Part shown: one piece after another, positions 1 through 64,000 of the stretch
Position numbering within the stretch: position 1 is the stretch's first letter
Layout: every line of letters begins with the position of its first letter
NCBI GenBank assembly: GCA_965223325.1
Contig: CBDCWI010000002.1
Location: 1,120,001-1,184,000, forward strand
From: Candidatus Multivoradales bacterium
GTDB taxonomy: Bacteria; Acidobacteriota; Thermoanaerobaculia; Multivoradales; Multivoraceae
DNA length: 64,000 nt
Reading direction: 5' to 3'
The notes under the pieces: model-generated
What the model was told of the DNA's origin: nothing
The model's input: only the letters and a program-made list of their open reading frames with translations
The model's database searches: none
Program-made: the position numbers and the translations under genes

Positions 1-143
1 TCGGCACGCTCGAGAATCTCCCGCGCCTCTTGCTGCGCACCGTGCACCTGCCGGTCGATGACCTTGCCCACCACTGGCTGAGCGGTAGTGACCGGCACGG
101 CATCGTCCGGAACCGAACCGCTCTTGATGATCTTGCCGGCCAT
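1..143 (-). CDS. sctL: T3SS stator SctL (YscL/HrpE/FliH family), N-terminal part; runs off the window
   Basis: Hand translation from the ATG at 143 gives MAGKIIKSGSVPDDAVPVTTAQPVVGKVIDRQVHGAQQEAREILERA. The KIIK start and AxxEAxxILxxA helix are typical, and the gene occupies the J-K-L slot. Confidence 0.7.
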   Translation of the reverse strand, partial: MAGKIIKSGSVPDDAVPVTTAQPVVGKVIDRQVHGAQQEAREILERA

Positions 144-175
144 GCCCTGCTCTTCGAAGTCGCCCTGGGAGCGTC

Positions 176-1264
176 TCAGAAGATCTCCTCGTGCTGTGGC
201 TCCGGAGCGACAATGCCGGCGGCCACCAACTGACGGAGGTCGTAGCGCAGTTCGTCTTCGAACTGATCGGCGTCGACGGCTTCGACTCCCGGCACCTCGT
301 CGACAACCCCGCCGATCTGGGGCGGAAGCAGGAAACCGAGCCGCACCACCTCGGCGGTCGACAGCCGCGACGACCTCCTCGCCTGGACCACGAAGCGTTC
401 GAGCGCTAAACGCGCGCTGATCTCGGGACCTTCGAGACCATCGAGACGCGCACCATCAAAGCGCGCGAGCCAGCCAGCGGGGGGCGGGAAGCGTCGCTCT
501 CGTACCCGCTTCTTGACCTGTTCGCGATGACCTTCCGGGAGTGCGAACACCACCTCGGCAACCTGGTCGCGGGGTGCCTCGTAGGCGGCGGCCGCCACCG
601 CACGCAGACCGTGCAATTCGAGCGCCCGCCTGACCTGGTGGGGAGAGAGCGCCGTCAGGTGATGGAGGGCGCCATGGGGATCGTTCTCTCCCGGCAGCCG
701 ACGGGGATAGCAGAGACGGCGGGTCGCCTGGCGAACGAACCACGCTTCGAACCAGGGCGGCACTGGTGCCTTTGCGGTCCAGAAGATCCCCAGGTGGTCT
801 TCGACCGCCGGCCGGAGCTCCTGGGGAATCGTCGCCAGCGCCCAGCCGCGCAGAAGGGCATCCTCCGGTACCACCTCAGCGATCCAACCGGGCTCGACAG
901 CGCGCCACGGAAACTGCTGCAGCTGACGCTGGGCGAGTCGAACGAGGTGGTCGCGGGCGGCCGGGCCACGCGCTGCGACATCGGTGATCACCCGACCGGA
1001 AATGCCTCGCAGGATGGCGGGTGGAACTACCTCGGCCGAGGGTCGTTCCTCGACCACCGGCGCTTCATCATCGTTCTGTGGGGTGCCCTCCCCGGCCGGG
1101 TCCTCGGACTGAAGAGCGCCCGGGAGCTCGGCTGCGACCGGCACTTCGTCGGCAGAATGCTGCGGTTCGAGTTCCTGCAGAGGCTCTGCCACGAGAACGC
1201 CAGCGACCAGGCGCTGCCACGCCTCGCTCGCCGTCGCCGCTGCCTGCTGGTGATGGACGTGCAT
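176..1264 (-). CDS. Putative T3SS sorting-platform protein, SctK-like (362 aa)
   Basis: Lies between sctJ and sctL, the conserved SctK slot. Helical C-terminal region and an acidic, low-complexity N-terminal linker. Positional call only. Confidence 0.5.
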   Translation of the reverse strand: MHVHHQQAAATASEAWQRLVAGVLVAEPLQELEPQHSADEVPVAAELPGALQSEDPAGEGTPQNDDEAPVVEERPSAEVVPPAILRGISGRVITDVAARGPAARDHLVRLAQRQLQQFPWRAVEPGWIAEVVPEDALLRGWALATIPQELRPAVEDHLGIFWTAKAPVPPWFEAWFVRQATRRLCYPRRLPGENDPHGALHHLTALSPHQVRRALELHGLRAVAAAAYEAPRDQVAEVVFALPEGHREQVKKRVRERRFPPPAGWLARFDGARLDGLEGPEISARLALERFVVQARRSSRLSTAEVVRLGFLLPPQIGGVVDEVPGVEAVDADQFEDELRYDLRQLVAAGIVAPEPQHEEIF

Positions 1265-1269
1265 GGGAC

Positions 1270-2130
1270 TCAGGTGCCCTTGGCAGCAGCAGCGAGACGA
1301 CGCGTCTTGAGCTGGCGCTCGAGGCCTTCCTTTTCGATCCGCAGTTGGTCGTTGGCGCGCCCGCCCAGGAAGAGAAGAATCCCGAGGGCCAGGACGACGA
1401 CACAGATTCCGGCGCTCATCATCTTGAGTTTCGCCACCGAGCCGCTGTCGACCCGAAGGCCGAGAAAATCGACCAGGTCAGATGAGGTAACGGCGGCAGT
1501 CGACGCCCGCAGACCGGTCGAGACGGGCTTTAGAGTCACCGCCACGTCCCGCTCTTTGAGATCGGGCGCGGCATGCGAGAGCATCTTCTGGATCTCTTCG
1601 CGGGTGATCGGTAGCTGGCCGCCACGCGGCTGGTAGTGCACAAGCACCGTGGCGCGCGTATCGCCGAGCGGGCGGCCGTTGAAGTCCTTCTCGGGCAGCG
1701 CCAGGTGAACGCTCGCCAGGGTGACTCCGGCCACCGAACGAATGGTGCGCGCCAGGTCGTTTTGCAGCCCCACCAGGTAGCAACGCTGCTCGGTGGTCGG
1801 CGAAGGGATCATCGGCCCCTTCTTCATGCACTCTTCGAAGGTCAGGAGCGGCTCACCCGGCAGGCTGAGCTCTTCGAGCAAAGCCAGGGCACGGTCGCGA
1901 TCGGTGCCGGCGACCGAGATCGACCAGGTCTTGGCGTCGGGGTCGGTAAGTTCGCGCTTCGCCTGGATGTTCTGCGAATTGAGCGCGGTGATGACTTCGT
2001 TGGCCTGCGACTCGGTGAGGTCCTGCAAGATCGCCGTGTCACAGGCGACCAGAACCAGACTGAGGAACAGAAGGACGAAAAGCAAGAGGTATCGCCTTTC
2101 GCGAGCCACACGCGAGGGGGATCCGTTCAT
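1270..2130 (-). CDS. sctJ: T3SS inner-membrane ring lipoprotein SctJ (YscJ/HrcJ/PrgK)
   Basis: Lipobox LVAC, LTESQANEVITAL, IRSVAGVTLASVHLALPE, and a C-terminal TM helix with basic tail. At 286 aa it is too short for flagellar FliF. Confidence 0.92.
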   Translation of the reverse strand: MNGSPSRVARERRYLLLFVLLFLSLVLVACDTAILQDLTESQANEVITALNSQNIQAKRELTDPDAKTWSISVAGTDRDRALALLEELSLPGEPLLTFEECMKKGPMIPSPTTEQRCYLVGLQNDLARTIRSVAGVTLASVHLALPEKDFNGRPLGDTRATVLVHYQPRGGQLPITREEIQKMLSHAAPDLKERDVAVTLKPVSTGLRASTAAVTSSDLVDFLGLRVDSGSVAKLKMMSAGICVVVLALGILLFLGGRANDQLRIEKEGLERQLKTRRLAAAAKGT

Positions 2131-2206
2131 AGGGGTCAGAGCTGCCTTTCGATCTCCGGGGGGTTCTCAGTCGGACAGGGTTATCGTTCTTGGCTTCTTG
2201 AGGCTT

Positions 2207-2647
2207 CTAGATCTGCTGGGTGAGCAACTGCTTGACGTTCGAGACCACTTCCGAGATCACTCGGGTCGAGACCTGGAGGTTGACCGAGAGGTCGAACACT
2301 TCGCTCTGGACGGCCAGCAGCTCCTGGGCCGAGAAGGTCTTGCCAGACTGGAGGTCGTCGATCAACCCGCGCATGCGGACGTGGCCGGCCTGCACCTCGT
2401 CGAGGATCTGGCGAACTCCGTCGGCGTGCTCGGCCTGCTGCAGGCGCTCGGCGTAGAGACCTTCAACCGCACCGGCTTTTTCAGTCTGCTCCCGGGCAGC
2501 GATCTTGACCACGTCTTCCTGTTGCTGATCGCGTAGACCATCGAGGACCTGCTCGAACTCCTGCACCTTTTGTGGTGCCTGTTCGAGCATCTCCTGGCTT
2601 CCTCGATCGAGAAGGGCGTTGGCGCTCATGGCGGCTAGCTGGGACAT
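2207..2647 (-). CDS. sctI: T3SS inner rod protein SctI (YscI/HrpB2-like)
   Basis: C-terminus SAQELLAVQSEVFDLSVNLQVSTRVISEVVSNVKQLLTQQI fits the rod signature; directly upstream of sctJ. Confidence 0.8.
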   Translation of the reverse strand: MSQLAAMSANALLDRGSQEMLEQAPQKVQEFEQVLDGLRDQQQEDVVKIAAREQTEKAGAVEGLYAERLQQAEHADGVRQILDEVQAGHVRMRGLIDDLQSGKTFSAQELLAVQSEVFDLSVNLQVSTRVISEVVSNVKQLLTQQI

Positions 2648-2679
2648 TGTTCGCGTACTCCTTGGGGAATACTGGTCGT

Positions 2680-3069
2680 TCAGACCTTGTGGAACGAGCC
2701 GTCGCGGACAGCGACGTCGAGGGCACGAGCCATCGCTACCGCAGTCTCCTCGCGACCGCTCTCGATGACCTGGTTGAGCAGGCGCTCACCTTCGCGAAAG
2801 CGCTTCTGCAGAAGGAGCGACTCCGCCAGGCATGCCTTGGCGACGTCGCTGTCGGGGTCGGCTTCGACGGCGTTGCGGTAGAAGTTCTCAGCGCTCTGGA
2901 ACTGTCGGCGACCGACTTCGAGACCGCCGCGCAGGACGTAGGCCGACGAACTGGGTTCGAGCTCCACCAAACCGTCGAGCAGGACTTCCGAGTCGCTGAA
3001 GGCGGCCTGGGTACAGGCGAGGTACCCGAGCTCGGCGAGCAGAGTGGCATGTGAGGTGGATGTGGACAT
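2680..3069 (-). CDS. TPR needle chaperone, YscG/CdsG/HrpB1-like
   Basis: 129 aa with about 3 TPR-like helical hairpins (LLAELGYLA..., AYVLRGG..., AKACLAESLL); directly downstream of the needle-like gene. Confidence 0.65.
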   Translation of the reverse strand: MSTSTSHATLLAELGYLACTQAAFSDSEVLLDGLVELEPSSSAYVLRGGLEVGRRQFQSAENFYRNAVEADPDSDVAKACLAESLLLQKRFREGERLLNQVIESGREETAVAMARALDVAVRDGSFHKV

Positions 3070-3112
3070 GGTTGCGTCCTCTCTGTGGGGAAGCGAGAAG
3101 AGTGACAGGGGA

Positions 3113-3155
3113 AAGGAGCCCCCGTGGCCGGAGGTGCGCTCCGCGAAGGCTCCTT
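3113..3155 (-). terminator. Stem-loop directly downstream of the needle-like gene
   Basis: aaggagcc (3113-3120) pairs with ggctcctt (3148-3155), with further inner ggag/ctcc pairing. Confidence 0.5.
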
Positions 3156-3173
3156 ACTCTCGTCGACCGTTGC

Positions 3174-3380
3174 CTACTGGCCGGTCTTGCGAATGGCGTC
3201 CATTCGGGCGTCGTGCGTCGCCTTCTGGATGCTCGAGTTGAGCGCGAACATCTCGGCCATCATGTGCGTTCGACGCATGACGTCGAAGGCCTCCTTCATC
3301 GATTCGGCATAGGCCTCGGGGCTCTCTGCGCCCGCGGTTGGATCGGGGATCTCCGGGGTGTCTAGGTTGATCTCGGTCAT
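3174..3380 (-). CDS. Putative T3SS needle/pilus subunit, SctF-like (68 aa)
   Basis: AGGAG RBS before the ATG at 3380. Small helical protein ending NSSIQKATHDARMDAIRKTGQ. Sits in the YscE-F-G position. Confidence 0.6.
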   Translation of the reverse strand: MTEINLDTPEIPDPTAGAESPEAYAESMKEAFDVMRRTHMMAEMFALNSSIQKATHDARMDAIRKTGQ

Positions 3381-3483
3381 TGGTTGATCTCCTGCGGTGG
3401 GTTTCGTTGAATTGGTGCCTATCGAAAGGGTTCTTCCGAACGGCGGGAAAGTTGTTACACGCGCTGTGACACAGCGGCGGGTC

Positions 3484-3708
3484 TCAGGACCCGGCCTGTT
3501 CTCTGTAGAGGACCTCGAGCCATTCGGCAGCCTTTCGGAGTGCCGCCTGGGTCTTGACTCCCGGAGCGTTCTTCGCTGCCTGGAGAAGCCCATGGAGACG
3601 CTCTTGGAACTCGGCCTTCGGCAGGGCCAACCATTCCGAGACCTGTTCGAACTCGGCCAGGTCCAGGCCAGGGCGCTTCGATTCGTGGGTCAGGGTCTTC
3701 ATGGTCAT
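3484..3708 (-). CDS. Small helical protein, putative YscE/CdsE-like needle co-chaperone (74 aa)
   Basis: AGGAG RBS; size and position just upstream of the needle-like gene. Sequence similarity is not recognisable by eye. Confidence 0.4.
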   Translation of the reverse strand: MTMKTLTHESKRPGLDLAEFEQVSEWLALPKAEFQERLHGLLQAAKNAPGVKTQAALRKAAEWLEVLYREQAGS

Positions 3709-3711
3709 CTC

Positions 3712-4218
3712 CTACACCTTCTTGGGAGTCACGGGAGCCGCAACCTGCCCAGTTGTTTCGGCGACCGCCACCAGGGCCCGGGCCCGATTGGCGTGCGGAT
3801 CGCGTCCTTGCGGATCGAGGTCACTGGCCTTCTGCAGCTCTCGTAAGCCACCCTCGAGGTCACCGGCCTGCAACATCAGCTCGCCGAGGTAGGTGAGCGC
3901 CGCGACATCCTGGGGATCGATCGCTAGCGTGTGCTCAAAACTCGCGCGGGCTTCATCGAGGCGATCGAGACGCATGTAGAGCGCCCCGAGACAGCAGTGG
4001 AAGTAGGCGTTGTCTGCTTCGAGCTCGACCAGGCCCTCGAAGATCTGGCACGGCTCGAGCACCTTGCCACTCTCAGCCAGTTGGCGCGCGTACATGCCCA
4101 TGGCCTTCCGCTCATCGCCCTCGAAGCCAAAGGCCTCGACGACGCTCCCGTACTTGCTGTGCATCTTCTCGAGGAGGGCGAGGGCCTTCTGCGCTTGATC
4201 GTCGGTCTGGGATGACAC
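3712..4218 (-). CDS. T3SS class II (translocator) chaperone, SycD/LcrH family TPR protein
   Basis: GTG start at 4218 with a CAGGAG RBS. Three TPRs (IFEGLVELEADNAYFHCCLGALY; LTYLGELMLQAG) and a C-terminal DP...ANRARAL. Confidence 0.8.
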   Translation of the reverse strand: MSSQTDDQAQKALALLEKMHSKYGSVVEAFGFEGDERKAMGMYARQLAESGKVLEPCQIFEGLVELEADNAYFHCCLGALYMRLDRLDEARASFEHTLAIDPQDVAALTYLGELMLQAGDLEGGLRELQKASDLDPQGRDPHANRARALVAVAETTGQVAAPVTPKKV

Positions 4219-4263
4219 GGGGTTTGCTCCTGGGTGAGTCGCGAGGGTTTGAAATCGGGGTGA

Positions 4264-4292
4264 GCGCGGCGGCCGAAAAAGGGCCACCGCGC
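4264..4292 (-). terminator. GC-rich stem-loop downstream of the 198-aa secreted-protein gene
   Basis: Minus strand reads gcgcggtggcc-ctttttc-ggccgccgcgc, an 11 bp stem with one G-U pair. Confidence 0.55.
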
Positions 4293-4304
4293 CCCGGTTG
4301 TGAT

Positions 4305-4901
4305 CTACGAGATCTTCGCGATCGTCCTCATGATGCTGTCGTGGACCATCTTGCTGATCTCGGTCATCATTGCGGACAGTTGCGTCAGGCGTTGCAACTT
4401 CGTCCGGATCTTGTCGGCCTCTTCCGAGCTCAGATTGCCCTTGTCGAGCTGCGCATAGAGGTCGTCGATCTGGGCGAAGACTGACTTGCCGCTCGACGAG
4501 GTGTTCGTGGTTCCCGAACTGCTCGAGGTCGGCTTGTCGTCGGCCTTCTTGTCCTCGGAACCGCCTCCCCCGTTCTTCTGTTTGTCGAGCCCCTCGAGGT
4601 CCTCGGAGAACTCGTCTTCGACCGCGGCGACCCTCTGGAAGGAGCCATCGAGCCCAGCGCCGAACTGGTCGCTCGAAAGAGCGTTGGGGTCGGCCGGCAG
4701 CTGACCGCGCTCGGCGACCCTGTCGTTGCCTGCCACGTCAGCGGTGAGGGTGGTCGGTTGGTGAGTCTCGAACTGGGTCGAGTAATCGGCGTCGTTCTTG
4801 GTGGACGTGGTCTCGGTGGTGGTGCTGTCCTGGGACCGCTTGATCACCGGCTGTTGGATGGGGCTCTGGCCCCCTGTTGACTGAATCATTTCTTCGTTCA
4901 T
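4305..4901 (-). CDS. Putative T3SS-secreted filament/tip protein (198 aa)
   Basis: S/T/Q-rich disordered N-terminus. C-terminal helix LQRLTQLSAMMTEISKMVHDSIMRTIAKIS resembles the polymerisation helix of needle/EspA/Bsp22-type subunits. Confidence 0.55.
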   Translation of the reverse strand: MNEEMIQSTGGQSPIQQPVIKRSQDSTTTETTSTKNDADYSTQFETHQPTTLTADVAGNDRVAERGQLPADPNALSSDQFGAGLDGSFQRVAAVEDEFSEDLEGLDKQKNGGGGSEDKKADDKPTSSSSGTTNTSSSGKSVFAQIDDLYAQLDKGNLSSEEADKIRTKLQRLTQLSAMMTEISKMVHDSIMRTIAKIS

Positions 4902-4935
4902 CTCCGTGGTGCTCCTGACCCGGGGAGGGTCGTAG

Positions 4936-4944
4936 ATTGTACCA
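4936..4944 (-). promoter_or_regulatory. Extended -10 promoter element (TGgTACAAT) for the T3SS structural operon
   Basis: Minus-strand TGGTACAAT in an unusually AT-rich patch about 35 bp upstream of the ATG at 4901. No consensus -35. Confidence 0.4.
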
Positions 4945-5005
4945 AATAGGTCGTTTAATTAGTTTTTCGACGAAATCGAACGACTGTGAACCGCTGCAAG
5001 AGGCC

Positions 5006-6343
5006 TCAAGCCGCCGAGGCCAGGTCGGAGGCTGAGTCGGAGCCGCTCTGGGCTCCTTCCTTGCCTTCGGCTGCCTTCTCTTCTGCTTCTTTCCGCATCT
5101 CTTCGATTTCGTTACGGGTCTGGTCGTCGAGAATCTGCGTCAGCACGTCTCCAAGGAGTGGCAGGGCGCTCTCGGCGTTGCCGTTCTTGATCAGTGCAAC
5201 CGCGGTATCGACCTTGGCGACGGTCACCACGAGCTCCTCGAGCTTGGCGCGGGTTTCGGGCTCGGTCCACACCGCAGCGCTACCGGCGAGGTAGGCGGCC
5301 GCCTGGCCCCAGTCCTTTTCCTGCAGGGCGGCATAGCCACCCGCAACACGGTTCAGACCGAGGGTGATGCGCTCGAGAGTTTCCGAGGCCTCACCATCGG
5401 TGACCTGGGCGGCGGTGTTGGCGAACTGCACGGCAGCGCCCATGTAGTCGCCGGTCTCCAGGGAGTACTTGACTCCCCGGAGGCCAGCGGCGCCGGTTTC
5501 GACCTTCGACAGCGCGGCGTCGAGCTCGGCGTTGTTCGAAATATCGCCCGCGAGGCCAGCACCAACGCTCACCGCGCCGAGCCAGTCGCCGTTCTTGGCG
5601 GCGTTGTAGGCGCGAGCGCCGGTCTCGACGCGCTGGGCCCAGGTCGAGACCTGCTCGAGGCCAGCGGCGACCTTCTCCATTCCGGAGGCTGCAGCACCGG
5701 CACCGAAGGCACCCGCACCGGCCGCGATCGCGCCCAGCCAGTTGCCGTCCTTAGCCTGCTGAATCGCCTTGAGAGCCGACTGGGCGTAGCGTGCGTACTG
5801 GGCCACCTTGGTGGCAACCTGCGCCGCCGCACTCACGGCCGAACCGGCCGCGGCCGCAGCACCAGCGGTGAAGGCACTGGCAATGGCAAGCGCCGCACCA
5901 ACGAAGTCCTTCTCGACGATGGCCTTGTAGGCCGCCAGCGCCGCCAGGCCAATCGCACCAATGACGTTGAGGCCCGGGATGAGCATCATGATGGCGAACA
6001 GGAAGGGCGCGATCTTGAGGAAGATCTTGAAGCCCTTCTTGAAGGCCTTGCCGAGCTTCTTCCAGAAGCCACCGCGCTTCTTCTTCTTGGACCTCTCGGG
6101 CTCGTCGGCCGGCTTGGCTTCCGTGGTGGAAGTCGTCGACGTGGTCTTTGTACTCTCGGCCTTGGTGGCCGCGCTCGAATGCGCCGCAGCAGTCGCGATG
6201 TCTTTGAGCCAATTGGCGTCTTTCGACGTCGCGAACTCATCCACCGTCGGCTGGTGCTGTGTGGACACAGTCTGCGACGACGGAGAACTCGGGCTCCGGT
6301 ATTGAGTGGCGGGTGCCGAACTCTGGTTGTTGACCTGGGGCAT
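5006..6343 (-). CDS. Putative T3SS translocator / membrane-active secreted protein (445 aa)
   Basis: S/T-rich N-terminus, then a KKKKRGGFWKKLGK basic motif, a long hydrophobic stretch and Ala/Gly-rich helical repeats. A SycD-type chaperone is encoded two genes downstream. GGAGG RBS. Confidence 0.6.
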   Translation of the reverse strand: MPQVNNQSSAPATQYRSPSSPSSQTVSTQHQPTVDEFATSKDANWLKDIATAAAHSSAATKAESTKTTSTTSTTEAKPADEPERSKKKKRGGFWKKLGKAFKKGFKIFLKIAPFLFAIMMLIPGLNVIGAIGLAALAAYKAIVEKDFVGAALAIASAFTAGAAAAAGSAVSAAAQVATKVAQYARYAQSALKAIQQAKDGNWLGAIAAGAGAFGAGAAASGMEKVAAGLEQVSTWAQRVETGARAYNAAKNGDWLGAVSVGAGLAGDISNNAELDAALSKVETGAAGLRGVKYSLETGDYMGAAVQFANTAAQVTDGEASETLERITLGLNRVAGGYAALQEKDWGQAAAYLAGSAAVWTEPETRAKLEELVVTVAKVDTAVALIKNGNAESALPLLGDVLTQILDDQTRNEIEEMRKEAEEKAAEGKEGAQSGSDSASDLASAA

Positions 6344-6568
6344 GGGAAGTTCCTCCGAAAGGAAGGGATTGAAAATGTGACTGCCAGAGACCAGGCGCCT
6401 CTTACCAGCCGTTCAAAACCATTGGAGTCCCGACCCACCACCTTTTCCCCCAGTGAACCGAATAGAGCGATAGCTCCACCGGAAATGGACGGTGGCTCTT
6501 CTCCCATCCGCCACTTTTTCGGCCGACGGCTCCCCCCCCGAAGGTGTCAGACACTTTCGACAGCCGTT

Positions 6569-7255
6569 CTAGCGGCTGCGGCCTACTCCGATCTTGGGGC
6601 ACCGCTTCTCCACGGGGCACTTCGAGCACCATGGACTCAGCGGTCGGCAGATCTGTTGGCCGAAACTCACCAGTAGGGGGTTCAGCTCCTGCCAATACCG
6701 CTTCGGCAGCCGCTTGCGGAGGACTCGCTCGGTCTCCGTTGGATCGCCTGTATCGAGGTATCCCCAGAGGTTCGTGATGCGATGAACGTGCGTGTCGACG
6801 CAGATCGCATCCTCGCGAAAGGCTTCTGTCATCACCAGGTTGGCCGTCTTTCGACCAACCCCCGGAAGCTCCACCAGCTCCTCGATCGTCGCCGGCACCC
6901 GGCCTTCGAAGCGCTCGAGCAACATCGCCCCTAGCCGCTTCAGATTGCGTGCCTTGGTCTTGTAGAAGCCGACCGGGTAGATCAGCTTCTCGATGCGCGT
7001 GGGCCGCATTCTCGCGAGAGTTCTGGCATCAGGCGCTACCGCGAACAGGCGCTCCGACGCCGCCGCCGTGGTTTCGTCTTTGGTGCGCGCTGAAAGAACC
7101 GTCGATACCAGAACCTTGAACGGGTCCTGCTCGGCCATGGCAATGAGAGAAACCACCGGCGGCTGTGAGCCGGCGGTGGCCTCTCGCACCGCCCTGAGCA
7201 TCGACGGCAGACGACGGTTATCGATTCGGCCTGGGCTACTGGTGCTGCTAGCCAC
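6569..7255 (-). CDS. nth: Endonuclease III (HhH-GPD glycosylase with 4Fe-4S cluster)
   Basis: Motifs LPGVGRKTAN, VDTHVHR and C-x6-C-x2-C-x5-C. The likely GTG start at 7255 overlaps the upstream stop. Confidence 0.93.
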   Translation of the reverse strand: MASSTSSPGRIDNRRLPSMLRAVREATAGSQPPVVSLIAMAEQDPFKVLVSTVLSARTKDETTAAASERLFAVAPDARTLARMRPTRIEKLIYPVGFYKTKARNLKRLGAMLLERFEGRVPATIEELVELPGVGRKTANLVMTEAFREDAICVDTHVHRITNLWGYLDTGDPTETERVLRKRLPKRYWQELNPLLVSFGQQICRPLSPWCSKCPVEKRCPKIGVGRSR

Positions 7256-8474
7256 CAGCGCCGGAGGGCGTCTCGGAGGCCACCTCGCGGTACACCGCAT
7301 CGGCACACGCAAGACAGTGCACGTCATCGACCTCTTCGCCGGCCGCCAGGGCTGCGACCCAGTCACGAATGCTCACCCCGTCGGCTTCGAGCGTGTAGAA
7401 CTCGGGGCGACCGAGAATCGTGTGCTCTCCCCCGCCGGCGACGAAGCTCTTGAAGTTCGGCACTGCCGTACGGATGTCGTTCTGATTGGCATCGAGTAGC
7501 GGCAGGAGGGATGGTGCCTCCTGCCCGCCGAGCGCCAGGAACCTGAGCTGCACGGCGTCTTCGGCATTGTCGAAGGCGGCGAAGGAGACGTCAGGGTGGG
7601 CCTTCGCCGCGGCGATATAGAGCGCCTCCCAGCTCATCGTCTCGCCGTCAATGCCCTGGAAGTGCGGCTCAGAGTCGATCGCATCGAGTGTCCCCCAGGG
7701 CTCCCAGGGAGTCGAGTCGCTCAGGCGACGGTAGCCGCCGCTACCATCTCCAAGCTGCTCCACACGGGCCGCAGGCCACTGTTCCTTGACGTGTGCCGCG
7801 TAGTACGGCGACGGGATCGAGCCAGCACTCGAACCCGTGACGAACACCGTTTCGGGCGAGAAGTTCGCAAAAGCCCATTCGAGCGCGGTCATGCCGTTCT
7901 TGTGGCCGCGATGTTCTATCGTCACCTGGTGAGCGGCCGGATCGGCGCCCTCTTTGACCTCGGCACCCTCGGGAAGCGCCGCAACATCGTAGGTCTTCGT
8001 CTGGTCGCCGAGATGCACGTCGCCCGTGCAGTAAGGCACGAAAACCATGCTGTAGTCCGCGAACGGGTTCTCTGGATGGTCGAGGGCGAAGATACCGTTG
8101 CCCTTCGCGGGATCATCGTTCGCCATGTCGACCTTGTAGCTGCCCACGCGCCCGGTATCGCAGGTCGCACCGGTCCAGCAGCCGCCGCCACCCTGGAAGT
8201 AGACCAAGAGCTTCTCGGGATTGGCGCGGCGGGCGAAGAAGGCGAAGTCGGAGCCGTCGGAGCAGGTCGTCCCGTCTTCGACATCGACGGTGTTCCAGGT
8301 GCCCTCTGTGAAGTCTGCGATCACCGGCAGGCCCGAGACCACGGCTTGGGACGACTCGCTATCTGCCTCGTAGGCCGCGTCGCCGGAGCAGCCGGCTAGA
8401 ACCAGGGCGGTGAGCGCGAAGAGAGCCGTGTTGAACAGGCCGAGCGAGCGGCGGGTAGCGAGAGTGGGCTTCAT
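7248..8474 (-). CDS. Pectinacetylesterase/Notum-family hydrolase, lipoprotein
   Basis: Lipobox LAGC and motifs CSDGS, YFQGGGGCW, VPYCTGDVHLG and GSSAG nucleophile elbow. GGAGG RBS before the ATG at 8474. Confidence 0.85.
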   Translation of the reverse strand: MKPTLATRRSLGLFNTALFALTALVLAGCSGDAAYEADSESSQAVVSGLPVIADFTEGTWNTVDVEDGTTCSDGSDFAFFARRANPEKLLVYFQGGGGCWTGATCDTGRVGSYKVDMANDDPAKGNGIFALDHPENPFADYSMVFVPYCTGDVHLGDQTKTYDVAALPEGAEVKEGADPAAHQVTIEHRGHKNGMTALEWAFANFSPETVFVTGSSAGSIPSPYYAAHVKEQWPAARVEQLGDGSGGYRRLSDSTPWEPWGTLDAIDSEPHFQGIDGETMSWEALYIAAAKAHPDVSFAAFDNAEDAVQLRFLALGGQEAPSLLPLLDANQNDIRTAVPNFKSFVAGGGEHTILGRPEFYTLEADGVSIRDWVAALAAGEEVDDVHCLACADAVYREVASETPSGAGG

Positions 8475-8585
8475 GGTCATCCTCCACAAGGAAACTGTCG
8501 GTGGTCGAGCACCGCACCTGGTTGGGGCGCAACGTTCAAGACGACGCGCGGAGTCTTCTTCGATCGAGGTCAGGGTCGACCCATC

Positions 8586-9092
8586 CTACCCTCCGGATCC
8601 CTCGGCCAACAGTGCCGCTAGCAGCCGCTCCAGAAAGGCGTGCTGGACCGGATGCAGCTTGCCGACCGCACGCTCGGGATCGAACCAACCGAAGCGATCG
8701 AGTTCCGGGAAAGCGACCGTCTCACCTGACTTCGGGGGCCACTCAAGCTTAAACTCGTTGGCGGTGAGGTCGCCGACCTCGCAGTCGCCGAGAAACGCCC
8801 AGGCCCACACGCGCTTGCCACTCGAATAGCGAACCTCGCCGAGCTCGACGACGCGGCTTCCGAAGTCTTCGCCAGGAGCGAGCAGGCCTTCGAGGGCCAG
8901 GCCGGTCTCTTCCTCGAACTCCCGCACCGCCGCGTCGAGGTCGGCCTCCCCTTCTTCAACCAGCCCCTTGGGAATCGTCCACGACCCCTCGTCCTTCTGT
9001 CGAAAGTACGGGCCACCGGGATGGCCGAGTAGAACCTCGACCTGACCGTGACGGATTCGAAAAAGCATCAGGCCTGCACTGGTTTGTGGCAT
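8586..9092 (-). CDS. NUDIX hydrolase (HPGGP subfamily)
   Basis: SAGL...HPGGPY...WTIPKG and Nudix box G-x5-E-x7-REFEEETG. Confidence 0.9.
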   Translation of the reverse strand: MPQTSAGLMLFRIRHGQVEVLLGHPGGPYFRQKDEGSWTIPKGLVEEGEADLDAAVREFEEETGLALEGLLAPGEDFGSRVVELGEVRYSSGKRVWAWAFLGDCEVGDLTANEFKLEWPPKSGETVAFPELDRFGWFDPERAVGKLHPVQHAFLERLLAALLAEGSGG

Positions 9093-9111
9093 CGCGTCCT
9101 TTCGACGTCGG

Positions 9112-10842
9112 TCAGAGGTCTGGGCCAGGGCTGTCTCGGACAGGCTCACCGGCGCTTCGAATGAGCTCATGGTAGCGCCCTGGTTGGAGCCCTAGGAAGC
9201 GCTCCCGGCCACCGCTCGGCCAGTGCACGACGACGGAGCGCGCGACCGGCGTAGGCAGCGCGAAGAGCACCCGCGGATCGCTTGCCGAGGCATAGGAGCC
9301 GTCGGTATGCACCCGCCGCCATTGCATCGGCTGACCGGGAGTGTCCGCGGATCCCGCCGGCAGAAGGCCCACCCGTGCACCGTAGACATCCGGGCCTTGC
9401 GACCGGGCACGCACCCTGAGTCCAAGCCAGCGCGTCCCGGGCACTCGTTGATTGAGAAGCAGGCGCGCAGGTCCACCGTTGTTGGTCACCACCAGGTCGG
9501 AGTCGCCATCGTTGTCGATGTCGCCGACGGCCAGGCCCCGGCTGACTTCCGCGGTCCCAGGGTGCAGAGCCCGCTCGACCTCTTCGAATGTGCCGTCGCC
9601 CAGGCCGCGAAACAGCTGGTTCCGCTGCCGCAACGGCAATGACTCGCCCGCGGCGAGCTGTTCGGGGACGCGATGTACCGCGCCGTTCGCAACGTAGAGG
9701 TCGAGCCAGCCGTCGCCATCAAAGTCGAGAGCTGCCGTTCCGAAGCCCGTGAAACTGAAGCTCGGCGCACCGAGCCGACTCGACTGCGAGGCATCGACGA
9801 ACATTCCCTCGCCCGTGTTGCGGTAGAGGGTGTTCGTCTCGCGCGCCAGATGCGACATGAAGAGATCCACCAGTCCGTCGCCGTCGAGATCTTCGGCGAC
9901 CACGCCCATACTCGCCTGCGGCTTCCCATTGCCGTCGACCGCCGCGCCCATTAGAAGGGCGTCGTCGACAAAGCTCCCGTCGCCACGGTTCAACCACAGC
10001 TGATTGGGCATCAGATCGTTGGCGACGTAGAGGTCGAGGTGCCCGTCGTCGTTGAAGTCGGCGGCGACCGCACCAAGGGCGGTGGCTGCCTCACCGGCGA
10101 GTCCGGCGCGCCGCGTCGTATCCTCGAAGGTCCCTCCGCCGAGGTTTCGCAACAACCGGTCGGGTTCCGCGGCGTACGCCAGCGGCCCACAGTAGTCTCT
10201 CGAGCCCTGCGGCATGTAGCACTCGCGGTGCGTGGCGGCGCGAAAGTCGTTGTAGTTGCCCACGAACAGATCAAGATCGCCATCGCCGTCGTAGTCGAAG
10301 AACGTCGCAGCAACGCTCCAACGCGGATCACCCGCTCCAGCCGATTCGGTCACGTCGACGAAGTGTCCGCTCCCGTCATTCCTGAGCAGCTGATTCGCAC
10401 CCCAGTTCGTTATGTAGAGGTCGACTGCGCCATCGCCGTCGTAGTCGCCCGTCGCAACACCCTGGGCGTAGCCGGTCGCTACTCCCAGACCGGACTCTGA
10501 GGAGACGTCCTCAAAACGCAGTGTTCCCTCCTCGAGCCGGTTGATGAACAAGCGGTCGGCGGGCCGGTCTCTGCCGGCTCCGGGTTCCAGGGGTCCGCCC
10601 TGACCGAGGTAGATGTCGAGATCGCCATCGTTATCGAAATCGAGAAGAGCAACCCCGGCGCCCAGGTGCTCTACCGCCCACAGGTCGCCAACCATCCCGT
10701 TCTCGTGCTTGAAAACAAGCCCGACCTCGCGAGCGATGTCTCGAAACACCGGTCCGTCATCCCGGCCCGCGCCGGGCACTGCGACCAAAGCCAGGAGGAG
10801 AAGCGCCACCTGCAACCGCCGACAGATGCGCGGCCCGGTCAT
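9112..10842 (-). CDS. CRTAC1/ASPIC-UnbV family FG-GAP beta-propeller protein, subtype A
   Basis: Signal peptide, many DxDxDGxxD repeats, and a C-terminal ASPIC/UnbV domain (GSYASASDPRVLF...WPSG). Confidence 0.88.
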   Translation of the reverse strand: MTGPRICRRLQVALLLLALVAVPGAGRDDGPVFRDIAREVGLVFKHENGMVGDLWAVEHLGAGVALLDFDNDGDLDIYLGQGGPLEPGAGRDRPADRLFINRLEEGTLRFEDVSSESGLGVATGYAQGVATGDYDGDGAVDLYITNWGANQLLRNDGSGHFVDVTESAGAGDPRWSVAATFFDYDGDGDLDLFVGNYNDFRAATHRECYMPQGSRDYCGPLAYAAEPDRLLRNLGGGTFEDTTRRAGLAGEAATALGAVAADFNDDGHLDLYVANDLMPNQLWLNRGDGSFVDDALLMGAAVDGNGKPQASMGVVAEDLDGDGLVDLFMSHLARETNTLYRNTGEGMFVDASQSSRLGAPSFSFTGFGTAALDFDGDGWLDLYVANGAVHRVPEQLAAGESLPLRQRNQLFRGLGDGTFEEVERALHPGTAEVSRGLAVGDIDNDGDSDLVVTNNGGPARLLLNQRVPGTRWLGLRVRARSQGPDVYGARVGLLPAGSADTPGQPMQWRRVHTDGSYASASDPRVLFALPTPVARSVVVHWPSGGRERFLGLQPGRYHELIRSAGEPVRDSPGPDL

Positions 10843-13133
10843 CTGGGTGCTGTAGCCGCCGGTTTGGGCAAGAGCGGCTCCGGGGTGTCTCGGCCTTCGC
10901 GGATCTTCACCCGGTCACCGGGCCGCAGGCCGCGGACGACCTGACGCAGGCCACTGGCGGGCCACCAGATCTCGACGCGGTCGATGCTCGACGCATCTCC
11001 GAGACCGATGAGCTGTCGCAACGGGTTACCGCCAAAGCTTCCACTCGCCATCACCGTGCGGTAGAGCGAGCGCCCCTCCCCTGGAGCACCCGGCAGGTCG
11101 ACCCGCACGCGCGCGCCAATGGCCGAGCGGTTGCTCTTCTCGCCAACCAGCACCAACTCGATGAACCGCTTCCCGAAGCCCGGGTTGCGATAGAGCGCGT
11201 CGGCGAACCGATCGCCCGGAAACGCACCCCCCATCTGCTCGAAAACATCGAGATCGCCATCGCCGTCGAAGTCGGCGATCGCCACTCCATGGCCTTTCTG
11301 GAGATGCGCAAGGCCCGAGGCGAGCGTCACATCGACGAAGCGTCGGCCAGCATCGTTGCGGTACAGCACGTTCGGCATCAGCCCTTCGTAGTCCGGGTAG
11401 CCGGTGCCCAGATAGAAGTCGAGCCAGCCGTCGCCATCCAGGTCACCGAAGCTCGACCCCATCGTCAGGTGGATGCGCTCGAGGCCGGCCCGCTTGGCAA
11501 CATCCTCGAACCGGCCCTTACCGTTTCCTCTGTACAAACGGGGCTTCTGGTACGGCACTTCGAGGCCGAAGTAGCTGGCCGCTACCAACGAAACGCTGTC
11601 CGGTGCGCCGGCGTAGCTCGATACGTAGAGATCGAGGTTGCCGTCGTTGTCGTAGTCCCAGAACCAGACCGGGAATGAGCTGATCGCATCGGCGACACCG
11701 GCTTCCTCGGCTACGTCATGAAAGCCCTGGTCGCCGCGGTTCTCATAGAGCCGGTTGCTCTGCCCAAGAATCGAGACGTACAGGTCAGCATCACCGTCGT
11801 TGTCGTAGTCGCCCCAGGTCGCCCCCTTCACATAGCCACGCAGGTCCATCCCCGAGGTAGCCGCCACGTCGACAAAGGTGCCGCTTCCCTGGTTCTGAAA
11901 CAGCTGGCTAGGTGCGTCGAAGGACTCGTTCCCCGCCTCGATGCCGAGAACACGGTCCGGGTCGGTACCGTGCTCGTTGCCGACAAAAAGATCGAGGTCG
12001 CCGTCATTGTCGTAGTCGGCAAAGGCCGCCGCCTGGGTCGGCAGATGGAGGTCCCCCAGGCCAGCGGCAAAGGTCGCGTCTCGAAAACGGGCGCGGCCAT
12101 CGTTGAGCAGCAATGAGTTTGGGTGCCGCCCGCGCTCGTAGAGCCAGGCGCCGCGGGTGACAAAGACGTCGAGATCGCCGTCGTTGTCTACGTCACCGTG
12201 GATCAGCTGCAGCCCGCCGTGGAAACCCCGAAGCCCGGCGGACTCGGTGTCGTCTTGAAACGTCCCGTCTCCCTGGTTGCGAAAGAAGTGCGGCTCGGCT
12301 CGAGTATCGAAACTGGTGGTGAGGAGGTCGATATCACCGTCACCGTCGAAGTCGTCAGCGACGACCCCACCGGAAAGATTGAACGTATCGACGCCAACCT
12401 CCGAAGCAACATTCGGGAACCATCGGAACTCGCCACGCGCAGCAAACACGTGTGGTGGAACCCGGTAGCGCTCGGGCACACCGTTGGGATAGACGCCGAG
12501 CGTCATGTGGGCGATATTGAGCAACCACACAGTCTTGACGAAGAGCGGCGAGCTCTGGGGCACCAACTCGAGGACGCGTTCGAAAGAGGTAATTGCCTTT
12601 TTCGAACCAGTCTCGTCGGTGTGGATTCCGCCGCCGCGGATCGGCAAGATGCAACTCTCGGCCGCCGGCCTCTGGGCGCAGTTGCTGGTCTCCCCGTGAC
12701 GCAGGTGCCCAACGCCGAGTCGAAACCAGACCTGTGCGCGCTCGCGCGCCGGTAGGATCGGCCCAAGCCCCTCGGCAAGGTCTCGAGCCTCTTCGAAGCG
12801 CTGGATGGCCTGGTGCTCGCGGCCGAGCCGCAACTCCTGCTCCGCCACTTTCATGAGCGCAAAGAGTCGGTCCCTGGAGGGAGCATCCGCGAGGCGTTCC
12901 AGCTCGGCACGCGCCTCCTGGGCCCGGGCCTCGCCGAGCCAGGGGTTGTCGGTGTCAGTCGCTCTAGCAATCTCAGCGAGCAGCGCCCGCATCCTCTCGT
13001 GCCCGCCTTCAGGCGCAGAAGGCGCCTGGGAGGCTGCCACGGATGGAAGCACCAGGACGCACCAAAGAGAAGCGAGTACGCGCCTTCTGACCCGTCGCGG
13101 AGTGCATCTCACCGTTCTCTCACCATGCGCCAA
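10839..13133 (-). CDS. CRTAC1/ASPIC-UnbV family protein with N-terminal TPR-like domain, subtype B
   Basis: Signal peptide, helical N-domain, DxDxDG repeats, QKGHGVA...QMGGAFPGD and an ASPIC C-domain. Exact start uncertain. Confidence 0.85.
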   Translation of the reverse strand: MAHGERTVRCTPRRVRRRVLASLWCVLVLPSVAASQAPSAPEGGHERMRALLAEIARATDTDNPWLGEARAQEARAELERLADAPSRDRLFALMKVAEQELRLGREHQAIQRFEEARDLAEGLGPILPARERAQVWFRLGVGHLRHGETSNCAQRPAAESCILPIRGGGIHTDETGSKKAITSFERVLELVPQSSPLFVKTVWLLNIAHMTLGVYPNGVPERYRVPPHVFAARGEFRWFPNVASEVGVDTFNLSGGVVADDFDGDGDIDLLTTSFDTRAEPHFFRNQGDGTFQDDTESAGLRGFHGGLQLIHGDVDNDGDLDVFVTRGAWLYERGRHPNSLLLNDGRARFRDATFAAGLGDLHLPTQAAAFADYDNDGDLDLFVGNEHGTDPDRVLGIEAGNESFDAPSQLFQNQGSGTFVDVAATSGMDLRGYVKGATWGDYDNDGDADLYVSILGQSNRLYENRGDQGFHDVAEEAGVADAISSFPVWFWDYDNDGNLDLYVSSYAGAPDSVSLVAASYFGLEVPYQKPRLYRGNGKGRFEDVAKRAGLERIHLTMGSSFGDLDGDGWLDFYLGTGYPDYEGLMPNVLYRNDAGRRFVDVTLASGLAHLQKGHGVAIADFDGDGDLDVFEQMGGAFPGDRFADALYRNPGFGKRFIELVLVGEKSNRSAIGARVRVDLPGAPGEGRSLYRTVMASGSFGGNPLRQLIGLGDASSIDRVEIWWPASGLRQVVRGLRPGDRVKIREGRDTPEPLLPKPAATAPR

Positions 13134-13184
13134 GGCTAGCGGTTCCGAAGCTCTTTCGTGTCGTCGGCGGGAGCGGGCATGCGG

Positions 13185-13214
13185 AAAGGGAGGAGGGCTT
13201 CCCCTCCTCCCTTT
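13185..13214. terminator. Perfect hairpin downstream of TonB-dependent receptor 1
   Basis: aaagggaggaggg-cttc-ccctcctcccttt, a 13 bp perfect stem with only a short U tract. Confidence 0.7.
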
Positions 13215-13238
13215 GACTACCGAGTCATCCAGCGAACG

Positions 13239-16200
13239 CTAGAAATGGAAGGCCAGGGAGGCCCGCCACTGACGCGGTCGTTGGAACTCACGTCGGACAC
13301 GGAGTGGCTCTCCATAAAGCCCGACGTTGATCTGGTCCTGCTGGTTGGTGACATTCGTGCCCTCAATCCGAACCTGACCGGTGAATTCGCTCCGTATCGG
13401 GAACGTCCACGCAAAACTCATATTGAGATCGTAGTGTGGATCAAGCCTCCGAGTGCCGTTGCGCTCGAGAGGAATGTAGACCGTATTGATCGGATCGTTG
13501 GCACTGGGCGCGGCAATCTGCTCGCCGCGACCCCAGGCGCTCCCATCCTGGTAGTTCAGCATGCCGCCCAGGTTCAAGGAGTGCTTGCCGATGGTCCACA
13601 CCTTGAAGCCGAACGTCTTCCAGATGAAGGGGCGATCGACACCGGAGCCGAAGAACCCATCCCCGGGCCCGACTCCTCCGCCGAGGCCATCACGCCCGGC
13701 GCGGTTGACGGTCGAAATCGGCTGGCCGATGTGCGGCGTGAGGAGCGCGACGCAGTCGACCGGGATGGTGCGCGTCGCCTGGAGCGCCTGACAACCGTCA
13801 ACATGCGCCTGGGTGACGACCTCCTGTAGATCCTGGCCGAAGCTCGAGGAGCTGTTGTCCCACCAGGCCCCGGAACCGGTGGTTTCGAGCTTCGAGAGCG
13901 TCAGGTTGTTGTAGAGCGCCCAGCCATTCGAGAAACGCTTGTTGAGCTGGATCTGAACCGCCTGGTACTCCTTGAACGGGTCCTCGAAGCCTTCGATCAG
14001 GTGCTCGGGCACCACGCCCAGCTCGCGCCAATAGTTGCGGATGTTGTCGACGTTGCTCGACAGGCTGAAGGTCCGCAGGTCGGGATCCCGCTGGGTCGTA
14101 TTCATGATCATGTCGCCCAGTTCCCAGTAGATGCCCTTCAGGTCGACAGCCCAATTGTCCGAGAACTGCCACTCGAACCCGGCGATGATCTCGTCCTTGT
14201 AGTAGGGATCGAGGTCGATGGGTGAGATGACCCCGGCATCGGCGAGGTCGAACTGCTCCCCTGGCCGGAAGGCGCGGAAGAACAGGTTGTAGCCCGGTTC
14301 GCCGCCGCACGCCGGGATGAACAGCACGTCGAGGTTGTCGCAATAGAGGAACTCGTCCGAGGCGTTGTGACCGGCCCACTCGTCGAGCAGCCAGCGGTTG
14401 GTGAACTGCTGGTTGAGCTGCGCGTAGTAACGGCCGACGTTGACGCTCGCCAACATGGTCCCGTCACCCTTGAAGTCGTAGCTCATCGCCAGCCGGGGTT
14501 CTAAGGTCTCCGTGTCAACGACCTTGCGGCGGGTGTCGTTCAAGTTCTCCTGCTGCGAGAAACGTACGCCGGCATTGAAGGTCCACCGATCGCCGATCGT
14601 AAAACGATCACGGACGTAGAGGGTGAGGTTCTCGTTCTCGCTGTCTCCGGTGCCTCGACCAGCCGCGACCAGAGAGTCGGGCTGATAGTTGATCCACAGG
14701 CATGGGCGACCGAAGATCAAAGAGCAGCCGGTCTCGGTCCCGGGTGTCGCGGAGTGGTCGTTGCCGGCGTAGCCCGAGGGGCTCGATGGATCGAAGTTGG
14801 GCCCACTGTAGAAGCCCATCCGCTGAGCATCCTGAATCCACGAGACCTCCTGCCAGTCGACGCCAAACTTGACCTCATGGTTGTCGTTGGCGAACCACGT
14901 CAGAGCAGCGTTGGCCTGGTCGCGCGGGTACTCGTTGAGGCCGAAACCGTTGTCGAGGATCCAGCCGTTGTGCCAGGAGTCGTTGTCCTGGTCGTCGACG
15001 TAGACGCGGAAGTTGTTGCCCGCAAAGTGGCACGCCTGGCCGCCGAGATTCGCGAAGGCGCAGGAGCTGGCCAGGTTCGGGTCGCCGGGATAGCCGTTGG
15101 GGGCACGTTGCTTCGTCAAGATGGCCTGCTCAACATCGAGATCTCCCGTTGCCAACAGCTTGTGCTCGTTTGAAGTCTGGGTGGCGATCTTGGTCTCGAG
15201 AAAGACCGACTGTGAGATGGAGTAGTTCCAGTTGAAGGTGCCCAGATCACCGGACAGAACATGCGGTGTGTGGCCCCACTCATCAGCCTGCGGCGTGTGC
15301 ACGTAGTTTCGCGTCGACGGGCTATCGACCCAGGACGCGGACAGCGAGTGCTTCTCGTGGGGCTGGAAGTTGACCTTGCCAATCTTCGCCTGATACTCCC
15401 AGCTGGTGTCGATCAGGCTGCCGTTGATCAGCTTCTCGAAATTGCCCGTCGAGCTGTCACTGAAGGCAGCGAAGAACCACGCCTTGTCGCGAAAAATCGG
15501 ACCGCCAAGTGAAGCTTCGACACCCTCGGCCGTCTGGTCCTTCTCGATCTGGGTGCGTTTGAAGAAGTCACGCGGAGCAGCACCAAACTCGAGGGTCTCG
15601 AGAACCGGCTGATCCTTGTACTCACCGAACCAGTCGGCGTCAGAATAGATACCGACGAGATCACCGTGAAAAGAATTGGTGCCGGACTTGATGATGACGT
15701 TGGTCGACGAGCCGGTCACGCGACCGTACTCGGCACTCGCACCGCCAGCTTCCATGGTGACCTCGCTGGTGGCGGTGGTCGGAAGGATGACGCGCGAACC
15801 GCCGAGGCGCGCAAAGGTTGTGTCGACACCGTCGATGTAGACGCCCTGGTCGGCGAAGTGAGAGCCATTGACGGAGGGACGCATCTCCTGGATGTCACGG
15901 TTGTCGGCGTCGCTGGTCACACCCGGAAGCATGTTGATGACGCCGTAGTAGGTGCGCGTGGTACCGGCCGCCTCGGCACCGACCTCGGAGGTCACCGACT
16001 GCCCCGCAGTGACGTTGTACTTGTCGACCATCGGCGCCTCGGAGGTGACAGTGATCTCTTCGGAGGTCTCGAGTCGCAGCCTGAAGTCGTACTGACCTTT
16101 ATAGCCCGCGGTGATCGAGGCGTTCGCAGACGCGTCACGGAAGCCGTCGAGGCTAGCGGTGATCACATAGTTGCCGGGGCGCAAAAGGGCGAACCGATAG

Positions 16201-16412
16201 ACCCCGTTCTCATCTGTGACAACCGACTGCTCGCCGCGATCTCCCGCGATGGTAACGATGGCACCTGGAATCAAAGCACCACTGTTGTCGGTCACACGTC
16301 CGGTAGCGACGCCGGTCTCCGGCCCGTCAGCGTGGACTGGAACGCCTCCGATTGTGATGACAAGCAGGGCCACGACAGCGGCGATGAGGAGCTTCATAGG
16401 CGCTCGACTCAT
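13239..16412 (-). CDS. Oar-type TonB-dependent receptor 1 (carboxypeptidase-regulatory-like N-domain, plug, barrel)
   Basis: AGGAGG RBS before the ATG at 16412. Signal peptide, GRVTD...PGAIVTI, EEITVT, SAEYGR...KSGTNSFHG and a C-terminal Phe (LAFHF). Confidence 0.9.
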   Translation of the reverse strand: MSRAPMKLLIAAVVALLVITIGGVPVHADGPETGVATGRVTDNSGALIPGAIVTIAGDRGEQSVVTDENGVYRFALLRPGNYVITASLDGFRDASANASITAGYKGQYDFRLRLETSEEITVTSEAPMVDKYNVTAGQSVTSEVGAEAAGTTRTYYGVINMLPGVTSDADNRDIQEMRPSVNGSHFADQGVYIDGVDTTFARLGGSRVILPTTATSEVTMEAGGASAEYGRVTGSSTNVIIKSGTNSFHGDLVGIYSDADWFGEYKDQPVLETLEFGAAPRDFFKRTQIEKDQTAEGVEASLGGPIFRDKAWFFAAFSDSSTGNFEKLINGSLIDTSWEYQAKIGKVNFQPHEKHSLSASWVDSPSTRNYVHTPQADEWGHTPHVLSGDLGTFNWNYSISQSVFLETKIATQTSNEHKLLATGDLDVEQAILTKQRAPNGYPGDPNLASSCAFANLGGQACHFAGNNFRVYVDDQDNDSWHNGWILDNGFGLNEYPRDQANAALTWFANDNHEVKFGVDWQEVSWIQDAQRMGFYSGPNFDPSSPSGYAGNDHSATPGTETGCSLIFGRPCLWINYQPDSLVAAGRGTGDSENENLTLYVRDRFTIGDRWTFNAGVRFSQQENLNDTRRKVVDTETLEPRLAMSYDFKGDGTMLASVNVGRYYAQLNQQFTNRWLLDEWAGHNASDEFLYCDNLDVLFIPACGGEPGYNLFFRAFRPGEQFDLADAGVISPIDLDPYYKDEIIAGFEWQFSDNWAVDLKGIYWELGDMIMNTTQRDPDLRTFSLSSNVDNIRNYWRELGVVPEHLIEGFEDPFKEYQAVQIQLNKRFSNGWALYNNLTLSKLETTGSGAWWDNSSSSFGQDLQEVVTQAHVDGCQALQATRTIPVDCVALLTPHIGQPISTVNRAGRDGLGGGVGPGDGFFGSGVDRPFIWKTFGFKVWTIGKHSLNLGGMLNYQDGSAWGRGEQIAAPSANDPINTVYIPLERNGTRRLDPHYDLNMSFAWTFPIRSEFTGQVRIEGTNVTNQQDQINVGLYGEPLRVRREFQRPRQWRASLAFHF

Positions 16413-16606
16413 GGGGGACACCTCCTGTTGTAGTCGGGCGCGCCGATCAGGCGACAGCCCGGGTCTCGTGCAGGCGCGTCCTCCACAACGGCTCAATACC
16501 AGAAGGCGGCGGCCTGTATGCAACTGACGATCTTGTTTTCTCCGGTCGCGTCAACGTGGGCGCGGACAAGAGTCACCGGGGAAACGACTTGATATCGGAA
16601 GGTTCT

Positions 16607-16622
16607 TGCACTATACCTGCCA
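16607..16622 (-). promoter_or_regulatory. sigma54-type -24/-12 promoter upstream of receptor 1
   Basis: Minus-strand TGGCAGGTATAGTGCA has the correct GG-N10-GC spacing. Confidence 0.5.
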
Positions 16623-16693
16623 TTTCCGTCGAGTTGACCGGTCGACCAGTCCGCTGCCCTCCTCCTTCGGCGACGCTACGATAGCCAGACGCC

Positions 16694-18454
16694 ATGGAAA
16701 CCAGAGCGTCGATTACAACTGGGAGAGTCGCCTGGCGACGCGATTCCTGGTTGAGGAACGTCGGCTTGAGCGCCATTCTCGCCCACGGTTGCGTGACAGA
16801 CAGCGAGATCCCCGCCGCGCACACCCCTCCACCGCCTCCCGGCATCACGTTCGAGGAGGTTGCTGCGACGCAGCATCTCGACTTCGTTCACCAAAGCGGC
16901 GCGACGGGGACTTTCCTCTACCCCGAGATCACACAGGGCGGCGGAGCCTTCCTGGATGCCGATGGCGACGGCTTTCTAGACGTGTACCTGGTCCAGGCAG
17001 GACCCCTCAACGCCCGCGGCCCAGAGCGCCCGGCCAATCGACTCTTCCGCAATCGCGGCGACGGCACGTACGAAGATCAAACCGACGCCGCGGGTGTCGG
17101 CGATACCGGATACGGCTCGGGGGTCGCAGCTGCCGACTTCGACCGCGACGGAGACGTCGATCTCTACGTCACCAACCTGGGCCCCAACCGCCTCTACGTC
17201 AACCGCGGCGACGGCACCTTCGATGACCAGACGGCAACTGCGGGAGTTGGCGACCCTGCCTGGTCCACCAGCGCGGCCTTCTTCGACGTTGATGGGGACG
17301 GCGACCTCGACCTCTGGGTGGTGAACTATGTCGAGTGGTCGCTCGAGAACGAGCGCCCCTGCCTGGGCCGAGCAGGCATGCGTTCCTACTGCAACCCAGG
17401 CGAGTACACGCCTTCTAGCGACACCCTCTACCGCAACGACGGTGATGGCACCTTCACCGACATCAGTGGGAAGGCCGGCATCACCGCGCACCCCGCAGCG
17501 GGTCTCGGGATCGTCACGGCCGACTTTGACGGTGACGGCCGGCTCAACGCGTACATCGCCAACGATCAAATGGCCAACCAACTCTGGTTGACGAGCGGCG
17601 ACGGCACCCTGCGCGACGAGGCACTGCTCCTCGGAGCCGCGCTCAACGAGCGCGGTCAGGCTGAGGCTGGGATGGGAGTGGTTGCCGAAGATCCTGACGC
17701 CGACGGCGACATGGATCTGTTCATGGTTCATCTTTCCGGCGAGACCAACACCTACTACCGCAACGAGCAGGGCGGTTTCACCGACGCTACCGACGAACTC
17801 GGCCTGGGAGCGCCCTCCCAGCCATACACCGGCTTCGGCGTGGGCCTTGTCGACTTCGACGGTGACGGCTGGCTCGATGCCTTCGTCGCCAATGGCAAGG
17901 TGAGCCCAGGAACCTCGGTCGAGAACGACTTTCGCGAGCCCAACCAGATTCTGCGCGGCCTGCCCGACGGGACCTTTGAAGATGTCTCGAAGAACGCCGG
18001 CAGAGCAATGGAACTCCTCGAGGTGAGCCGCGCCGCCGTCTTCGGCGACCACGACAACGACGGTGACCTAGACGTGCTGGTGGTCAACAACGACGGCCCG
18101 GTGCGGCTCTACGAGAACCGCGCTCGCCACCCGGGTCAACCCAGCACGCATCACTTCTTGACCCTTGATCTCGATGGCGGGGCGCGCTTCGGCCGAGTAC
18201 CGATCGGGACCCTGGTCAGGGTCGAAGCGGGCGGTCGGCGGCAACATCGCACCGTGCAACCTGCCTGGGGCTACTGCGCCAGCCACGATCCCCGGGTCCA
18301 CTTCGGCCTGGGTACCAGCGAACAGGTCGACCGGGTCTGGGTGCGTTGGCCCGACGGCAGCGAGGAGACCATCAGAGACCTCGTCGCTGACCGCATCGTG
18401 ACCTGGTCGCCGGGAAGTCCGCCGCCCGCAGCTCCGGCGACCGGGGGCCGCTGA
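16694..18454 (+). CDS. CRTAC1/ASPIC-UnbV family protein, subtype A (possible lipoprotein)
   Basis: AHGC lipobox-like motif, DxDxDG repeats, AEAGMGV and an ASPIC C-domain (DPRVHFGLG...WPDG). Confidence 0.88.
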   Translation: METRASITTGRVAWRRDSWLRNVGLSAILAHGCVTDSEIPAAHTPPPPPGITFEEVAATQHLDFVHQSGATGTFLYPEITQGGGAFLDADGDGFLDVYLVQAGPLNARGPERPANRLFRNRGDGTYEDQTDAAGVGDTGYGSGVAAADFDRDGDVDLYVTNLGPNRLYVNRGDGTFDDQTATAGVGDPAWSTSAAFFDVDGDGDLDLWVVNYVEWSLENERPCLGRAGMRSYCNPGEYTPSSDTLYRNDGDGTFTDISGKAGITAHPAAGLGIVTADFDGDGRLNAYIANDQMANQLWLTSGDGTLRDEALLLGAALNERGQAEAGMGVVAEDPDADGDMDLFMVHLSGETNTYYRNEQGGFTDATDELGLGAPSQPYTGFGVGLVDFDGDGWLDAFVANGKVSPGTSVENDFREPNQILRGLPDGTFEDVSKNAGRAMELLEVSRAAVFGDHDNDGDLDVLVVNNDGPVRLYENRARHPGQPSTHHFLTLDLDGGARFGRVPIGTLVRVEAGGRRQHRTVQPAWGYCASHDPRVHFGLGTSEQVDRVWVRWPDGSEETIRDLVADRIVTWSPGSPPPAAPATGGR

Positions 18455-18456
18455 TC

Positions 18457-19593
18457 GTGCATGCTCATCTCGCCTGGGCGACGCTCGCGGTACTGGGCGC
18501 GACGACGGTCGCCTGCGCGGACAGATCATCGCCGCCAGCGCCGACAGCAGCGCAAAGCTCGCCACAGGAGGAGGGCCTCGCGCTGGCGCCGCTCGCACAG
18601 GCAGCAGGTGAGCTTCCGGCAAGCATTGTCGACCCAGCGGTGGCGCGAGCCCTCGAACGCGCCCGCACCGCCGTTTATGAGCGCCCGGACGACGCCGCGG
18701 CGCACGGAGCCCTGGGTCGTCTCTACCATGCCCACAAACACACCGACCTTGCACGGGCAAGCTACGCCGCAGCCCACCGACTCGCTCCCGAATCTCCAGA
18801 GTGGCCCTACTACCTGGCGCTCTTCGCTCATGATCGCGGCGACCATGGCGAAGCGATCAGCCTCCTCAATGAGGTGATCAGACAGGCGCCTGATCACGCC
18901 CCGGCGTGGCTTCATCGCGCCTCGGCAGCGCTGGCGCTCGGCAACGTCGCGGTGGCGCGACGCGACTTCGCGCACCTCGAGGAACTCGCGCCGGGTGCTC
19001 CCGATGGCGCGATCGGCCTGGCACGGATCGCGATTCGCGAGGGCAACCACCAGCGAGCCGCCGCGCACCTCGAGCGCGCCCTCCAGGTGGCCCCGCGTCA
19101 CCACGAAGCGCTCTATCTTCTGGCGATGACACGTCGCCGCCTCGGAGACGACCGCGCCGCGCGCCGAGTGCTCGCGCGCCTCGAGGGGGCCGTACCAGCC
19201 CCCCTCGACGACCCCTGGCTGGTCAAGGCACTCGAGCAACGTACGGATCTCGAGGAGCGCAACAACACCGCCAATCGGCTGCTCGCCGAAGGCAACATCG
19301 AAGCTGCCGAAGTGCTCTACCGGGAGGTCATCCTCGAGAACCCAGAACACGCCGACGCGCTCTACAATCTGGGTCTTCTTCTAGCGCGCAGCGGCCGATC
19401 CGAGGAAGCGAGCGCGGTCCTCGAACGCGCGCGGGCCGTGCGCGATGGCGCCGACACCAACTTTCTGTTGGCGATGACCTACCTCTCGCTCGGGCAACCG
19501 CAAACGGCCTTCGAGCGCCTCGAGAGCGCGCTTGCCATCGAGCCCGAGCACGCGCTTGCACGCGACCTGATGAAACGGCTCACCGATGACTGA
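18457..19593 (+). CDS. Exported TPR protein (lipoprotein)
   Basis: TVAC lipobox, multiple TPRs and a WPYY motif. Confidence 0.8.
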   Translation: MHAHLAWATLAVLGATTVACADRSSPPAPTAAQSSPQEEGLALAPLAQAAGELPASIVDPAVARALERARTAVYERPDDAAAHGALGRLYHAHKHTDLARASYAAAHRLAPESPEWPYYLALFAHDRGDHGEAISLLNEVIRQAPDHAPAWLHRASAALALGNVAVARRDFAHLEELAPGAPDGAIGLARIAIREGNHQRAAAHLERALQVAPRHHEALYLLAMTRRRLGDDRAARRVLARLEGAVPAPLDDPWLVKALEQRTDLEERNNTANRLLAEGNIEAAEVLYREVILENPEHADALYNLGLLLARSGRSEEASAVLERARAVRDGADTNFLLAMTYLSLGQPQTAFERLESALAIEPEHALARDLMKRLTDD

Positions 19594-19607
19594 CAGTCCG
19601 TGCCCCC

Positions 19608-21911
19608 TCAGCCCACCCGCGCTGCAACAAGCTCGCCGCTGCCTTCTAGAAGCCGCACGGACCGGTCCACAGCGACGTTCTCGAACACCTCGGTGACGTC
19701 GCTCGTTGGCCAGTACACCTCGAGGCGTTCGATGCGCGTCGCACGACCCGTACCAATGGTCTGGCGAAGGGGGTTGCAGCCGAAGCTGCCACCGCTCGTC
19801 ACCCATCGGTAGATCGAGCGCCCGGCACCGCCTTCTAGAATGTCGGCGCGAATCCGGGCACCGATCGCTGAGCGGTTCGAACGCACGCCGACGAGCTCGA
19901 CCTCGAGCCAATGGTTCTTGAAACCCGGGTTCTCGAAGAAGGCATCGCGATAGGCATCGCCAGGGAAAGCGCCGCCCATCTGTGCGAAGAGATCGATGTC
20001 TCCGTCGCGATCCCAGTCGCCAAACGCCACACCGTGTCCCTTCTGCAGGTGGCCCACACCGGCCGGCCAGGTCACGTCGCGGAAGCGTTGGCCGGCTTCG
20101 TTGTGGTACAGCACATTCGGCATCAGGCCCTCGTAGTCGGGATAGCCAGTGCCAAGGTAGAAGTCGAGCCAACCATCCGAGTCGATGTCGCCAAAGTTCG
20201 ACCCCATGGGGAGGTGGAGGCGTTCGAGACCGACACGCTGGGCGACGTCGACGAATCGACCTCGGCCGTCACCGCGGTAGAGCCGCGCCGACTCCCAGGG
20301 CACCTCTGCGCCGAAGTAGCTGGCCGCCACCAGGCCAACGCTATCGGCCGAACCACGGTAGCTCGAAACATAGAGGTCAAGGTGGCCGTCACCGTCGTAG
20401 TCCCAGAACCAGGTCGGGAAACTGTTGGCGGGCTCTTTGACACCGGCACGCGTGGCGATGTCCTCGAAGGTTCCGTCGCCACGGTTCCTGAACAGATGGT
20501 TCGCGCCGCCCAGAACCGAAAGGAAGAGATCCGGGTAGCGGTCGCCATCGACATCGCCCCAGACGGCTCCCTTGACGAAAGCGCGCACCGCCACTCCGGC
20601 TTCCTCGGCAATATCGACGAAAGTGCCATCGCCCTGGTTGCGAAACAGCTGGCTCGGGGCTTCGAAGCTCGGCGCCTCGCCACGCAGCCCGGTCGAGCTT
20701 TCGCCATGTTCGTTGCCCACGAACAGGTCGAGATCACCGTCGTTGTCGAAGTCGGCAAAGGCGGCGGTCTGCGTCGGGAAGTGCTCTTCGCCGAGCCCCG
20801 CATCGAAGGTCACGTCGATGAAGCTTGTGCGACCGGGACGCGCTTGATCGGTCTCGTTACGCAGCAGTGAGTTCGGATAGCGACCCGCGGCCTCGAGCCA
20901 GGCGCCGCGCAGCACGAAGAGGTCCAGATCGCCGTCGTTGTCGACGTCTCCACTCACCACGTTGAGCCCACCGTAGAGACCCGCGAGGTTCGCCTCCTCG
21001 CTTCGCTTCTCGAAGCCTTCACCGGTGTTGTGGAAGTACTGCGCCTCGCCGGCTGTATCGAATGTGGTTGTAAACAGGTCCAGCCGGCCGTCGCCGTCGA
21101 GGTCGTCGAGCACCGCACCTCCGGAGAGCCCGAAGGTCGCCACGCCGAGCTCCGGAGCCGCGTTCCTTAGACGTGGGAACGACTCCTGACTGCCGAACAC
21201 CTCGGGTGGGATCCGCTGATCTCTGGCCAACCCGTCTGGATAGGTGCCGAGGGTCATGTGCGCCAGGTTGAGTAGCCACACCGCCTGCAAGTGAAGGAGC
21301 GTACTGCGTGACGTGTTCGCCGCGACCTCTCCAAACACCCGGGTCGCCGCCTCGGCATGCTGGCGTTCGCGGTGCACTCCCGCACCGCGGATCGGCAGGA
21401 TGCAGGCCTCCGCTACGTGCCGATCGACGCAGTTCTCGGTCTCTCCAGCCCGCATGTGCGCTACTCCGAGCCTGAAGGCGGCGACGAGCTGCCGGTCGCT
21501 GTTCGCATCGAGCGCCCCAAAGAGCGCCAATGCCTCCTCGAAACGCGCAATGGCTCTGTCTTCGTTGCCGAGCCGCAGCTCGTGCTCGGCAACTCTGAGG
21601 GTCGCCTCGAAACGCACAGCCGGCGGCGCGTCGGGCGCGAGGGCGTTGTAGCGCGCACGCGCCTCGCGGGCTCTTCGGTCACCGAGCCAGTGGTTCAGCT
21701 CCGCTGTGTCCTGGCGGACCCGGTCGAGGACCGCAAGCATCCGGTCGTGGGACGGCGGCTGAGCGGCCTTCTCCGCAACAGCCGCCTCGGAATGCTGCTC
21801 CGGATCTTGCGGTCCGCTCTGCTCGGAGGTACAACCGATGAGACACCCGAGAAGCGCCAGCCCTCTCAGGCCACAACGGAGAGCAGGTTGCGATCGCGGC
21901 GCGTCCAACAT
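19608..21911 (-). CDS. CRTAC1/ASPIC-UnbV family protein with TPR-like N-domain, subtype B (lipoprotein)
   Basis: LIGC lipobox; clear paralogue of 10839-13133. The ATG at 21911 is preferred because it avoids overlap with the divergent gene. Confidence 0.85.
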   Translation of the reverse strand: MLDAPRSQPALRCGLRGLALLGCLIGCTSEQSGPQDPEQHSEAAVAEKAAQPPSHDRMLAVLDRVRQDTAELNHWLGDRRAREARARYNALAPDAPPAVRFEATLRVAEHELRLGNEDRAIARFEEALALFGALDANSDRQLVAAFRLGVAHMRAGETENCVDRHVAEACILPIRGAGVHRERQHAEAATRVFGEVAANTSRSTLLHLQAVWLLNLAHMTLGTYPDGLARDQRIPPEVFGSQESFPRLRNAAPELGVATFGLSGGAVLDDLDGDGRLDLFTTTFDTAGEAQYFHNTGEGFEKRSEEANLAGLYGGLNVVSGDVDNDGDLDLFVLRGAWLEAAGRYPNSLLRNETDQARPGRTSFIDVTFDAGLGEEHFPTQTAAFADFDNDGDLDLFVGNEHGESSTGLRGEAPSFEAPSQLFRNQGDGTFVDIAEEAGVAVRAFVKGAVWGDVDGDRYPDLFLSVLGGANHLFRNRGDGTFEDIATRAGVKEPANSFPTWFWDYDGDGHLDLYVSSYRGSADSVGLVAASYFGAEVPWESARLYRGDGRGRFVDVAQRVGLERLHLPMGSNFGDIDSDGWLDFYLGTGYPDYEGLMPNVLYHNEAGQRFRDVTWPAGVGHLQKGHGVAFGDWDRDGDIDLFAQMGGAFPGDAYRDAFFENPGFKNHWLEVELVGVRSNRSAIGARIRADILEGGAGRSIYRWVTSGGSFGCNPLRQTIGTGRATRIERLEVYWPTSDVTEVFENVAVDRSVRLLEGSGELVAARVG

Positions 21912-21965
21912 GTTCGACAGGATACTCTCGATACGATCGGCTCCCGGCCCCCAGGACGCCCGTCG

Positions 21966-23726
21966 ATGGTGCACTTACTCTTCATCAAGGCAGCGCTTGC
22001 CACAGCGTTCTTTGTTGCGCAGGCGCCGCCCTACGATCTCGAGCAGATTCCGGTTCCCCTGCTCGACGCCTTCGAGGAAGGGGTGCGCGCGCAACTCGAA
22101 GAGGCACGCCAACGCGCCCTCGATAAAGACGCCGAAGGGCTCGCCCGCCTCTGCCTGCTCTACCAGCACTACGAGCTCTTCCAATCCGCTAGGCCCTGCC
22201 TCGAGCAGCTGGCCGAACGCCAGGCCGGCGACGGGCGTTGGCCCTACTACCTGGGCCTTCTCCACGCACGCGAGGGCAGAAACGACCTCGCCGTCGAAGC
22301 GTTCGAGCGCGCGCAGGCCCTGCTGCCAGGGTTCCCCGCCACATCGGTACGTCTCGGCGACCTGCGACTCGCCCAAGGTGACCTCGAGGGTGCCGAGCAT
22401 GCCTATCGTCGTGCGATGAACGACAGAGGCACAAAAGACGCAGCGCGTTTTGGTCTGGCCCGTATTGCGCTCGAACGCGGGAACCCCCGAGGGGCGATCC
22501 GCGACTTGGAAGCCATCCTTCCCACCCAGCCAGCCGGCAGCACGGTCCATCACCATCTCGGCCTGGCGTGGCGGGCCAGCGGCGACCTCGAGCGCGCCCG
22601 CGCCGAGCTGGCGCGCAACCAACATGTTCCGGTGTCGTTCGCCGACTCGTTCGCCGCCGCCCTCACCGCACTCGACGTAAGCCGCGAGGCGATCTTCAAC
22701 CGCGCGGTCGAGGCGTCGCGTCTCGGCCGTCATGAGCAGGCCATCGGTGACTTTCGCGAGCTCCTCACGAAACACCCAGACGACGCCGAGGCGCACTACA
22801 ACCTCGCCCGTGCGCTCGGCGAGATCGGCGACCTCGTCGCGTCGGAGCACCACCTGCGCGAAGCCATCCGCATAAGGCCCACCTTTCGCGACGCCCACTT
22901 CAACCTCGCGGTACTGCTCGGCCGTTCGAAACGCGGCGAGGAGTCGCAGTCGCACCTCGAGCGCGTAGCGACCCTCGACCCCGACTACGCTCCGGCGCAG
23001 ATGCTGTTGGGGCGGACACTTGCCGAACGTGGCGACCTCGGCAGCGCACAGCGCCGTTTCGCTTCGGTTCTAGAGCGCGATCCTGCCCATGCTGAAGCGC
23101 ACTACTGGCTCGCCATGGCCCAGCTGGCCGAGAACGGAGGGGATGCGCTTCGAGCACGGGACGCCGCCGAAGGACATCTTCGCCAGGCACGCCGACTGGC
23201 TCCCGCGTGGCCGCTACCAGTCCGGGCCCTGGCGCAGCTCCTGGCTCGAGGCGGCAACCTGGCCGCCGCCGCGATTGAGTACCAGGCTCTCCTCGAGCTG
23301 TCACCCCTGGAGCCGCCCGCACACCTGGGCCTGGCCCAGGCCCGCATCCTCACCAGCGAGTACCGAGCCGCCATCACCGGTCTCGAAGAGGCCCTGGCCA
23401 GCTCAGACGCCAAGCTCAGCCGTCATCCGCGGCTCTTGGACCTGACCGCGCGGCTCCTCGCCACCTGCCCAGACCCGGCAATCCGCGACGGAGCACGCGC
23501 CGAGATCCTGGCACGGCGCGTCATGGGTGCAGCACCGAATCTCGACGCCGCCGAGACGCTGGCCATGGCCCTGGCTGAACAAGGACGATTCGAGGAGGCA
23601 GTTCAACTGCAGCGCGAGGTCCTCGAGCGTGAACGGCAGTCGCTTGGCCAGCCATCACCTGCTCGGCAGGCACACCTGGCGCGTTACCTCAACGGTGAGC
23701 CGGTGCGAGCCCCGTGGCTGCCCTGA
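21966..23726 (+). CDS. Exported TPR protein (586 aa)
   Basis: Signal peptide from the ATG at 21966, many TPRs, WPYY, and a C-terminal LATCPDPAIRDG..A motif. Confidence 0.82.
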   Translation: MVHLLFIKAALATAFFVAQAPPYDLEQIPVPLLDAFEEGVRAQLEEARQRALDKDAEGLARLCLLYQHYELFQSARPCLEQLAERQAGDGRWPYYLGLLHAREGRNDLAVEAFERAQALLPGFPATSVRLGDLRLAQGDLEGAEHAYRRAMNDRGTKDAARFGLARIALERGNPRGAIRDLEAILPTQPAGSTVHHHLGLAWRASGDLERARAELARNQHVPVSFADSFAAALTALDVSREAIFNRAVEASRLGRHEQAIGDFRELLTKHPDDAEAHYNLARALGEIGDLVASEHHLREAIRIRPTFRDAHFNLAVLLGRSKRGEESQSHLERVATLDPDYAPAQMLLGRTLAERGDLGSAQRRFASVLERDPAHAEAHYWLAMAQLAENGGDALRARDAAEGHLRQARRLAPAWPLPVRALAQLLARGGNLAAAAIEYQALLELSPLEPPAHLGLAQARILTSEYRAAITGLEEALASSDAKLSRHPRLLDLTARLLATCPDPAIRDGARAEILARRVMGAAPNLDAAETLAMALAEQGRFEEAVQLQREVLERERQSLGQPSPARQAHLARYLNGEPVRAPWLP

Positions 23727-23790
23727 CCACATCGAGAACCCTGGCCGCGACGAGTCACTCAGGCCGGTGTTTCGACCGAGGACCGATCCA

Positions 23791-24669
23791 TCAGCATCGG
23801 CGAATTCGAATCGGCACTCCATCGGGGTCGGAGAAGCGTTCGATTCTCGCTGCCTCCCCCGCGCCGGGCCCACCAGCTGCCTCGAACGCCAGATGCTCCA
23901 GGCCGCAGAGCCGTGGCGCCAGATCACGCCACTCCTGCCCGTCGCGAGCGTAGAGCTCGAGGGTAGTGTACGGGCGTTGCCACAGCCACGGACGGTTCGC
24001 CGTCGCCTCGAGGTCTGGATCTGGTGGCCGTTCGGCGGTGAACGCGAGGAACCACAGGGTGAAGTTGAACCGCGCGACTGGTTGGCGTGACAAGAGGGTC
24101 ATACCCAGGCCACGGTAGAAGGCGAGACTCAACTCGGGCTTTCGCACCCGCAGGGTCAACTGACCGAGAACCGCCGGAGAGCCGAGCGGGAAACGCGCGT
24201 TGTCAGCTCGAGCAGGAGCGCAGGCCCGGCCGAACTGATGTTGGAGGAGTTCGATGGCATGGCCGTCCGGATCCGCCAGATGGCACAAGTAGCCGACGTC
24301 CTCGAACTGACGAGGCTCCGAGACCTCGACCTCCGCCGCACGAAGATGCTGCGCCGCCAGGTCGACGTTCGGCAGCGTGATCCCCAGCTTCCACCAGGTA
24401 TCGGTCGCCTCGGCCGAAAGGTCAAGGCCCTCGCGTGCACGAAGCACGAGGCGCGTCGGCTCGGGAGAACCATCGTCACAAAACGCAACCTCGGCGGCAT
24501 TCTCGCCCTCCTCGAGCACGGTCATCCCCAACCGATCGCGGTAGAAGGCGAGGCTCTCCGATAGATCAGACACCGCTATCGTGGCACTCTCGATCCGGCC
24601 TCGGGATCCGGGCGAGCGTGGCTCATCTCCCGACACGCCTCGAACCGTGTCACGGGCGTCCGAGGTCAC
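23791..24669 (-). CDS. Two-domain VOC/glyoxalase I-like protein
   Basis: Two SLAFY..LGM repeats and DPDG motifs. Start overlaps the stop of the upstream TPR gene. Confidence 0.8.
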   Translation of the reverse strand: MTSDARDTVRGVSGDEPRSPGSRGRIESATIAVSDLSESLAFYRDRLGMTVLEEGENAAEVAFCDDGSPEPTRLVLRAREGLDLSAEATDTWWKLGITLPNVDLAAQHLRAAEVEVSEPRQFEDVGYLCHLADPDGHAIELLQHQFGRACAPARADNARFPLGSPAVLGQLTLRVRKPELSLAFYRGLGMTLLSRQPVARFNFTLWFLAFTAERPPDPDLEATANRPWLWQRPYTTLELYARDGQEWRDLAPRLCGLEHLAFEAAGGPGAGEAARIERFSDPDGVPIRIRRC

Positions 24670-25970
24670 GGCCGGCGGCCTGCGCGGTACGCGGCCAAGG
24701 CATGCTTGCGTTCCTCGACGACGGCGGGCGCCCCAGCCTCAACAGCCATCTCGAGAGCCTGTTCAGCACGCAGCACTGCGCCCTCGAAGTCGCCCACCGC
24801 AGCAAGCCCATCGGCCAGCTCGACCAACACACTCTCCAGGACGGCGCGGAGTTCGCGCTGGTGGTCTCGGGCAGCGAAAGCTTTGTCGAGTGCCGGTAGA
24901 AGCGCCGCGACATCGCCGCGCCGCGCCGCGGCCAGGGCGCGCAGTACGAGCATGTGAAAGTGACCAGGGCGAACCTCCAGCACCTTGCCAGCCAGCCGAT
25001 CGGCGTCTTGAAACCGGCCAATCTTCCACCAGTTCGATGCCAGCATGGCCGTGGCGTCGACTCTCTGTTCCCCGGACGCCCTGCCGAGAGCCCGTTCGGC
25101 TGCGGCGGCGGCATCGGTGGGACGACCTTGTAGCTCATGGGCTGAAGCCGTCATCAGCCAGGCACTGGGGTTCTCAGGGTCCAGCTTGCGCAACTCGTCG
25201 AGTACCTTGAGCGCTGCCTCGGCCTGGCCGCTATCCAGTGACATGCGGGCGCGTCGGAGGAAGCCACCGACATCAACTGCCCGTGCGGAGATCTCGGCTC
25301 GTAGCGGGTCGCGATGCTTCAGTGTGCGCGAGAAGCCTCGCGCGGCTGCAATCAGGCTTTGAGCCTCGTCACGCCGGCCCGCCTGGTGATACGCACGCGC
25401 GAGAGTCGCGGCGATCGCCTGACTCGCTGGTGCAAACCGGCGGGCGCGCTCCAAGAGGGCGATCGCCTCGCCGACTTGGCCACGGCGCAGCGCGAGCCGG
25501 CCGAGCCCGAAGTGCCCCAGGGCGTTCTGAGGATCGAGGACCGCGGCTCGCTTGTAGAGCCCAGCGGCCTCTTGTTCGCGGCCCAGTTTCTCGACGGTTT
25601 CTCCCCAACGAATGTAGAGCGGAGCGTAGTTCGAAAGAGTCGCCGCCGCCCGTTCGAACCACCCGGACGCAGCAGCAGGATCCTCAGACGAAAGCAGCAT
25701 GGCACGGAAGTACGGCCACCGGACATTCCCGGGGTCAAGTTCGGCAGCTCGCTCGTAGGCACTGCCCGCCGGGACAATCAGCCCGTGGGCCTCGAGGATC
25801 ATTCCGTAGTCGCCCCAATTGGCGCCGTCGGAGGGCGTTTCCACAACCTGACCGCGAGCGGCCTCGATCGCCGTGACGACATTGGCGTCGAGGCCACTGA
25901 GCTCCGGCTGCGGTACAGGTTGTGCTGAAGAGGTCGCGGCAAGAGCCAGCACTGCGACGATGAACATCAT
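24666..25970 (-). CDS. Exported TPR protein
   Basis: Signal peptide MMFIVAVLALAATSSA, TPRs and a WPYF motif; paralogue of the other two TPR genes. Confidence 0.8.
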   Translation of the reverse strand: MMFIVAVLALAATSSAQPVPQPELSGLDANVVTAIEAARGQVVETPSDGANWGDYGMILEAHGLIVPAGSAYERAAELDPGNVRWPYFRAMLLSSEDPAAASGWFERAAATLSNYAPLYIRWGETVEKLGREQEAAGLYKRAAVLDPQNALGHFGLGRLALRRGQVGEAIALLERARRFAPASQAIAATLARAYHQAGRRDEAQSLIAAARGFSRTLKHRDPLRAEISARAVDVGGFLRRARMSLDSGQAEAALKVLDELRKLDPENPSAWLMTASAHELQGRPTDAAAAAERALGRASGEQRVDATAMLASNWWKIGRFQDADRLAGKVLEVRPGHFHMLVLRALAAARRGDVAALLPALDKAFAARDHQRELRAVLESVLVELADGLAAVGDFEGAVLRAEQALEMAVEAGAPAVVEERKHALAAYRAGRRP

Positions 25971-26017
25971 CGCCACTCTCAGAAGCCAACGGGCGGAGTG
26001 AAAGAACGCTCCGGCGG

Positions 26018-27865
26018 TCACCGAACTGAAACTCCGGTTCCGCGCTCGAGCCGGCGCGCTTTCGAAACTTCGCCGCCAGGGAACGACTCGGCCATTCCAT
26101 CCGGCCACCTGACTTCGATGCGATCGATCGCCGTCAACTGACCGAGGCCAAAGTGTACGACTGGCTCACGACCCGAGAGGTAGGAACCCCCGCTCGAGAC
26201 CACGCCGATGAAACGTCGCTCGCCAGCGAACAGCGCGATCGTCGCACCAAGAGCGTCTCGGCCACCGCGTTCCGGCAGGACGGCACGTACGCTGAGAAAG
26301 GAGCCCCTCGAGCCGTCCGAACCCTTCGAGTCGTTGCGATAGATCCTCACCGGGCCTTCTACATTGGACAAGACAAGATCGAGATCACCATCTCGATCCA
26401 GGTCAGCAGGCACCAACCCTCTGCTCACTTCGGCTGACGCGAAGAAATCACCTTCGCCCTCCGCGGCCTCAACGTAGCCCCCCGCCGAGGAGGTCAACAG
26501 CGAGTTGCGCTCGCCATAGGCATTCCAGAAGCCTGGGCTCGCTCCTTCTTGCGGCTCCGACCGGCGCTTGACGGCACCGTTCGCAATCGCCACGTCGAGG
26601 TCGCCGTCGAGGTCGCCGTCGAAGAACACGGTTCCGAAACCGGTGACTCCAAGTGACGGAAGACCGACACCGGCCTCGGCGGAAATATCCTCGAACCCGA
26701 CCGCGCCTCGGTTTCCGTAGAGCGTGTTGGTCTCGTCGGCCAGGTGCGTCACCATGAGATCGAAATCACCGTCGCCGTCTGCGTCACCTACCGCAACTCC
26801 CATGCCTGCCTCTCCCACTCCGTAGCGGTTGAACGCGAGGCCCTCGAGAATCGCCTCGTCTTCGAGCCGACCGTCGCGCCACACCCATAAGAGGTTGGGA
26901 TCCGAGTCGTTGGCAACGTATAGCGCTGGCGGGCCGGAGTCCGCGACCGGAAGCAGGTCGACTCCCAGTCCACGGTATCGCAGCCTCTGGACTCCCCAGG
27001 GGCCGGACATATCTTCGAAGCCCCGCCCGTCCAGGTTGCGGTAGACACGGTCGGGCAGGGCAGCAAGTTGCGCTGGGCCGCAATAGTCTGGCCGGCCGCC
27101 CTCGAGGAAACACTCGCGACCGATTCGGTAGTCGACGTAGCGAGTGACGTAGAGGTCGAGCCAGCCGTCTCGGTCGAGGTCGACGAAGGTTGCCGAGGCC
27201 GACCAGCCATCTCGAGCAAGCACGTCTCCCTGACGCTGCGCGAAACGGCCTCCTTCGTTGCGCAGCAACTCGTCGCCGCCCCAGGCGCTGATGAAAACGT
27301 CCAGGTCACCATCGTTGTCAACGTCGCCCAGGGCACATCCTTGTCCCCAACGCTCATCGTCCCCAGGCGACACCGCGAGGCCAGCAGCCACCGAGGCGTC
27401 CTCGAACCGCATTGGCTCGACCTGTCGAAACAGTCGATTGCCCCACCCGGCGCCTGGCCGGCCACCGACCGCCAACACGTCAACCCATCCATCACCGTCA
27501 GCGTCGAAGACGCAGAGGCCCCCGCCCATGATGGCGGGCATCGGCCAGGTCCCTTCACTGGCCGTCCGGTGTCGGAGCTCGAGACCCGCTGAGGTTGTCA
27601 CGTCGACGAAAGAAAGCCCGCTGCTCCCGTCGCCTCCAACGACGCTCGCGGGCTCCCTGGCTGCTCCGCCCGGGCCGGGTCTGCTATCGCGGGCACAAGA
27701 GAGAACGGCGAAGGTCAGCGCCAAAAGGCAGAATCTCGAAAGCGTTGACAACACGTCGCGTGACGGTCTCGCCTGCAGGCTGCCGAGACGAAAACGGGCC
27801 AGCCCAAACGGCTGGCCCGATTTCTCACCAGGAAAGGCACCGGAGTAGGCCACCTCTTCCGGCAA
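26018..27865 (-). CDS. CRTAC1/ASPIC-UnbV family protein, subtype A (possible lipoprotein)
   Basis: VLSC lipobox-like motif, DxDxDG repeats, GEAGMGV and an ASPIC C-domain. The true start is probably downstream of 27865. Confidence 0.85.
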   Translation of the reverse strand: MPEEVAYSGAFPGEKSGQPFGLARFRLGSLQARPSRDVLSTLSRFCLLALTFAVLSCARDSRPGPGGAAREPASVVGGDGSSGLSFVDVTTSAGLELRHRTASEGTWPMPAIMGGGLCVFDADGDGWVDVLAVGGRPGAGWGNRLFRQVEPMRFEDASVAAGLAVSPGDDERWGQGCALGDVDNDGDLDVFISAWGGDELLRNEGGRFAQRQGDVLARDGWSASATFVDLDRDGWLDLYVTRYVDYRIGRECFLEGGRPDYCGPAQLAALPDRVYRNLDGRGFEDMSGPWGVQRLRYRGLGVDLLPVADSGPPALYVANDSDPNLLWVWRDGRLEDEAILEGLAFNRYGVGEAGMGVAVGDADGDGDFDLMVTHLADETNTLYGNRGAVGFEDISAEAGVGLPSLGVTGFGTVFFDGDLDGDLDVAIANGAVKRRSEPQEGASPGFWNAYGERNSLLTSSAGGYVEAAEGEGDFFASAEVSRGLVPADLDRDGDLDLVLSNVEGPVRIYRNDSKGSDGSRGSFLSVRAVLPERGGRDALGATIALFAGERRFIGVVSSGGSYLSGREPVVHFGLGQLTAIDRIEVRWPDGMAESFPGGEVSKARRLERGTGVSVR

Positions 27866-27879
27866 CCTGTCTCAGGTTC

Positions 27880-30800
27880 CTAGAACTTCAGAGACAGCGA
27901 GGCTCGGAACTGGCGCGGCCGTTGGAAGTTGCGCCGTACGCGCCCGATCTCACCACGACTTGTGGTGAAGGTCCGCTCCTGCTCGTTCGTCACGTTCAGG
28001 CCCTCGACCCTTAAGCCGCCTCGCACCTGACCAGAAATTGGGAAACCCCAATTCATGCTCATGTTGATGGCGTAGATGTCGGTGAGACGACGTGCTCCGC
28101 GCTCCTCGACGTAGAGCGTGACCCCACTGTTTGCCGCGGTGTTGCCATCGAGGGCGATGGTGCTCACGCCTTCGGTGCGCTGCCAGGGCAGACCGTCCTG
28201 GTACTGGAAGTGACCACCAATGGTCAGGTCGTGCGAACCGATCGCCCAACGCTTGAAGCCGAAGGTGTTCCAGATGATCGGCCGATCGATGTTGTTGGCC
28301 TTTCCAACGCGGTTGATCGTCGAGACCGGTTGCCCAAGGAAGGGGGTCAGCACGCTGCAGTCAACCGGCACGGTCCGAGTCCGCCCTTGGGCGTTCGGGT
28401 TGGTCTGGTTGAACTGGCAGGAATCGATGTGATCCTGCGTCAGGACAACGTGCAGGTCTTCGCCGTAGTCGGAGTTGGTGTTGTTCCACCAGGCACCCGC
28501 GCCACTGGTCTCGGTTTCCGAGAACGTCACGTTATTAAACAGCGCCCACCCGTTGGCGAACCTGCGATTGAGCTGCAGCTGAATCGCCTGATACTCCATC
28601 TTGCCTGGCTCGTAGTTGTTCAGAATCGCGTCGGCGCGTGCGGCGAGCTGTTCTGGCGACTCGTCAGGGAAGACGTTGGTGTTCGCAGCGATGAAGTTGT
28701 CCACAAACCCAATGTTGCGCAGGATGTCGGCGTAGTCGTTGTAGTTGGCGAGCAACTTGAACTGATCGCTCTCCGGCGACAGCTGAATGGTCGCACCGAT
28801 CATGTCGTCGAGTTCCCACCACAGCCCCTTGACGTCGAGGGCCCAGTTGGGTGCAACCTGCCACTCGAAGCCCAGGATCACTTCATCCTTGTAGTAGGGA
28901 TCGATGTCAGATTGGAAGTAGCCCTGGTCGACCAACTCCCACATCCGACCCGAACGCAGCTCGCGCAGTCGGAAGTTGTAGCCGACGCCGTTCTGCGCGC
29001 AGCCGGGGAGTCCAAAAGTAACGTCAAGAAAGTCACAGAAGAGCCACGTCACTTGGTCAGAGCCGATTTCCCCGTTGGGGTTGTCGCGAAGATGCTCCTG
29101 GACCCACTGTTGGTTGAGCTGCGCGTAGTAGCGACCAACATTGGCGGAGAAGAGCATCTGGCCGTCACCACGAATGTCGTACGTCGCCGACAGACGGGGA
29201 GCAAAGTTATTGGCGTCAACGACTTCCCGACCGGTGTCGTTCTCAGCCACTGCGTTCTCGTAGCGCAGACCGAGGTTGAAGGTCCAGTGGTCGCCACTGG
29301 TGAAGCGATCCCGTACATAGAACGCCAGGTCTTCGTTCTTCGTGTTACCGCTCCCGAGGACCATGTCCTCCGGGAAGGTCGTCCAGGCACAGGTGCCCAG
29401 GGCGCGGGTGGCTGGGATCCCCAGCGAGTTGGCGAACGCGACAGTCGACGCATTGGTGCGCGCGATACCGCAGTCGAGCGGGCCGATGCCGCCATTGGCT
29501 GCGTCAAACCCGAACGGGTTGAAGGCGTTGAAGAAGCCGCCATCGTAGACATCGAGGCCCTGGATGTTGGCGTCCCACTCGACTGTCTGCCAGTCGATGC
29601 CGTACTTCAACTCGTGGTTCGAGCCCGCGAACTGCGTCAGGCTGAGGTTGGCCTGATCGCGCGGGAACTCGTTGGTACCGAAACCGTTGTCCAGCAACCA
29701 ACCGTTGTTCCAAGCGCCGTCATTCTGACTGTCCCGGTAGACGTCGAAATTGTTGACCGGAGAATGCGGGAAGATCTCGAGCCCCGGCAGCACCGCGAAA
29801 CGCGGGTCCTGCTGCTTCTGGGCCAGGCACACGCCGGGATCAGTGCTACCGCAGGCGAGGAACTTGTTCTCATCCGACTGCTGGGTGGCGATCTTGGCCT
29901 CGAGGAAGAAATTGTTACTCGCCGACCAGTTCCAGCTCAGGGTACCGAGGGTGCCATCTGAAACATGGGGAGTGGGCGTCCAGAGATCGTTGGATTCCGG
30001 GTTGAAGTACACCCGATCTGCCGGCGTGTCGATCCAAGAGAACGAAAGTGAGTGCGCGGGCGCGGGCTGTACGTTGAACTTGGCGATACGCGCTTCGGTG
30101 TTCAGAGACACGTCGATGGCGTCACCATTGAGCGTGCGGTCGATATCGTTCGTCGACACGTCGCTCCAGGCCAGGAAGAACCAAGCTTTGTCGCGCGCCA
30201 ACGGCCCGCCAAAGCCCAGCTCGAAGCTATCGGACTTGCCGTCCTCTTCCACGTCACCCGTGCCGAAGAAGTCGCGCTTGAAGAAGTTCGGATCTTCGGG
30301 GAAGTTCTGCCGCTGGGTGAGTTCGACGTGGCTGTCGTAGTCAGATTGCCAGGCCGTCTCCTGCCGCTGCCAGAGCAGGTCGCCATGGAACTTGTTGGTT
30401 CCTGACTTCACGATGACATTGGTCGTCGAGCCCACGGCGCGACCGTACTCAGCCGAAGAACCACCGGCTTCCATCGTCACCTCGGTAACCGCCGAGGTCG
30501 GAATGTAGACGCGGCTGCCACCGAAGCGAGCGAAACTCGAGTCGACGCCGTCGATGAAGACCTGCTGGTCAGCCCAGTTGCTGCCGTTGACCGTCGGTCG
30601 AGTACCCTGGATGTCGGCGTTCTGCGAGTCGCTCGATACACCAGGAAGGGTGTTGATGACGCCGTAGTAGGTGCGAGTGGTTCCGGCGGTTTCCTGGCCG
30701 ACCTCAGAGGTCACGGTCGATCCGGCGGTAACGTTGTACTTGTCGACCATCGGCGCTTCCGAGGTAACGGTGATCTCCTCTGAAGTTCCCATGGACAACC

Positions 30801-31107
30801 GAAAGTTCACGTCGGCGCGAGCCCCGCCTGAAACCTGGGTCGCGGCTTCCATGGTGTCGAAGCCGTCCATGTTGGCCGTCACCCTATACTCGCCGGGCAC
30901 CAGGAGAGCGATCCGAAACTCCCCCTTCTCGTCTGTAAAGGCCTCGCGGGCACCGCGGCCAGCGTCAGCAGCGATACGGACGCCTGGAATGGGTGCCCCC
31001 GAGGCGTCGGTGACGACACCGGAGATGACACCGGTCTCCTGGCCATCGGCCCAGGCCATACCCGCCACCGCGGCGACCGCGAGGATCATGATGAAGATTC
31101 GCCTCAT
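27880..31107 (-). CDS. Oar-type TonB-dependent receptor 2
   Basis: Same architecture as receptor 1, a near-identical plug N-terminus (TSEEITVTSEAPMVDKYNVTAG), and a C-terminal Phe. Confidence 0.9.
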   Translation of the reverse strand: MRRIFIMILAVAAVAGMAWADGQETGVISGVVTDASGAPIPGVRIAADAGRGAREAFTDEKGEFRIALLVPGEYRVTANMDGFDTMEAATQVSGGARADVNFRLSMGTSEEITVTSEAPMVDKYNVTAGSTVTSEVGQETAGTTRTYYGVINTLPGVSSDSQNADIQGTRPTVNGSNWADQQVFIDGVDSSFARFGGSRVYIPTSAVTEVTMEAGGSSAEYGRAVGSTTNVIVKSGTNKFHGDLLWQRQETAWQSDYDSHVELTQRQNFPEDPNFFKRDFFGTGDVEEDGKSDSFELGFGGPLARDKAWFFLAWSDVSTNDIDRTLNGDAIDVSLNTEARIAKFNVQPAPAHSLSFSWIDTPADRVYFNPESNDLWTPTPHVSDGTLGTLSWNWSASNNFFLEAKIATQQSDENKFLACGSTDPGVCLAQKQQDPRFAVLPGLEIFPHSPVNNFDVYRDSQNDGAWNNGWLLDNGFGTNEFPRDQANLSLTQFAGSNHELKYGIDWQTVEWDANIQGLDVYDGGFFNAFNPFGFDAANGGIGPLDCGIARTNASTVAFANSLGIPATRALGTCAWTTFPEDMVLGSGNTKNEDLAFYVRDRFTSGDHWTFNLGLRYENAVAENDTGREVVDANNFAPRLSATYDIRGDGQMLFSANVGRYYAQLNQQWVQEHLRDNPNGEIGSDQVTWLFCDFLDVTFGLPGCAQNGVGYNFRLRELRSGRMWELVDQGYFQSDIDPYYKDEVILGFEWQVAPNWALDVKGLWWELDDMIGATIQLSPESDQFKLLANYNDYADILRNIGFVDNFIAANTNVFPDESPEQLAARADAILNNYEPGKMEYQAIQLQLNRRFANGWALFNNVTFSETETSGAGAWWNNTNSDYGEDLHVVLTQDHIDSCQFNQTNPNAQGRTRTVPVDCSVLTPFLGQPVSTINRVGKANNIDRPIIWNTFGFKRWAIGSHDLTIGGHFQYQDGLPWQRTEGVSTIALDGNTAANSGVTLYVEERGARRLTDIYAINMSMNWGFPISGQVRGGLRVEGLNVTNEQERTFTTSRGEIGRVRRNFQRPRQFRASLSLKF

Positions 31108-31393
31108 TGTTGCTTTCCTCTCCCCTACTCAGGGGGTCACTTTCAACGGTTCTAGTTCCAACTCTCGAAAGACCCAGCACCCTTCCCCGCCTGGTCCCGG
31201 CGACTTCAATCGCCCGGAGATTCAGTATCCAGTCGCGGAGAATTCAAAAACATGGAGTGGCTTCTCCAATCAACCGGAGATTCCTGTTTGCGTCTCGCTC
31301 CCAGAGGCGCGACAAAGCAAGGGGGACAGGGGCCACAGACACCGACCGCACAAGCTGGCCGACTGAAACTAGATCGATCGTTCAAGTTCTCTG

Positions 31394-31409
31394 TTCAACT
31401 TTCGTGCCG
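31394..31409 (-). promoter_or_regulatory. sigma54-type promoter upstream of receptor 2
   Basis: Minus-strand CGGCACGAAAGTTGAA, i.e. GGCACG-N4-TTGA, with GA in place of GC at -12. Confidence 0.45.
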
Positions 31410-31527
31410 GTTTCCTGCCGTTTCGTCCCGTACTTACCCCGGTAGACAACTCCGGCTGCATATGATCTGAGCCGGCATACGGTCTACACCCAAGCCCTAC
31501 CTCTCCAACGATGGGAGTCTCCCCGCG

Positions 31528-32007
31528 ATGCTGACCACCAGCCTGACCGTTTCCTTCTTGTTGGCGTTGACTCTCGGCGAAGGGCCTCCGCAGCAAAGCG
31601 CTAGCGGCTGGCCCGCGGGAAGGGAAGAAGCAACCAGTGGTTCGGTGGCGACCGCGCCGGTACCAGCGGCACGGGGGTATCGCATCTACTTCGATCCCGC
31701 GACCGGCCAGATCATCGACGATCCGACGCCGGCCCAGGTTCGCGCTCTTGATCAGGCCGTCGCCCGCGATCGCGGCTCCAGCGGCCCGGAGCTTCGCCGC
31801 GTACCGAGAACCTGGTCGGTCCCTGCCATCGGCGGGACGGGAATTGAGCTCGACGAACGGTTCTTCGTGGGTTTTCGATCGGTCATCGGGGTAGGAGGTG
31901 CCAACACCACGACGTGCTCGCCGCTCGACCACCAGGCGCATCCCCCACCCCCGGTACCTGAGCCTGTTCGGTTCGAGCGCCCTGAGCTTCCATCGGCCGT
32001 CCAGTGA
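31528..32007 (+). CDS. Small secreted protein coupled to the peptidase gene (YFDPATGQ..PT family)
   Basis: Signal peptide and RIYFDPATGQIIDDPTPAQVRAL...GIELDERF. GTGA overlap with the peptidase start. Confidence 0.6.
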   Translation: MLTTSLTVSFLLALTLGEGPPQQSASGWPAGREEATSGSVATAPVPAARGYRIYFDPATGQIIDDPTPAQVRALDQAVARDRGSSGPELRRVPRTWSVPAIGGTGIELDERFFVGFRSVIGVGGANTTTCSPLDHQAHPPPPVPEPVRFERPELPSAVQ

Positions 32008-33788
32008 TCGCGCAACCAAAGAACGCAGCGGCCCTTTTTGCCATTGCCTTTCTCGCTTTGGTTCCAAAGCTCTTGGCAGAGGACGTCTCGGTCCGCATCG
32101 GGGTCGACGGGGATCGACTCGCCGGCGCTGACGACGACGGCAATCTCCTCTTGTACGCCCCAGGCACGGTTTCGTCGGGCTCGTCGATCAGTCACTGGGA
32201 CAACACCGCCACGCCGAACCTGCTGATGGAACCGTCGGCGTCGCGCGACCTGCCGCTTGGCGGCCTCGACGTGACGGTGGCGGCGCTGCGTGATCTCGGG
32301 TGGCCGGCGGGCTCGGGGGCCACCATCACGCCGATGTATCAGGACGGCGGCGGCCAGGGCTTCTTCGATCCCGGCCTCGGCGACCAGCGCCGGCGAGCGT
32401 TCGAGCAGGCTCTGGCAATCTGGGCTGGCCAGTTGCGCAGTCCGGTTCCGATTCGCGTGCGCGCCTCCTTTGAATCGCTGACCTGTGGTTCGGGGGGTGC
32501 GACTCTTGCCGTCGCCGGGCCGCTCCGTCTCTATCAAGGAACCGAACTGCCACAGGACAACACCTGGTACTCGGAGTCGCATGCCGAAGCGATCGTCGGC
32601 CGCGAGCTCAGCGATGCCTCTTCGGCCGATCTCCAGATTCGTTTCAACAGCGAGATCGACAATGGCTGCACCGGTGGCCCAGGCTTCTTCTACGGCACCT
32701 CGGGCTCGCCGCCTGCGGATCGCCCGAGCTTTCTGCCGGTCGCCCTGCACGAGCTGGGTCACGGTCTGGGCTTTGTCTCTCTGGTCGACCTCGGCACTGG
32801 CCAGAAGTTCGGCGGCCGGATCGACGTGTTCTCGGCGCTCATTCGTGACAACGACCAGCAGCGCTTCTGGAGCCAGATGAACGCGGCGCAGATTCTGCGC
32901 TCGGTCACCAACACCGGTGCCGTGGCCTTCACCGGCAGGCGGGCGGCCAACAGCGCGGCGGGCTTTCTCGGCCCGGCCACCACCTTGCGCATCGAAACAC
33001 CAAGAGAGATCGCCGGCACGCTGGCCTTCGGGACCGCAGCCTTCGGACCGGCACCCTCGGCGATGACGGTGACCGGAAACCTGGTGCAGACCACTCCTCG
33101 ACGCGCCTGCTCCCCGATCAGCAAGGACACGACCGGGCTGATCGCGCTCATCGAGCGCGGCGACTGCACCTTCGTAGAGAAAGTCCGCGCGGCACAAGAC
33201 GCCGGAGCCTCAGCCGTCGTCATCTACAACAACGACGGCAGCGGAGTCATCAACATGGGCGGCAGCGACGGCTCGATCACCATCCCATCGCTGTTCATCG
33301 CCCAGAGCGACGGCCGGGACCTCGTCGCCACCCTCGAAGGCGCAGACCCAGACGACCCGGGCGACCCTGGAGATCCTGGAGATCCCGGCGAAGAGCCACC
33401 GATCGAGGACGACGCCGAGGAACCCAGTGTGTGCTCTGAAGACGCGATAACCGAGTGCATCCAAGGCGACCGCTTCCGCATTCGCATGGCCTACGAGCTC
33501 CAGAACGGCGAAAGGGGTGACGGGCTGGCCTTCGAGCTCACCGAAGACACCGGCTACTTCGTGTTCACCAATACCGACAACGTCGAGATCGTCGTCAAGG
33601 TCCTCGACGCCTGCCAGGTCTTCGACCGCTTCTGGGTGTTCGCTGCTGGCCTGACCGATCAGAAGATCACCCTCGAGGTCACCGATACCGCAACCGGTCG
33701 CATTCGGAGATACCGCAACGATCTCAAACAGACCTACCAACCGATCCTCGACACCGCAGCGTTCGACACCTGTGGCGCGGGGGGCTAG
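32004..33788 (+). CDS. Secreted PA-domain zinc metallopeptidase, apparently circularly permuted, with a Cys-containing C-terminal domain
   Basis: Signal peptide, HELGHGLGF, PA domain (IALIERGDCTFVEKVRAAQDAGASAVVIYNN), DPG-repeat linker and a ~115 aa C-domain. Confidence 0.85.
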   Translation: MIAQPKNAAALFAIAFLALVPKLLAEDVSVRIGVDGDRLAGADDDGNLLLYAPGTVSSGSSISHWDNTATPNLLMEPSASRDLPLGGLDVTVAALRDLGWPAGSGATITPMYQDGGGQGFFDPGLGDQRRRAFEQALAIWAGQLRSPVPIRVRASFESLTCGSGGATLAVAGPLRLYQGTELPQDNTWYSESHAEAIVGRELSDASSADLQIRFNSEIDNGCTGGPGFFYGTSGSPPADRPSFLPVALHELGHGLGFVSLVDLGTGQKFGGRIDVFSALIRDNDQQRFWSQMNAAQILRSVTNTGAVAFTGRRAANSAAGFLGPATTLRIETPREIAGTLAFGTAAFGPAPSAMTVTGNLVQTTPRRACSPISKDTTGLIALIERGDCTFVEKVRAAQDAGASAVVIYNNDGSGVINMGGSDGSITIPSLFIAQSDGRDLVATLEGADPDDPGDPGDPGDPGEEPPIEDDAEEPSVCSEDAITECIQGDRFRIRMAYELQNGERGDGLAFELTEDTGYFVFTNTDNVEIVVKVLDACQVFDRFWVFAAGLTDQKITLEVTDTATGRIRRYRNDLKQTYQPILDTAAFDTCGAGG

Positions 33789-33933
33789 CCGAGTCGGCGG
33801 CGGCGAGGCGTGGGGCGTGGTGCTTTGGCGGCGCGGCAGAGAGGGCGCCGCCTGAACCCTGGCGACGCTCGACCAGATCGTGCGACTAAGCTCGACCGGA
33901 AGCGCTTCAGAACGGGTACGGACGCTACAACGG

Positions 33934-35487
33934 ATGGGTTTACCGAACAGAGACCAGAACTCTGGCAGCGCCAGGGAGCGCCGATCGGCGATCACGCTGG
34001 TGCTGGCGCTTCTTCTTCTCGCGGCCTGGATGGTCGCACCGCGGCTGTTCCAACACTGGAATCGAACGACGCCGGTCTCCTTCGAGTCCTTTCCGATCGA
34101 GGGTGACCTGACACCTGAGCGCAACTTCGCCTTTTCGCACGAGGGCATCGAGCTCAACGGCTGGTCGCCGCGTGCCGTCTCCGTAACGGCGGGAGGCAAA
34201 CCTCTCGAACGCACGTCGGCTCGGCGGGTGCGAAAAACGGGCGACGGAACTTTTCATATCGGCCAGGGCGGTCGCCTTCTCGTGGCTCCTCCCGGCAACC
34301 AGAACCCCACCGCGCTCGAGATCGAGGTCAGCCAGCCCCGCGACCTCCCACCTCGCTCCCTGGTGGGCGCGCTGTCGATCTTCGTCTTTCTGCATGTCGG
34401 CACGTTGGTGGCGCTGGCGCGCCAGCTGTGGACCAGGCCACTCCTGCGCGCGCTCCCGCCGGTGATCCTGGCGATGCTCAGCGGTCTGCTCACCTTGCAC
34501 GCGGCCAATGCACACCTACCGCCCTCACGGGCCGACTCGATCGGGGAGCGCCAACGACAGTTCGCCCAAGCGATAAAGAACGAGAGTCCGCCGCCCGATA
34601 CGGTCTTCCTCGGGTCGAGTGTGATCTACAGGCAACTCGATCCGGCGACTTTCGACGACGCTTTCGCTCACGCGAAGCGTCCCCGGCGCTCATTCAACCT
34701 GGGAGCCGCCGGGGCGAGAATGCCTGAGGTCCTGCACCTCGCAAGCTGGGCGCTAGAGCGCGGCGAGGGCCAGATCGACCTGCTGGTGGTCGAACCACGG
34801 GACAGGCCGTTCGATCCCCTGGGCACCCGCCGACTCGCCGCCCGCAGCGTCGCCTGGCACACCTCTCGCGCGCTCTGGATGGTCGCCCGCGGCCTCCACC
34901 AGGACGGAATCGGAGCCGAGGAGGCTGCTCTTCGCATGAGCGAGCACTTGCCCGCCTGGGGTAGGAACACGCTCGCGCTCGGCCGCGGGCTCGACGGTCT
35001 CGACGCGCTCTTCGCAGTCAAACCCCGCTGGATCAACCCGAGTCGACGCGGCTTTCTGCCGCTCGACCTGCAGCCGAACCTGGCCAGGCGCCACGCCACG
35101 TTTCTTGACCGACCCAAGACCTGGGAGAGAGCCGTCGAAGAGCTGCTCGCCAGCCACGGCACCGGCACGCCGACCAGTGCTTTCGAACTCGAGATGTTCC
35201 TTCAACTCGAACACCTGGCCGCGGAGCACGGTGCCGACGTCGTCTGGCTGATCGCCCCCCACATCACACGACGACCCAATATGGTCTACGCCCACGATCA
35301 AGGACACGTCGAGACCCTCTTGCGCTTCGACGACCCACAAGAACACTCTCGCTACTACGACCTCTCGGCCCGCTTCGACGCCGGACATCTCAACCAGCGC
35401 GCCGCCCTCCTTTGGAGCCGCGACGTTGCAGAGCGCATTCTCGCCCTTGAACGTGACTCCGAGCGAGTCAGCGAGCTCCAGCCGTGA
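33934..35487 (+). CDS. Membrane-anchored SGNH-like O-acyltransferase partner (AlgJ/DltD-like)
   Basis: TM helices, FLGSS, FNLGAAG and C-terminal FDAGHLN (DxxH). Overlaps the MBOAT start. Confidence 0.65.
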   Translation: MGLPNRDQNSGSARERRSAITLVLALLLLAAWMVAPRLFQHWNRTTPVSFESFPIEGDLTPERNFAFSHEGIELNGWSPRAVSVTAGGKPLERTSARRVRKTGDGTFHIGQGGRLLVAPPGNQNPTALEIEVSQPRDLPPRSLVGALSIFVFLHVGTLVALARQLWTRPLLRALPPVILAMLSGLLTLHAANAHLPPSRADSIGERQRQFAQAIKNESPPPDTVFLGSSVIYRQLDPATFDDAFAHAKRPRRSFNLGAAGARMPEVLHLASWALERGEGQIDLLVVEPRDRPFDPLGTRRLAARSVAWHTSRALWMVARGLHQDGIGAEEAALRMSEHLPAWGRNTLALGRGLDGLDALFAVKPRWINPSRRGFLPLDLQPNLARRHATFLDRPKTWERAVEELLASHGTGTPTSAFELEMFLQLEHLAAEHGADVVWLIAPHITRRPNMVYAHDQGHVETLLRFDDPQEHSRYYDLSARFDAGHLNQRAALLWSRDVAERILALERDSERVSELQP

Positions 35488-36899
35488 TCTTCACCGAGTT
35501 TCGCTTCCTCGCCTTCTTCGGGCTCGTCCTCGCGGTCTACTGGTCACTCGAAGGCAATCGCCTGCGCAAGATCTGGCTGCTGGCGGCGAGCTATGCGTTC
35601 TACGCCGCCTGGGACTGGCGCTTTTTGTCGCTCATTCTCATCTCGACGCTGGTCGACTACGCGGTAGGCACGCGACTGGCGACAACCGACTCGGAGTCCC
35701 GCCGCCGCGCCCTCCTCCTCGCCAGCCTGGTCACCAACCTCGGGCTACTCGGCTTTTTCAAGTACTTCGGTTTCTTCGTCGACTCGGCGGTCGATCTGGG
35801 TTCATTTCTCGGGTTCTCGCTCAGCCGACCAACGCTCGAGATCGTGTTGCCGGTCGGCATCAGCTTCTACACCTTCCAGACGCTCAGCTACACCATTGAC
35901 GTCTATCGTCGCGGCCTCGAGGCGACGCGCAACCTGCTCGACCTGGCGCTGTTCGTCGCCTTCTTCCCGCAGCTGGTGGCGGGGCCGATCGTGCGCGCTT
36001 CGTACTTCCTGCCGCAGCTGCACGAGGAGCGCCGCTGGCAGAACGTCGCCGCGCGTTCTCACCTGGTCTTGTTCCTCATCGGCTTTGCCAAGAAGGCCTG
36101 CATCTCCGACAACATCTCGCCCTTCGTCGACAGCTACTTCGCCGCCCCGGAGGGCTGGAGCGCAGGGGCCGCGTGGCTAGCGGTGTTGCTCTACGCCATT
36201 CAGATCTACTGCGACTTCTCCGGTTACTCGGACATGGCGATCGCCACCGCTGGACTTCTGGGCTACGACCTGGGACCGAACTTTCGTTCCCCCTACGTCG
36301 CCCTCAACCCGCGGGACTTCTGGCAGCGTTGGCACATCAGCCTATCGACCTGGCTGCGCGACTACCTGTACATCCCACTGGGCGGCAACCGCGGCAGCAC
36401 GATCTTCACTTACCGCAACCTGATGCTCACCATGCTGCTCGGAGGGTTGTGGCACGGGGCCGCCTGGCACTTCGTCGTCTGGGGTTTCCTGCATGGCCTG
36501 GCACTCTGCCTGCACCGGCTGGTCCGTACTGACGGGAAAGAGCAGGGGGCCTCTCCTCTCAAACGCATTGCCTCGACCCTCGCCATGCAGTACTGGGTGT
36601 GCCTGGCGTGGATCTTCTTCCGAGCGGAGAGCTGGGGCGATGCGATGGTCACCGCAAAGGCCTGGTTGTTCTGGAGCAGCCCGGGCTCTCTGACTCTCGA
36701 TGCGCGCTGGTGGTGGTTCATCGCCGCCTTCGCGCTAGCCCACTGGGTGGGCGCTCGCTACGCCAGCACCGATGAACCCTTCCTTCCCGGCGCACGGCTC
36801 CCACAGCCCCTTTTTGCAGCCGCCTACGGCGTCGCCACCGCCATCGTCCTCCTCTTCGTTCAGGTCGACGTACAGCCCTTCATCTACTTCCAGTTCTAG
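35484..36899 (+). CDS. MBOAT O-acyltransferase (AlgI/DltB/PatA family)
   Basis: Motifs LPVGISFYTFQ, FFPQLVAGPI, DFSGYSDMA, FWQRWHISLS, LGGLWHGA and C-terminal FIYFQF. Confidence 0.95.
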   Translation: MIFTEFRFLAFFGLVLAVYWSLEGNRLRKIWLLAASYAFYAAWDWRFLSLILISTLVDYAVGTRLATTDSESRRRALLLASLVTNLGLLGFFKYFGFFVDSAVDLGSFLGFSLSRPTLEIVLPVGISFYTFQTLSYTIDVYRRGLEATRNLLDLALFVAFFPQLVAGPIVRASYFLPQLHEERRWQNVAARSHLVLFLIGFAKKACISDNISPFVDSYFAAPEGWSAGAAWLAVLLYAIQIYCDFSGYSDMAIATAGLLGYDLGPNFRSPYVALNPRDFWQRWHISLSTWLRDYLYIPLGGNRGSTIFTYRNLMLTMLLGGLWHGAAWHFVVWGFLHGLALCLHRLVRTDGKEQGASPLKRIASTLAMQYWVCLAWIFFRAESWGDAMVTAKAWLFWSSPGSLTLDARWWWFIAAFALAHWVGARYASTDEPFLPGARLPQPLFAAAYGVATAIVLLFVQVDVQPFIYFQF

Positions 36900-37009
36900 T
36901 GAGGTCCGTGGTTTTCGACCAATGCGCTGCGGACCTTGATTGGGTAGGCGGTGCTGTTGGAATTCCCGCCTCGACGTCTCGGCCTGTCGTGTACCACGGA
37001 CCTCACTAG
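36896..37009. mobile_element. CTAG-bounded MITE-like element at the MBOAT stop codon
   Basis: Perfect 18 bp inverted repeat, tctagtgaggtccgtggt (36895-36912) and accacggacctcactaga (36993-37010). No coding capacity. Confidence 0.6.
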
Positions 37010-37893
37010 AGTCACATCTGCGGCGCAAGCGCTCCAAAGCGCGAGCCGCCTTCACTGGCGCTCGCCTTGCAAAAGCTGCCACCGACTTCGGTCGCCTGGC
37101 GCGCGCCGCGGATTCCTGCCTCCGATGGAACCGACCTCGACGCTCACCACTCAACTGCCCCCCGTGGTTTTCGACCAATGCGCTGCGGGCCTTGATTGGG
37201 TAGGCGGTGCTGTTGGAATCCCCACCTCGCCGTCTCGGCCTGTCGTGTACCACGGACCTCACTAGAGTCACATCTGCGGCGCAAGCGCTCCAAAGCGCGA
37301 GCCGCCTTCACTGGCGCTCGCCTTGCAAAAGCTGCCACCGACTTCGGTCGCCTGGCGCGCGCCGCGGATTCCTGCCTCCGATGGAACCGACCTCGACGCT
37401 CACCACTCAACTGCCCCCCGTGGTTTTCGACCAATGCGCTGCGGACCTTGATTGGGTAGGCGGTGCTGTTGGAATCCCCACCTCGCCGTCTCGGCCTGTC
37501 GTGTACCACGGACCTCACTAGAGTCACATCTGCGGCGCAAGCGCTCCAAAGCGCGAGCCGCCTTCACTGGCGCTCGCCTTGCAAAAGCTGCCACCGACTT
37601 CGGTCGCCTGGCGCGCGCCGCGGATTCCTGCCTCCGATGGAACCGACCTCGACGCTCACCACTCAACTGCCCCCCGTGGTTTTCGACCAATGCGCTGCGG
37701 ACCTTGATTGGGTAGGCGGTGCTGTTGGAATTCCCGCCTCGACGTCTCGGCCTGTCGTGTACCACGGACCTCACTAGAGTCACATCTGCGGCGCAAGCGC
37801 TCCAAAGCGCGAGCCGCCTTCACTGGCGCTCGCCTTGCAAAAGCTGCCACCGACTTCGGTCGCCTGGCGCGCGCCGCGGATTCCTGCCTCCGA
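36906..37893. repeat. Tandem array of 256 bp units (3 full copies plus one 220 bp partial copy)
   Basis: Units start at 36906, 37162, 37418 and 37674 and differ at only 4 sites that I could see. Confidence 0.95.
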
Positions 37894-37937
37894 CTTAACA
37901 CGGAGGCTTCTCTTCCCCGGATCCCAGGACCCTCTTC

Positions 37938-38876
37938 ATGAAGCAGCCACCGAACCCTCTCTCCGTCGCCATCTCCGGCGCCAGCGGTCTGGTTGGCCGC
38001 GGACTCATTCCGCGGCTCGAAGCGGCCGGCCACCAAGTGCTCCGCCTCGAACGACGAGGTGAGCCCGGCGCCGACCCGGCCCGCGTCTTGTGGAGTCCGG
38101 AGACTGGCGTTCGTGAGCCCGAGAAACTCGAGGGCGTCGATGCCATCGTTCATCTCGCCGGCGAAAGCATCGCGGGCGGGCGCTGGACCCGGCGCAAGCG
38201 GCAGGAGATTCGCCGGAGCCGCATCGTTGGCACCCGCAAGCTGGTCGCCTCGCTCGCTACCCTCGAGCGACCGCCGGCTAGCTTCATGTGCGCGTCGGCG
38301 GTGGGCTACTACGGCAACACCGACGAGCGAGCCGACACGCCGGTCGATGAGCGTTCGCCCGCCGGCCGCGGGTTTCTCGCCGAGGTGTGCGTGGACTGGG
38401 AGAAGGAGGCGGAGTGTGCCCGGGACTTCGGCGCGCGGGTCGTTCGCCTTCGGTTTGGCGTCATTCTGTCGTCAACTGGTGGGGCGTTGGCCAAGATGCT
38501 GCCGGCACTTCGCAGCGGCCTCGGGGGACGGCTCGGCGGCGGGCGGCAGATCATGGCGTGGATCAGCCTGCGGGACTGCGTCAACGCCATCGAAACCCTG
38601 CTCTCTAGAGATGACCTCTCGGGAGCCTTCAACCTGACCGCGCCGCGGCCCGCCAGCAACCGCTGTTTCACCGCACGGTTGGGCGGTGCCCTGGGGCGCC
38701 CGACACCGCTCGCGGTTCCTGCCGCGCTCCTTTCTGCGACTTTCGGCGGCATGGCCCGCGAGACACTCCTGGCCTCGAACGACGTTCGGCCCACGCGCCT
38801 CCTGGAAGCGGGGTTTGAGTTCGAGCACAGCGAACTCGACAACGCCCTCTCAGAGCTCCTCGCTCAGACGGACTAG
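37938..38876 (+). CDS. TIGR01777 family NAD-dependent epimerase/oxidoreductase (YfcH-like)
   Basis: Motifs ISGASGLVG, VHLAGESI...RW, ASAVGYYG and GRQIMAWI. Confidence 0.9.
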   Translation: MKQPPNPLSVAISGASGLVGRGLIPRLEAAGHQVLRLERRGEPGADPARVLWSPETGVREPEKLEGVDAIVHLAGESIAGGRWTRRKRQEIRRSRIVGTRKLVASLATLERPPASFMCASAVGYYGNTDERADTPVDERSPAGRGFLAEVCVDWEKEAECARDFGARVVRLRFGVILSSTGGALAKMLPALRSGLGGRLGGGRQIMAWISLRDCVNAIETLLSRDDLSGAFNLTAPRPASNRCFTARLGGALGRPTPLAVPAALLSATFGGMARETLLASNDVRPTRLLEAGFEFEHSELDNALSELLAQTD

Positions 38877-39676
38877 GAGTCGCGCTCGAGGGCCGCCCAA
38901 CGCCGGAAGCCGCCCTCCGAGTCGATCACCTGGCCAGTGATCCAGGCGGATTCATCGCTCGCCAACCAGCTCACCAGCCGGGCCACGTCCTCAGGCTGCC
39001 CCCAACGACGGGCGGGGAACATCTCGGCGACCTGCTCGTGCACAGGCCCTTCGAGCCAGCCGCTATCGACGGGTCCGGGATTGATGCAGTTGACGGTGAT
39101 TCCGGAGTCGATCACCGCATCGGCGAGAGTCATGGTCATCTGATGGATCGCACCTTTGCTCACCGCGTAGGCGATCTCGCCGCTCATCGGGCCGATGTGC
39201 TGACCGCTGGTAAAGAGAATCGCCCGACCTCCGGGACCGGGCGCGCGGCGCGCAGCCAGCGCCTGGATCAAGAGCACCGAAGCACGCACATTGACCGCCC
39301 AACAGCGGTCGAGCTCGGCGGCAGAGACCTCGCCGAGCCCATGATGGGAGGAGCGCGCGTGGTTGGCGACCAGCACATCGAGCGCTCCATAGGTGTCGAA
39401 GGCCAGCCCCACCAGCTCGGCCGGACTCTCGGGGCACTCCAGGTCGCGCTCGACCCAAACCAGCCTGCCCGCCTCTCGTGCGTCAGACAGCGTGGCCACG
39501 GCATCGTCGCCGGTGCTATCCCGGCCCCAGGGCATCTCAGCGTCGTGGGCGTGCCAGCCACTGGCTAGAACACGCATCCCGTCACGTAGCAGACGGTCGA
39601 CCAGCGCCCGGCCGATGCCTTTCTGGCGACTGACCCCGGTGACCAGCGCGACTTTCGTGTGCGGACCTTCGGACAT
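38873..39676 (-). CDS. Short-chain dehydrogenase/reductase
   Basis: Motifs VTGVSRQKGIG, YAVSK, NCINPGP and WITGQVI. Confidence 0.9.
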   Translation of the reverse strand: MSEGPHTKVALVTGVSRQKGIGRALVDRLLRDGMRVLASGWHAHDAEMPWGRDSTGDDAVATLSDAREAGRLVWVERDLECPESPAELVGLAFDTYGALDVLVANHARSSHHGLGEVSAAELDRCWAVNVRASVLLIQALAARRAPGPGGRAILFTSGQHIGPMSGEIAYAVSKGAIHQMTMTLADAVIDSGITVNCINPGPVDSGWLEGPVHEQVAEMFPARRWGQPEDVARLVSWLASDESAWITGQVIDSEGGFRRWAALERDS

Positions 39677-39696
39677 GGCCCGCCAGCCTACTAGTT

Positions 39697-39862
39697 CTAG
39701 TACCCCGTACCATTGAAACGGATAGTGGCTGAGCGGATGATCGTGCTCGAGATCAAGGCGTCACGACAGAGGCATATTGGTGATCTGTCGAGGAGTGACA
39801 ACACAGAGATCGAGCGCGAGGACCGCGCAGACGCTGTGCGTTTCAATGGTACGGGGTGCTAG
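39697..39862. mobile_element. Second CTAG-bounded MITE-like element (166 bp)
   Basis: 24 bp terminal inverted repeat with 1 mismatch: ctagtaccccgtaccattgaaacg (39697-39720) and cgtttcaatggtacggggtgctag (39839-39862). Confidence 0.7.
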
Positions 39863-39863
39863 G

Positions 39864-40658
39864 TCACTGCAGCGAGAAACTGATCGTCAGGTTCATGTAG
39901 ACCGAAACCGGCTTCCCCTCGAGCGTCGCCGGCTCATAGCGCCAGTTGCTGACCGTCTGCACCGCCGACTCCTCAAGCCCCTCCGGCAGTCCCTTGACGA
40001 CCTTGACGTTGGTCACGTTGCCCAACGAGTCGACGATTGCCTGCAGGATCACCACGCCCTGAACGCGGGCCTTGCGGGCTTCTTCGGTGTAGTGCGGTTG
40101 CGGCGCATGCACCTTTTTCGGCGGCTGCACGTTGCCTTCGATGTACATCGGCCCGGGCTTGCCAGCTCCCGGTGGTGCCGGCGGCACGTCGAGCAGATCG
40201 CCGATCTCGGGCGCATCGATCAGCGGCACTTCGACCGGCGCCTCGCGCGGAATGGGCTCGGGGTCGTCAGGCGTCGGATCGGGCATCGGGATCCGGCGTG
40301 CCTTCTTCTTCTCGACCGGCTTGGCGCGCGGCGCCTGCTTGGGAGGCGGCTGGAAGCGCACCGGCTCGACCATGTAGACCGAGCGGTTCGAAGAAATCTG
40401 CTGCGGCTCGCTGAGAGGAGTGGGCAACACCCAGAAACCGAAGGCCAGGATCAAATGAAAGGCGATCGCCGCGGCGACCGCGCGCCGGAAGCGCTTGGCG
40501 TCTGCTGGGTCTTCTTCGGGCAGGTAGGCACCGCCGCCGAGGCGCACCGGTGCCTCGCCGCCCAACCGGAAGGAGGACGCCGAATGCGGACTCGACCGCA
40601 CCTGGATGCGAGGTCCCCGGGAGCCACCGCCGAGGCGGCTTTCAATCTGGATCGCCAT
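39864..40658 (-). CDS. tonB: Energy transducer TonB
   Basis: TM helix with conserved His (AIAFHLIL), Pro-rich linker and TonB C-domain (PHYTEEARKARVQGVV...WRYEPA). Confidence 0.9.
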   Translation of the reverse strand: MAIQIESRLGGGSRGPRIQVRSSPHSASSFRLGGEAPVRLGGGAYLPEEDPADAKRFRRAVAAAIAFHLILAFGFWVLPTPLSEPQQISSNRSVYMVEPVRFQPPPKQAPRAKPVEKKKARRIPMPDPTPDDPEPIPREAPVEVPLIDAPEIGDLLDVPPAPPGAGKPGPMYIEGNVQPPKKVHAPQPHYTEEARKARVQGVVILQAIVDSLGNVTNVKVVKGLPEGLEESAVQTVSNWRYEPATLEGKPVSVYMNLTISFSLQ

Positions 40659-40898
40659 GAGTGTTTGTCAGGGCCGGCGACCGGCCTCTCTTCTACTGTT
40701 TAAAACTTGTCTTCCGGTTCAACCCTTGCCCAACAGGATCTGGTCGTGCCGATGCCCGCTCTTTCTACGGCTACCACCCGCCTCGGGGTCATGGAAACGT
40801 TGAAGTGGCCGCTCTTAATCCCGCCGACGCATCAACCGGCGACGGCGTTGGTCTCGGGCCGCCATCAAGAACGGCCCCTCCAGTTCCGAAGGGCGCAG

Positions 40899-41492
40899 TC
40901 AGTCGGAGCCGCGTTCGCGACGCGCTTTGCGCTCGAGGGCTTCTAGCTTGCCCGGCCCCTCTTCGAGGAAGCGCAACATCGCCTCCTTCGAAAGAATGCC
41001 CTGCTCGGTCACGGCGTAGCCCCGGTCGGGCCTGGCAACCACCATGGTCGGGAAGCCAGTGATCAGAAAACGCATCTGAACTCGGTCGACGTCGCTGCTA
41101 TTGCGACCGTCCTCACGGACCCGATCCAGCACCTCCACCGGTACAAAATGCTTCTGCAGCCTCCGGGCGACCGCCTCGCTGTTGAACACATCATCCTTGA
41201 GGGCATGGCAGGGACCGCACCATTCAGCAGTGAAGAAATAGAGCACCAGGCGGCCCGTTTCGCGCGCCTCTTCTTCGCCGTCAGAGACCGTCCGCCAGGC
41301 GACCCGAGAGACCGGTTGGGGTTCCGCCCAGGTCTGCCGCTCCCACGACCGCTCCTGTGCTTGAGCAGGAAATGACAAGACGAATCCTGTGAACAACAGG
41401 CATGACAGGACTCCTCTCGCTGAAATGTGCGCTTTGCGCTCTGGATGCTTGACCATGGTACGTATCGCCGTTAGCGTATTTACTCCTTCCAC
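40899..41492 (-). CDS. Exported thioredoxin-family protein
   Basis: FTAEWCGPC and GFPT cis-Pro motif, with a signal peptide. Start uncertain. Confidence 0.8.
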   Translation of the reverse strand: MEGVNTLTAIRTMVKHPERKAHISARGVLSCLLFTGFVLSFPAQAQERSWERQTWAEPQPVSRVAWRTVSDGEEEARETGRLVLYFFTAEWCGPCHALKDDVFNSEAVARRLQKHFVPVEVLDRVREDGRNSSDVDRVQMRFLITGFPTMVVARPDRGYAVTEQGILSKEAMLRFLEEGPGKLEALERKARRERGSD

Positions 41493-41644
41493 CGACAGCC
41501 CGCTCTCGGACTTGCTACGTGGTGCCGCTCAGTCCGCGGTCTCGACCGGCTCATCGCCGGACGTTATCGCAACGCCTGGAGACACTCCGCAGCGCGTTCC
41601 GTCGAACGGATCCTATTACGACGAGTATTCCTGGAGGAATCCCC

Positions 41645-42601
41645 ATGCTTTCAAAGTCCAAGATCGAGATTCTCGTTCTGGCCCTGGTCGCTCTGCTGGT
41701 CGCTGTACCGGCAGCAGCGCAAGAAGACGAAGAGTTCCCGCCCAACGCTGAAGCCGGCAAGTGCTACGCCAAGTGCGTCATCCCGGCTCAGTACGAGACC
41801 TACACCGAGCAGGTTCTCAAGAAAGACGCCGCCAAGCGGCTCGAGGTCGTTCCGGCGACCTACGAGACCGTCACCGAGCAGGTCGTCACCCGCGAAGCGT
41901 CCTCACGCCTCGAGGTGGTCCCTGCCCAGTACGAGAACGTCACCGAGCAGGTGATGATCAAGCCTGCCAGCAGCCGGGTCGAGGTCGTTCCGGCGACCTA
42001 CGAGACGGTCACCGAAACCGTCACCGTGTCGCCTGCCAGCACCCGCTGGGAAAAGACCAGGGGCGACGCTTCCTGCCTGTCGGCCAACCCCGAAGATTGC
42101 CGCGTCTGGTGCCTGGTCACCGTTCCGGCAGTCACTCGTACGGTCAGCAAGCGGGTCCTCAAGACCCCGGCCACCACTCGTGAAATCGAGATCCCGGCCG
42201 AGTACAAGACGGTCACCCGTCGCGTCGTCAAGGTTCCGGCTTCGACCCGCACGGTCGAGATCCCGGCCGAGTACGGCACCATCACCAAGACGGTGCTCAA
42301 GAGCCCGGCAACCACTCGCGAGATCGAGATCCCGGCCGAGTACCAGACGGTCACCCGCACACGTCAGGTGTCGGCCGCTGGTTCGACCGAGTGGCGTGAG
42401 GTCCTCTGCGCTGCCGACATCACCCAGGCACGCATTCGTACCATCCAGCGCGCGCTCAAAGAACGCGGCTACGACCCGGGGCCGATCGACAACATCCTCG
42501 GCTCCCAGACCCGCGCCGCGCTCCTGCGCTTCCAGCGCGACAACAAGCTGCCGGAAGGCAGTCTTGACCTCGAAACTCTAAAGGCGCTCGGCGTCAACTG
42601 A
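41645..42601 (+). CDS. Secreted repeat protein with C-terminal peptidoglycan-binding domain
   Basis: GGAGG RBS and signal peptide. Seven or more PAxYxTVT repeats, and C-terminal IQRALKERGYDPGPIDNILGSQTRAALLRFQ. Confidence 0.85.
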   Translation: MLSKSKIEILVLALVALLVAVPAAAQEDEEFPPNAEAGKCYAKCVIPAQYETYTEQVLKKDAAKRLEVVPATYETVTEQVVTREASSRLEVVPAQYENVTEQVMIKPASSRVEVVPATYETVTETVTVSPASTRWEKTRGDASCLSANPEDCRVWCLVTVPAVTRTVSKRVLKTPATTREIEIPAEYKTVTRRVVKVPASTRTVEIPAEYGTITKTVLKSPATTREIEIPAEYQTVTRTRQVSAAGSTEWREVLCAADITQARIRTIQRALKERGYDPGPIDNILGSQTRAALLRFQRDNKLPEGSLDLETLKALGVN

Positions 42602-42618
42602 GTTCGTCTCACATTCGA

Positions 42619-42681
42619 GACCCGCGCTTCGCGGGTCCAGAGGAGAGGGATGACCCCGAAACGGGTCATCCCTTTCTTTTT
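42619..42681 (+). terminator. Double hairpin / rho-independent terminator
   Basis: gacccgcg-ctt-cgcgggtc, then agggatgaccc-cgaaac-gggtcatccct followed by ttcttttt. Confidence 0.8.
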
Positions 42682-42703
42682 GCCCCTCCCGGTTCTGTCG
42701 CTC

Positions 42704-43918
42704 TCACGGCGGCGAATCGAGAAGCTCGAGGAGCCGTTCATCCATCCTCGAAGCGCGTTCTCGCCAGGCGAAGCGGCGGCGCACGGCGGCGCGGATGGAG
42801 GGCTCTTCCTTCTCCCAGCGGCGCTCGGCCGCCACCATTTCGAGATGATCCGCGAGCACCCGGGCCAGTGCAACATCGTTGGGCGGGCCCTCGGGCACCG
42901 GGTAGAGGTAGGAGCCCGGCGCCCCTGGCAGACCCTCGACCAGCTCGGGGTAGGAGAGTCGCGCCGGCAGGACCGGCAGGCAGCCCGCAGCCATCGCCTC
43001 GACGACGGCGATACCGAAAAACTCGTGATCGGCAGTCGAGACGAAGACGCTGGCGCCAAGCAAACAGCGCCAATAGTCGTCGCGCGAGGCCTGAAAGCCC
43101 CAATGTCGAATGCAGCCTTCGAACTCCTTGCGGGCCTCGTCAAAGACCGGCGGCACCTGAGGAAAAGACTGGCCCAGCACCGACACCCGAAAGTCGACGC
43201 CCCTCCGGCGCAGCTCGCGCAGCGCCAGAAAGAACGCAGCCGGGTTCTTGTCGAACTCCCAGCGCGCCGCCCACAGGATCTCGATCGGTCCGCCGGCGGA
43301 GGTACCGGCGGCATGAACCTCGGCCTCGATCTCGGTGGGTGGCAGCGAAACTCCCGGGTACTCGACGCGTGACCGTTCCAGGAGACCGTGCTCGAGCCCT
43401 CCCGGGCGGGGCTTGGGCATGCGCCCGACGAAACGGGCCGCGGCAGCGACAAAGTCATCGCGGTGAAAGGCCGAGTTCCACCACACTTCCCGCGCTGCGA
43501 GCGCACTGGTGAGGTTGGTCAACCCGAAGTGGGCGTCGCGCTCCCTCGTCTCGTCCTGGTCTCGGCCCACTTCGAGCTCACCGCGGGGGCGCACCGGATA
43601 GGTGAACTGATTCTCGTGGAAGTAGATGACCGCCGGCAGGTCGCGAAAAGGCGCCGGCGCGATACCTCTAAAGCACGCCAGGTCGAGCATGTCGGAGCAA
43701 AAGAGAACATCGAAGGCTTCCGCGGCCAAACCCTCGAGCTCGGCGACCGCCGCCAGCGGACCGCTTCGCATGCGCCACTTCCACTGCCGCGCCGGCAATC
43801 CCAGCACCTCGAACCGATGCCGGCTGTGCTCTATCCAGCCGTCGAGAAAGGCCCGGTGACTACCACCGTAGAAGGGCTCGAGCGCCAGGACAGAGAGCGC
43901 AGTCAGGGAGGCTGCCAC
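42704..43918 (-). CDS. DUF3524 + GT-B glycosyltransferase (GTDC1/QTMAN-like)
   Basis: Motifs EPFYGGSH, WKWRMR, YFHENQ, RWEFDKNP and HEFFGIAVVEA. Confidence 0.85.
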   Translation of the reverse strand: MAASLTALSVLALEPFYGGSHRAFLDGWIEHSRHRFEVLGLPARQWKWRMRSGPLAAVAELEGLAAEAFDVLFCSDMLDLACFRGIAPAPFRDLPAVIYFHENQFTYPVRPRGELEVGRDQDETRERDAHFGLTNLTSALAAREVWWNSAFHRDDFVAAAARFVGRMPKPRPGGLEHGLLERSRVEYPGVSLPPTEIEAEVHAAGTSAGGPIEILWAARWEFDKNPAAFFLALRELRRRGVDFRVSVLGQSFPQVPPVFDEARKEFEGCIRHWGFQASRDDYWRCLLGASVFVSTADHEFFGIAVVEAMAAGCLPVLPARLSYPELVEGLPGAPGSYLYPVPEGPPNDVALARVLADHLEMVAAERRWEKEEPSIRAAVRRRFAWRERASRMDERLLELLDSPP

Positions 43919-45051
43919 CCTGCCGGAGGCGTGAAGTAGATGCGCAGTTCGGCCTCCCGAGGTTCGGTCGTGCTGTTGTTTCTAAACGCTGTCGCGATGA
44001 GCAGGCCCCCGTCGGTGATCGTCTCGACCCACGGTAGGTCGATGAAGGAAGCGCCTCCGATCGGGCATTCGTCGGTGCCGAGGCAGTCGCCATCTCCGGT
44101 CGAGTCGCCGGCGCGCGTGCGGTAGCCAATGAAGCGCGCTCCGCGCGGCAGTGCCACCATCAGCATCGGACAGCTCTGAGCGCTCGCTAGGTACGGACCG
44201 ATGTGCTGTGCAAGGGCCTGGCCCCCAGGGACACCGGCGATGACCTCCAGCAAGTCCGGGTGGTCGGCGTCCTGCACCGGACCGGCAAACGACGCAAAAC
44301 TCTCGCTGTCGACTTCTTCGAGCAACGCAAGGGCTTCGCCGAGAATCGCCTCGAGGTCTCCTGGGCAGGGTTGTCCGGGTGAGCGGGCCGGCACCTGGAC
44401 GAGGCTGGAAGCTGTCCACTCTGAAGCCGCGCATTCCAGGCACGCCTCCGCCGGTGCGACACGCTGAGCCCTGGGGGGAGCAGGAGGCGGGGCTTCCGGC
44501 TCTACGAGTCGCGCCCGGTCACGCCCCGCCCTGGGCTCGGCCGCTTCGCTCTCCACTACTCGCGCCATGTCTCCCTTGGCGGCCCGGCGGGCGAGGCGCT
44601 CCTCCTGGCGACGCCGTCGCGCCTGCTCGCGCCGGGCGCGTTTCTGGTCCCCTCGATCGGCCACCATGACGCCGCCTTCGCCGGCTGCAAAGCTGACCTC
44701 GAGCGGTGCCCAAAAGGTGCCGGTGCGCTGCTTTGAGCTGAAACCGACCTCAGGGGGTTGCCCAACGCTGATCTTGATGTAGCCGGTGTAGAGCATGTAA
44801 CCCTCACGGCGGACATCGACCTGCCACTCGCCAGCCGCCAGGCCGTCAAAGGAGGCGCGGCCATCTTCTTCGGTCAGAGCGGACGTCGCCGGACCGGATT
44901 CCGATTGCAGAACGACCAGCGTCTGAGGAAGCCCAGCGCCGTTGTCGTCGGTGACCAGGACCCGGACGTCAATCTGGGCGCCCGCCATGCCTGCCCAGCT
45001 CATCGCCAGGGAGAGGTACACGACCGGAAGGAGGAACCACCGACGCTTCAC
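43903..45051 (-). CDS. Secreted protein with carboxypeptidase-regulatory-like N-domain
   Basis: Signal peptide and VTDDNGAGLP...TEEDG..F..L..GEW.V.V...GY. Cys-containing C-domain of unknown type. Confidence 0.6.
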   Translation of the reverse strand: MKRRWFLLPVVYLSLAMSWAGMAGAQIDVRVLVTDDNGAGLPQTLVVLQSESGPATSALTEEDGRASFDGLAAGEWQVDVRREGYMLYTGYIKISVGQPPEVGFSSKQRTGTFWAPLEVSFAAGEGGVMVADRGDQKRARREQARRRRQEERLARRAAKGDMARVVESEAAEPRAGRDRARLVEPEAPPPAPPRAQRVAPAEACLECAASEWTASSLVQVPARSPGQPCPGDLEAILGEALALLEEVDSESFASFAGPVQDADHPDLLEVIAGVPGGQALAQHIGPYLASAQSCPMLMVALPRGARFIGYRTRAGDSTGDGDCLGTDECPIGGASFIDLPWVETITDGGLLIATAFRNNSTTEPREAELRIYFTPPAGWQPP

Positions 45052-45344
45052 GGTTGCTCTCTCGGTGGTGTCACGTTCTTCATCGGCGGGCGCTCGCCCA
45101 CCGGCTGGTGACTCGCATCCTGGCCAGAGGCTTGCTGGCCGCCGGGAGACATTTCTTCATCGCCGGGCTGGCGACGAGCGGCCAGGAAGGTCAGCACCAT
45201 CAGGATCGCCTCGTCAACGAACGGCAGTGGATCGGGAACCAGCATGTCGACCACCAAAAGGACCAGCAGGAAGCCGAACAGCTGCCGCGAACTCAAGCGC
45301 ATGAGCATGCGACGACCGACCTCCATGAGACCGCGACCCGCCAT
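45048..45344 (-). CDS. Small membrane protein (DUF6116-like)
   Basis: Hydrophobic hairpin around VPDPLPFVDE. Confidence 0.65.
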   Translation of the reverse strand: MAGRGLMEVGRRMLMRLSSRQLFGFLLVLLVVDMLVPDPLPFVDEAILMVLTFLAARRQPGDEEMSPGGQQASGQDASHQPVGERPPMKNVTPPREQP

Positions 45345-45782
45345 CTAGGACACCGCCCTCTTCTCGGACCCACGAGTCGACCGGTCCTTCTTCCTGACGA
45401 CGAATTTGAGGCCCGACCAGACGTCGTCGACCGCGCACACCTTGACATCGACCAGACCATGCTCCAGACCGACCTCCCGTACCACCCCGCCGCTGAGGTC
45501 AGTGGACACCCCCGACGACTTCTTGGGCCAGCTGATCCACAGCATGCCCTCGGGAAAGATCGCGCGCGCCATTGCCGGAAAGCGCTTCTCGAGCTTCGCG
45601 CGCCGCAGCGCGAAGTGGTGAACGAAGTCACGCCCGCCGCGCAGATCGCTTGCAACCTGAGACCGCCCGGGAAGAGGACCTAGAGACTTCAGGAAGCCGG
45701 GAGGGGCATCGAGAATCGCGACGCGGTCGCCTTCCTTGATGCCTAGTTTGGCGATCAACGGTCGTTGTGAGTAACCGGCCAA
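45345..45782 (-). CDS. DUF3052-family protein
   Basis: TTG start giving (M)AGYSQRPLIAKLGIK; motifs WISWPKKSSGV and GLVDVKVCAVDDVWSGLKF. Confidence 0.85.
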   Translation of the reverse strand: MAGYSQRPLIAKLGIKEGDRVAILDAPPGFLKSLGPLPGRSQVASDLRGGRDFVHHFALRRAKLEKRFPAMARAIFPEGMLWISWPKKSSGVSTDLSGGVVREVGLEHGLVDVKVCAVDDVWSGLKFVVRKKDRSTRGSEKRAVS

Positions 45783-45811
45783 GTTCGGTCTTTGCCCCTT
45801 TGCTCCTGAGG

Positions 45812-46942
45812 TCAAACCAGTTCGTCGATGTATTTGTCGCGCGCCAGGCGCCAGAAGACCACCAGGAAGGCGGTCAACGGAATCGCGAGGACCATCCCCG
45901 AGATACCACCGAGTGCGGATCCCCAGAAGAATACCGCCACGATGATCGCCATGGGGTGCAGGCCGGTGCGGTCGCCCATGATCTTGGGTGTCAATAGATA
46001 ACCTTCGATCATCTGCACGATGGTGAACACCGCTAGCACGCCGCCAACCAACCACCAGCCGCCGCCGTCCTGGAAGAAGCCGAGCGGTAGCGCAATGCCC
46101 AGGCCGACGATGCTGCCGAGGTAGGGAATGATGTTCATGAAGCCGAGCGTCAGGCCCAGAACCAGCCCATAGCGCAGGCCCAACAAGCTGAAGCCGAGCG
46201 CAAACAGGCAGCCCTGCATGAAGGCCACGATGATCTGGCCGCGAAAGAAGGCGACCAGAATGTTGACGAACTCGGTCACCAGGTAGACGACGTCTTTGCG
46301 GGTCTCGGCCTTGAGAAACGGCAACAGACCGTCGAGGTGTTGGGGACGCATCAGGTCGGCCATCAGAAAGAACGCCAGGTAGACCGGCAGGACAGCCCAG
46401 GTGATGACGGTCCCGACCGTGCCAAACACGCGACCGACGATGCTGAAAGCCTGATTACCGACGTCGCCCAGGCTGCCGACGACCTTCTCGCGGTTCCCTT
46501 CGAAGGTGTCTTTGAGGACCTGACCCCAGGGGGATTCCTCGAAGAAGGCGAGAACCCTCGGCCAGCGTTCCTGGACGGCATTGCGCGCCGACTGCCACCA
46601 CTCCGGTGCGCGTTCGACGGCATCCGTGATCTGTTCGATGGCAATCGCACCGAAGAAGCCGAGGAACGCGAGAACCGGGAAAAGAATCGACAAGAAAACG
46701 CCCGCTAGCGCCAGCGGCTTCGGCACACGGCGTTCCAGCGCCTCATAGAAGGGCTTGAGGACCAACGCCATCACACCCGCTGTCGCCAGCGGCAGGAAAA
46801 CGTTCGAGAAACGAACGAAGAACAACCCGAGCAAGTAGAAGATCGCGGCAACGAAGCACACAATGACGAAGACAGCGATGATGGTCATCGCCGCCCCGAG
46901 GGTGGCCTTCTGACGATCACTCATTCCCAAGCCAAACGGCAT
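45812..46942 (-). CDS. AI-2E family transporter
   Basis: Multi-TM protein with NIIPYLG, IEGYLLTPKIMG..GLHP and LAIPL. Confidence 0.9.
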   Translation of the reverse strand: MPFGLGMSDRQKATLGAAMTIIAVFVIVCFVAAIFYLLGLFFVRFSNVFLPLATAGVMALVLKPFYEALERRVPKPLALAGVFLSILFPVLAFLGFFGAIAIEQITDAVERAPEWWQSARNAVQERWPRVLAFFEESPWGQVLKDTFEGNREKVVGSLGDVGNQAFSIVGRVFGTVGTVITWAVLPVYLAFFLMADLMRPQHLDGLLPFLKAETRKDVVYLVTEFVNILVAFFRGQIIVAFMQGCLFALGFSLLGLRYGLVLGLTLGFMNIIPYLGSIVGLGIALPLGFFQDGGGWWLVGGVLAVFTIVQMIEGYLLTPKIMGDRTGLHPMAIIVAVFFWGSALGGISGMVLAIPLTAFLVVFWRLARDKYIDELV

Positions 46943-47100
46943 ACTCAGTTTCCTCTCAGGGTCACCTGGAAGTCAGGCGGATGACGCGGCGGATACGATG
47001 ACCGAGCGTCACCCATTCGTTCCAAGACTAGCGCCCCGCGGCGAGAACGGAGCACCAACCAGCCACGAGAAGGTGCTCAGAAGACCGAAGAAGAGACTCC

Positions 47101-47916
47101 GTGCCGCTTCACCAACTCCTCCTCCTGGCCGCAGTCGGCGTCGTCGCTGGCACGCTGAACGTGCTCGCCGGCGGTGGTTCGCTGCTCACGCTGCCGGTTC
47201 TGGTGTTTTTCGGACTTCCCGCGGGCGTTGCCAACGGCACCAATCGCATCGGCATCCTGCTCCAGAACATCGTCGCCTCCTGGAGTTTCCGAAGAAGCAA
47301 CGTGCTGGTGGCAGGCGACGTCTGGTGGATGGTCGTTCCCGCGACGCTCGGCGCCGGCCTGGGAACTCTCCTGGCGCTCGAGATCGGCGATCAGGCACTG
47401 CTTCGCCTGCTGCCCTGGCTGATGGTGGGAGTCGTCATGGCCACCCTGCTCTGGGATCCGGCCAAGAAGAACACCAGGTCCACCGCAAAGGCTGGTCGCG
47501 AAGACCCCAGGGCTCTTGACGACACCGCGCATGCCGGGGTGACCGACAGCCAGGGTGGGGCGTCGCGCTTTGCCGTCGCGTTCGGCTTCTTCGTGGCGGG
47601 CGTCTACGGTGGCTTCATCCAGGCGGGCGTCGGCTTCCTGATCCTGGCGGTGATCTCACTGCTGGGTCTCGACCTGGTGCGCGGCAACGCCTTCAAGGTG
47701 GTGGTCGTCCTGGCGTTCACCTGCCTGTCGCTCTTCTTGTTCGCCGCCGACGGGCAGGTCCAGCTGGTCCCCGGTCTGGCGCTCGGCACCGGCACGATGC
47801 TCGGCGGCTTCCTGGGTGCTCGGCTGACGGTGCTCAAGGGGCACCGTTTCGTGCGGCTGGTGGTCGTTCTCACGGTGATCGCCTTTGCGGCTCGCCTGTG
47901 GTGGAGCGCACGTTGA
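47101..47916 (+). CDS. Sulfite exporter TauE/SafE family protein
   Basis: Motifs AGGGSLLTLP, ANGTNR and YGGFIQAGVG. Confidence 0.9.
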   Translation: MPLHQLLLLAAVGVVAGTLNVLAGGGSLLTLPVLVFFGLPAGVANGTNRIGILLQNIVASWSFRRSNVLVAGDVWWMVVPATLGAGLGTLLALEIGDQALLRLLPWLMVGVVMATLLWDPAKKNTRSTAKAGREDPRALDDTAHAGVTDSQGGASRFAVAFGFFVAGVYGGFIQAGVGFLILAVISLLGLDLVRGNAFKVVVVLAFTCLSLFLFAADGQVQLVPGLALGTGTMLGGFLGARLTVLKGHRFVRLVVVLTVIAFAARLWWSAR

Positions 47917-48488
47917 GCACCAGTGGCCGCGAAGACACTGCGCCAGTCGAAGACACTGCGCCAGTCGAAGACACCATGCACCACGAAGACACCGTGCACG
48001 ATGAAGACTCGGTGCTGCGCGCTGGGCAGCTCTCCGCCGGCTCACTCGAGGAGCTGTTCTCGGGCTACGGACTCCTGGTGCGCTGGGTAGCACCCGATGA
48101 GGACATCCCGGGCAGCTACTGGGGCGCTCCCGAGGCCGGCCTGCTCGGCAACGTCCTGTGGGTGCGCGCCGACACGCCGGTGCACTCCGCACTCCACGAA
48201 GGCTGCCACTGGATCTGCATGGATGAGCAAAGGCGACGCCATCTCGACACCGATGCCGGTGGAACGGAAATCGAGGAGTCCGGCGTCTGCTATCTGCAGA
48301 TCTTGCTTGCCGACTCTCTCGACGGCGTCGGCAGCGCGCGCCTGCAGGCCGATATGGACGCCTGGGGCTACAGTTTCCGGCTTGGCAGCACCCGCCGTTG
48401 GTTCCTGGAAGATGCCGAAGATGCGCGCCTTTGGCTCCATTTACGCGACCTCCTGCCTGGTGCACCACTTGTTGACGAAGATTCGTAG
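47913..48488 (+). CDS. Conserved hypothetical protein with HExxH motif
   Basis: Motifs IPGSYWG, HSALHEGCHW and MDAWGYSFRLG. TTG start overlaps the tauE stop; an alternative ATG lies inside the repeat. Confidence 0.7.
   Translation: MSTSGREDTAPVEDTAPVEDTMHHEDTVHDEDSVLRAGQLSAGSLEELFSGYGLLVRWVAPDEDIPGSYWGAPEAGLLGNVLWVRADTPVHSALHEGCHWICMDEQRRRHLDTDAGGTEIEESGVCYLQILLADSLDGVGSARLQADMDAWGYSFRLGSTRRWFLEDAEDARLWLHLRDLLPGAPLVDEDS
47931..48008 (+). repeat. 18 bp degenerate tandem repeat (about 4.3 copies; EDTAPV EDTAPV EDTMHH EDTVHD)
   Basis: gaagac recurs at 47931, 47949, 47967, 47985 and 48003; the first two units are identical. Confidence 0.9.
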
Positions 48489-48534
48489 ATCGACTTAAAC
48501 AGCTGTATGGCTATTTGCGGCTACCGCCTTTGAG

Positions 48535-48563
48535 TTGTCGGATCGTGCTGCATTCGATATAAA
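48535..48563 (+). promoter_or_regulatory. sigma70-type promoter for the GGDEF gene
   Basis: TTGTCG-N17-TATAAA in an AT-rich intergenic region. Confidence 0.5.
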
Positions 48564-48613
48564 GCTGGCTATTCCTTTTCTTCGTCCCCAAAGCCCTCAG
48601 GAGTCCGACTGCC

Positions 48614-49918
48614 GTGACGCCTCCCCCCGTCGACCGAGAATGGGTCGACGACCCAGCCCCCGTGGCCACCGTCACTGGCAGCCACGGCATCATCGCCGAC
48701 TCGGTGCCCGAGTTCGGCCAGGCGGCGGAGTACATCGTCAGGCGCTTCCTCGCACGCAAGGGCTTCGAGCGCGAGAAACAGCGCGAGCTGTCGGGCGCGG
48801 TTCGACTCGGTGCACAGAACCGCATTCCGTTGCTCGACAACGCGTCTCTCTTGCGGGTCATCGGCTTCACCCTCCTGGGACTGGGAATCGTGCCGGTGTT
48901 TCGCCTCTGGGCGCAACCAGCGGAGGTGGCACAGTCCCTGTGGCTGCCCGCGGCACTCCTCTTGACGGTCTATCCGCTCGTCGTCCTGGCCGTCACCCGG
49001 AGCTTGATCAACACGCCCGACGAGCGCGAACCTGTCTGGCTGCTGCTCTCAGATACCGCGATGGTCACTCTCGCCATTCACATGCTCGGCGGGCCGACCG
49101 GCGGTCTGTTCTGGCTAGGACTTGTGCTGGTGGCGACCCAGGTCGGCATGTCGTGGCGACGGACCGCAATTGCAGCCGCCCTGGTTCTGTCGGCCCACCT
49201 CGGGCTCACTGTTTGGGGAAGTCCTGCGCCAGCCGACGCGCAAGAAGTCGCCTGGCGTGCGCTGATCATTGCCTTCGGCGGCCTCTACCTCACCGCCGGC
49301 AGCGCGATCGTCGACCGACGCCGACGGGCCGGCGACGCGGCGATCGAAATCGCCCGGCTGACGATCGCCGACCTCGAACGTGAGTCCGTCGAACTACGCG
49401 AAGCTCGTGAGCGCTGGCGCAACGAAGCGCTGCACGATCCGCTCACCGGGCTGCTCAATCGCAAGGGCATTCTCGACCGGGTCGACCGCGGACTGCGGCG
49501 GGCAGTTTCGAGTGGCATCCCGTTCGCTATCGCCGCGATCGACATCGACGGTTTCAAGCTCGTCAACGATCGCTTCGGCCATCTCGCTGGCGACGATGCA
49601 CTGCGCGGCGTCGCGCGCGCCATCCTCGGCACCGCACGACCGTTCGATGCCGTCGGACGGCTAGGCGGCGATGAGTTGTTGATCGCCCTCCCCAACTGCG
49701 ACGGCGAAGGCGCTGCGGCGCTTGCCGAACGGCTGGGGCAGTCGGTGCGCGCGCTCGGCGTGGCAGCGCGAGGTCCGGCTTCGATCACTCTCAGCATCGG
49801 GGTCAGCGAGGTACGCCCCGACGACAGCGGCGCCATCGATCAGCTGCTCGACCGAGCGGACCGGGCGCTCTACGAAGCCAAGAACGCCGGCGGCGACTGC
49901 GTTCGCTCGGCACCCTGA
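48614..49918 (+). CDS. Membrane-bound diguanylate cyclase
   Basis: About 5-6 TM helices, DPLTGLLNR, DIDGFKLVND, I-site RPFD and active site GGDEL. Confidence 0.88.
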   Translation: MTPPPVDREWVDDPAPVATVTGSHGIIADSVPEFGQAAEYIVRRFLARKGFEREKQRELSGAVRLGAQNRIPLLDNASLLRVIGFTLLGLGIVPVFRLWAQPAEVAQSLWLPAALLLTVYPLVVLAVTRSLINTPDEREPVWLLLSDTAMVTLAIHMLGGPTGGLFWLGLVLVATQVGMSWRRTAIAAALVLSAHLGLTVWGSPAPADAQEVAWRALIIAFGGLYLTAGSAIVDRRRRAGDAAIEIARLTIADLERESVELREARERWRNEALHDPLTGLLNRKGILDRVDRGLRRAVSSGIPFAIAAIDIDGFKLVNDRFGHLAGDDALRGVARAILGTARPFDAVGRLGGDELLIALPNCDGEGAAALAERLGQSVRALGVAARGPASITLSIGVSEVRPDDSGAIDQLLDRADRALYEAKNAGGDCVRSAP

Positions 49919-49953
49919 GGGCCCCCTTCGCGGCCCTCCTGTAGGCTGCGGTC

Positions 49954-50646
49954 ATGAAACCTTTCTCTGCTCGGTTGGCGATCGCGATCGCCTCACTCGG
50001 TGTGCTCGGCCTCCTGCTGGCGTTGCTCGGCGCCGCCACCGGAGTGCTGGCGCCCTTCGCAGCCTTTGGCCTGTTCTTCATGTCCTTGCTCCTCGGCCTG
50101 CCGGCCATCCTGGTCGGTCTGTTCGCCCTGTGGCGCTCGCGTCACCTCGAAAGCCCCGCTCGCGGTCGCGCCTTCCTTGCCATCGGCATGGGTCTGGCAC
50201 TCCTGGCAGCGATGATGGTGCTCGCCGCTCCGGCCGGCGAGTGGCCACCGATCCACGACATCACCACCAGCCCAGACCGCCCGCCGGTTTTCCAATCGGC
50301 AGCGCACGGTCCATGGCCTGTGGACGGCGAAGAGGCCAGGAAGCTCCACCTCGAGAACTACAAGCTAGCCCCGATCGACCTCTCCGTCGCACCCGACGCG
50401 GCGGTCGAGAGAGCCGTCAAAGCAGCCGAGTCCCTCGGCTGGACGGTCGTCGACCGCGGCGCCCTGCGGCTCGAAGCCCACGACACCAGCCGCGCCTTCC
50501 GCTTCGTCGACGACGTCGTGGTTGAGTTCGAACCGACGAGCGCGGGCACCCGCCTGCACGTACGCTCGACCTCTCGCGTAGGGCAGAGCGACCTCGGCGC
50601 CAACGCCGCACGCATCCGCCGGTTCGAAGCGGCGCTCAAGTCATGA
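49954..50646 (+). CDS. DUF1499 domain membrane protein
   Basis: Motifs PPIHDITT, FRFVDDVVV and RSTSRVGQSDLGANAARI. Confidence 0.88.
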   Translation: MKPFSARLAIAIASLGVLGLLLALLGAATGVLAPFAAFGLFFMSLLLGLPAILVGLFALWRSRHLESPARGRAFLAIGMGLALLAAMMVLAAPAGEWPPIHDITTSPDRPPVFQSAAHGPWPVDGEEARKLHLENYKLAPIDLSVAPDAAVERAVKAAESLGWTVVDRGALRLEAHDTSRAFRFVDDVVVEFEPTSAGTRLHVRSTSRVGQSDLGANAARIRRFEAALKS

Positions 50647-50674
50647 ACGGTGAGCTAGGGCCTCAAACACTCTT

Positions 50675-53600
50675 CTAGACATAGAGCAGCACTCCGCGGA
50701 CCTGCTCCCCCGTCATGCGCTCGAGGGCATAGACGTACCACCCGAGTTGCCGACGGTAGGTGAGGGTGCGCTCCTCTGAAGCGACTGGATCGCGGTCGGT
50801 CTTGAAGTCGACCACTGTCCAACCTGATTCGTCCCGGTAGCAGAGGTCGATGGTGCCTTCGAGCAGCCGATGCTCATCGAGGTAATGGTGAAACGGCACC
50901 TCGCGACGCATCTCCTTCGCCTGGCGTGCTGCCTCGAGGAGGGCGTGAGCGAGCGCCCGCCGGACCGCATCGGCTGCCAGCTCGACATCGTCCTCGGAGG
51001 CCCCCAGGAGACGCGCGCGTAGCCGGGTCGCCTGGATGACAGTCGCCTGATCGGAGGCCAGATCGATATCGGCGAGTACTGCGTGCACCAGGCTTCCGAA
51101 CGCCTTTCCACCGGCTGCCCGCACACCTTGTGACGATCCGTCCGGCAAGTCCACCCGCACGATCTCGATCACCGGCGGGCCTGGGGGTTCATCGTCGAGC
51201 TCGGTGACCACCTCGATGCGGTGCGATGGAGTCACACCGGTCGCTCGAGCTCGGGCAAGCTCGCTCTGCCACTGCTCGAAGGCACAGACGCCGGAGGCTG
51301 CGATTCCTTCGTCGTCTTCGACCAGCAGGCTCTCCTGGCGCAGGCCATAGTCGGGTGGCGGAACCTGGGCGAGCGCTGCGGGGTCCCACCACACGACGTC
51401 CCACGACGGCGCTTCGTCGGCGTCGTGTTGACGGTCTCCCGAAAGGCGATAGAGACCCGGGCGAACCGACTCCTCGGCGCGGCCGTCGTACTCCTGCGGC
51501 CGTGCCAGCACGCTCGCCTCTCCAAACGGCGGACAACCAAGGTGCTCGGCGGAGCGACCGTCGCGCCACGAGCCCTTCGGCGGGTAGACCGCGTGATTGA
51601 GCGGCTCAACCCAACCGGGGCGTAGAACGTCGCCCACCGCTGGCACGACGAGCATGTCGCGCGCGCGCGTCGCTGCGACGTAGGCGACTCGTAGACCCTC
51701 GGCGCGCTCGCGTGCCAGCTCGATGTCGCGGTTCTCGAGCAACTCGATCGGCGTCAATCCGAGGAGTCGTTGCACCGCTGTCTGGTTGCGGTTGTCGATC
51801 GTCCGTGCCGGTTGGCGGGCGGTGAGCTTGGCAGTCATGTCGGCGAGAAGGACAATCGGGAATTCGAGCCCCTTCGCGGTGTGGACCGTCATCAGGCGCA
51901 CGCCTTCTGCCTCGGGCTCGATCAGCGGTGACTCGGAAGCGTTTCGGCGCTCGGCCTCGCGGTCCAGGGTCTCGACGAACCCCCGAAACGACCGCCCGCC
52001 GCCCGCTTCGTAGCGCCGCGCGAGGTCGAGCACCCGGCCGACGTTGGCAAGTACCTGCTGCCCCGCCGGCCGCAGGGCGAAGGCAGCATGGGCGCGGGTC
52101 GCACTCAAGAGCGCCTGCAGCGTCTCGACGATCGCTCGACGATTGCGCTGCCGATGCAACGTACCGAGCAGGAGTAGCGCGTCATGAAGCGGCAACAGGT
52201 CAGGGTCGAGGGTGTTGTCGGCATCGATCTGAAGCGCATAGAGCGGATGCAGGCGACGGGTCGTTTTCCCTCGGGCACAGCCTGGCGGAATCGCAACAGT
52301 TCGTCATCGGTGATGCCAAAGAGAGCACCTCGTAGGGTGGCGTACACCGACAGCTCGTCGTCGGGCCACTCGATGGCAGAAAGCGCCGCGCGTAGCGTCT
52401 CGACCTCTTCGCGCTCGAAGAAGCTGCGCGACCCCACCAGTAGATGCGGAATACTGAGCCGGTCGAAAGCACGCACATAGGGCCGCACGACGTCGTTACC
52501 CCAGGAGACGAAGCGGCGAAACAACAGGCAGATGTGGCGCGGTTCGATATCGATCACCCCGCGCCGCGGGTCGCGCACCTTGAAGGCCGTCGCACCGCTG
52601 TCATCGCGTTCGAGCAACCAGGCAACGAAAGCGGCGGTGGTCTCGGGGTAGCAGTCGTTGATCGCGCTCTCGGCGATTCTCCTGACACCGTAGGGTCGCG
52701 GCGCAGGCAAGACGATCACCGAGGGTTGGTCCGCAATTGCCGGCCGCGATTCATGCAGCGGAACATAGGCGGGGTTGCCGATGTCCTGCGAGCCGTCCAT
52801 GACCTCCGCAAAGGCGTGATTGATGACCCGCTGAATGTCGGGCACTGACCGGAAGCTCTGGGTCAGATGCAGAACGGCAACGCCGGCCTCGCGAAGGTCG
52901 CGCTCGATCTCCTGATAGAGCCGCACGTCGGCACGCCGGAAGCGATAGATCGACTGCTTCGGATCACCAACCAGAAACAACTTGCCGGGCGCGGGCTTGA
53001 CCTGGCGCCAATCCGGGGGCTCGGCCTCGGCCGCTTCTCCAGTAGCCAGCGCTTCTTCTTCACCCGCGAGCAGGAACAGAATCTCGGCCTGCAGGGGGTC
53101 GGTGTCCTGAAACTCGTCAACGAAAATATGGGTGATGCGGCGTTGCAAATGGCGGCGCACATCGGCACGGTCACGCACCAGGTCACGCGTCAGGATGAGA
53201 AGGTCCTGGAAGTCGAGCCGACCCGAGCGCCGCTTGACCCCGTCGTAGTTGGCGACGACTGGCCAGAGATCGGCACGCAACGCGACCGCGAGATCCGCAT
53301 CGACACAGTCGCGAAAGCGCTCGAGTGCTTCGATCAAACCGTCTTTGAGCTCGATGACCTGCTGGCGAGCGATTCCCTCTGCCAGCGGTCCACTGCCTTT
53401 GCGGGGGCGATTCCAACCGCTCAGATCGCGGCAGAGTGCGACCAGCCGCGCCTCGAGCGCGTCGTCGTCCCGCGGTGATTCCTGGTCGGAGGGGTGGTGC
53501 AGAGAAGGGCGCCGAATCCAGTTCGCCAGGAGTGTCACCGGCTGAAGATCCGAAACCAGAATGTCGCGCCGCGGCGCGGGTTCGATCAGGTCGGCCAAAC

Positions 53601-54366
53601 GCAGGACCCGCTCTAGCAGCTTGTCGATCGCCCAGGCGCGTTCGAACGGCTCCCGGCGCCAGTCGCCCGGGTAGTCGCGCCACTCGACGAGGTTCCAGGC
53701 GGCGTCCCGCAGGCGCTCGAGCGGCGCGCCGAAGCGTGAGCCACCTTCCAAGGTCAAGCGCTCGAGGGCCCGCCGCACACCTTCGGGGAGATCGACGAGT
53801 CGCTCTGGAATGAACTCGTCGAAAGCGCGCGCGAAGAGCTCTCGGTCTTCGCCGTCGGCCACTTCGCGAAAGGCCGGGTCGATCCCCGCCTCGATCGGCC
53901 GCTCGCGCAGAATCTCGGCACAGAACGAGTGAATGGTTCCGATGCGCGCTTCCTCGAGGTGGGCCGTCGCCTCTTCGAGCCGGCGCGATTCGTCGGGGTC
54001 GGTACTCGCCAGGCGCTCCTGCTCCAGGCGCTCGCGAAGCCTCAGCTTGAGCTCGCCTGCGGCCTTGCGGGTAAACGTCACCGCCACCACAGACGCCGTG
54101 GTTGCACCGCGACTGCCGGTCGCCAGCACACGCACCAGCCGTTCGACGAGTACCGTGGTCTTTCCGGTTCCAGCAGCGGCTTCGACCAGCAGGCTCTCGT
54201 CGAGAGAGTTGCTGATGCGATCACGCACACCCTGGTCGACGGCATCGCCGCGCGGCGAATCAGCTCCCCCCGACGGAGCACTCTCACCACTGGCTGACCC
54301 AGCCTCTTTCGTAGAACCTTCTTCTGAGGGCCGACCGTTGAACGGCACAACGTTGTCTTCGCTCAC
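50675..54366 (-). pseudogene. addA: AddA helicase-nuclease, split by a -1 frameshift near 52264-52270 (sequencing error, pseudogene or recoding)
   Basis: The 5' ORF carries AAAGTGKTT, TFTRKAA, DEFQD and GDPKQSIYRFR. The 3' ORF carries TVHTAKGLEFP, YVAATRAR and the PD-(D/E)xK motif (IDL...DFKTD). GTG start at 54366 overlaps the addB stop. Confidence 0.85.
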
Positions 54367-57300
54367 CGAAGCCTCCGCAGCTCGACCAGGGGAAGTAACT
54401 CGTCGCGACGCTTCTTGGCGATCCTGGTTTCCTCGTAGGGACCGCACACCGGTCGATAGTCGCACCATCGACAGGCACCTTCGTCGGGTGCGGCCGGCAG
54501 GAACCCTTCGGCGATCGCGTCATCCACCGTCGCGGTGACCTTCTCGAAGCTCGACCGCGCACGCTCGTCGAGCGGCACCTCGACGACTTCGTAGCCACCG
54601 CGCTGGGTGCAGTAGAAAAGCCGTCCACTGTCGACCTGGCGCGGTGCCTCATCGCCAGCGGTTCGAGCGAGCATTGCCTCTGCCGCGAGGCCGTAGACCA
54701 CCGGCTGCAGCACCCGGCCGCCGGCGACACGCAGATCGCCGCTACGAATCGGAACCCACCGCCCCCGCGCCTGGACCCTGGTGACCCTACCGGTCTTGTA
54801 GTCGGTCACCCGGAACCTCTGGCCGCCAGCCTGGCGCTCGACCAGATCAATCGACCCGCGCACATTGACACCACTCGCGAGCTTCACCGGTTCCGGCTGA
54901 CTCGCTGGATCACGACCGTCGGCACCCGGCTCGAGAGGTCCGAGGCCGAAGGCGAGCTCGGCATAGGCCGGTTGCCAACGCCAGTCCTCGCCTTCCCAAT
55001 AACGCACGAAGCCGTGCAGGTCGCTGCGCAGGCTCTCGACCTCGGTGCGCCAGACACGCGGAATCGCCGGATGGAGCGTTTCTTCGTACTCGGCGGCAGT
55101 TTCGTCGAGAACCGCATCCACCCTGGCCATGACCTCGTCGAGGTTGTCGGTGCGCACCGGCAAGAGCTCACTCGCCTCGAGTTCTCGAAAGAGCTTGAAC
55201 TGAACATCGTGAAACAGACTGCCGCGGGTCAGCGGGTCGACCGCCTCGAGAGTCTCGATCTCGTCACGCGGTCGCAGACGTTGGATCGCCTGAAGGAAAA
55301 AGCGGTACGGGCAGGCGGCAAAGTGCTGCAGGGCCGTCGGCGAAACCGAACGCTCGCTCAAACGGTGGCCCGCGAGTACGACAGCAGCAGCCGCGCCCGG
55401 TTCGACCAGGCCGTCGGAGGGAAACCAACCTCTCCGCCAGCGCCCGGCACGCGCTCGCAGAGAGCGCGCCAGCCAGCGGTTCGAGGAAAGCAGAAACCGC
55501 CCGGCGCCGCGGGTCTGTTCGCGGCGCGCCGCGCGGTCTTCTCCGCGCGCCAATGGGCGCAGCAGGGGTCGCAAGAGGGCCAGGTCGTACTCGACCTCGT
55601 CAATCGCCGAACGAGGATCTTCCGGGGCCGGCCAACCGGCGCCGCGCGCCGACGCCTCGGCAGCGTCACGCGCCAGCGCGTCGAGCTTGGGCAAGAGACC
55701 GTCGGCGGCACGCAAGAGATCAAGGGCGTAGAAAGAAGGCACACGCTCGCGTCCCTCGGCCGCATCGACGCGTGGATACGAGACCACCAGCTGCTGCTCG
55801 GCCGCCCCGACCGCGAGGTGCAGGAGTTGGCGCTCGGCCTGGATGCGATCCTCCTGGAGCTCGAGTCGGATGCCGTCTTCCTCTAATCGGCGACGTTGCT
55901 GATCGAGCAGCAACGGATCTTCGAGCGCACGGCGCGGAAACACGCCCTCGGCGAGACCGGGGAGAAAGACCGTTTCAAAAGAGCGCGCCGCGGCATCTTC
56001 GATCGACCCGACGTACAGCCGACCGAAACGTCTCCTCGGCGGCTCGGCGCGCAGTTCGGTCAGTCGATCACCAAGCGTCTGACGAACCTGTTCGAGAGAG
56101 ACCGGACGAACCTCGGACATCGGCGCCAGGTCCTTGAGCAGCGCTAGAACCGAACGTGGAAACCGCAACGCAGCGACCGCCAGGTCCTCGAGTGCCGACA
56201 GCCACTCTCCCCAACTTCCACCTTCGGGTAGCCCCTCGAGCCGGCCGATGAGTGGCAGCGCGAAGCGCGCCAGGTCGAGCAGTCGCTGGCGCTCGCGGCG
56301 GAGCGCCGCGGCGCGAAGTTCGTTCTCCTCCTCCACCAGGCGCGCCCGACGTTCCAGTTCGGCAGCGCGACCGGTGAGACGGCGCCGCCAGCGATCTGAC
56401 CCGCCAACGACTGAAGCGTCGACCAGCGCCTTCTCCCAGAAGAGCGGCGCCACCAGAGTGCCTGCACGCGCCGGCGAGTCGGCGGCCAGTTCCTCGGCCA
56501 ACAACTCCTCGTCGAGGTGCTCGAGGGCCTCGCCGCCAGCCACCGGTGCTTCGTCTTCGCTGTCGGCAAACAGCACCAGCTGCTCGGAAACTGGCGCGAC
56601 AAACGGCACCTTCGGAGCCTCTTCGGGGCGACCGTCTTCGAGCTGCGGAACCTGACCGAGCGAGAGGTACTCGGCAAAGCGAGTCGCAGTCAGCCCCTCG
56701 CTCGCACAGGCGAGAAGCGCCAGCAGAGCGCGGCCGGCTGGATCGGGGCGGCGGGTGCCGCGGCTCCAGTACGCCGGCAGCTGGGCCCGCCTGAAGGCAT
56801 CTTCGAGGTGCGGGCGGTACGCCCCCGGCTGGCGCAGGAGAATCGCCATGCGATCGAAGGGGGTTCCCGCTGCGGCGAGCTGCTGGACCCTCCTGACGAT
56901 CTCGACACACTCGGCACCTTCCCCGGGCGCCGAGAAGAACACCAGCGTGTCGTCCGGAGCGCTGGCTTCTTCGCTAGCCACCGCACTCGAAAGAGGTACA
57001 AAGACGTCGTCCTGGACACGTTGCAGGCGGCTCTCTGGTGGAACGCCTGAGGCGTCGCTCGAGCCTTCGCCGGTCAACCCTAGAGGGTCGAATTCGTCGA
57101 GACCGAGGCTTGTGAGGACCTCGCGCTGGCTGCCGTAGGGCGGTAGAGCGGAGAGCGCCGCCCGCCGACCAATCACGAGGGCGGCGAGAAGCTGGCGTTC
57201 GAGGCGACCGTTGGGGGCGGCGTCGAGCCAGATCAGCGGGCAGTGCGCGAGGTCTCCCGTCGAGAGAGCGCCGGCCCCGGCCTGGCCCTTGGCGGCAGCG

Positions 57301-57842
57301 GCCAGTGCCGCGATCGCGAGGTGCAGGATGCCGGCCCGATCGGTCATGTCAGAGGCGTCGAGTAGCACCAGGTAGCGCGCGTAGAGTGCCGCTAGATCCT
57401 GCCCGGCCGGCCCGTCGAGCGTACCGAGAGCCTCTGCCTTGGCGTCGGCGAGGCGCAGCTCTCCGAAGGTGCGGTCGAGAGCCAGCGGGAATCCCGGCAG
57501 ATCGACCATCGAAGAAAGCTCTCGGAGGGCGCCCTCCTCTTGCAGCTGGGCCAGAGCGCGCACAGCCAGCGCGCGACTCGAGAGCACCGGGAGCGGTGAC
57601 CAGCCACGTTCGGCCAGCGCCGGTCCGGCAAGTTCATGTGCCAACTGCCACGGCGTATAGGGTCGCCACCCCCACAACGAGGTGTCGAGCGAACGAGTAG
57701 CCGCGCGCAGGAAGTCGTTCGCTGCTCGATGGGTCGGGGCTATGAGAAGTCCGGCCCCGCAACGCGCGCCGAAGGTCTCGAGAGCTGCCGTCGCGCGCCG
57801 CAGACGGTGGTCGGCCCGGCGGGAGAGGATGAGATCGAGCAT
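54363..57842 (-). CDS. addB: AddB nuclease subunit with Fe-S staple
   Basis: Inactive-helicase-like N-region, SPTAL...CPYRFF, RGSIDLVE...DYKTG and C-terminal CRWCDYRPVC. Upstream of addA. Confidence 0.85.
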   Translation of the reverse strand: MLDLILSRRADHRLRRATAALETFGARCGAGLLIAPTHRAANDFLRAATRSLDTSLWGWRPYTPWQLAHELAGPALAERGWSPLPVLSSRALAVRALAQLQEEGALRELSSMVDLPGFPLALDRTFGELRLADAKAEALGTLDGPAGQDLAALYARYLVLLDASDMTDRAGILHLAIAALAAAAKGQAGAGALSTGDLAHCPLIWLDAAPNGRLERQLLAALVIGRRAALSALPPYGSQREVLTSLGLDEFDPLGLTGEGSSDASGVPPESRLQRVQDDVFVPLSSAVASEEASAPDDTLVFFSAPGEGAECVEIVRRVQQLAAAGTPFDRMAILLRQPGAYRPHLEDAFRRAQLPAYWSRGTRRPDPAGRALLALLACASEGLTATRFAEYLSLGQVPQLEDGRPEEAPKVPFVAPVSEQLVLFADSEDEAPVAGGEALEHLDEELLAEELAADSPARAGTLVAPLFWEKALVDASVVGGSDRWRRRLTGRAAELERRARLVEEENELRAAALRRERQRLLDLARFALPLIGRLEGLPEGGSWGEWLSALEDLAVAALRFPRSVLALLKDLAPMSEVRPVSLEQVRQTLGDRLTELRAEPPRRRFGRLYVGSIEDAAARSFETVFLPGLAEGVFPRRALEDPLLLDQQRRRLEEDGIRLELQEDRIQAERQLLHLAVGAAEQQLVVSYPRVDAAEGRERVPSFYALDLLRAADGLLPKLDALARDAAEASARGAGWPAPEDPRSAIDEVEYDLALLRPLLRPLARGEDRAARREQTRGAGRFLLSSNRWLARSLRARAGRWRRGWFPSDGLVEPGAAAAVVLAGHRLSERSVSPTALQHFAACPYRFFLQAIQRLRPRDEIETLEAVDPLTRGSLFHDVQFKLFRELEASELLPVRTDNLDEVMARVDAVLDETAAEYEETLHPAIPRVWRTEVESLRSDLHGFVRYWEGEDWRWQPAYAELAFGLGPLEPGADGRDPASQPEPVKLASGVNVRGSIDLVERQAGGQRFRVTDYKTGRVTRVQARGRWVPIRSGDLRVAGGRVLQPVVYGLAAEAMLARTAGDEAPRQVDSGRLFYCTQRGGYEVVEVPLDERARSSFEKVTATVDDAIAEGFLPAAPDEGACRWCDYRPVCGPYEETRIAKKRRDELLPLVELRRLR

Positions 57843-57916
57843 GGGGCTGCTCTCTTCGTCGCGGCTGGCCACATCAAAGGCGACGATAGCAGGCCGGAGT
57901 GGGTACTCTAGCTGCC

Positions 57917-58783
57917 ATGGACCTGGTTTCACTCGCCGACGCAGCCCTCGAACCGCAGGCGGTTCGCCGCTACGCGATCGAGCTGCTCTACGAGAACCCG
58001 CCGACGCTCGATCTCGAGCAGGTCCGAACACTCGAGCGTGGAGCCACCGGCGATGCGGCTGCAATCGAGGTCGAAGTGGAAGCCGAGCGCGCCACCATCA
58101 CCTGGCGGGCAATCAACGGGGACGGAGCGACCGATCTGGGTAGCTGCGTCGTCGAGGGCTCTTCGCAGCCTGCCGACTCGACGGTCACGCTCGCTGCCGC
58201 CAGTCAGTCCTGGTGGTGGCAAGAGGCCCGTCAGGTGGCACCACGATGCCGGTTCGCAGTTCGCATCTTCGACCGTGACGCAGAGGCGATCGACCGCAGG
58301 GTGCGAGTCGGCCACCTGCAGGAAGCGGTCGCGACGATCCATCAGCATTGCCCGGCGGCAGCGATTCATTGGGTGCCGGCCCAACAGTTGATGGCGCCAA
58401 ACGAAGCGACGGCTGGTTGGCGATCAGACGGGTTCACCAACCCGATGCCTGGCGCCATCAACGTGCGCGCCTTCCGAGTCGGTGGAGAGCCAGAGGCGGG
58501 GGAAGCCGAGTGGCTGATGGACACGATGGGCCTCGCCGCAGTCGGACTACGGGATCTTCAATGTCACTTTCGCGGTCTCGACCCGAACGAGGTCAGCCGG
58601 TCGCTCTACAACACCGCGCTCTACCTGTGGGAGAAGGGCGACGTACTCGAAGACGGCCACACCGTCGAGGGCCCTCGACCCGACGACGAGTGGCGGTGCC
58701 AGCGTGAGAATGCCCGCGCCCAACCGCGACGCGCGGTCGTCGACCTCGACCCTGGTTTCCCGTTCACTGCCGGCGCCCACTGA
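57917..58783 (+). CDS. DUF4261-domain protein
   Basis: C-terminal MDTMGL...DLQCHFRGLDPNEV...GDVLEDGHTV...WRC...P.R.V.D. Confidence 0.7.
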   Translation: MDLVSLADAALEPQAVRRYAIELLYENPPTLDLEQVRTLERGATGDAAAIEVEVEAERATITWRAINGDGATDLGSCVVEGSSQPADSTVTLAAASQSWWWQEARQVAPRCRFAVRIFDRDAEAIDRRVRVGHLQEAVATIHQHCPAAAIHWVPAQQLMAPNEATAGWRSDGFTNPMPGAINVRAFRVGGEPEAGEAEWLMDTMGLAAVGLRDLQCHFRGLDPNEVSRSLYNTALYLWEKGDVLEDGHTVEGPRPDDEWRCQRENARAQPRRAVVDLDPGFPFTAGAH

Positions 58784-58811
58784 GGGGCCTCCCGAAAGGC
58801 GGCCAGGGGCG

Positions 58812-60152
58812 CTAAGGCTTCGACGAACTCCACTGCGTCGTGGTACCCGACTCAAAGCCATCCGAGTAAATCTCGCCGCCCGCGACGACGCGGTAGATCA
58901 CGCCACTCCGCTCGCCGAGTCCGCCGCGGTACGCCATGTAGACCGCACCGGACTGGCTCTCGCCGAAAGCCGAGATGCCCTGGCTCGAAAGATCCGCGAG
59001 CACATCGGTCGACCAGCTCCTGATCCCCCGTCGCGTCGACTCTGCGGCCCCCCAGATACGCCCGGAGCACCAGTCGGCGTAGAGGTAGTAGCCATAGAGG
59101 GGACCCGGGTTGCGATAGCGCACGCCCCCGATCACCGCGCAACCGACGTCGTGGTCGTACTCGAGAATCGGCGGATCATAGAGCGTGCCGGAGCACTGCG
59201 CCTGGGTCGTGCCGGGATCATCGGGCTCGCCGTTGCGGTCGTCGAACGGGTGGGTCCCCTCACACTCATCCCAGCCGAGATGGTCACCACCACTGCCGGC
59301 GGCAAGCAGGTTGACCTCTTCCCAGAACTGCTGACCGACGTCGGCTACGAAGAGGTCACCGGTCTCACGATCGAAGCTCATCCGCCAGGGGTTGCGCAGC
59401 CCGTAGGCCCAGATCTCGTCGCGGCCGGCGGGGCTGCCCTTGAAGGGATTGCCGTCGGGCGATGTGTAGGAGCTCCCACTCGAGGTGTCGATGCGCAGCA
59501 CCGCGCCGAGCAGCGTCAACGGGTTGCCGCCGTTTTCGTTGGGATCGCGGCTACCACCACCGTCGCCGAGCGAAACGTAGAGATAGCCGTCGGGCCCGAA
59601 GTGGAGATCACCGCCATTGTGGTTGCCGTCGGGTTGGTCAACCTGCAGGATGATCTGCTCACTCGAAGCGTCGGCCGCACGCGGGTCGTTGACGTCGCGG
59701 AGAAAGCGCGACACCACGGTGTCCTGCTGCGCATCGGTGTAGTAGACGAAAAAGCGCCGGTTGTTCAAGTAGTCCGGGTCGAAGGCAAGGCCGAGCAGGC
59801 CGCGCTCGCCACCCGGGACGAACTTGCTGCTCAGGTCGAGAAAGCTCGGGCTCCGGATGCGCCCGTTCTCGAAAATGTGAATCTCACCGGTTTGGGAGAC
59901 GATGAACAGGCGCCCGCTGTCGTCACCGGAGTGACGAATCGCGATCGGGCTCTGGACCTGGGTGGCCACAGGGTCGAGCTCGACCACGAGCTGCGCGGTC
60001 GCCAAACCGGCGTAGAACGCCGAGAACGCCAGGACGAAGAGGCTTGCAGCAACCGCACGAGGCTCTGTGCCACGGGTTCGTTCGAAGCCGAAACCGATGA
60101 ACAACGGGATTCGCAGGATCGGTGAATTGAACATCCAGATTCTCCTCGGCAA
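58812..60152 (-). CDS. PQQ-dependent sugar (glucose/sorbosone) dehydrogenase family protein
   Basis: Motifs GERGLLGLAFDP, NHNGG.L.FGPDGYLY, YGLRNPWR and DVGQ. C-terminal IYSDGFESG motif. Start uncertain. Confidence 0.9.
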   Translation of the reverse strand: MPRRIWMFNSPILRIPLFIGFGFERTRGTEPRAVAASLFVLAFSAFYAGLATAQLVVELDPVATQVQSPIAIRHSGDDSGRLFIVSQTGEIHIFENGRIRSPSFLDLSSKFVPGGERGLLGLAFDPDYLNNRRFFVYYTDAQQDTVVSRFLRDVNDPRAADASSEQIILQVDQPDGNHNGGDLHFGPDGYLYVSLGDGGGSRDPNENGGNPLTLLGAVLRIDTSSGSSYTSPDGNPFKGSPAGRDEIWAYGLRNPWRMSFDRETGDLFVADVGQQFWEEVNLLAAGSGGDHLGWDECEGTHPFDDRNGEPDDPGTTQAQCSGTLYDPPILEYDHDVGCAVIGGVRYRNPGPLYGYYLYADWCSGRIWGAAESTRRGIRSWSTDVLADLSSQGISAFGESQSGAVYMAYRGGLGERSGVIYRVVAGGEIYSDGFESGTTTQWSSSKP

Positions 60153-60348
60153 CGCATGGCGCGGTCTCTTCCCAAGGAAGAGTCGCGAGCTAGCGGATCC
60201 GTCGACCTGCGTGGTCGAGCGGATGGAACACAGACAGGTCCGAAACCGACCACTCCGGGTCGGTTCGGGGAAAGAAAAATCGCTCTAGTGCGATGATTCT
60301 ATACAAGCGCGCCAACCGAAGAGCAGCGCCCGGTGACGAGGGCTCACC

Positions 60349-61893
60349 TCAAGGCGTGTAGACGTAGGAGGCCTGGAGCCCCAGCGGAATGCCCAGTGCC
60401 CAGTAGATGATCAGGAAGATGGTCCACAACACCAGGAGTGCCACCGAATACGGCAGCATCAGGGAAACCAGGCTTCCGATGCCGGTCTTCTTCACGTAGC
60501 GCTGGCAGAACACCACCACCAACGGGAAGTACGGCATGAGCGGCGTGATGATGTTGGTGCTCGAGTCGCCGATCCGGTAGGCGGCCTGGGTCAGCTCGGG
60601 CGAAATCCCGAGCTCCATCAACATCGGTACGAAGATCGTCGACAGCAGTGCCCACTTGGCCGAAGCCGATCCTACGAAGAGATTGACGAAGGCCGACAAG
60701 AGAATGATCCCGATGACGGTGACCTGCGGGGCGAGCGCCAGGCTTCTTAGAAACTCAGCCCCCTTGAGTGCAATCAGGAGACCGACGTTGGACTGGTTGA
60801 AGGCGTAGATGAAAAGCGCAACGAAGAAGACCATCGCGATGTAGTACGCCATGGTTCCCATCGCCTTGGACATGCCCTCGATGATGTCGCGATGGTTCTT
60901 GACCGTGCCGGCGACGTAGCCGTGGACGACGCCAGGGATGATGAAGAAGATGAAGATGAGCGGCACGATCATCTGCATCAGCGGCGCCGAGAACGCCGTG
61001 ATCTCGCCATTCGGAGAGCGCAGCGCCGAGGTTTCGGGAAGCACCAGGAGAAAAAGCCCGACCGACAGGACGAGCATCGTCACCAGTCCCGCCCACATGC
61101 CCCGGCGGTCACGATCGGAAAGCTCCTGCATCGTCGGAATGTCGTCGGGGTCACCGTCGACCTCGGTCGCCGTCAGGCGCGGTTCGATGATGCGATCGGT
61201 GATGTACCAGCACACCAGAATCACCAGCAGGCTCGAGACGCCAGTAAACAGCAGGTTGCAAAGCGGGTTGACGAGATAGGTCTCGTTCGAGATCTGGGCC
61301 GCCGACTGCGTAAAGCCCTGCAGCAACGGGTCGATTCCCGAGGGGATGAAGTTGGCCGAGAAACCGCCCGAGACCCCGGCAAAGGCCGCACAGATTCCCG
61401 CCACCGGGTGACGCCCGGCGGCGTAGAAGATGACCCCGCCGAGCGGTATCACCAGCACATAGCCGGCGTCGGCTGCGGTGTGGCTAACGATCGCCGCGAG
61501 GACCAACATGGGTGTTAAGAGCGCACCGGGCGTGAAGGCGAGAAGACCCTTCAACACGGCATTGATAAAACCGGTGTGCTCGGCGACTCCGACACCGAGT
61601 AACGCGACCAGAACGACGCCGAGCGGCGGGAAGCTGGTGAAGGTGTTCACCATCCCGGCCATGAACTGTGCCAGAGCGGGACCGGTCAGCTGGGAGACGA
61701 CCCGAACCGGCTCGCCCGTCCGGGGATTGACCTCATCGAACTGAACCGGAGCCAGCACCGCCGACGCCACCCAGGTCGCCACCATCAGAATCAGGAACAG
61801 CACCGCCGGGTCGGGCAGCTTGTTGCCAACGACCTCGATCGCATCGAGGAAGCGTCCCAGGAGACCCGACGGGTTGGCTTCTTTCTTCGACAT
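60349..61893 (-). CDS. abgT: AbgT family transporter
   Basis: Motifs IEVVGNKLPDP, AGRHP..G, GSASAKW and AYRIGDSSTNIITP. GGAGG RBS before the ATG at 61893. Confidence 0.92.
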   Translation of the reverse strand: MSKKEANPSGLLGRFLDAIEVVGNKLPDPAVLFLILMVATWVASAVLAPVQFDEVNPRTGEPVRVVSQLTGPALAQFMAGMVNTFTSFPPLGVVLVALLGVGVAEHTGFINAVLKGLLAFTPGALLTPMLVLAAIVSHTAADAGYVLVIPLGGVIFYAAGRHPVAGICAAFAGVSGGFSANFIPSGIDPLLQGFTQSAAQISNETYLVNPLCNLLFTGVSSLLVILVCWYITDRIIEPRLTATEVDGDPDDIPTMQELSDRDRRGMWAGLVTMLVLSVGLFLLVLPETSALRSPNGEITAFSAPLMQMIVPLIFIFFIIPGVVHGYVAGTVKNHRDIIEGMSKAMGTMAYYIAMVFFVALFIYAFNQSNVGLLIALKGAEFLRSLALAPQVTVIGIILLSAFVNLFVGSASAKWALLSTIFVPMLMELGISPELTQAAYRIGDSSTNIITPLMPYFPLVVVFCQRYVKKTGIGSLVSLMLPYSVALLVLWTIFLIIYWALGIPLGLQASYVYTP

Positions 61894-62079
61894 ATCGAAC
61901 CTCCAGGGTCCCGCAACAGGGGACCCCGCCAAGAAAGTGACACAGCAGGGAACGGGAAAGCCTCGCCAGTCTACCTATCCACCACCGCGCCCCGTTCCCA
62001 GGCTCTACGCTGGCCGACGGGACTGGCTACGGGACCGCGGAAATGTCGCGTGGGCGCCTTACGGGACCCAGAGCTGGAC

Positions 62080-63183
62080 CTACGTGTGCTCGCCGCGGAA
62101 CTCGCGCATCCAGGCTGCCAAGCGCTCCACACCGGCCACCGGCATGGCGTTGTAGATCGACGCTCGAACCCCACCCACCGAGCGGTGCCCCTTGAGAGTC
62201 ACCAGGCCGCGCTCGGCAGCGCCCTCGAGAAAGCCACCATCGAGAAGGGCGTTGGCGGTACGGAACGTCACGTTCATCCGCGAACGGCTGGCCTTCTGGG
62301 CATGCGGCAGGTAGAACGGCTCGGGGCTCGAGTCTTCGTCGAGAACCTCATAGAGAAGCGCCGCCTTCCTCTTGTTGTGCTCGGCCATCGCTGCCAGACC
62401 ACCCATCTCGTCTTCCAACCAACGCAGGACCAGCAGGAACGCCCATACACCGAAGACCGGCGGGGTGTTCAGTCGCGACCCGGCCTTGGCGTGGGCTCGG
62501 TAGTCGAGCATTGGATGTTGCTCGGGGACGGCACGGTTCATGAAGTCGTTCTCGATCACCACTACGGTCAGCCCGGAGGGCCCGGCGTTCTTTTGTGCGC
62601 AGGCGTAGTACATCGCGTGGCGTTCGATATCCACCGGACGACTCAGGAAGTCCGAAGACGCATCACAGATCAACGGCACGTCGCCTGCCGACGGAAGGTC
62701 CTGGAACTGCACGCCCTGGATGGTCTCGTTGGACACGTAGTACATGTAGACCGAGTCCTCAGCCACTTGGTACTCGCCATCTTCCGGGACGCGCGTCCAA
62801 TTCTCGTCGCTGCCACTCCAGACCACTTCTACCCGGCCCTCGCGCTCCGCCTGGGTCACTCCCTTGCCCCCCCACGTCCCGGTGACCAGGTAGGACGCGG
62901 CGCTCGGCTGGCCACAGAGGAAGTTGATCGGGATCATCGAGAACTGCAGCTGGGCGCCGCCCTGCAGAAACAGGACCGAGTAGCCGTCAGGCACACCGAG
63001 AACCCGTCTCAGCCTCATCTCGGCCTCCTCGAAGATCTCGTCGCAAGCGGCCGACCGGTGACTCATCTCGAGCACCGACATACCGGCACCCGGCAGGGTG
63101 ACGATTTCGTCGCGGATCCGTTCGAGCACCGGGAGCGGCATGACCGCTGGCCCGGCCGAGAAATTGAAGACACGTTCTGACAT
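62080..63183 (-). CDS. serC: Phosphoserine aminotransferase
   Basis: Motifs FNFSAGPA, EMSHRS, NETIQG, AQKNAGPSG and GHRSVGGVRASIYNA. Confidence 0.96.
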   Translation of the reverse strand: MSERVFNFSAGPAVMPLPVLERIRDEIVTLPGAGMSVLEMSHRSAACDEIFEEAEMRLRRVLGVPDGYSVLFLQGGAQLQFSMIPINFLCGQPSAASYLVTGTWGGKGVTQAEREGRVEVVWSGSDENWTRVPEDGEYQVAEDSVYMYYVSNETIQGVQFQDLPSAGDVPLICDASSDFLSRPVDIERHAMYYACAQKNAGPSGLTVVVIENDFMNRAVPEQHPMLDYRAHAKAGSRLNTPPVFGVWAFLLVLRWLEDEMGGLAAMAEHNKRKAALLYEVLDEDSSPEPFYLPHAQKASRSRMNVTFRTANALLDGGFLEGAAERGLVTLKGHRSVGGVRASIYNAMPVAGVERLAAWMREFRGEHT

Positions 63184-63412
63184 GGAAACTCCTTCTGAAA
63201 CCGATCTCGTCGCGGGGCCGCCAGCAACAGCGACCGCAAACACCGCACCCGTCCTCGCCCCAGGCGCGCAAATCATAGTCGGCCAGCGAGAGCCGCGCGG
63301 TCGAGCGTCGAGGCGGCCCGAAACGCCTCGCGGGCTGCAGCTGGAATTGGTCCTCCTCCGACGGTGGTCGATGGCACCTTCTTCCGGCCCACCGCTTCGC
63401 TACCATCTCCAC

Positions 63413-64000
63413 ATGGAAACGACCTACCCCAGCGCCTGCCCGCTCGACTGCCCCGACAGCTGTTCGCTCGAGGTGTCCGTCGAGAGTGGCCGCGTGACAG
63501 GCGTTAGGGGCAGCCACAGCAATCCGTTGACCCAGGGGTTCGTGTGCTCGAAAGTCCGAAACTACGCTCGCCACACCTACTCTGACGCTCGCATCACCTC
63601 GCCGGGCCTACGCACCGGCCCCAAAGGAAGCGGCGCTTTTCGCGATGTCTCCTGGGACGAGGCCATGGCAACGGTCAGCGAGCGGCTGGCCGAGGCCGTG
63701 GCAACCAGCGGCGGGACGTCCATCCTGCCGTTGTCCTACGGTGGATCGAACGGTCTGTTGACGCAGGACACGACCGACGCACTCCTCTTTCGAAGACTCG
63801 GCGCGTCGCAACTCCTGCGCACGGTCTGCGCCGCCCCTTCGACCGCCGCCCAGGCTGCCCTCTACGGGAGGATGCCGGGCGTGGCGCTCACCGACTACGA
63901 ACACGCGAGGCTGATCGTGGTCTGGGGTTCCAACCCCTCGGCGACCGGAATCCACCTCATCCCGATCATTCAACGCGCCCGCCAGGCCGGGGCCCAGCTG
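63413..64000 (+). CDS. Molybdopterin-dependent oxidoreductase, N-terminal part; not in the ORF track because it runs off the window
   Basis: Hand translation METTYPSACPLDCPDSCSLEVSVESGRVTGVRGSHSNPLTQGFVCSKV gives the Fe4S4 motif; later SWDEA and IVVWGSNP. Confidence 0.9.
   Translation, partial: METTYPSACPLDCPDSCSLEVSVESGRVTGVRGSHSNPLTQGFVCSKVRNYARHTYSDARITSPGLRTGPKGSGAFRDVSWDEAMATVSERLAEAVATSGGTSILPLSYGGSNGLLTQDTTDALLFRRLGASQLLRTVCAAPSTAAQAALYGRMPGVALTDYEHARLIVVWGSNPSATGIHLIPIIQRARQAGAQL

Follow-up and report, generated by a model that had tools for sequence, protein, structure and literature searches.

Here we describe a 22-kb region of acidobacterial DNA that would represent a cluster of TonB-dependent outer-membrane uptake units expanded by duplication, and we consider it on balance probable that the CRTAC1-type β-propellers and TPR proteins encoded in it act as an accessory module in TonB-dependent uptake, much as the binding proteins of polysaccharide utilization loci (PULs) do. 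Each unit would consist of an Oar-class TonB-dependent transporter (TBDT), with a barrel of the 22-strand type behind a CarboxypepD_reg N-terminal extension and a putative plug region, together with exported calcium-binding propellers. Each A-type propeller would form a working heterodimer with its own TPR protein, the product of the next gene downstream, while those of the B type would bring their own helical N-terminal domain. Both types may serve to capture a macromolecule (most likely a glycan or glycoconjugate) as substrate, which they would either pass to the TBDT or take over from it. The contact with the TBDT, the cellular location, and the ligand are the parts of this model that we infer: substrate capture is proposed because the propellers have an integrin- and lectin-like fold and no enzyme look-alike among the structural matches listed, and the suggested ligand class rests on more distant relatives because the window itself contains no glycoside hydrolase.

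Within the window, that is, the whole 64,000-nucleotide stretch of DNA that was analyzed, the cluster occupies positions 9112 to 31107. Best matches place the genome in the class Thermoanaerobaculia of the Acidobacteriota. Pfam searches and translations recovered every gene listed in the original prediction, namely, two TBDTs, three A-type and two B-type propellers, and three TPR proteins (10 genes from four families) plus one VOC gene. The four families were absent from the other 42 kb when all window ORFs were searched with phmmer, barring a single 16-bit CarboxypepD_reg match at 43906-45156. The first three genes lie on the minus strand: A1 (9112..10842; 576 amino acids; FG-GAP_3 at 2e-51 and UnbV_ASPIC at 8e-10), whose start overlaps the stop of B1 (10839..13133; assigned by Pfam, an AF2 model, and Foldseek), and TBDR1 (13239..16523; CarboxypepD_reg and OMP_b-brl_4). 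Divergently from TBDR1, A2 is encoded on the plus strand (16694..18454; Pfam and translation) and is followed 2 nt past its stop by TPR1 (18457..19593, plus strand), which matches many TPR Pfam families and carries a WPYY motif. The B2 gene (19608..21974, minus strand) is convergent with TPR1 and divergent from TPR2 (21969..23726, plus strand; about 585 amino acids, WPYY motif), both of these assignments resting on Pfam and translation. The remaining genes are again on the minus strand, with A3 (26018..27865; Pfam and translation) directly downstream of TBDR2 (27880..31107; Pfam, AF2 model, and Foldseek), then TPR3 (24666..25973; about 435 amino acids, WPYF motif; Pfam), and finally the VOC gene for a two-domain glyoxalase-family protein (23791..24669; Glyoxalase at 7e-17), whose start overlaps the TPR3 stop. 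Because the gaps are short or the genes overlap, the layout suggests three operons, TBDR1-B1-A1, A2-TPR1, and TBDR2-A3-TPR3-VOC.

Some starts were assigned within longer open frames. The probable start of TPR2 is MVHLLF... (near 21969) inside frame 21357-23726, and that of TPR3 is MMFIVAV... (near 25973) inside frame 24666-26108. The true start of B1 probably also lies inside its open frame, the database form being 717 amino acids long, and TBDR1 (P0028; 1057 amino acids in its database form) probably starts at MSRAPMKLL. The VOC protein has no signal peptide and its gene is probably cotranscribed; since no homologue was found at an E value of ≤1e-5 in any of the 61 related loci described below, we rejected it as a conserved member of the module and treat it as a neighbor.

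No match to SusD, glycoside hydrolase, siderophore, or ABC-transporter families was obtained by Pfam among the 11 cluster proteins, as had been predicted, and no CAZyme or regulator is encoded between 9112 and 31107. A TonB homologue had been placed about 9 kb away, and a gene with a TonB_C domain (39864..40658, minus strand; 3.8e-21) indeed lies 8.8 kb from the cluster; it is a candidate energizer. Neither exbB nor exbD was found in the scanned window flanks. Outside the cluster, two genes past A1, there is a pectinacetylesterase-family (PAE) gene at 7248-8489 (minus strand).

A CarboxypepD_reg N-terminal extension defines the Oar subclass according to excerpts of PMC6434023, and TBDR1 and TBDR2 have this extension and a large TBDT-type β-barrel. 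CarboxypepD_reg (PF13620) scored 62.3 bits in TBDR1 and 67.9 bits in TBDR2 (Pfam cutoff, 32.3), and OMP_b-brl_4 (PF25183) scored 57 and 52 bits, respectively (cutoff, 30); the Plug family reached 23.0 bits in TBDR2, just below its cutoff of 23.9, and gave no match in TBDR1. The two proteins are 47% identical over their full length by BLASTP. AF2 modeled the TBDR2 barrel with pLDDT values in the 80s and residues 101-175 and 204-221 with values below 50. The motif EEITVTSEAP of TBDR2, which is conserved across 25 homologues, resembles the TonB-box consensus. A sequence search of the PDB with TBDR2 gave no match, and a Foldseek search with its model gave 340 matches at an E value of ≤0.001; all 50 matches listed are TBDTs, led by the protein importers FusA (4zgv; E value, 7e-29) and YddB (6ofr; E value, 6e-27). 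With TM scores of 0.64 to 0.69 on the target, these are no better than the matches to siderophore receptors, and FusA and YddB differ from TBDR2 in having no sequence-level match to it, no N-terminal extension, and no propeller partners.

All five propeller proteins, A1 to A3, B1, and B2, pass the Pfam cutoffs for FG-GAP_3 and UnbV_ASPIC, and in B1 and B2 about 250 residues of helical N-terminal sequence precede both domains. By BLASTP, A1 and A2 are 47% identical, A1 and A3 40%, A2 and A3 39%, and B1 and B2 57%, with about 30% identity between A and B propellers. A regular-expression search found six or seven Dx[DN]x[DN]G-type motifs per protein (seven in A1), and, judged from their sequences, all five would be calcium binding. 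In the AF2 model of B1 (pLDDT, 84.5; pTM, 0.88), a propeller is flanked by a TPR-like helical domain at the N terminus and a β-sandwich at the C terminus. The top Foldseek match of this model is mouse CRTAC1 (9etn; E value, 2e-26; TM score, 0.75 on the target), in which a UnbV_ASPIC β-sandwich likewise comes after a calcium-binding FG-GAP propeller and which A2 (2.7e-17) and B1 (4e-10) also match in sequence. Identity in the structural alignment is 19%, and the cluster proteins differ from mouse CRTAC1 in being bacterial, TBDT adjoining, and either paired with a TPR protein (A) or fused to a helical domain (B). The next matches are the fungal GlcNAc-binding lectins 4tqj, 2bwr, and 5mb4, followed by integrin α chains. 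PVL-type lectins and integrin α chains share the seven-bladed FG-GAP propeller and Dx[DN]x[DN]G-type motifs with the cluster proteins, the likeness being at the level of fold alone (10 to 18% identity; TM score, 0.28 to 0.35 on the query).

The helical N-terminal domain of the B type could have been a fused copy of the TPR partner; this was rejected, as hhalign comparison of the B and TPR alignments gave a probability of 8%. By sequence, the domain is TPR-like and not specifically related to the TPR partner. An Atlas feature search with B1 residues 40-255 returned only TPR-like and FG-GAP clusters (≤0.91), which we regard as a lead only.

Export signals vary among the proteins: A1 has a signal peptide, A2 has a possible lipobox (AHGC) followed by a proline-rich linker, A3 has the lipobox VLSC, B2 has LIGC if the long start is used, and TPR1 has a lipobox-like TVAC. 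Among homologues, a rough regular expression found lipobox-like motifs in 27 of 70 A, 3 of 27 B, and 2 of 39 TPR proteins. Because these signals are mixed, a periplasmic location of the propellers and TPR proteins is as possible as one on the cell surface.

A-type propellers are coupled to TPR proteins. Across the 61 Thermoanaerobaculia loci, a TPR gene in the same orientation comes immediately after 65 of the 76 A genes, and the pair types are kept together in the relatives: A2 goes with TPR1, A3 with TPR3 (in loci L004, L005, L006, L011, and L058), and A1-type genes are followed by the TPR2 type. Single A-then-TPR polypeptides account for 23 of the 42 long homologues checked; A-then-B fusions (P0229, P0246, P0247, P0255, and P0265) and one TPR-then-B fusion (P0152) were also seen. 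Confident predicted interfaces were one check proposed for the original prediction, and a complex of A2 and TPR1 was predicted with an ipSAE of 0.77 in three of three runs (best control, 0.00). Scores this high were given to 116 of 157 solved complexes and to 2 of 215 mismatched pairs, counts that hold only roughly here as these runs used custom alignments. Contact agreement between runs was at least 81%, and partner pLDDT was at least 83. In the predicted interface, the TPR superhelix takes up a loop region of the propeller in its concave groove. The contact residues on the TPR side are spaced about 33 residues apart, which is the periodicity expected of a groove, and their conservation is 0.41, compared with 0.29 for the whole TPR protein. 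TPR1 to TPR3 share W-P-Y-[YF] at a matching position, with W95 and Y97 invariant in a 28-row alignment, and this motif is not among the confident A2-TPR1 contact residues of the predicted complex. The paralogy of the three TPR proteins is the weakest part of the observation, because they are just 27 to 28% identical (BLASTP E values, 1e-12 to 1e-14).

Another proposed check was whether the families are found together in other genomes, which proved to be the case. The 61 loci were gathered by TBDT similarity from one class and assigned to 47 genomes by contig accession. An A-type propeller lies within 10 kb of a TBDT in 45 of the loci, A, B, and TPR genes occur together in 33, and an A or B type is present in 42 of the 47 genomes. 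Uninterrupted blocks of family genes that include a TBDT contain 61 of 76 A, 26 of 33 B, and 54 of 65 TPR genes; since more than 20 gene orders occur among these blocks, the neighborhood is conserved and the order variable. Inherited synteny explains part of the clustering signal, because all the loci were selected by TBDT similarity within a single class and overlapping loci were counted twice. In "Ca. Multivorans" loci, recurrent neighbors are CoA-transferase III, PSCyt1/PSCyt2/PSD1 with DUF1501, a formyl transferase, and a nucleoside symporter, which give no clear functional clue.

The unit is also found in Terriglobia. A tblastn search with A2 matched six plasmid records, of which five were inspected. 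Acidisarcina pACPOL3 carries GH172 next to a CarboxypepD_reg TBDT followed by CRTAC1 and TPR genes and then by DUF2961, LacI, and FucP; Granulicella pACIX902 has the order TBDT, CRTAC1, carboxylesterase, GH30, GH28; and pACIX901 has TBDT, hypothetical, TPR, CRTAC1, CRTAC1, in addition to one CRTAC1-TPR pair and one GH88. In these cultured Terriglobia, TBDT-CRTAC1-TPR units thus lie amid GH28, GH30, GH88, GH172, and GH27 genes, with an alginate-lyase-family gene also present, and the statement that there is no glycoside hydrolase is limited to the window. The plasmid TBDTs are not close to TBDR1 or TBDR2 (no phmmer match or 52 bits), and therefore the propeller module accompanies several TBDT subfamilies. 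B-type genes were not found on plasmids, where tblastn with B1 reached only the propeller part of A-type or VCBS genes and covered 80% of the query in none of the six records matched. In one Bacteroidota record, Chondrinema, a SusC and a SusD gene are followed by three VCBS/CRTAC1-like genes, whose products look like extra binding proteins and not like a SusD replacement.

These neighborhoods bear on the possibility that the propellers and TPR proteins are stand-alone exported binding or adhesion proteins for attachment to matrix, particles, or a host, "eukaryote-like repeat proteins" that have no role in transport and are linked to the TBDT genes by common regulation or descent. Such a role would fit the integrin- and lectin-like fold, and the high conservation of the B type across phyla suggests an independent function. 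The commonest block type is in fact a lone TBDT (26 blocks), 15 of the 61 loci have no accessory family, and the closest TBDR2 relatives (L001 to L003; 59 to 68% identity) have no propeller neighbors. According to excerpts of PMC3909097, single-cell genomes of Poribacteria from marine sponges are rich in repeat proteins, including those with ASPIC/UnbV, VCBS, and TPR domains. We nevertheless consider this explanation unlikely, as most A and B genes remain in unbroken TBDT blocks despite the shuffled order, the unit turns up in Terriglobia beside TBDTs of unrelated subfamilies and, in the Bacteroidota record, directly after SusC-SusD, and the Terriglobia units have catabolic genes around them, together with genes for a LacI regulator and a sugar permease. 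The propeller-free loci L001 to L003, the lone TBDT blocks, and the Chondrinema arrangement do speak against the strong form of the original claim, a multisubunit receptor complex with propellers as lids and TPR proteins as scaffolds. The L002 flank shares a PA-domain protein, VOC, and a QTMAN-type glycosyltransferase with the window; after the TBDT of L002 come genes for an S13 peptidase, a kinase-like protein, and an OPT transporter, with a glyoxalase-family gene on the opposite side.

An uptake module of the kind favored here is best compared with the SusC/SusD PULs of Bacteroidota, in which a large TBDT with a CarboxypepD_reg-type extension likewise stands beside exported, partly lipid-anchored binding proteins and in which units are likewise duplicated many times. 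The relatives of the module add to the likeness, with the Terriglobia units among GH genes and the Chondrinema CRTAC1-like genes after SusC-SusD. The propellers would take the role that SusD and the surface glycan-binding proteins have in these PULs. In contrast to these PULs, however, the 11 cluster proteins include no SusD-type Pfam match at an E value of ≤0.01, CAZymes and regulators are missing from the cluster, the place of accessory proteins is taken by FG-GAP/UnbV propellers and the TPR proteins paired with them, and the SusC model TIGR04056 scores 17.8 bits with TBDR1 against a cutoff of 368 and does not match TBDR2.

It is also conceivable, if improbable, that the propellers, chiefly those of the B type, are enzymes, possibly calcium-dependent polysaccharide lyases with the TPR protein as a regulatory or anchoring subunit, which would cut the substrate before or after its import by the TBDT. 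β-Propeller polysaccharide lyase families exist, and pectin- and uronate-type CAZymes (GH28, GH88, and the alginate-lyase-family gene) are found in the Terriglobia loci. The B-type alignment has a mean column identity of 72%, with invariant polar clusters (such as HLQKGH, GTGYPDYE, and QMGGA.PGD) and an invariant Cys pair in the N-terminal domain, and identity of >50% is kept in homologues from records named after other taxa (Planctomycetota and Roseibacillus). Against this, the 50 PDB matches listed by Foldseek for the B1 model are CRTAC1, lectins, integrins, and other binding propellers, with no enzyme fold among them; no catalytic Pfam or NCBIfam family was matched, and none of the A and B proteins was assigned to an NCBIfam family.

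The Oar protein of Myxococcus xanthus, which has been linked to secretion of the protease PopC, resembles TBDR1 and TBDR2 in its signal peptide, CarboxypepD_reg domain, putative plug region with a TonB-box-like motif, and large barrel, as far as described in excerpts of PMC6434023; the likeness described is one of domain order, and the cluster contains no PopC-like gene or subtilase. That Oar-class TBDTs work outwards would agree with the Oar-defining extension of TBDR1 and TBDR2, with the propeller loop in the TPR groove of the predicted complex, and with NCBIfam matches of the TPR proteins to SycD/LcrH and SctY chaperone models, but it is highly improbable given that these matches are generic and, like all NCBIfam matches of the TPR proteins, far below cutoff, that the one experimental precedent has as its cargo a subtilisin-like protease unrelated to the cluster proteins, that the Terriglobia and Bacteroidota contexts are import or catabolic loci, and that the tandem arrays of two to four TBDTs among the blocks fit substrate diversification better than single-cargo export.

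No functional study of bacterial CRTAC1/ASPIC-UnbV members was found in the full-text literature, nor were papers pairing CRTAC1 with TonB-dependent, UnbV with SusD, or VCBS with SusD. By their titles and the openings of their abstracts, none of the papers naming both FG-GAP and SusD concerns TBDT or PUL accessory proteins. We found no publication on a propeller-TPR module in the literature searched, a broader search returning standard PUL papers alone, and no literature on Candidatus Multivorans, Multivoraceae, or Thermoanaerobaculia. ASPIC/UnbV and TonB-dependent proteins both appear as paralogue families in Solibacter, according to excerpts of PMC3174227. The combination of TBDT, propeller, and TPR protein is thus a recurring but unstudied one that probably helps to capture nutrients.

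Acidobacteria are among the most abundant bacteria in soil and sediment and encode very many Oar-class TBDTs, for which, to our knowledge, neither substrates nor helper proteins are known. It is possible, although we regard it as doubtful, that the CRTAC1 propeller-TPR pair and its fused forms are a widespread undescribed class of TBDT accessory proteins standing in for the SusD/surface-glycan-binding layer in Acidobacteria; if so, they would define a SusD-independent type of machine for nutrient capture that docks on the Oar-class TBDTs of soil and marine Acidobacteria. If the module is indeed a transporter accessory, the idea of the polysaccharide utilization locus would extend beyond SusD-bearing bacteria. 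The CRTAC1/ASPIC-UnbV family, which is large (of 8000 scored candidates, at least 7744 at an E value of 1e-10 and at least 7057 at 1e-20), gains a regular genomic partner in the TBDT and a predicted protein partner in the TPR protein. Versions embedded among CAZyme genes are present in the cultured organisms Granulicella tundricola and Acidisarcina polymorpha.

Eleven genes lie within positions 9112 to 31107 of the window, as judged from the ORFs of all six frames and from Pfam searches. On the left, the CRTAC1/ASPIC-UnbV propeller genes A1 (A type; 9112-10842, minus strand) and B1 (B type; 10839-13133, minus) and the TonB-dependent transporter (TBDT) gene TBDR1 (13239-16523, minus) are followed by A2 (16694-18454, plus), the TPR protein gene TPR1 (18457-19593, plus), B2 (19608-21974, minus) and TPR2 (frame 21357-23726, plus; probable start near 21969). 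On the right are VOC (23791-24669, minus), encoding a two-domain glyoxalase-family enzyme without a signal peptide, TPR3 (frame 24666-26108, minus; probable start near 25973), A3 (26018-27865, minus) and TBDR2 (27880-31107, minus). The stop of B1 overlaps the start of A1, the stop of TPR3 overlaps the start of VOC, and A2-TPR1 and TBDR2-A3 are spaced by 2 and 15 nt, respectively, in the ORF list; gene spacing suggests TBDR1-B1-A1, A2-TPR1, B2, TPR2 and TBDR2-A3-TPR3-VOC as transcription units.

All A and B proteins score above the FG-GAP_3 and UnbV_ASPIC cut-offs of Pfam, and the B proteins have an additional N-terminal region of ~250 residues with weak TPR matches. By eye, every translated cluster protein except VOC starts with a hydrophobic export signal, and lipobox-like motifs with proline-rich linkers are seen in A3 (VLSC), B2 (LIGC), TPR1 (TVAC) and perhaps A2 (AHGC). 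The database forms of B2 (P0151, 710 aa) and B1 (P0121, 717 aa) have later starts than the corresponding open frames, and the LIGC motif, read from the long frame, would be lost with the later start of P0151. BLASTP identities are 47% for A1/A2, 40% for A1/A3, 57% for B1/B2 and 47% for TBDR1/TBDR2, and only 27 to 28% among the three TPR proteins. In a phmmer search of all window ORFs of at least 90 residues, these families were absent outside the 22 kb, the remainder of the window consisting of unrelated housekeeping genes, with 8.8 kb separating the cluster from a TonB_C gene on its right. The inventory and paralogy described in the original prediction, including the nearby tonB gene, are hence confirmed.

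Both receptors passed the Pfam cut-offs for CarboxypepD_reg and OMP_b-brl_4 and fell just below those for Plug and TonB_dep_Rec_b-barrel; their predicted architecture makes them members of the Oar subclass, and neither matched the SusC model (17.8 bits versus a cut-off of 368). A search with TBDR2 returned 164 proteins at E ≤ 1e-20 among 8000 scored candidates; where named, the homologues among the best 120 of these 164 were all from Acidobacteriota or Thermoanaerobaculia, and a third TBDT paralogue (P0034) is encoded on the window's own 4.55-Mb contig. An AF2 model of TBDR2 built with 25 homologues is confident for the N-terminal extension and the barrel but poor for the plug region (pLDDT of <50 at residues 101-175 and 204-221). 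Just past this extension, the segment EEITVTSEAP is conserved in the 25-sequence TBDT alignment and resembles a TonB box. Foldseek gave 340 PDB matches to the model at E ≤ 0.001, and all 50 rows shown were TonB-dependent transporters; the protein importers FusA and YddB were the top two, but siderophore receptors reached TM scores at least as good.

A contig profile search with the TBDT alignment confirmed 244 of 466 pattern matches, and the top 80 of these 244 yielded 61 distinct loci, each comprising the TBDT and up to 10 kb per side. These loci, chosen by TBDT similarity, all come from metagenome-assembled genomes titled Thermoanaerobaculia, 'Candidatus Multivorans/Multivoraceae', Acidobacteriota, Holophagales/Holophagae or Vicinamibacteraceae; they represent one class, and overlapping loci from the same contig are counted twice. 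When all their stop-to-stop ORFs were compared with the window proteins by phmmer, an A-type propeller (≥200 bits) was found in 45/61 loci and A, B and TPR genes jointly in 33, while all three accessory families were missing from 15. With loci grouped by contig accession, an A or B gene adjoins a TBDT of the same clade in 42 of 47 genomes, and 61/76 A genes, 26/33 B genes and 54/65 TPR genes lie in an unbroken block (gaps of <800 nt) containing a TBDT. The co-localization of receptors, propellers and TPR genes that had been proposed thus holds. Block orders are highly varied, for example R>A>t>, A>t>B>R>R>, B>R>R>R>A>t> and the divergent t<A<R>R> (R, TBDT; t, TPR gene; arrowheads, strand), with R>A>t>, the order of TBDR2-A3-TPR3, seen 6 times. 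A neighborhood that is kept while its order is shuffled argues for selection on clustering beyond inherited synteny alone.

The module is frequent and not obligatory, since the lone TBDT is the commonest block type (26 blocks) and propeller genes are absent from L001 to L003, the loci with the closest TBDR2 relatives (59 to 68% identity). One of these, L002, shares the right flank of the window (a PA-domain protein, a glyoxalase-family gene and a QTMAN-type glycosyltransferase), and the genes after its TBDT are for an S13 peptidase, a kinase-like protein and an oligopeptide transporter of the OPT family, with no propeller. Judged from gene content, the propeller-TPR module is dispensable in the nearest relatives of TBDR2. 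Several 'Ca. Multivorans' loci (among them L016, L019, L024, L027, L036 and L039) carry tandem arrays of 2 to 4 paralogous same-clade TBDTs with B upstream and A-TPR downstream. Gene pairs for PSCyt1/PSCyt2/PSD1 (DUF1549/DUF1553) and DUF1501 proteins recur beside TBDT-propeller arrays, such as in locus L022 (18373-22644, plus); the protein cluster with L022:18373-22644 (Pfam DUF1501) is represented in 14 loci and that with L022:18545-21127 (Pfam PSCyt1/PSCyt2/PSD1) in 9.

Within the module, the A and TPR genes form a pair: a TPR gene lies directly downstream on the same strand for 65 of 76 A genes. A2-type genes are paired with TPR1-type genes in L004, L005, L009 and L058, A3-type with TPR3-type genes in L004, L005, L006, L011 and L058, and A1-type with TPR2-type genes in most other loci; A1 and TPR2 are apart in the window and adjacent in the near relative L009. 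Gene fusions, a classical sign of joint action by separately encoded proteins, also occur. In a search for longer A2 homologues (7057 of 8000 scored candidates at E ≤ 1e-20), TPR Pfam families and UnbV_ASPIC were found together in ~34 of the 120 homologues listed. By phmmer, an A part is followed by a C-terminal region that matches the window TPRs, in the order of the genes, in 23 of 42 long proteins, and 5 of these 23 carry W[PN]Y[YF] ~80 to 90 residues into the TPR part. Additional fusions join A and then B (P0229, P0246, P0247, P0255 and P0265) or place a TPR2-type part with a WAYY motif ahead of B (P0152). In five very long A-type homologues (P0241, P0272, P0273, P0290 and P0318; 2,100 to 2,860 aa), one titled 'Candidatus Eisenbacteria', FG-GAP/UnbV propellers are combined with a Peptidase_S8 domain and with FlgD_ig or T9SS sorting domains, so that the propeller is a module of secreted proteases.

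Complex prediction with A2 (548-residue chain, 38-row alignment) and TPR1 (357 residues, 28 rows) gave a score of 0.77 in 3/3 runs, the best control scoring 0.00, with contact agreement of at least 81% and partner pLDDT of at least 83. This score is reached by 116/157 solved complexes and 2/215 mismatched pairs, counts that are only approximate here because custom alignments were used. The prediction supports A2-TPR1 binding and bears out the A-TPR interface expected in the original prediction. Confident TPR1 contacts (residues 38, 41, 72-75, 105-109, 138-141, 169-173 and 195-218) fall about once per repeat in the model, as expected of a concave groove, and are more conserved than the whole protein (0.41 versus 0.29 identity to the first row). 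Predicted A2 contacts are centered on residues 273-284 and 323-339. Among them, glycines G190, G276 and G283 (548-residue chain numbering) are invariant, but the contacts are otherwise variable (0.35 versus 0.45), which would fit pair-specific recognition. The WPYY motif of TPR1 occupies residues 95-98 (window positions about 18802-18813), and its W and second Y are invariant in 28 TPR partners; W95 and Y97 are missing from the confident contacts of the predicted interface.

The propeller is also found in sugar-catabolic loci of cultured Terriglobia strains. A tblastn search with A2 matched 6 records of a plasmid collection, and the gene arrangements of 5 are given here. On Acidisarcina polymorpha pACPOL3, a GH172 gene lies beside a gene series for a 1,172-aa 'carboxypeptidase-like regulatory domain' protein, CRTAC1 and TPR, with DUF2961, an aldo/keto reductase, a LacI regulator and a fucose permease beyond, and pACPOL4 carries TPR followed by CRTAC1 near GH27. 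Granulicella tundricola pACIX902 has TBDT, CRTAC1, carboxylesterase, GH30, GH28 and GH28-related genes in succession, with alginate-lyase-family, GH88 and TPR genes nearby, and pACIX901 has an alpha-glucosidase gene beside TBDT, hypothetical, TPR and two CRTAC1 genes, as well as a CRTAC1-TPR pair on the opposite strand and GH88. On a Chondrinema litorale plasmid (Bacteroidota), a TonB-dependent receptor is followed by RagB/SusD and three VCBS-repeat genes, the first of which encodes a 1,165-aa protein matching A2 at 241 bits. The Terriglobia CRTAC1 proteins are of the A type (285 to 356 bits), and the WPYY motif is absent from their TPR partners. Since the Terriglobia TBDTs have no phmmer match to TBDR1/TBDR2, or one of 52 bits only, the propeller, often with a TPR protein, accompanies several TBDT subfamilies.

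The evidence best supports a reading in which A-TPR heterodimers, together with the B proteins, would serve TonB-dependent uptake units as accessory components for binding, comparable by position and fold to the surface glycan-binding proteins of polysaccharide utilization loci (PULs). Gene content, clustering, pairing and fusions are shown and the A-TPR interface is predicted, whereas contact of the module with the TBDT, its side of the outer membrane and its ligand are what we infer. The original interpretation, with a hypothetical receptor complex of propeller lids and TPR scaffolds, is partly supported: its co-localization and A-TPR predictions stand, but the propeller-TPR module is dispensable in the nearest TBDR2 relatives. 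Uptake loci in which accessory binding proteins join a TBDT are a known kind, of which the propeller-TPR version is a variant without a published description that we could find: full-text literature, subscription journals and supplementary files apart, yielded no description or interpretation of CRTAC1/UnbV families associated with TBDTs, SusC, SusD or PULs. CRTAC1/UnbV-type and TonB-dependent proteins are both just listed as expanded paralogue families of Solibacter (PMC3174227), and a CRTAC1-family gene adjoins hydrazine-synthase-like genes (PMC12758564).

It is unlikely, although the foremost alternative, that the propellers and TPR proteins are independent adhesins or 'eukaryote-like' repeat proteins; ASPIC/UnbV appears among the repeat domains of sponge symbionts (PMC3909097). 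That the propellers are enzymes seems more doubtful still, and this role stays open because of the strong conservation of the B type. The 24-row B alignment has 72% mean column identity, far above the A or TPR alignments, with an invariant Cys pair in the helical domain and invariant GTGYPDYE, HLQKGH and QMGGA.PGD clusters; 7744 of 8000 scored candidates matched at E ≤ 1e-10, and full-length homologues of >50% identity are named Planctomycetota (P0196) and Roseibacillus (P0240). In the AF2 model of B1 (pLDDT 84.5, pTM 0.88), helical repeats at residues 5-210 form the first domain, followed by a propeller and, at the C-terminal end, a beta-sandwich. Its Foldseek matches were headed by mouse CRTAC1 (E of 2e-26), ahead of fungal lectins that bind GlcNAc and of integrin alpha chains; none of the 50 rows shown is an enzyme. 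Kinship of the N-terminal B domain with the TPR partners was rejected, as it is TPR-like only (hhalign probability of 8%). The least probable alternative, and a quite improbable one, is outward transport of the Oar type in which the TPR protein acts as a chaperone.

For accessory binding components of uptake, the window gives little on the ligand, and the cluster contains no glycoside hydrolase. The only carbohydrate-active candidate nearby is a pectinacetylesterase-family gene (7248-8489, minus; 5.6e-14, 52.5 bits versus a cut-off of 26.6), two genes to the left past A1, after a NUDIX gene. Divergent from TBDR2, a PA-domain protein (32004-33788, plus) with M36-like PA regions matches the metalloprotease family NF038122 below threshold (54.7 bits, cut-off of 80); it keeps its position beside the TBDR2 relative in L002 (7139-9694, minus), its cluster is found in 6 loci, and it may point to proteins or peptides as substrates of the TBDR2 lineage.

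Elsewhere in the window, genes at the left end for a YscJ/FliF-family lipoprotein (1270-2130, minus; 2.1e-17) and a small TPR protein (3712-4287, minus) may belong to a locus of secretion or flagellar type. At 33880-36899 (plus), a 535-aa ORF without a family match shares its last 4 nt with an MBOAT-family O-acyltransferase gene (35484-36899), and the two are a possible polysaccharide O-acylation pair. Three adjacent ORFs at 50675-58064 (minus) encode the UvrD-helicase and PD-(D/E)XK nuclease domains of an AddAB/RecBCD-like helicase-nuclease, in which the helicase is apparently split (50675-52195 and 52105-54468).
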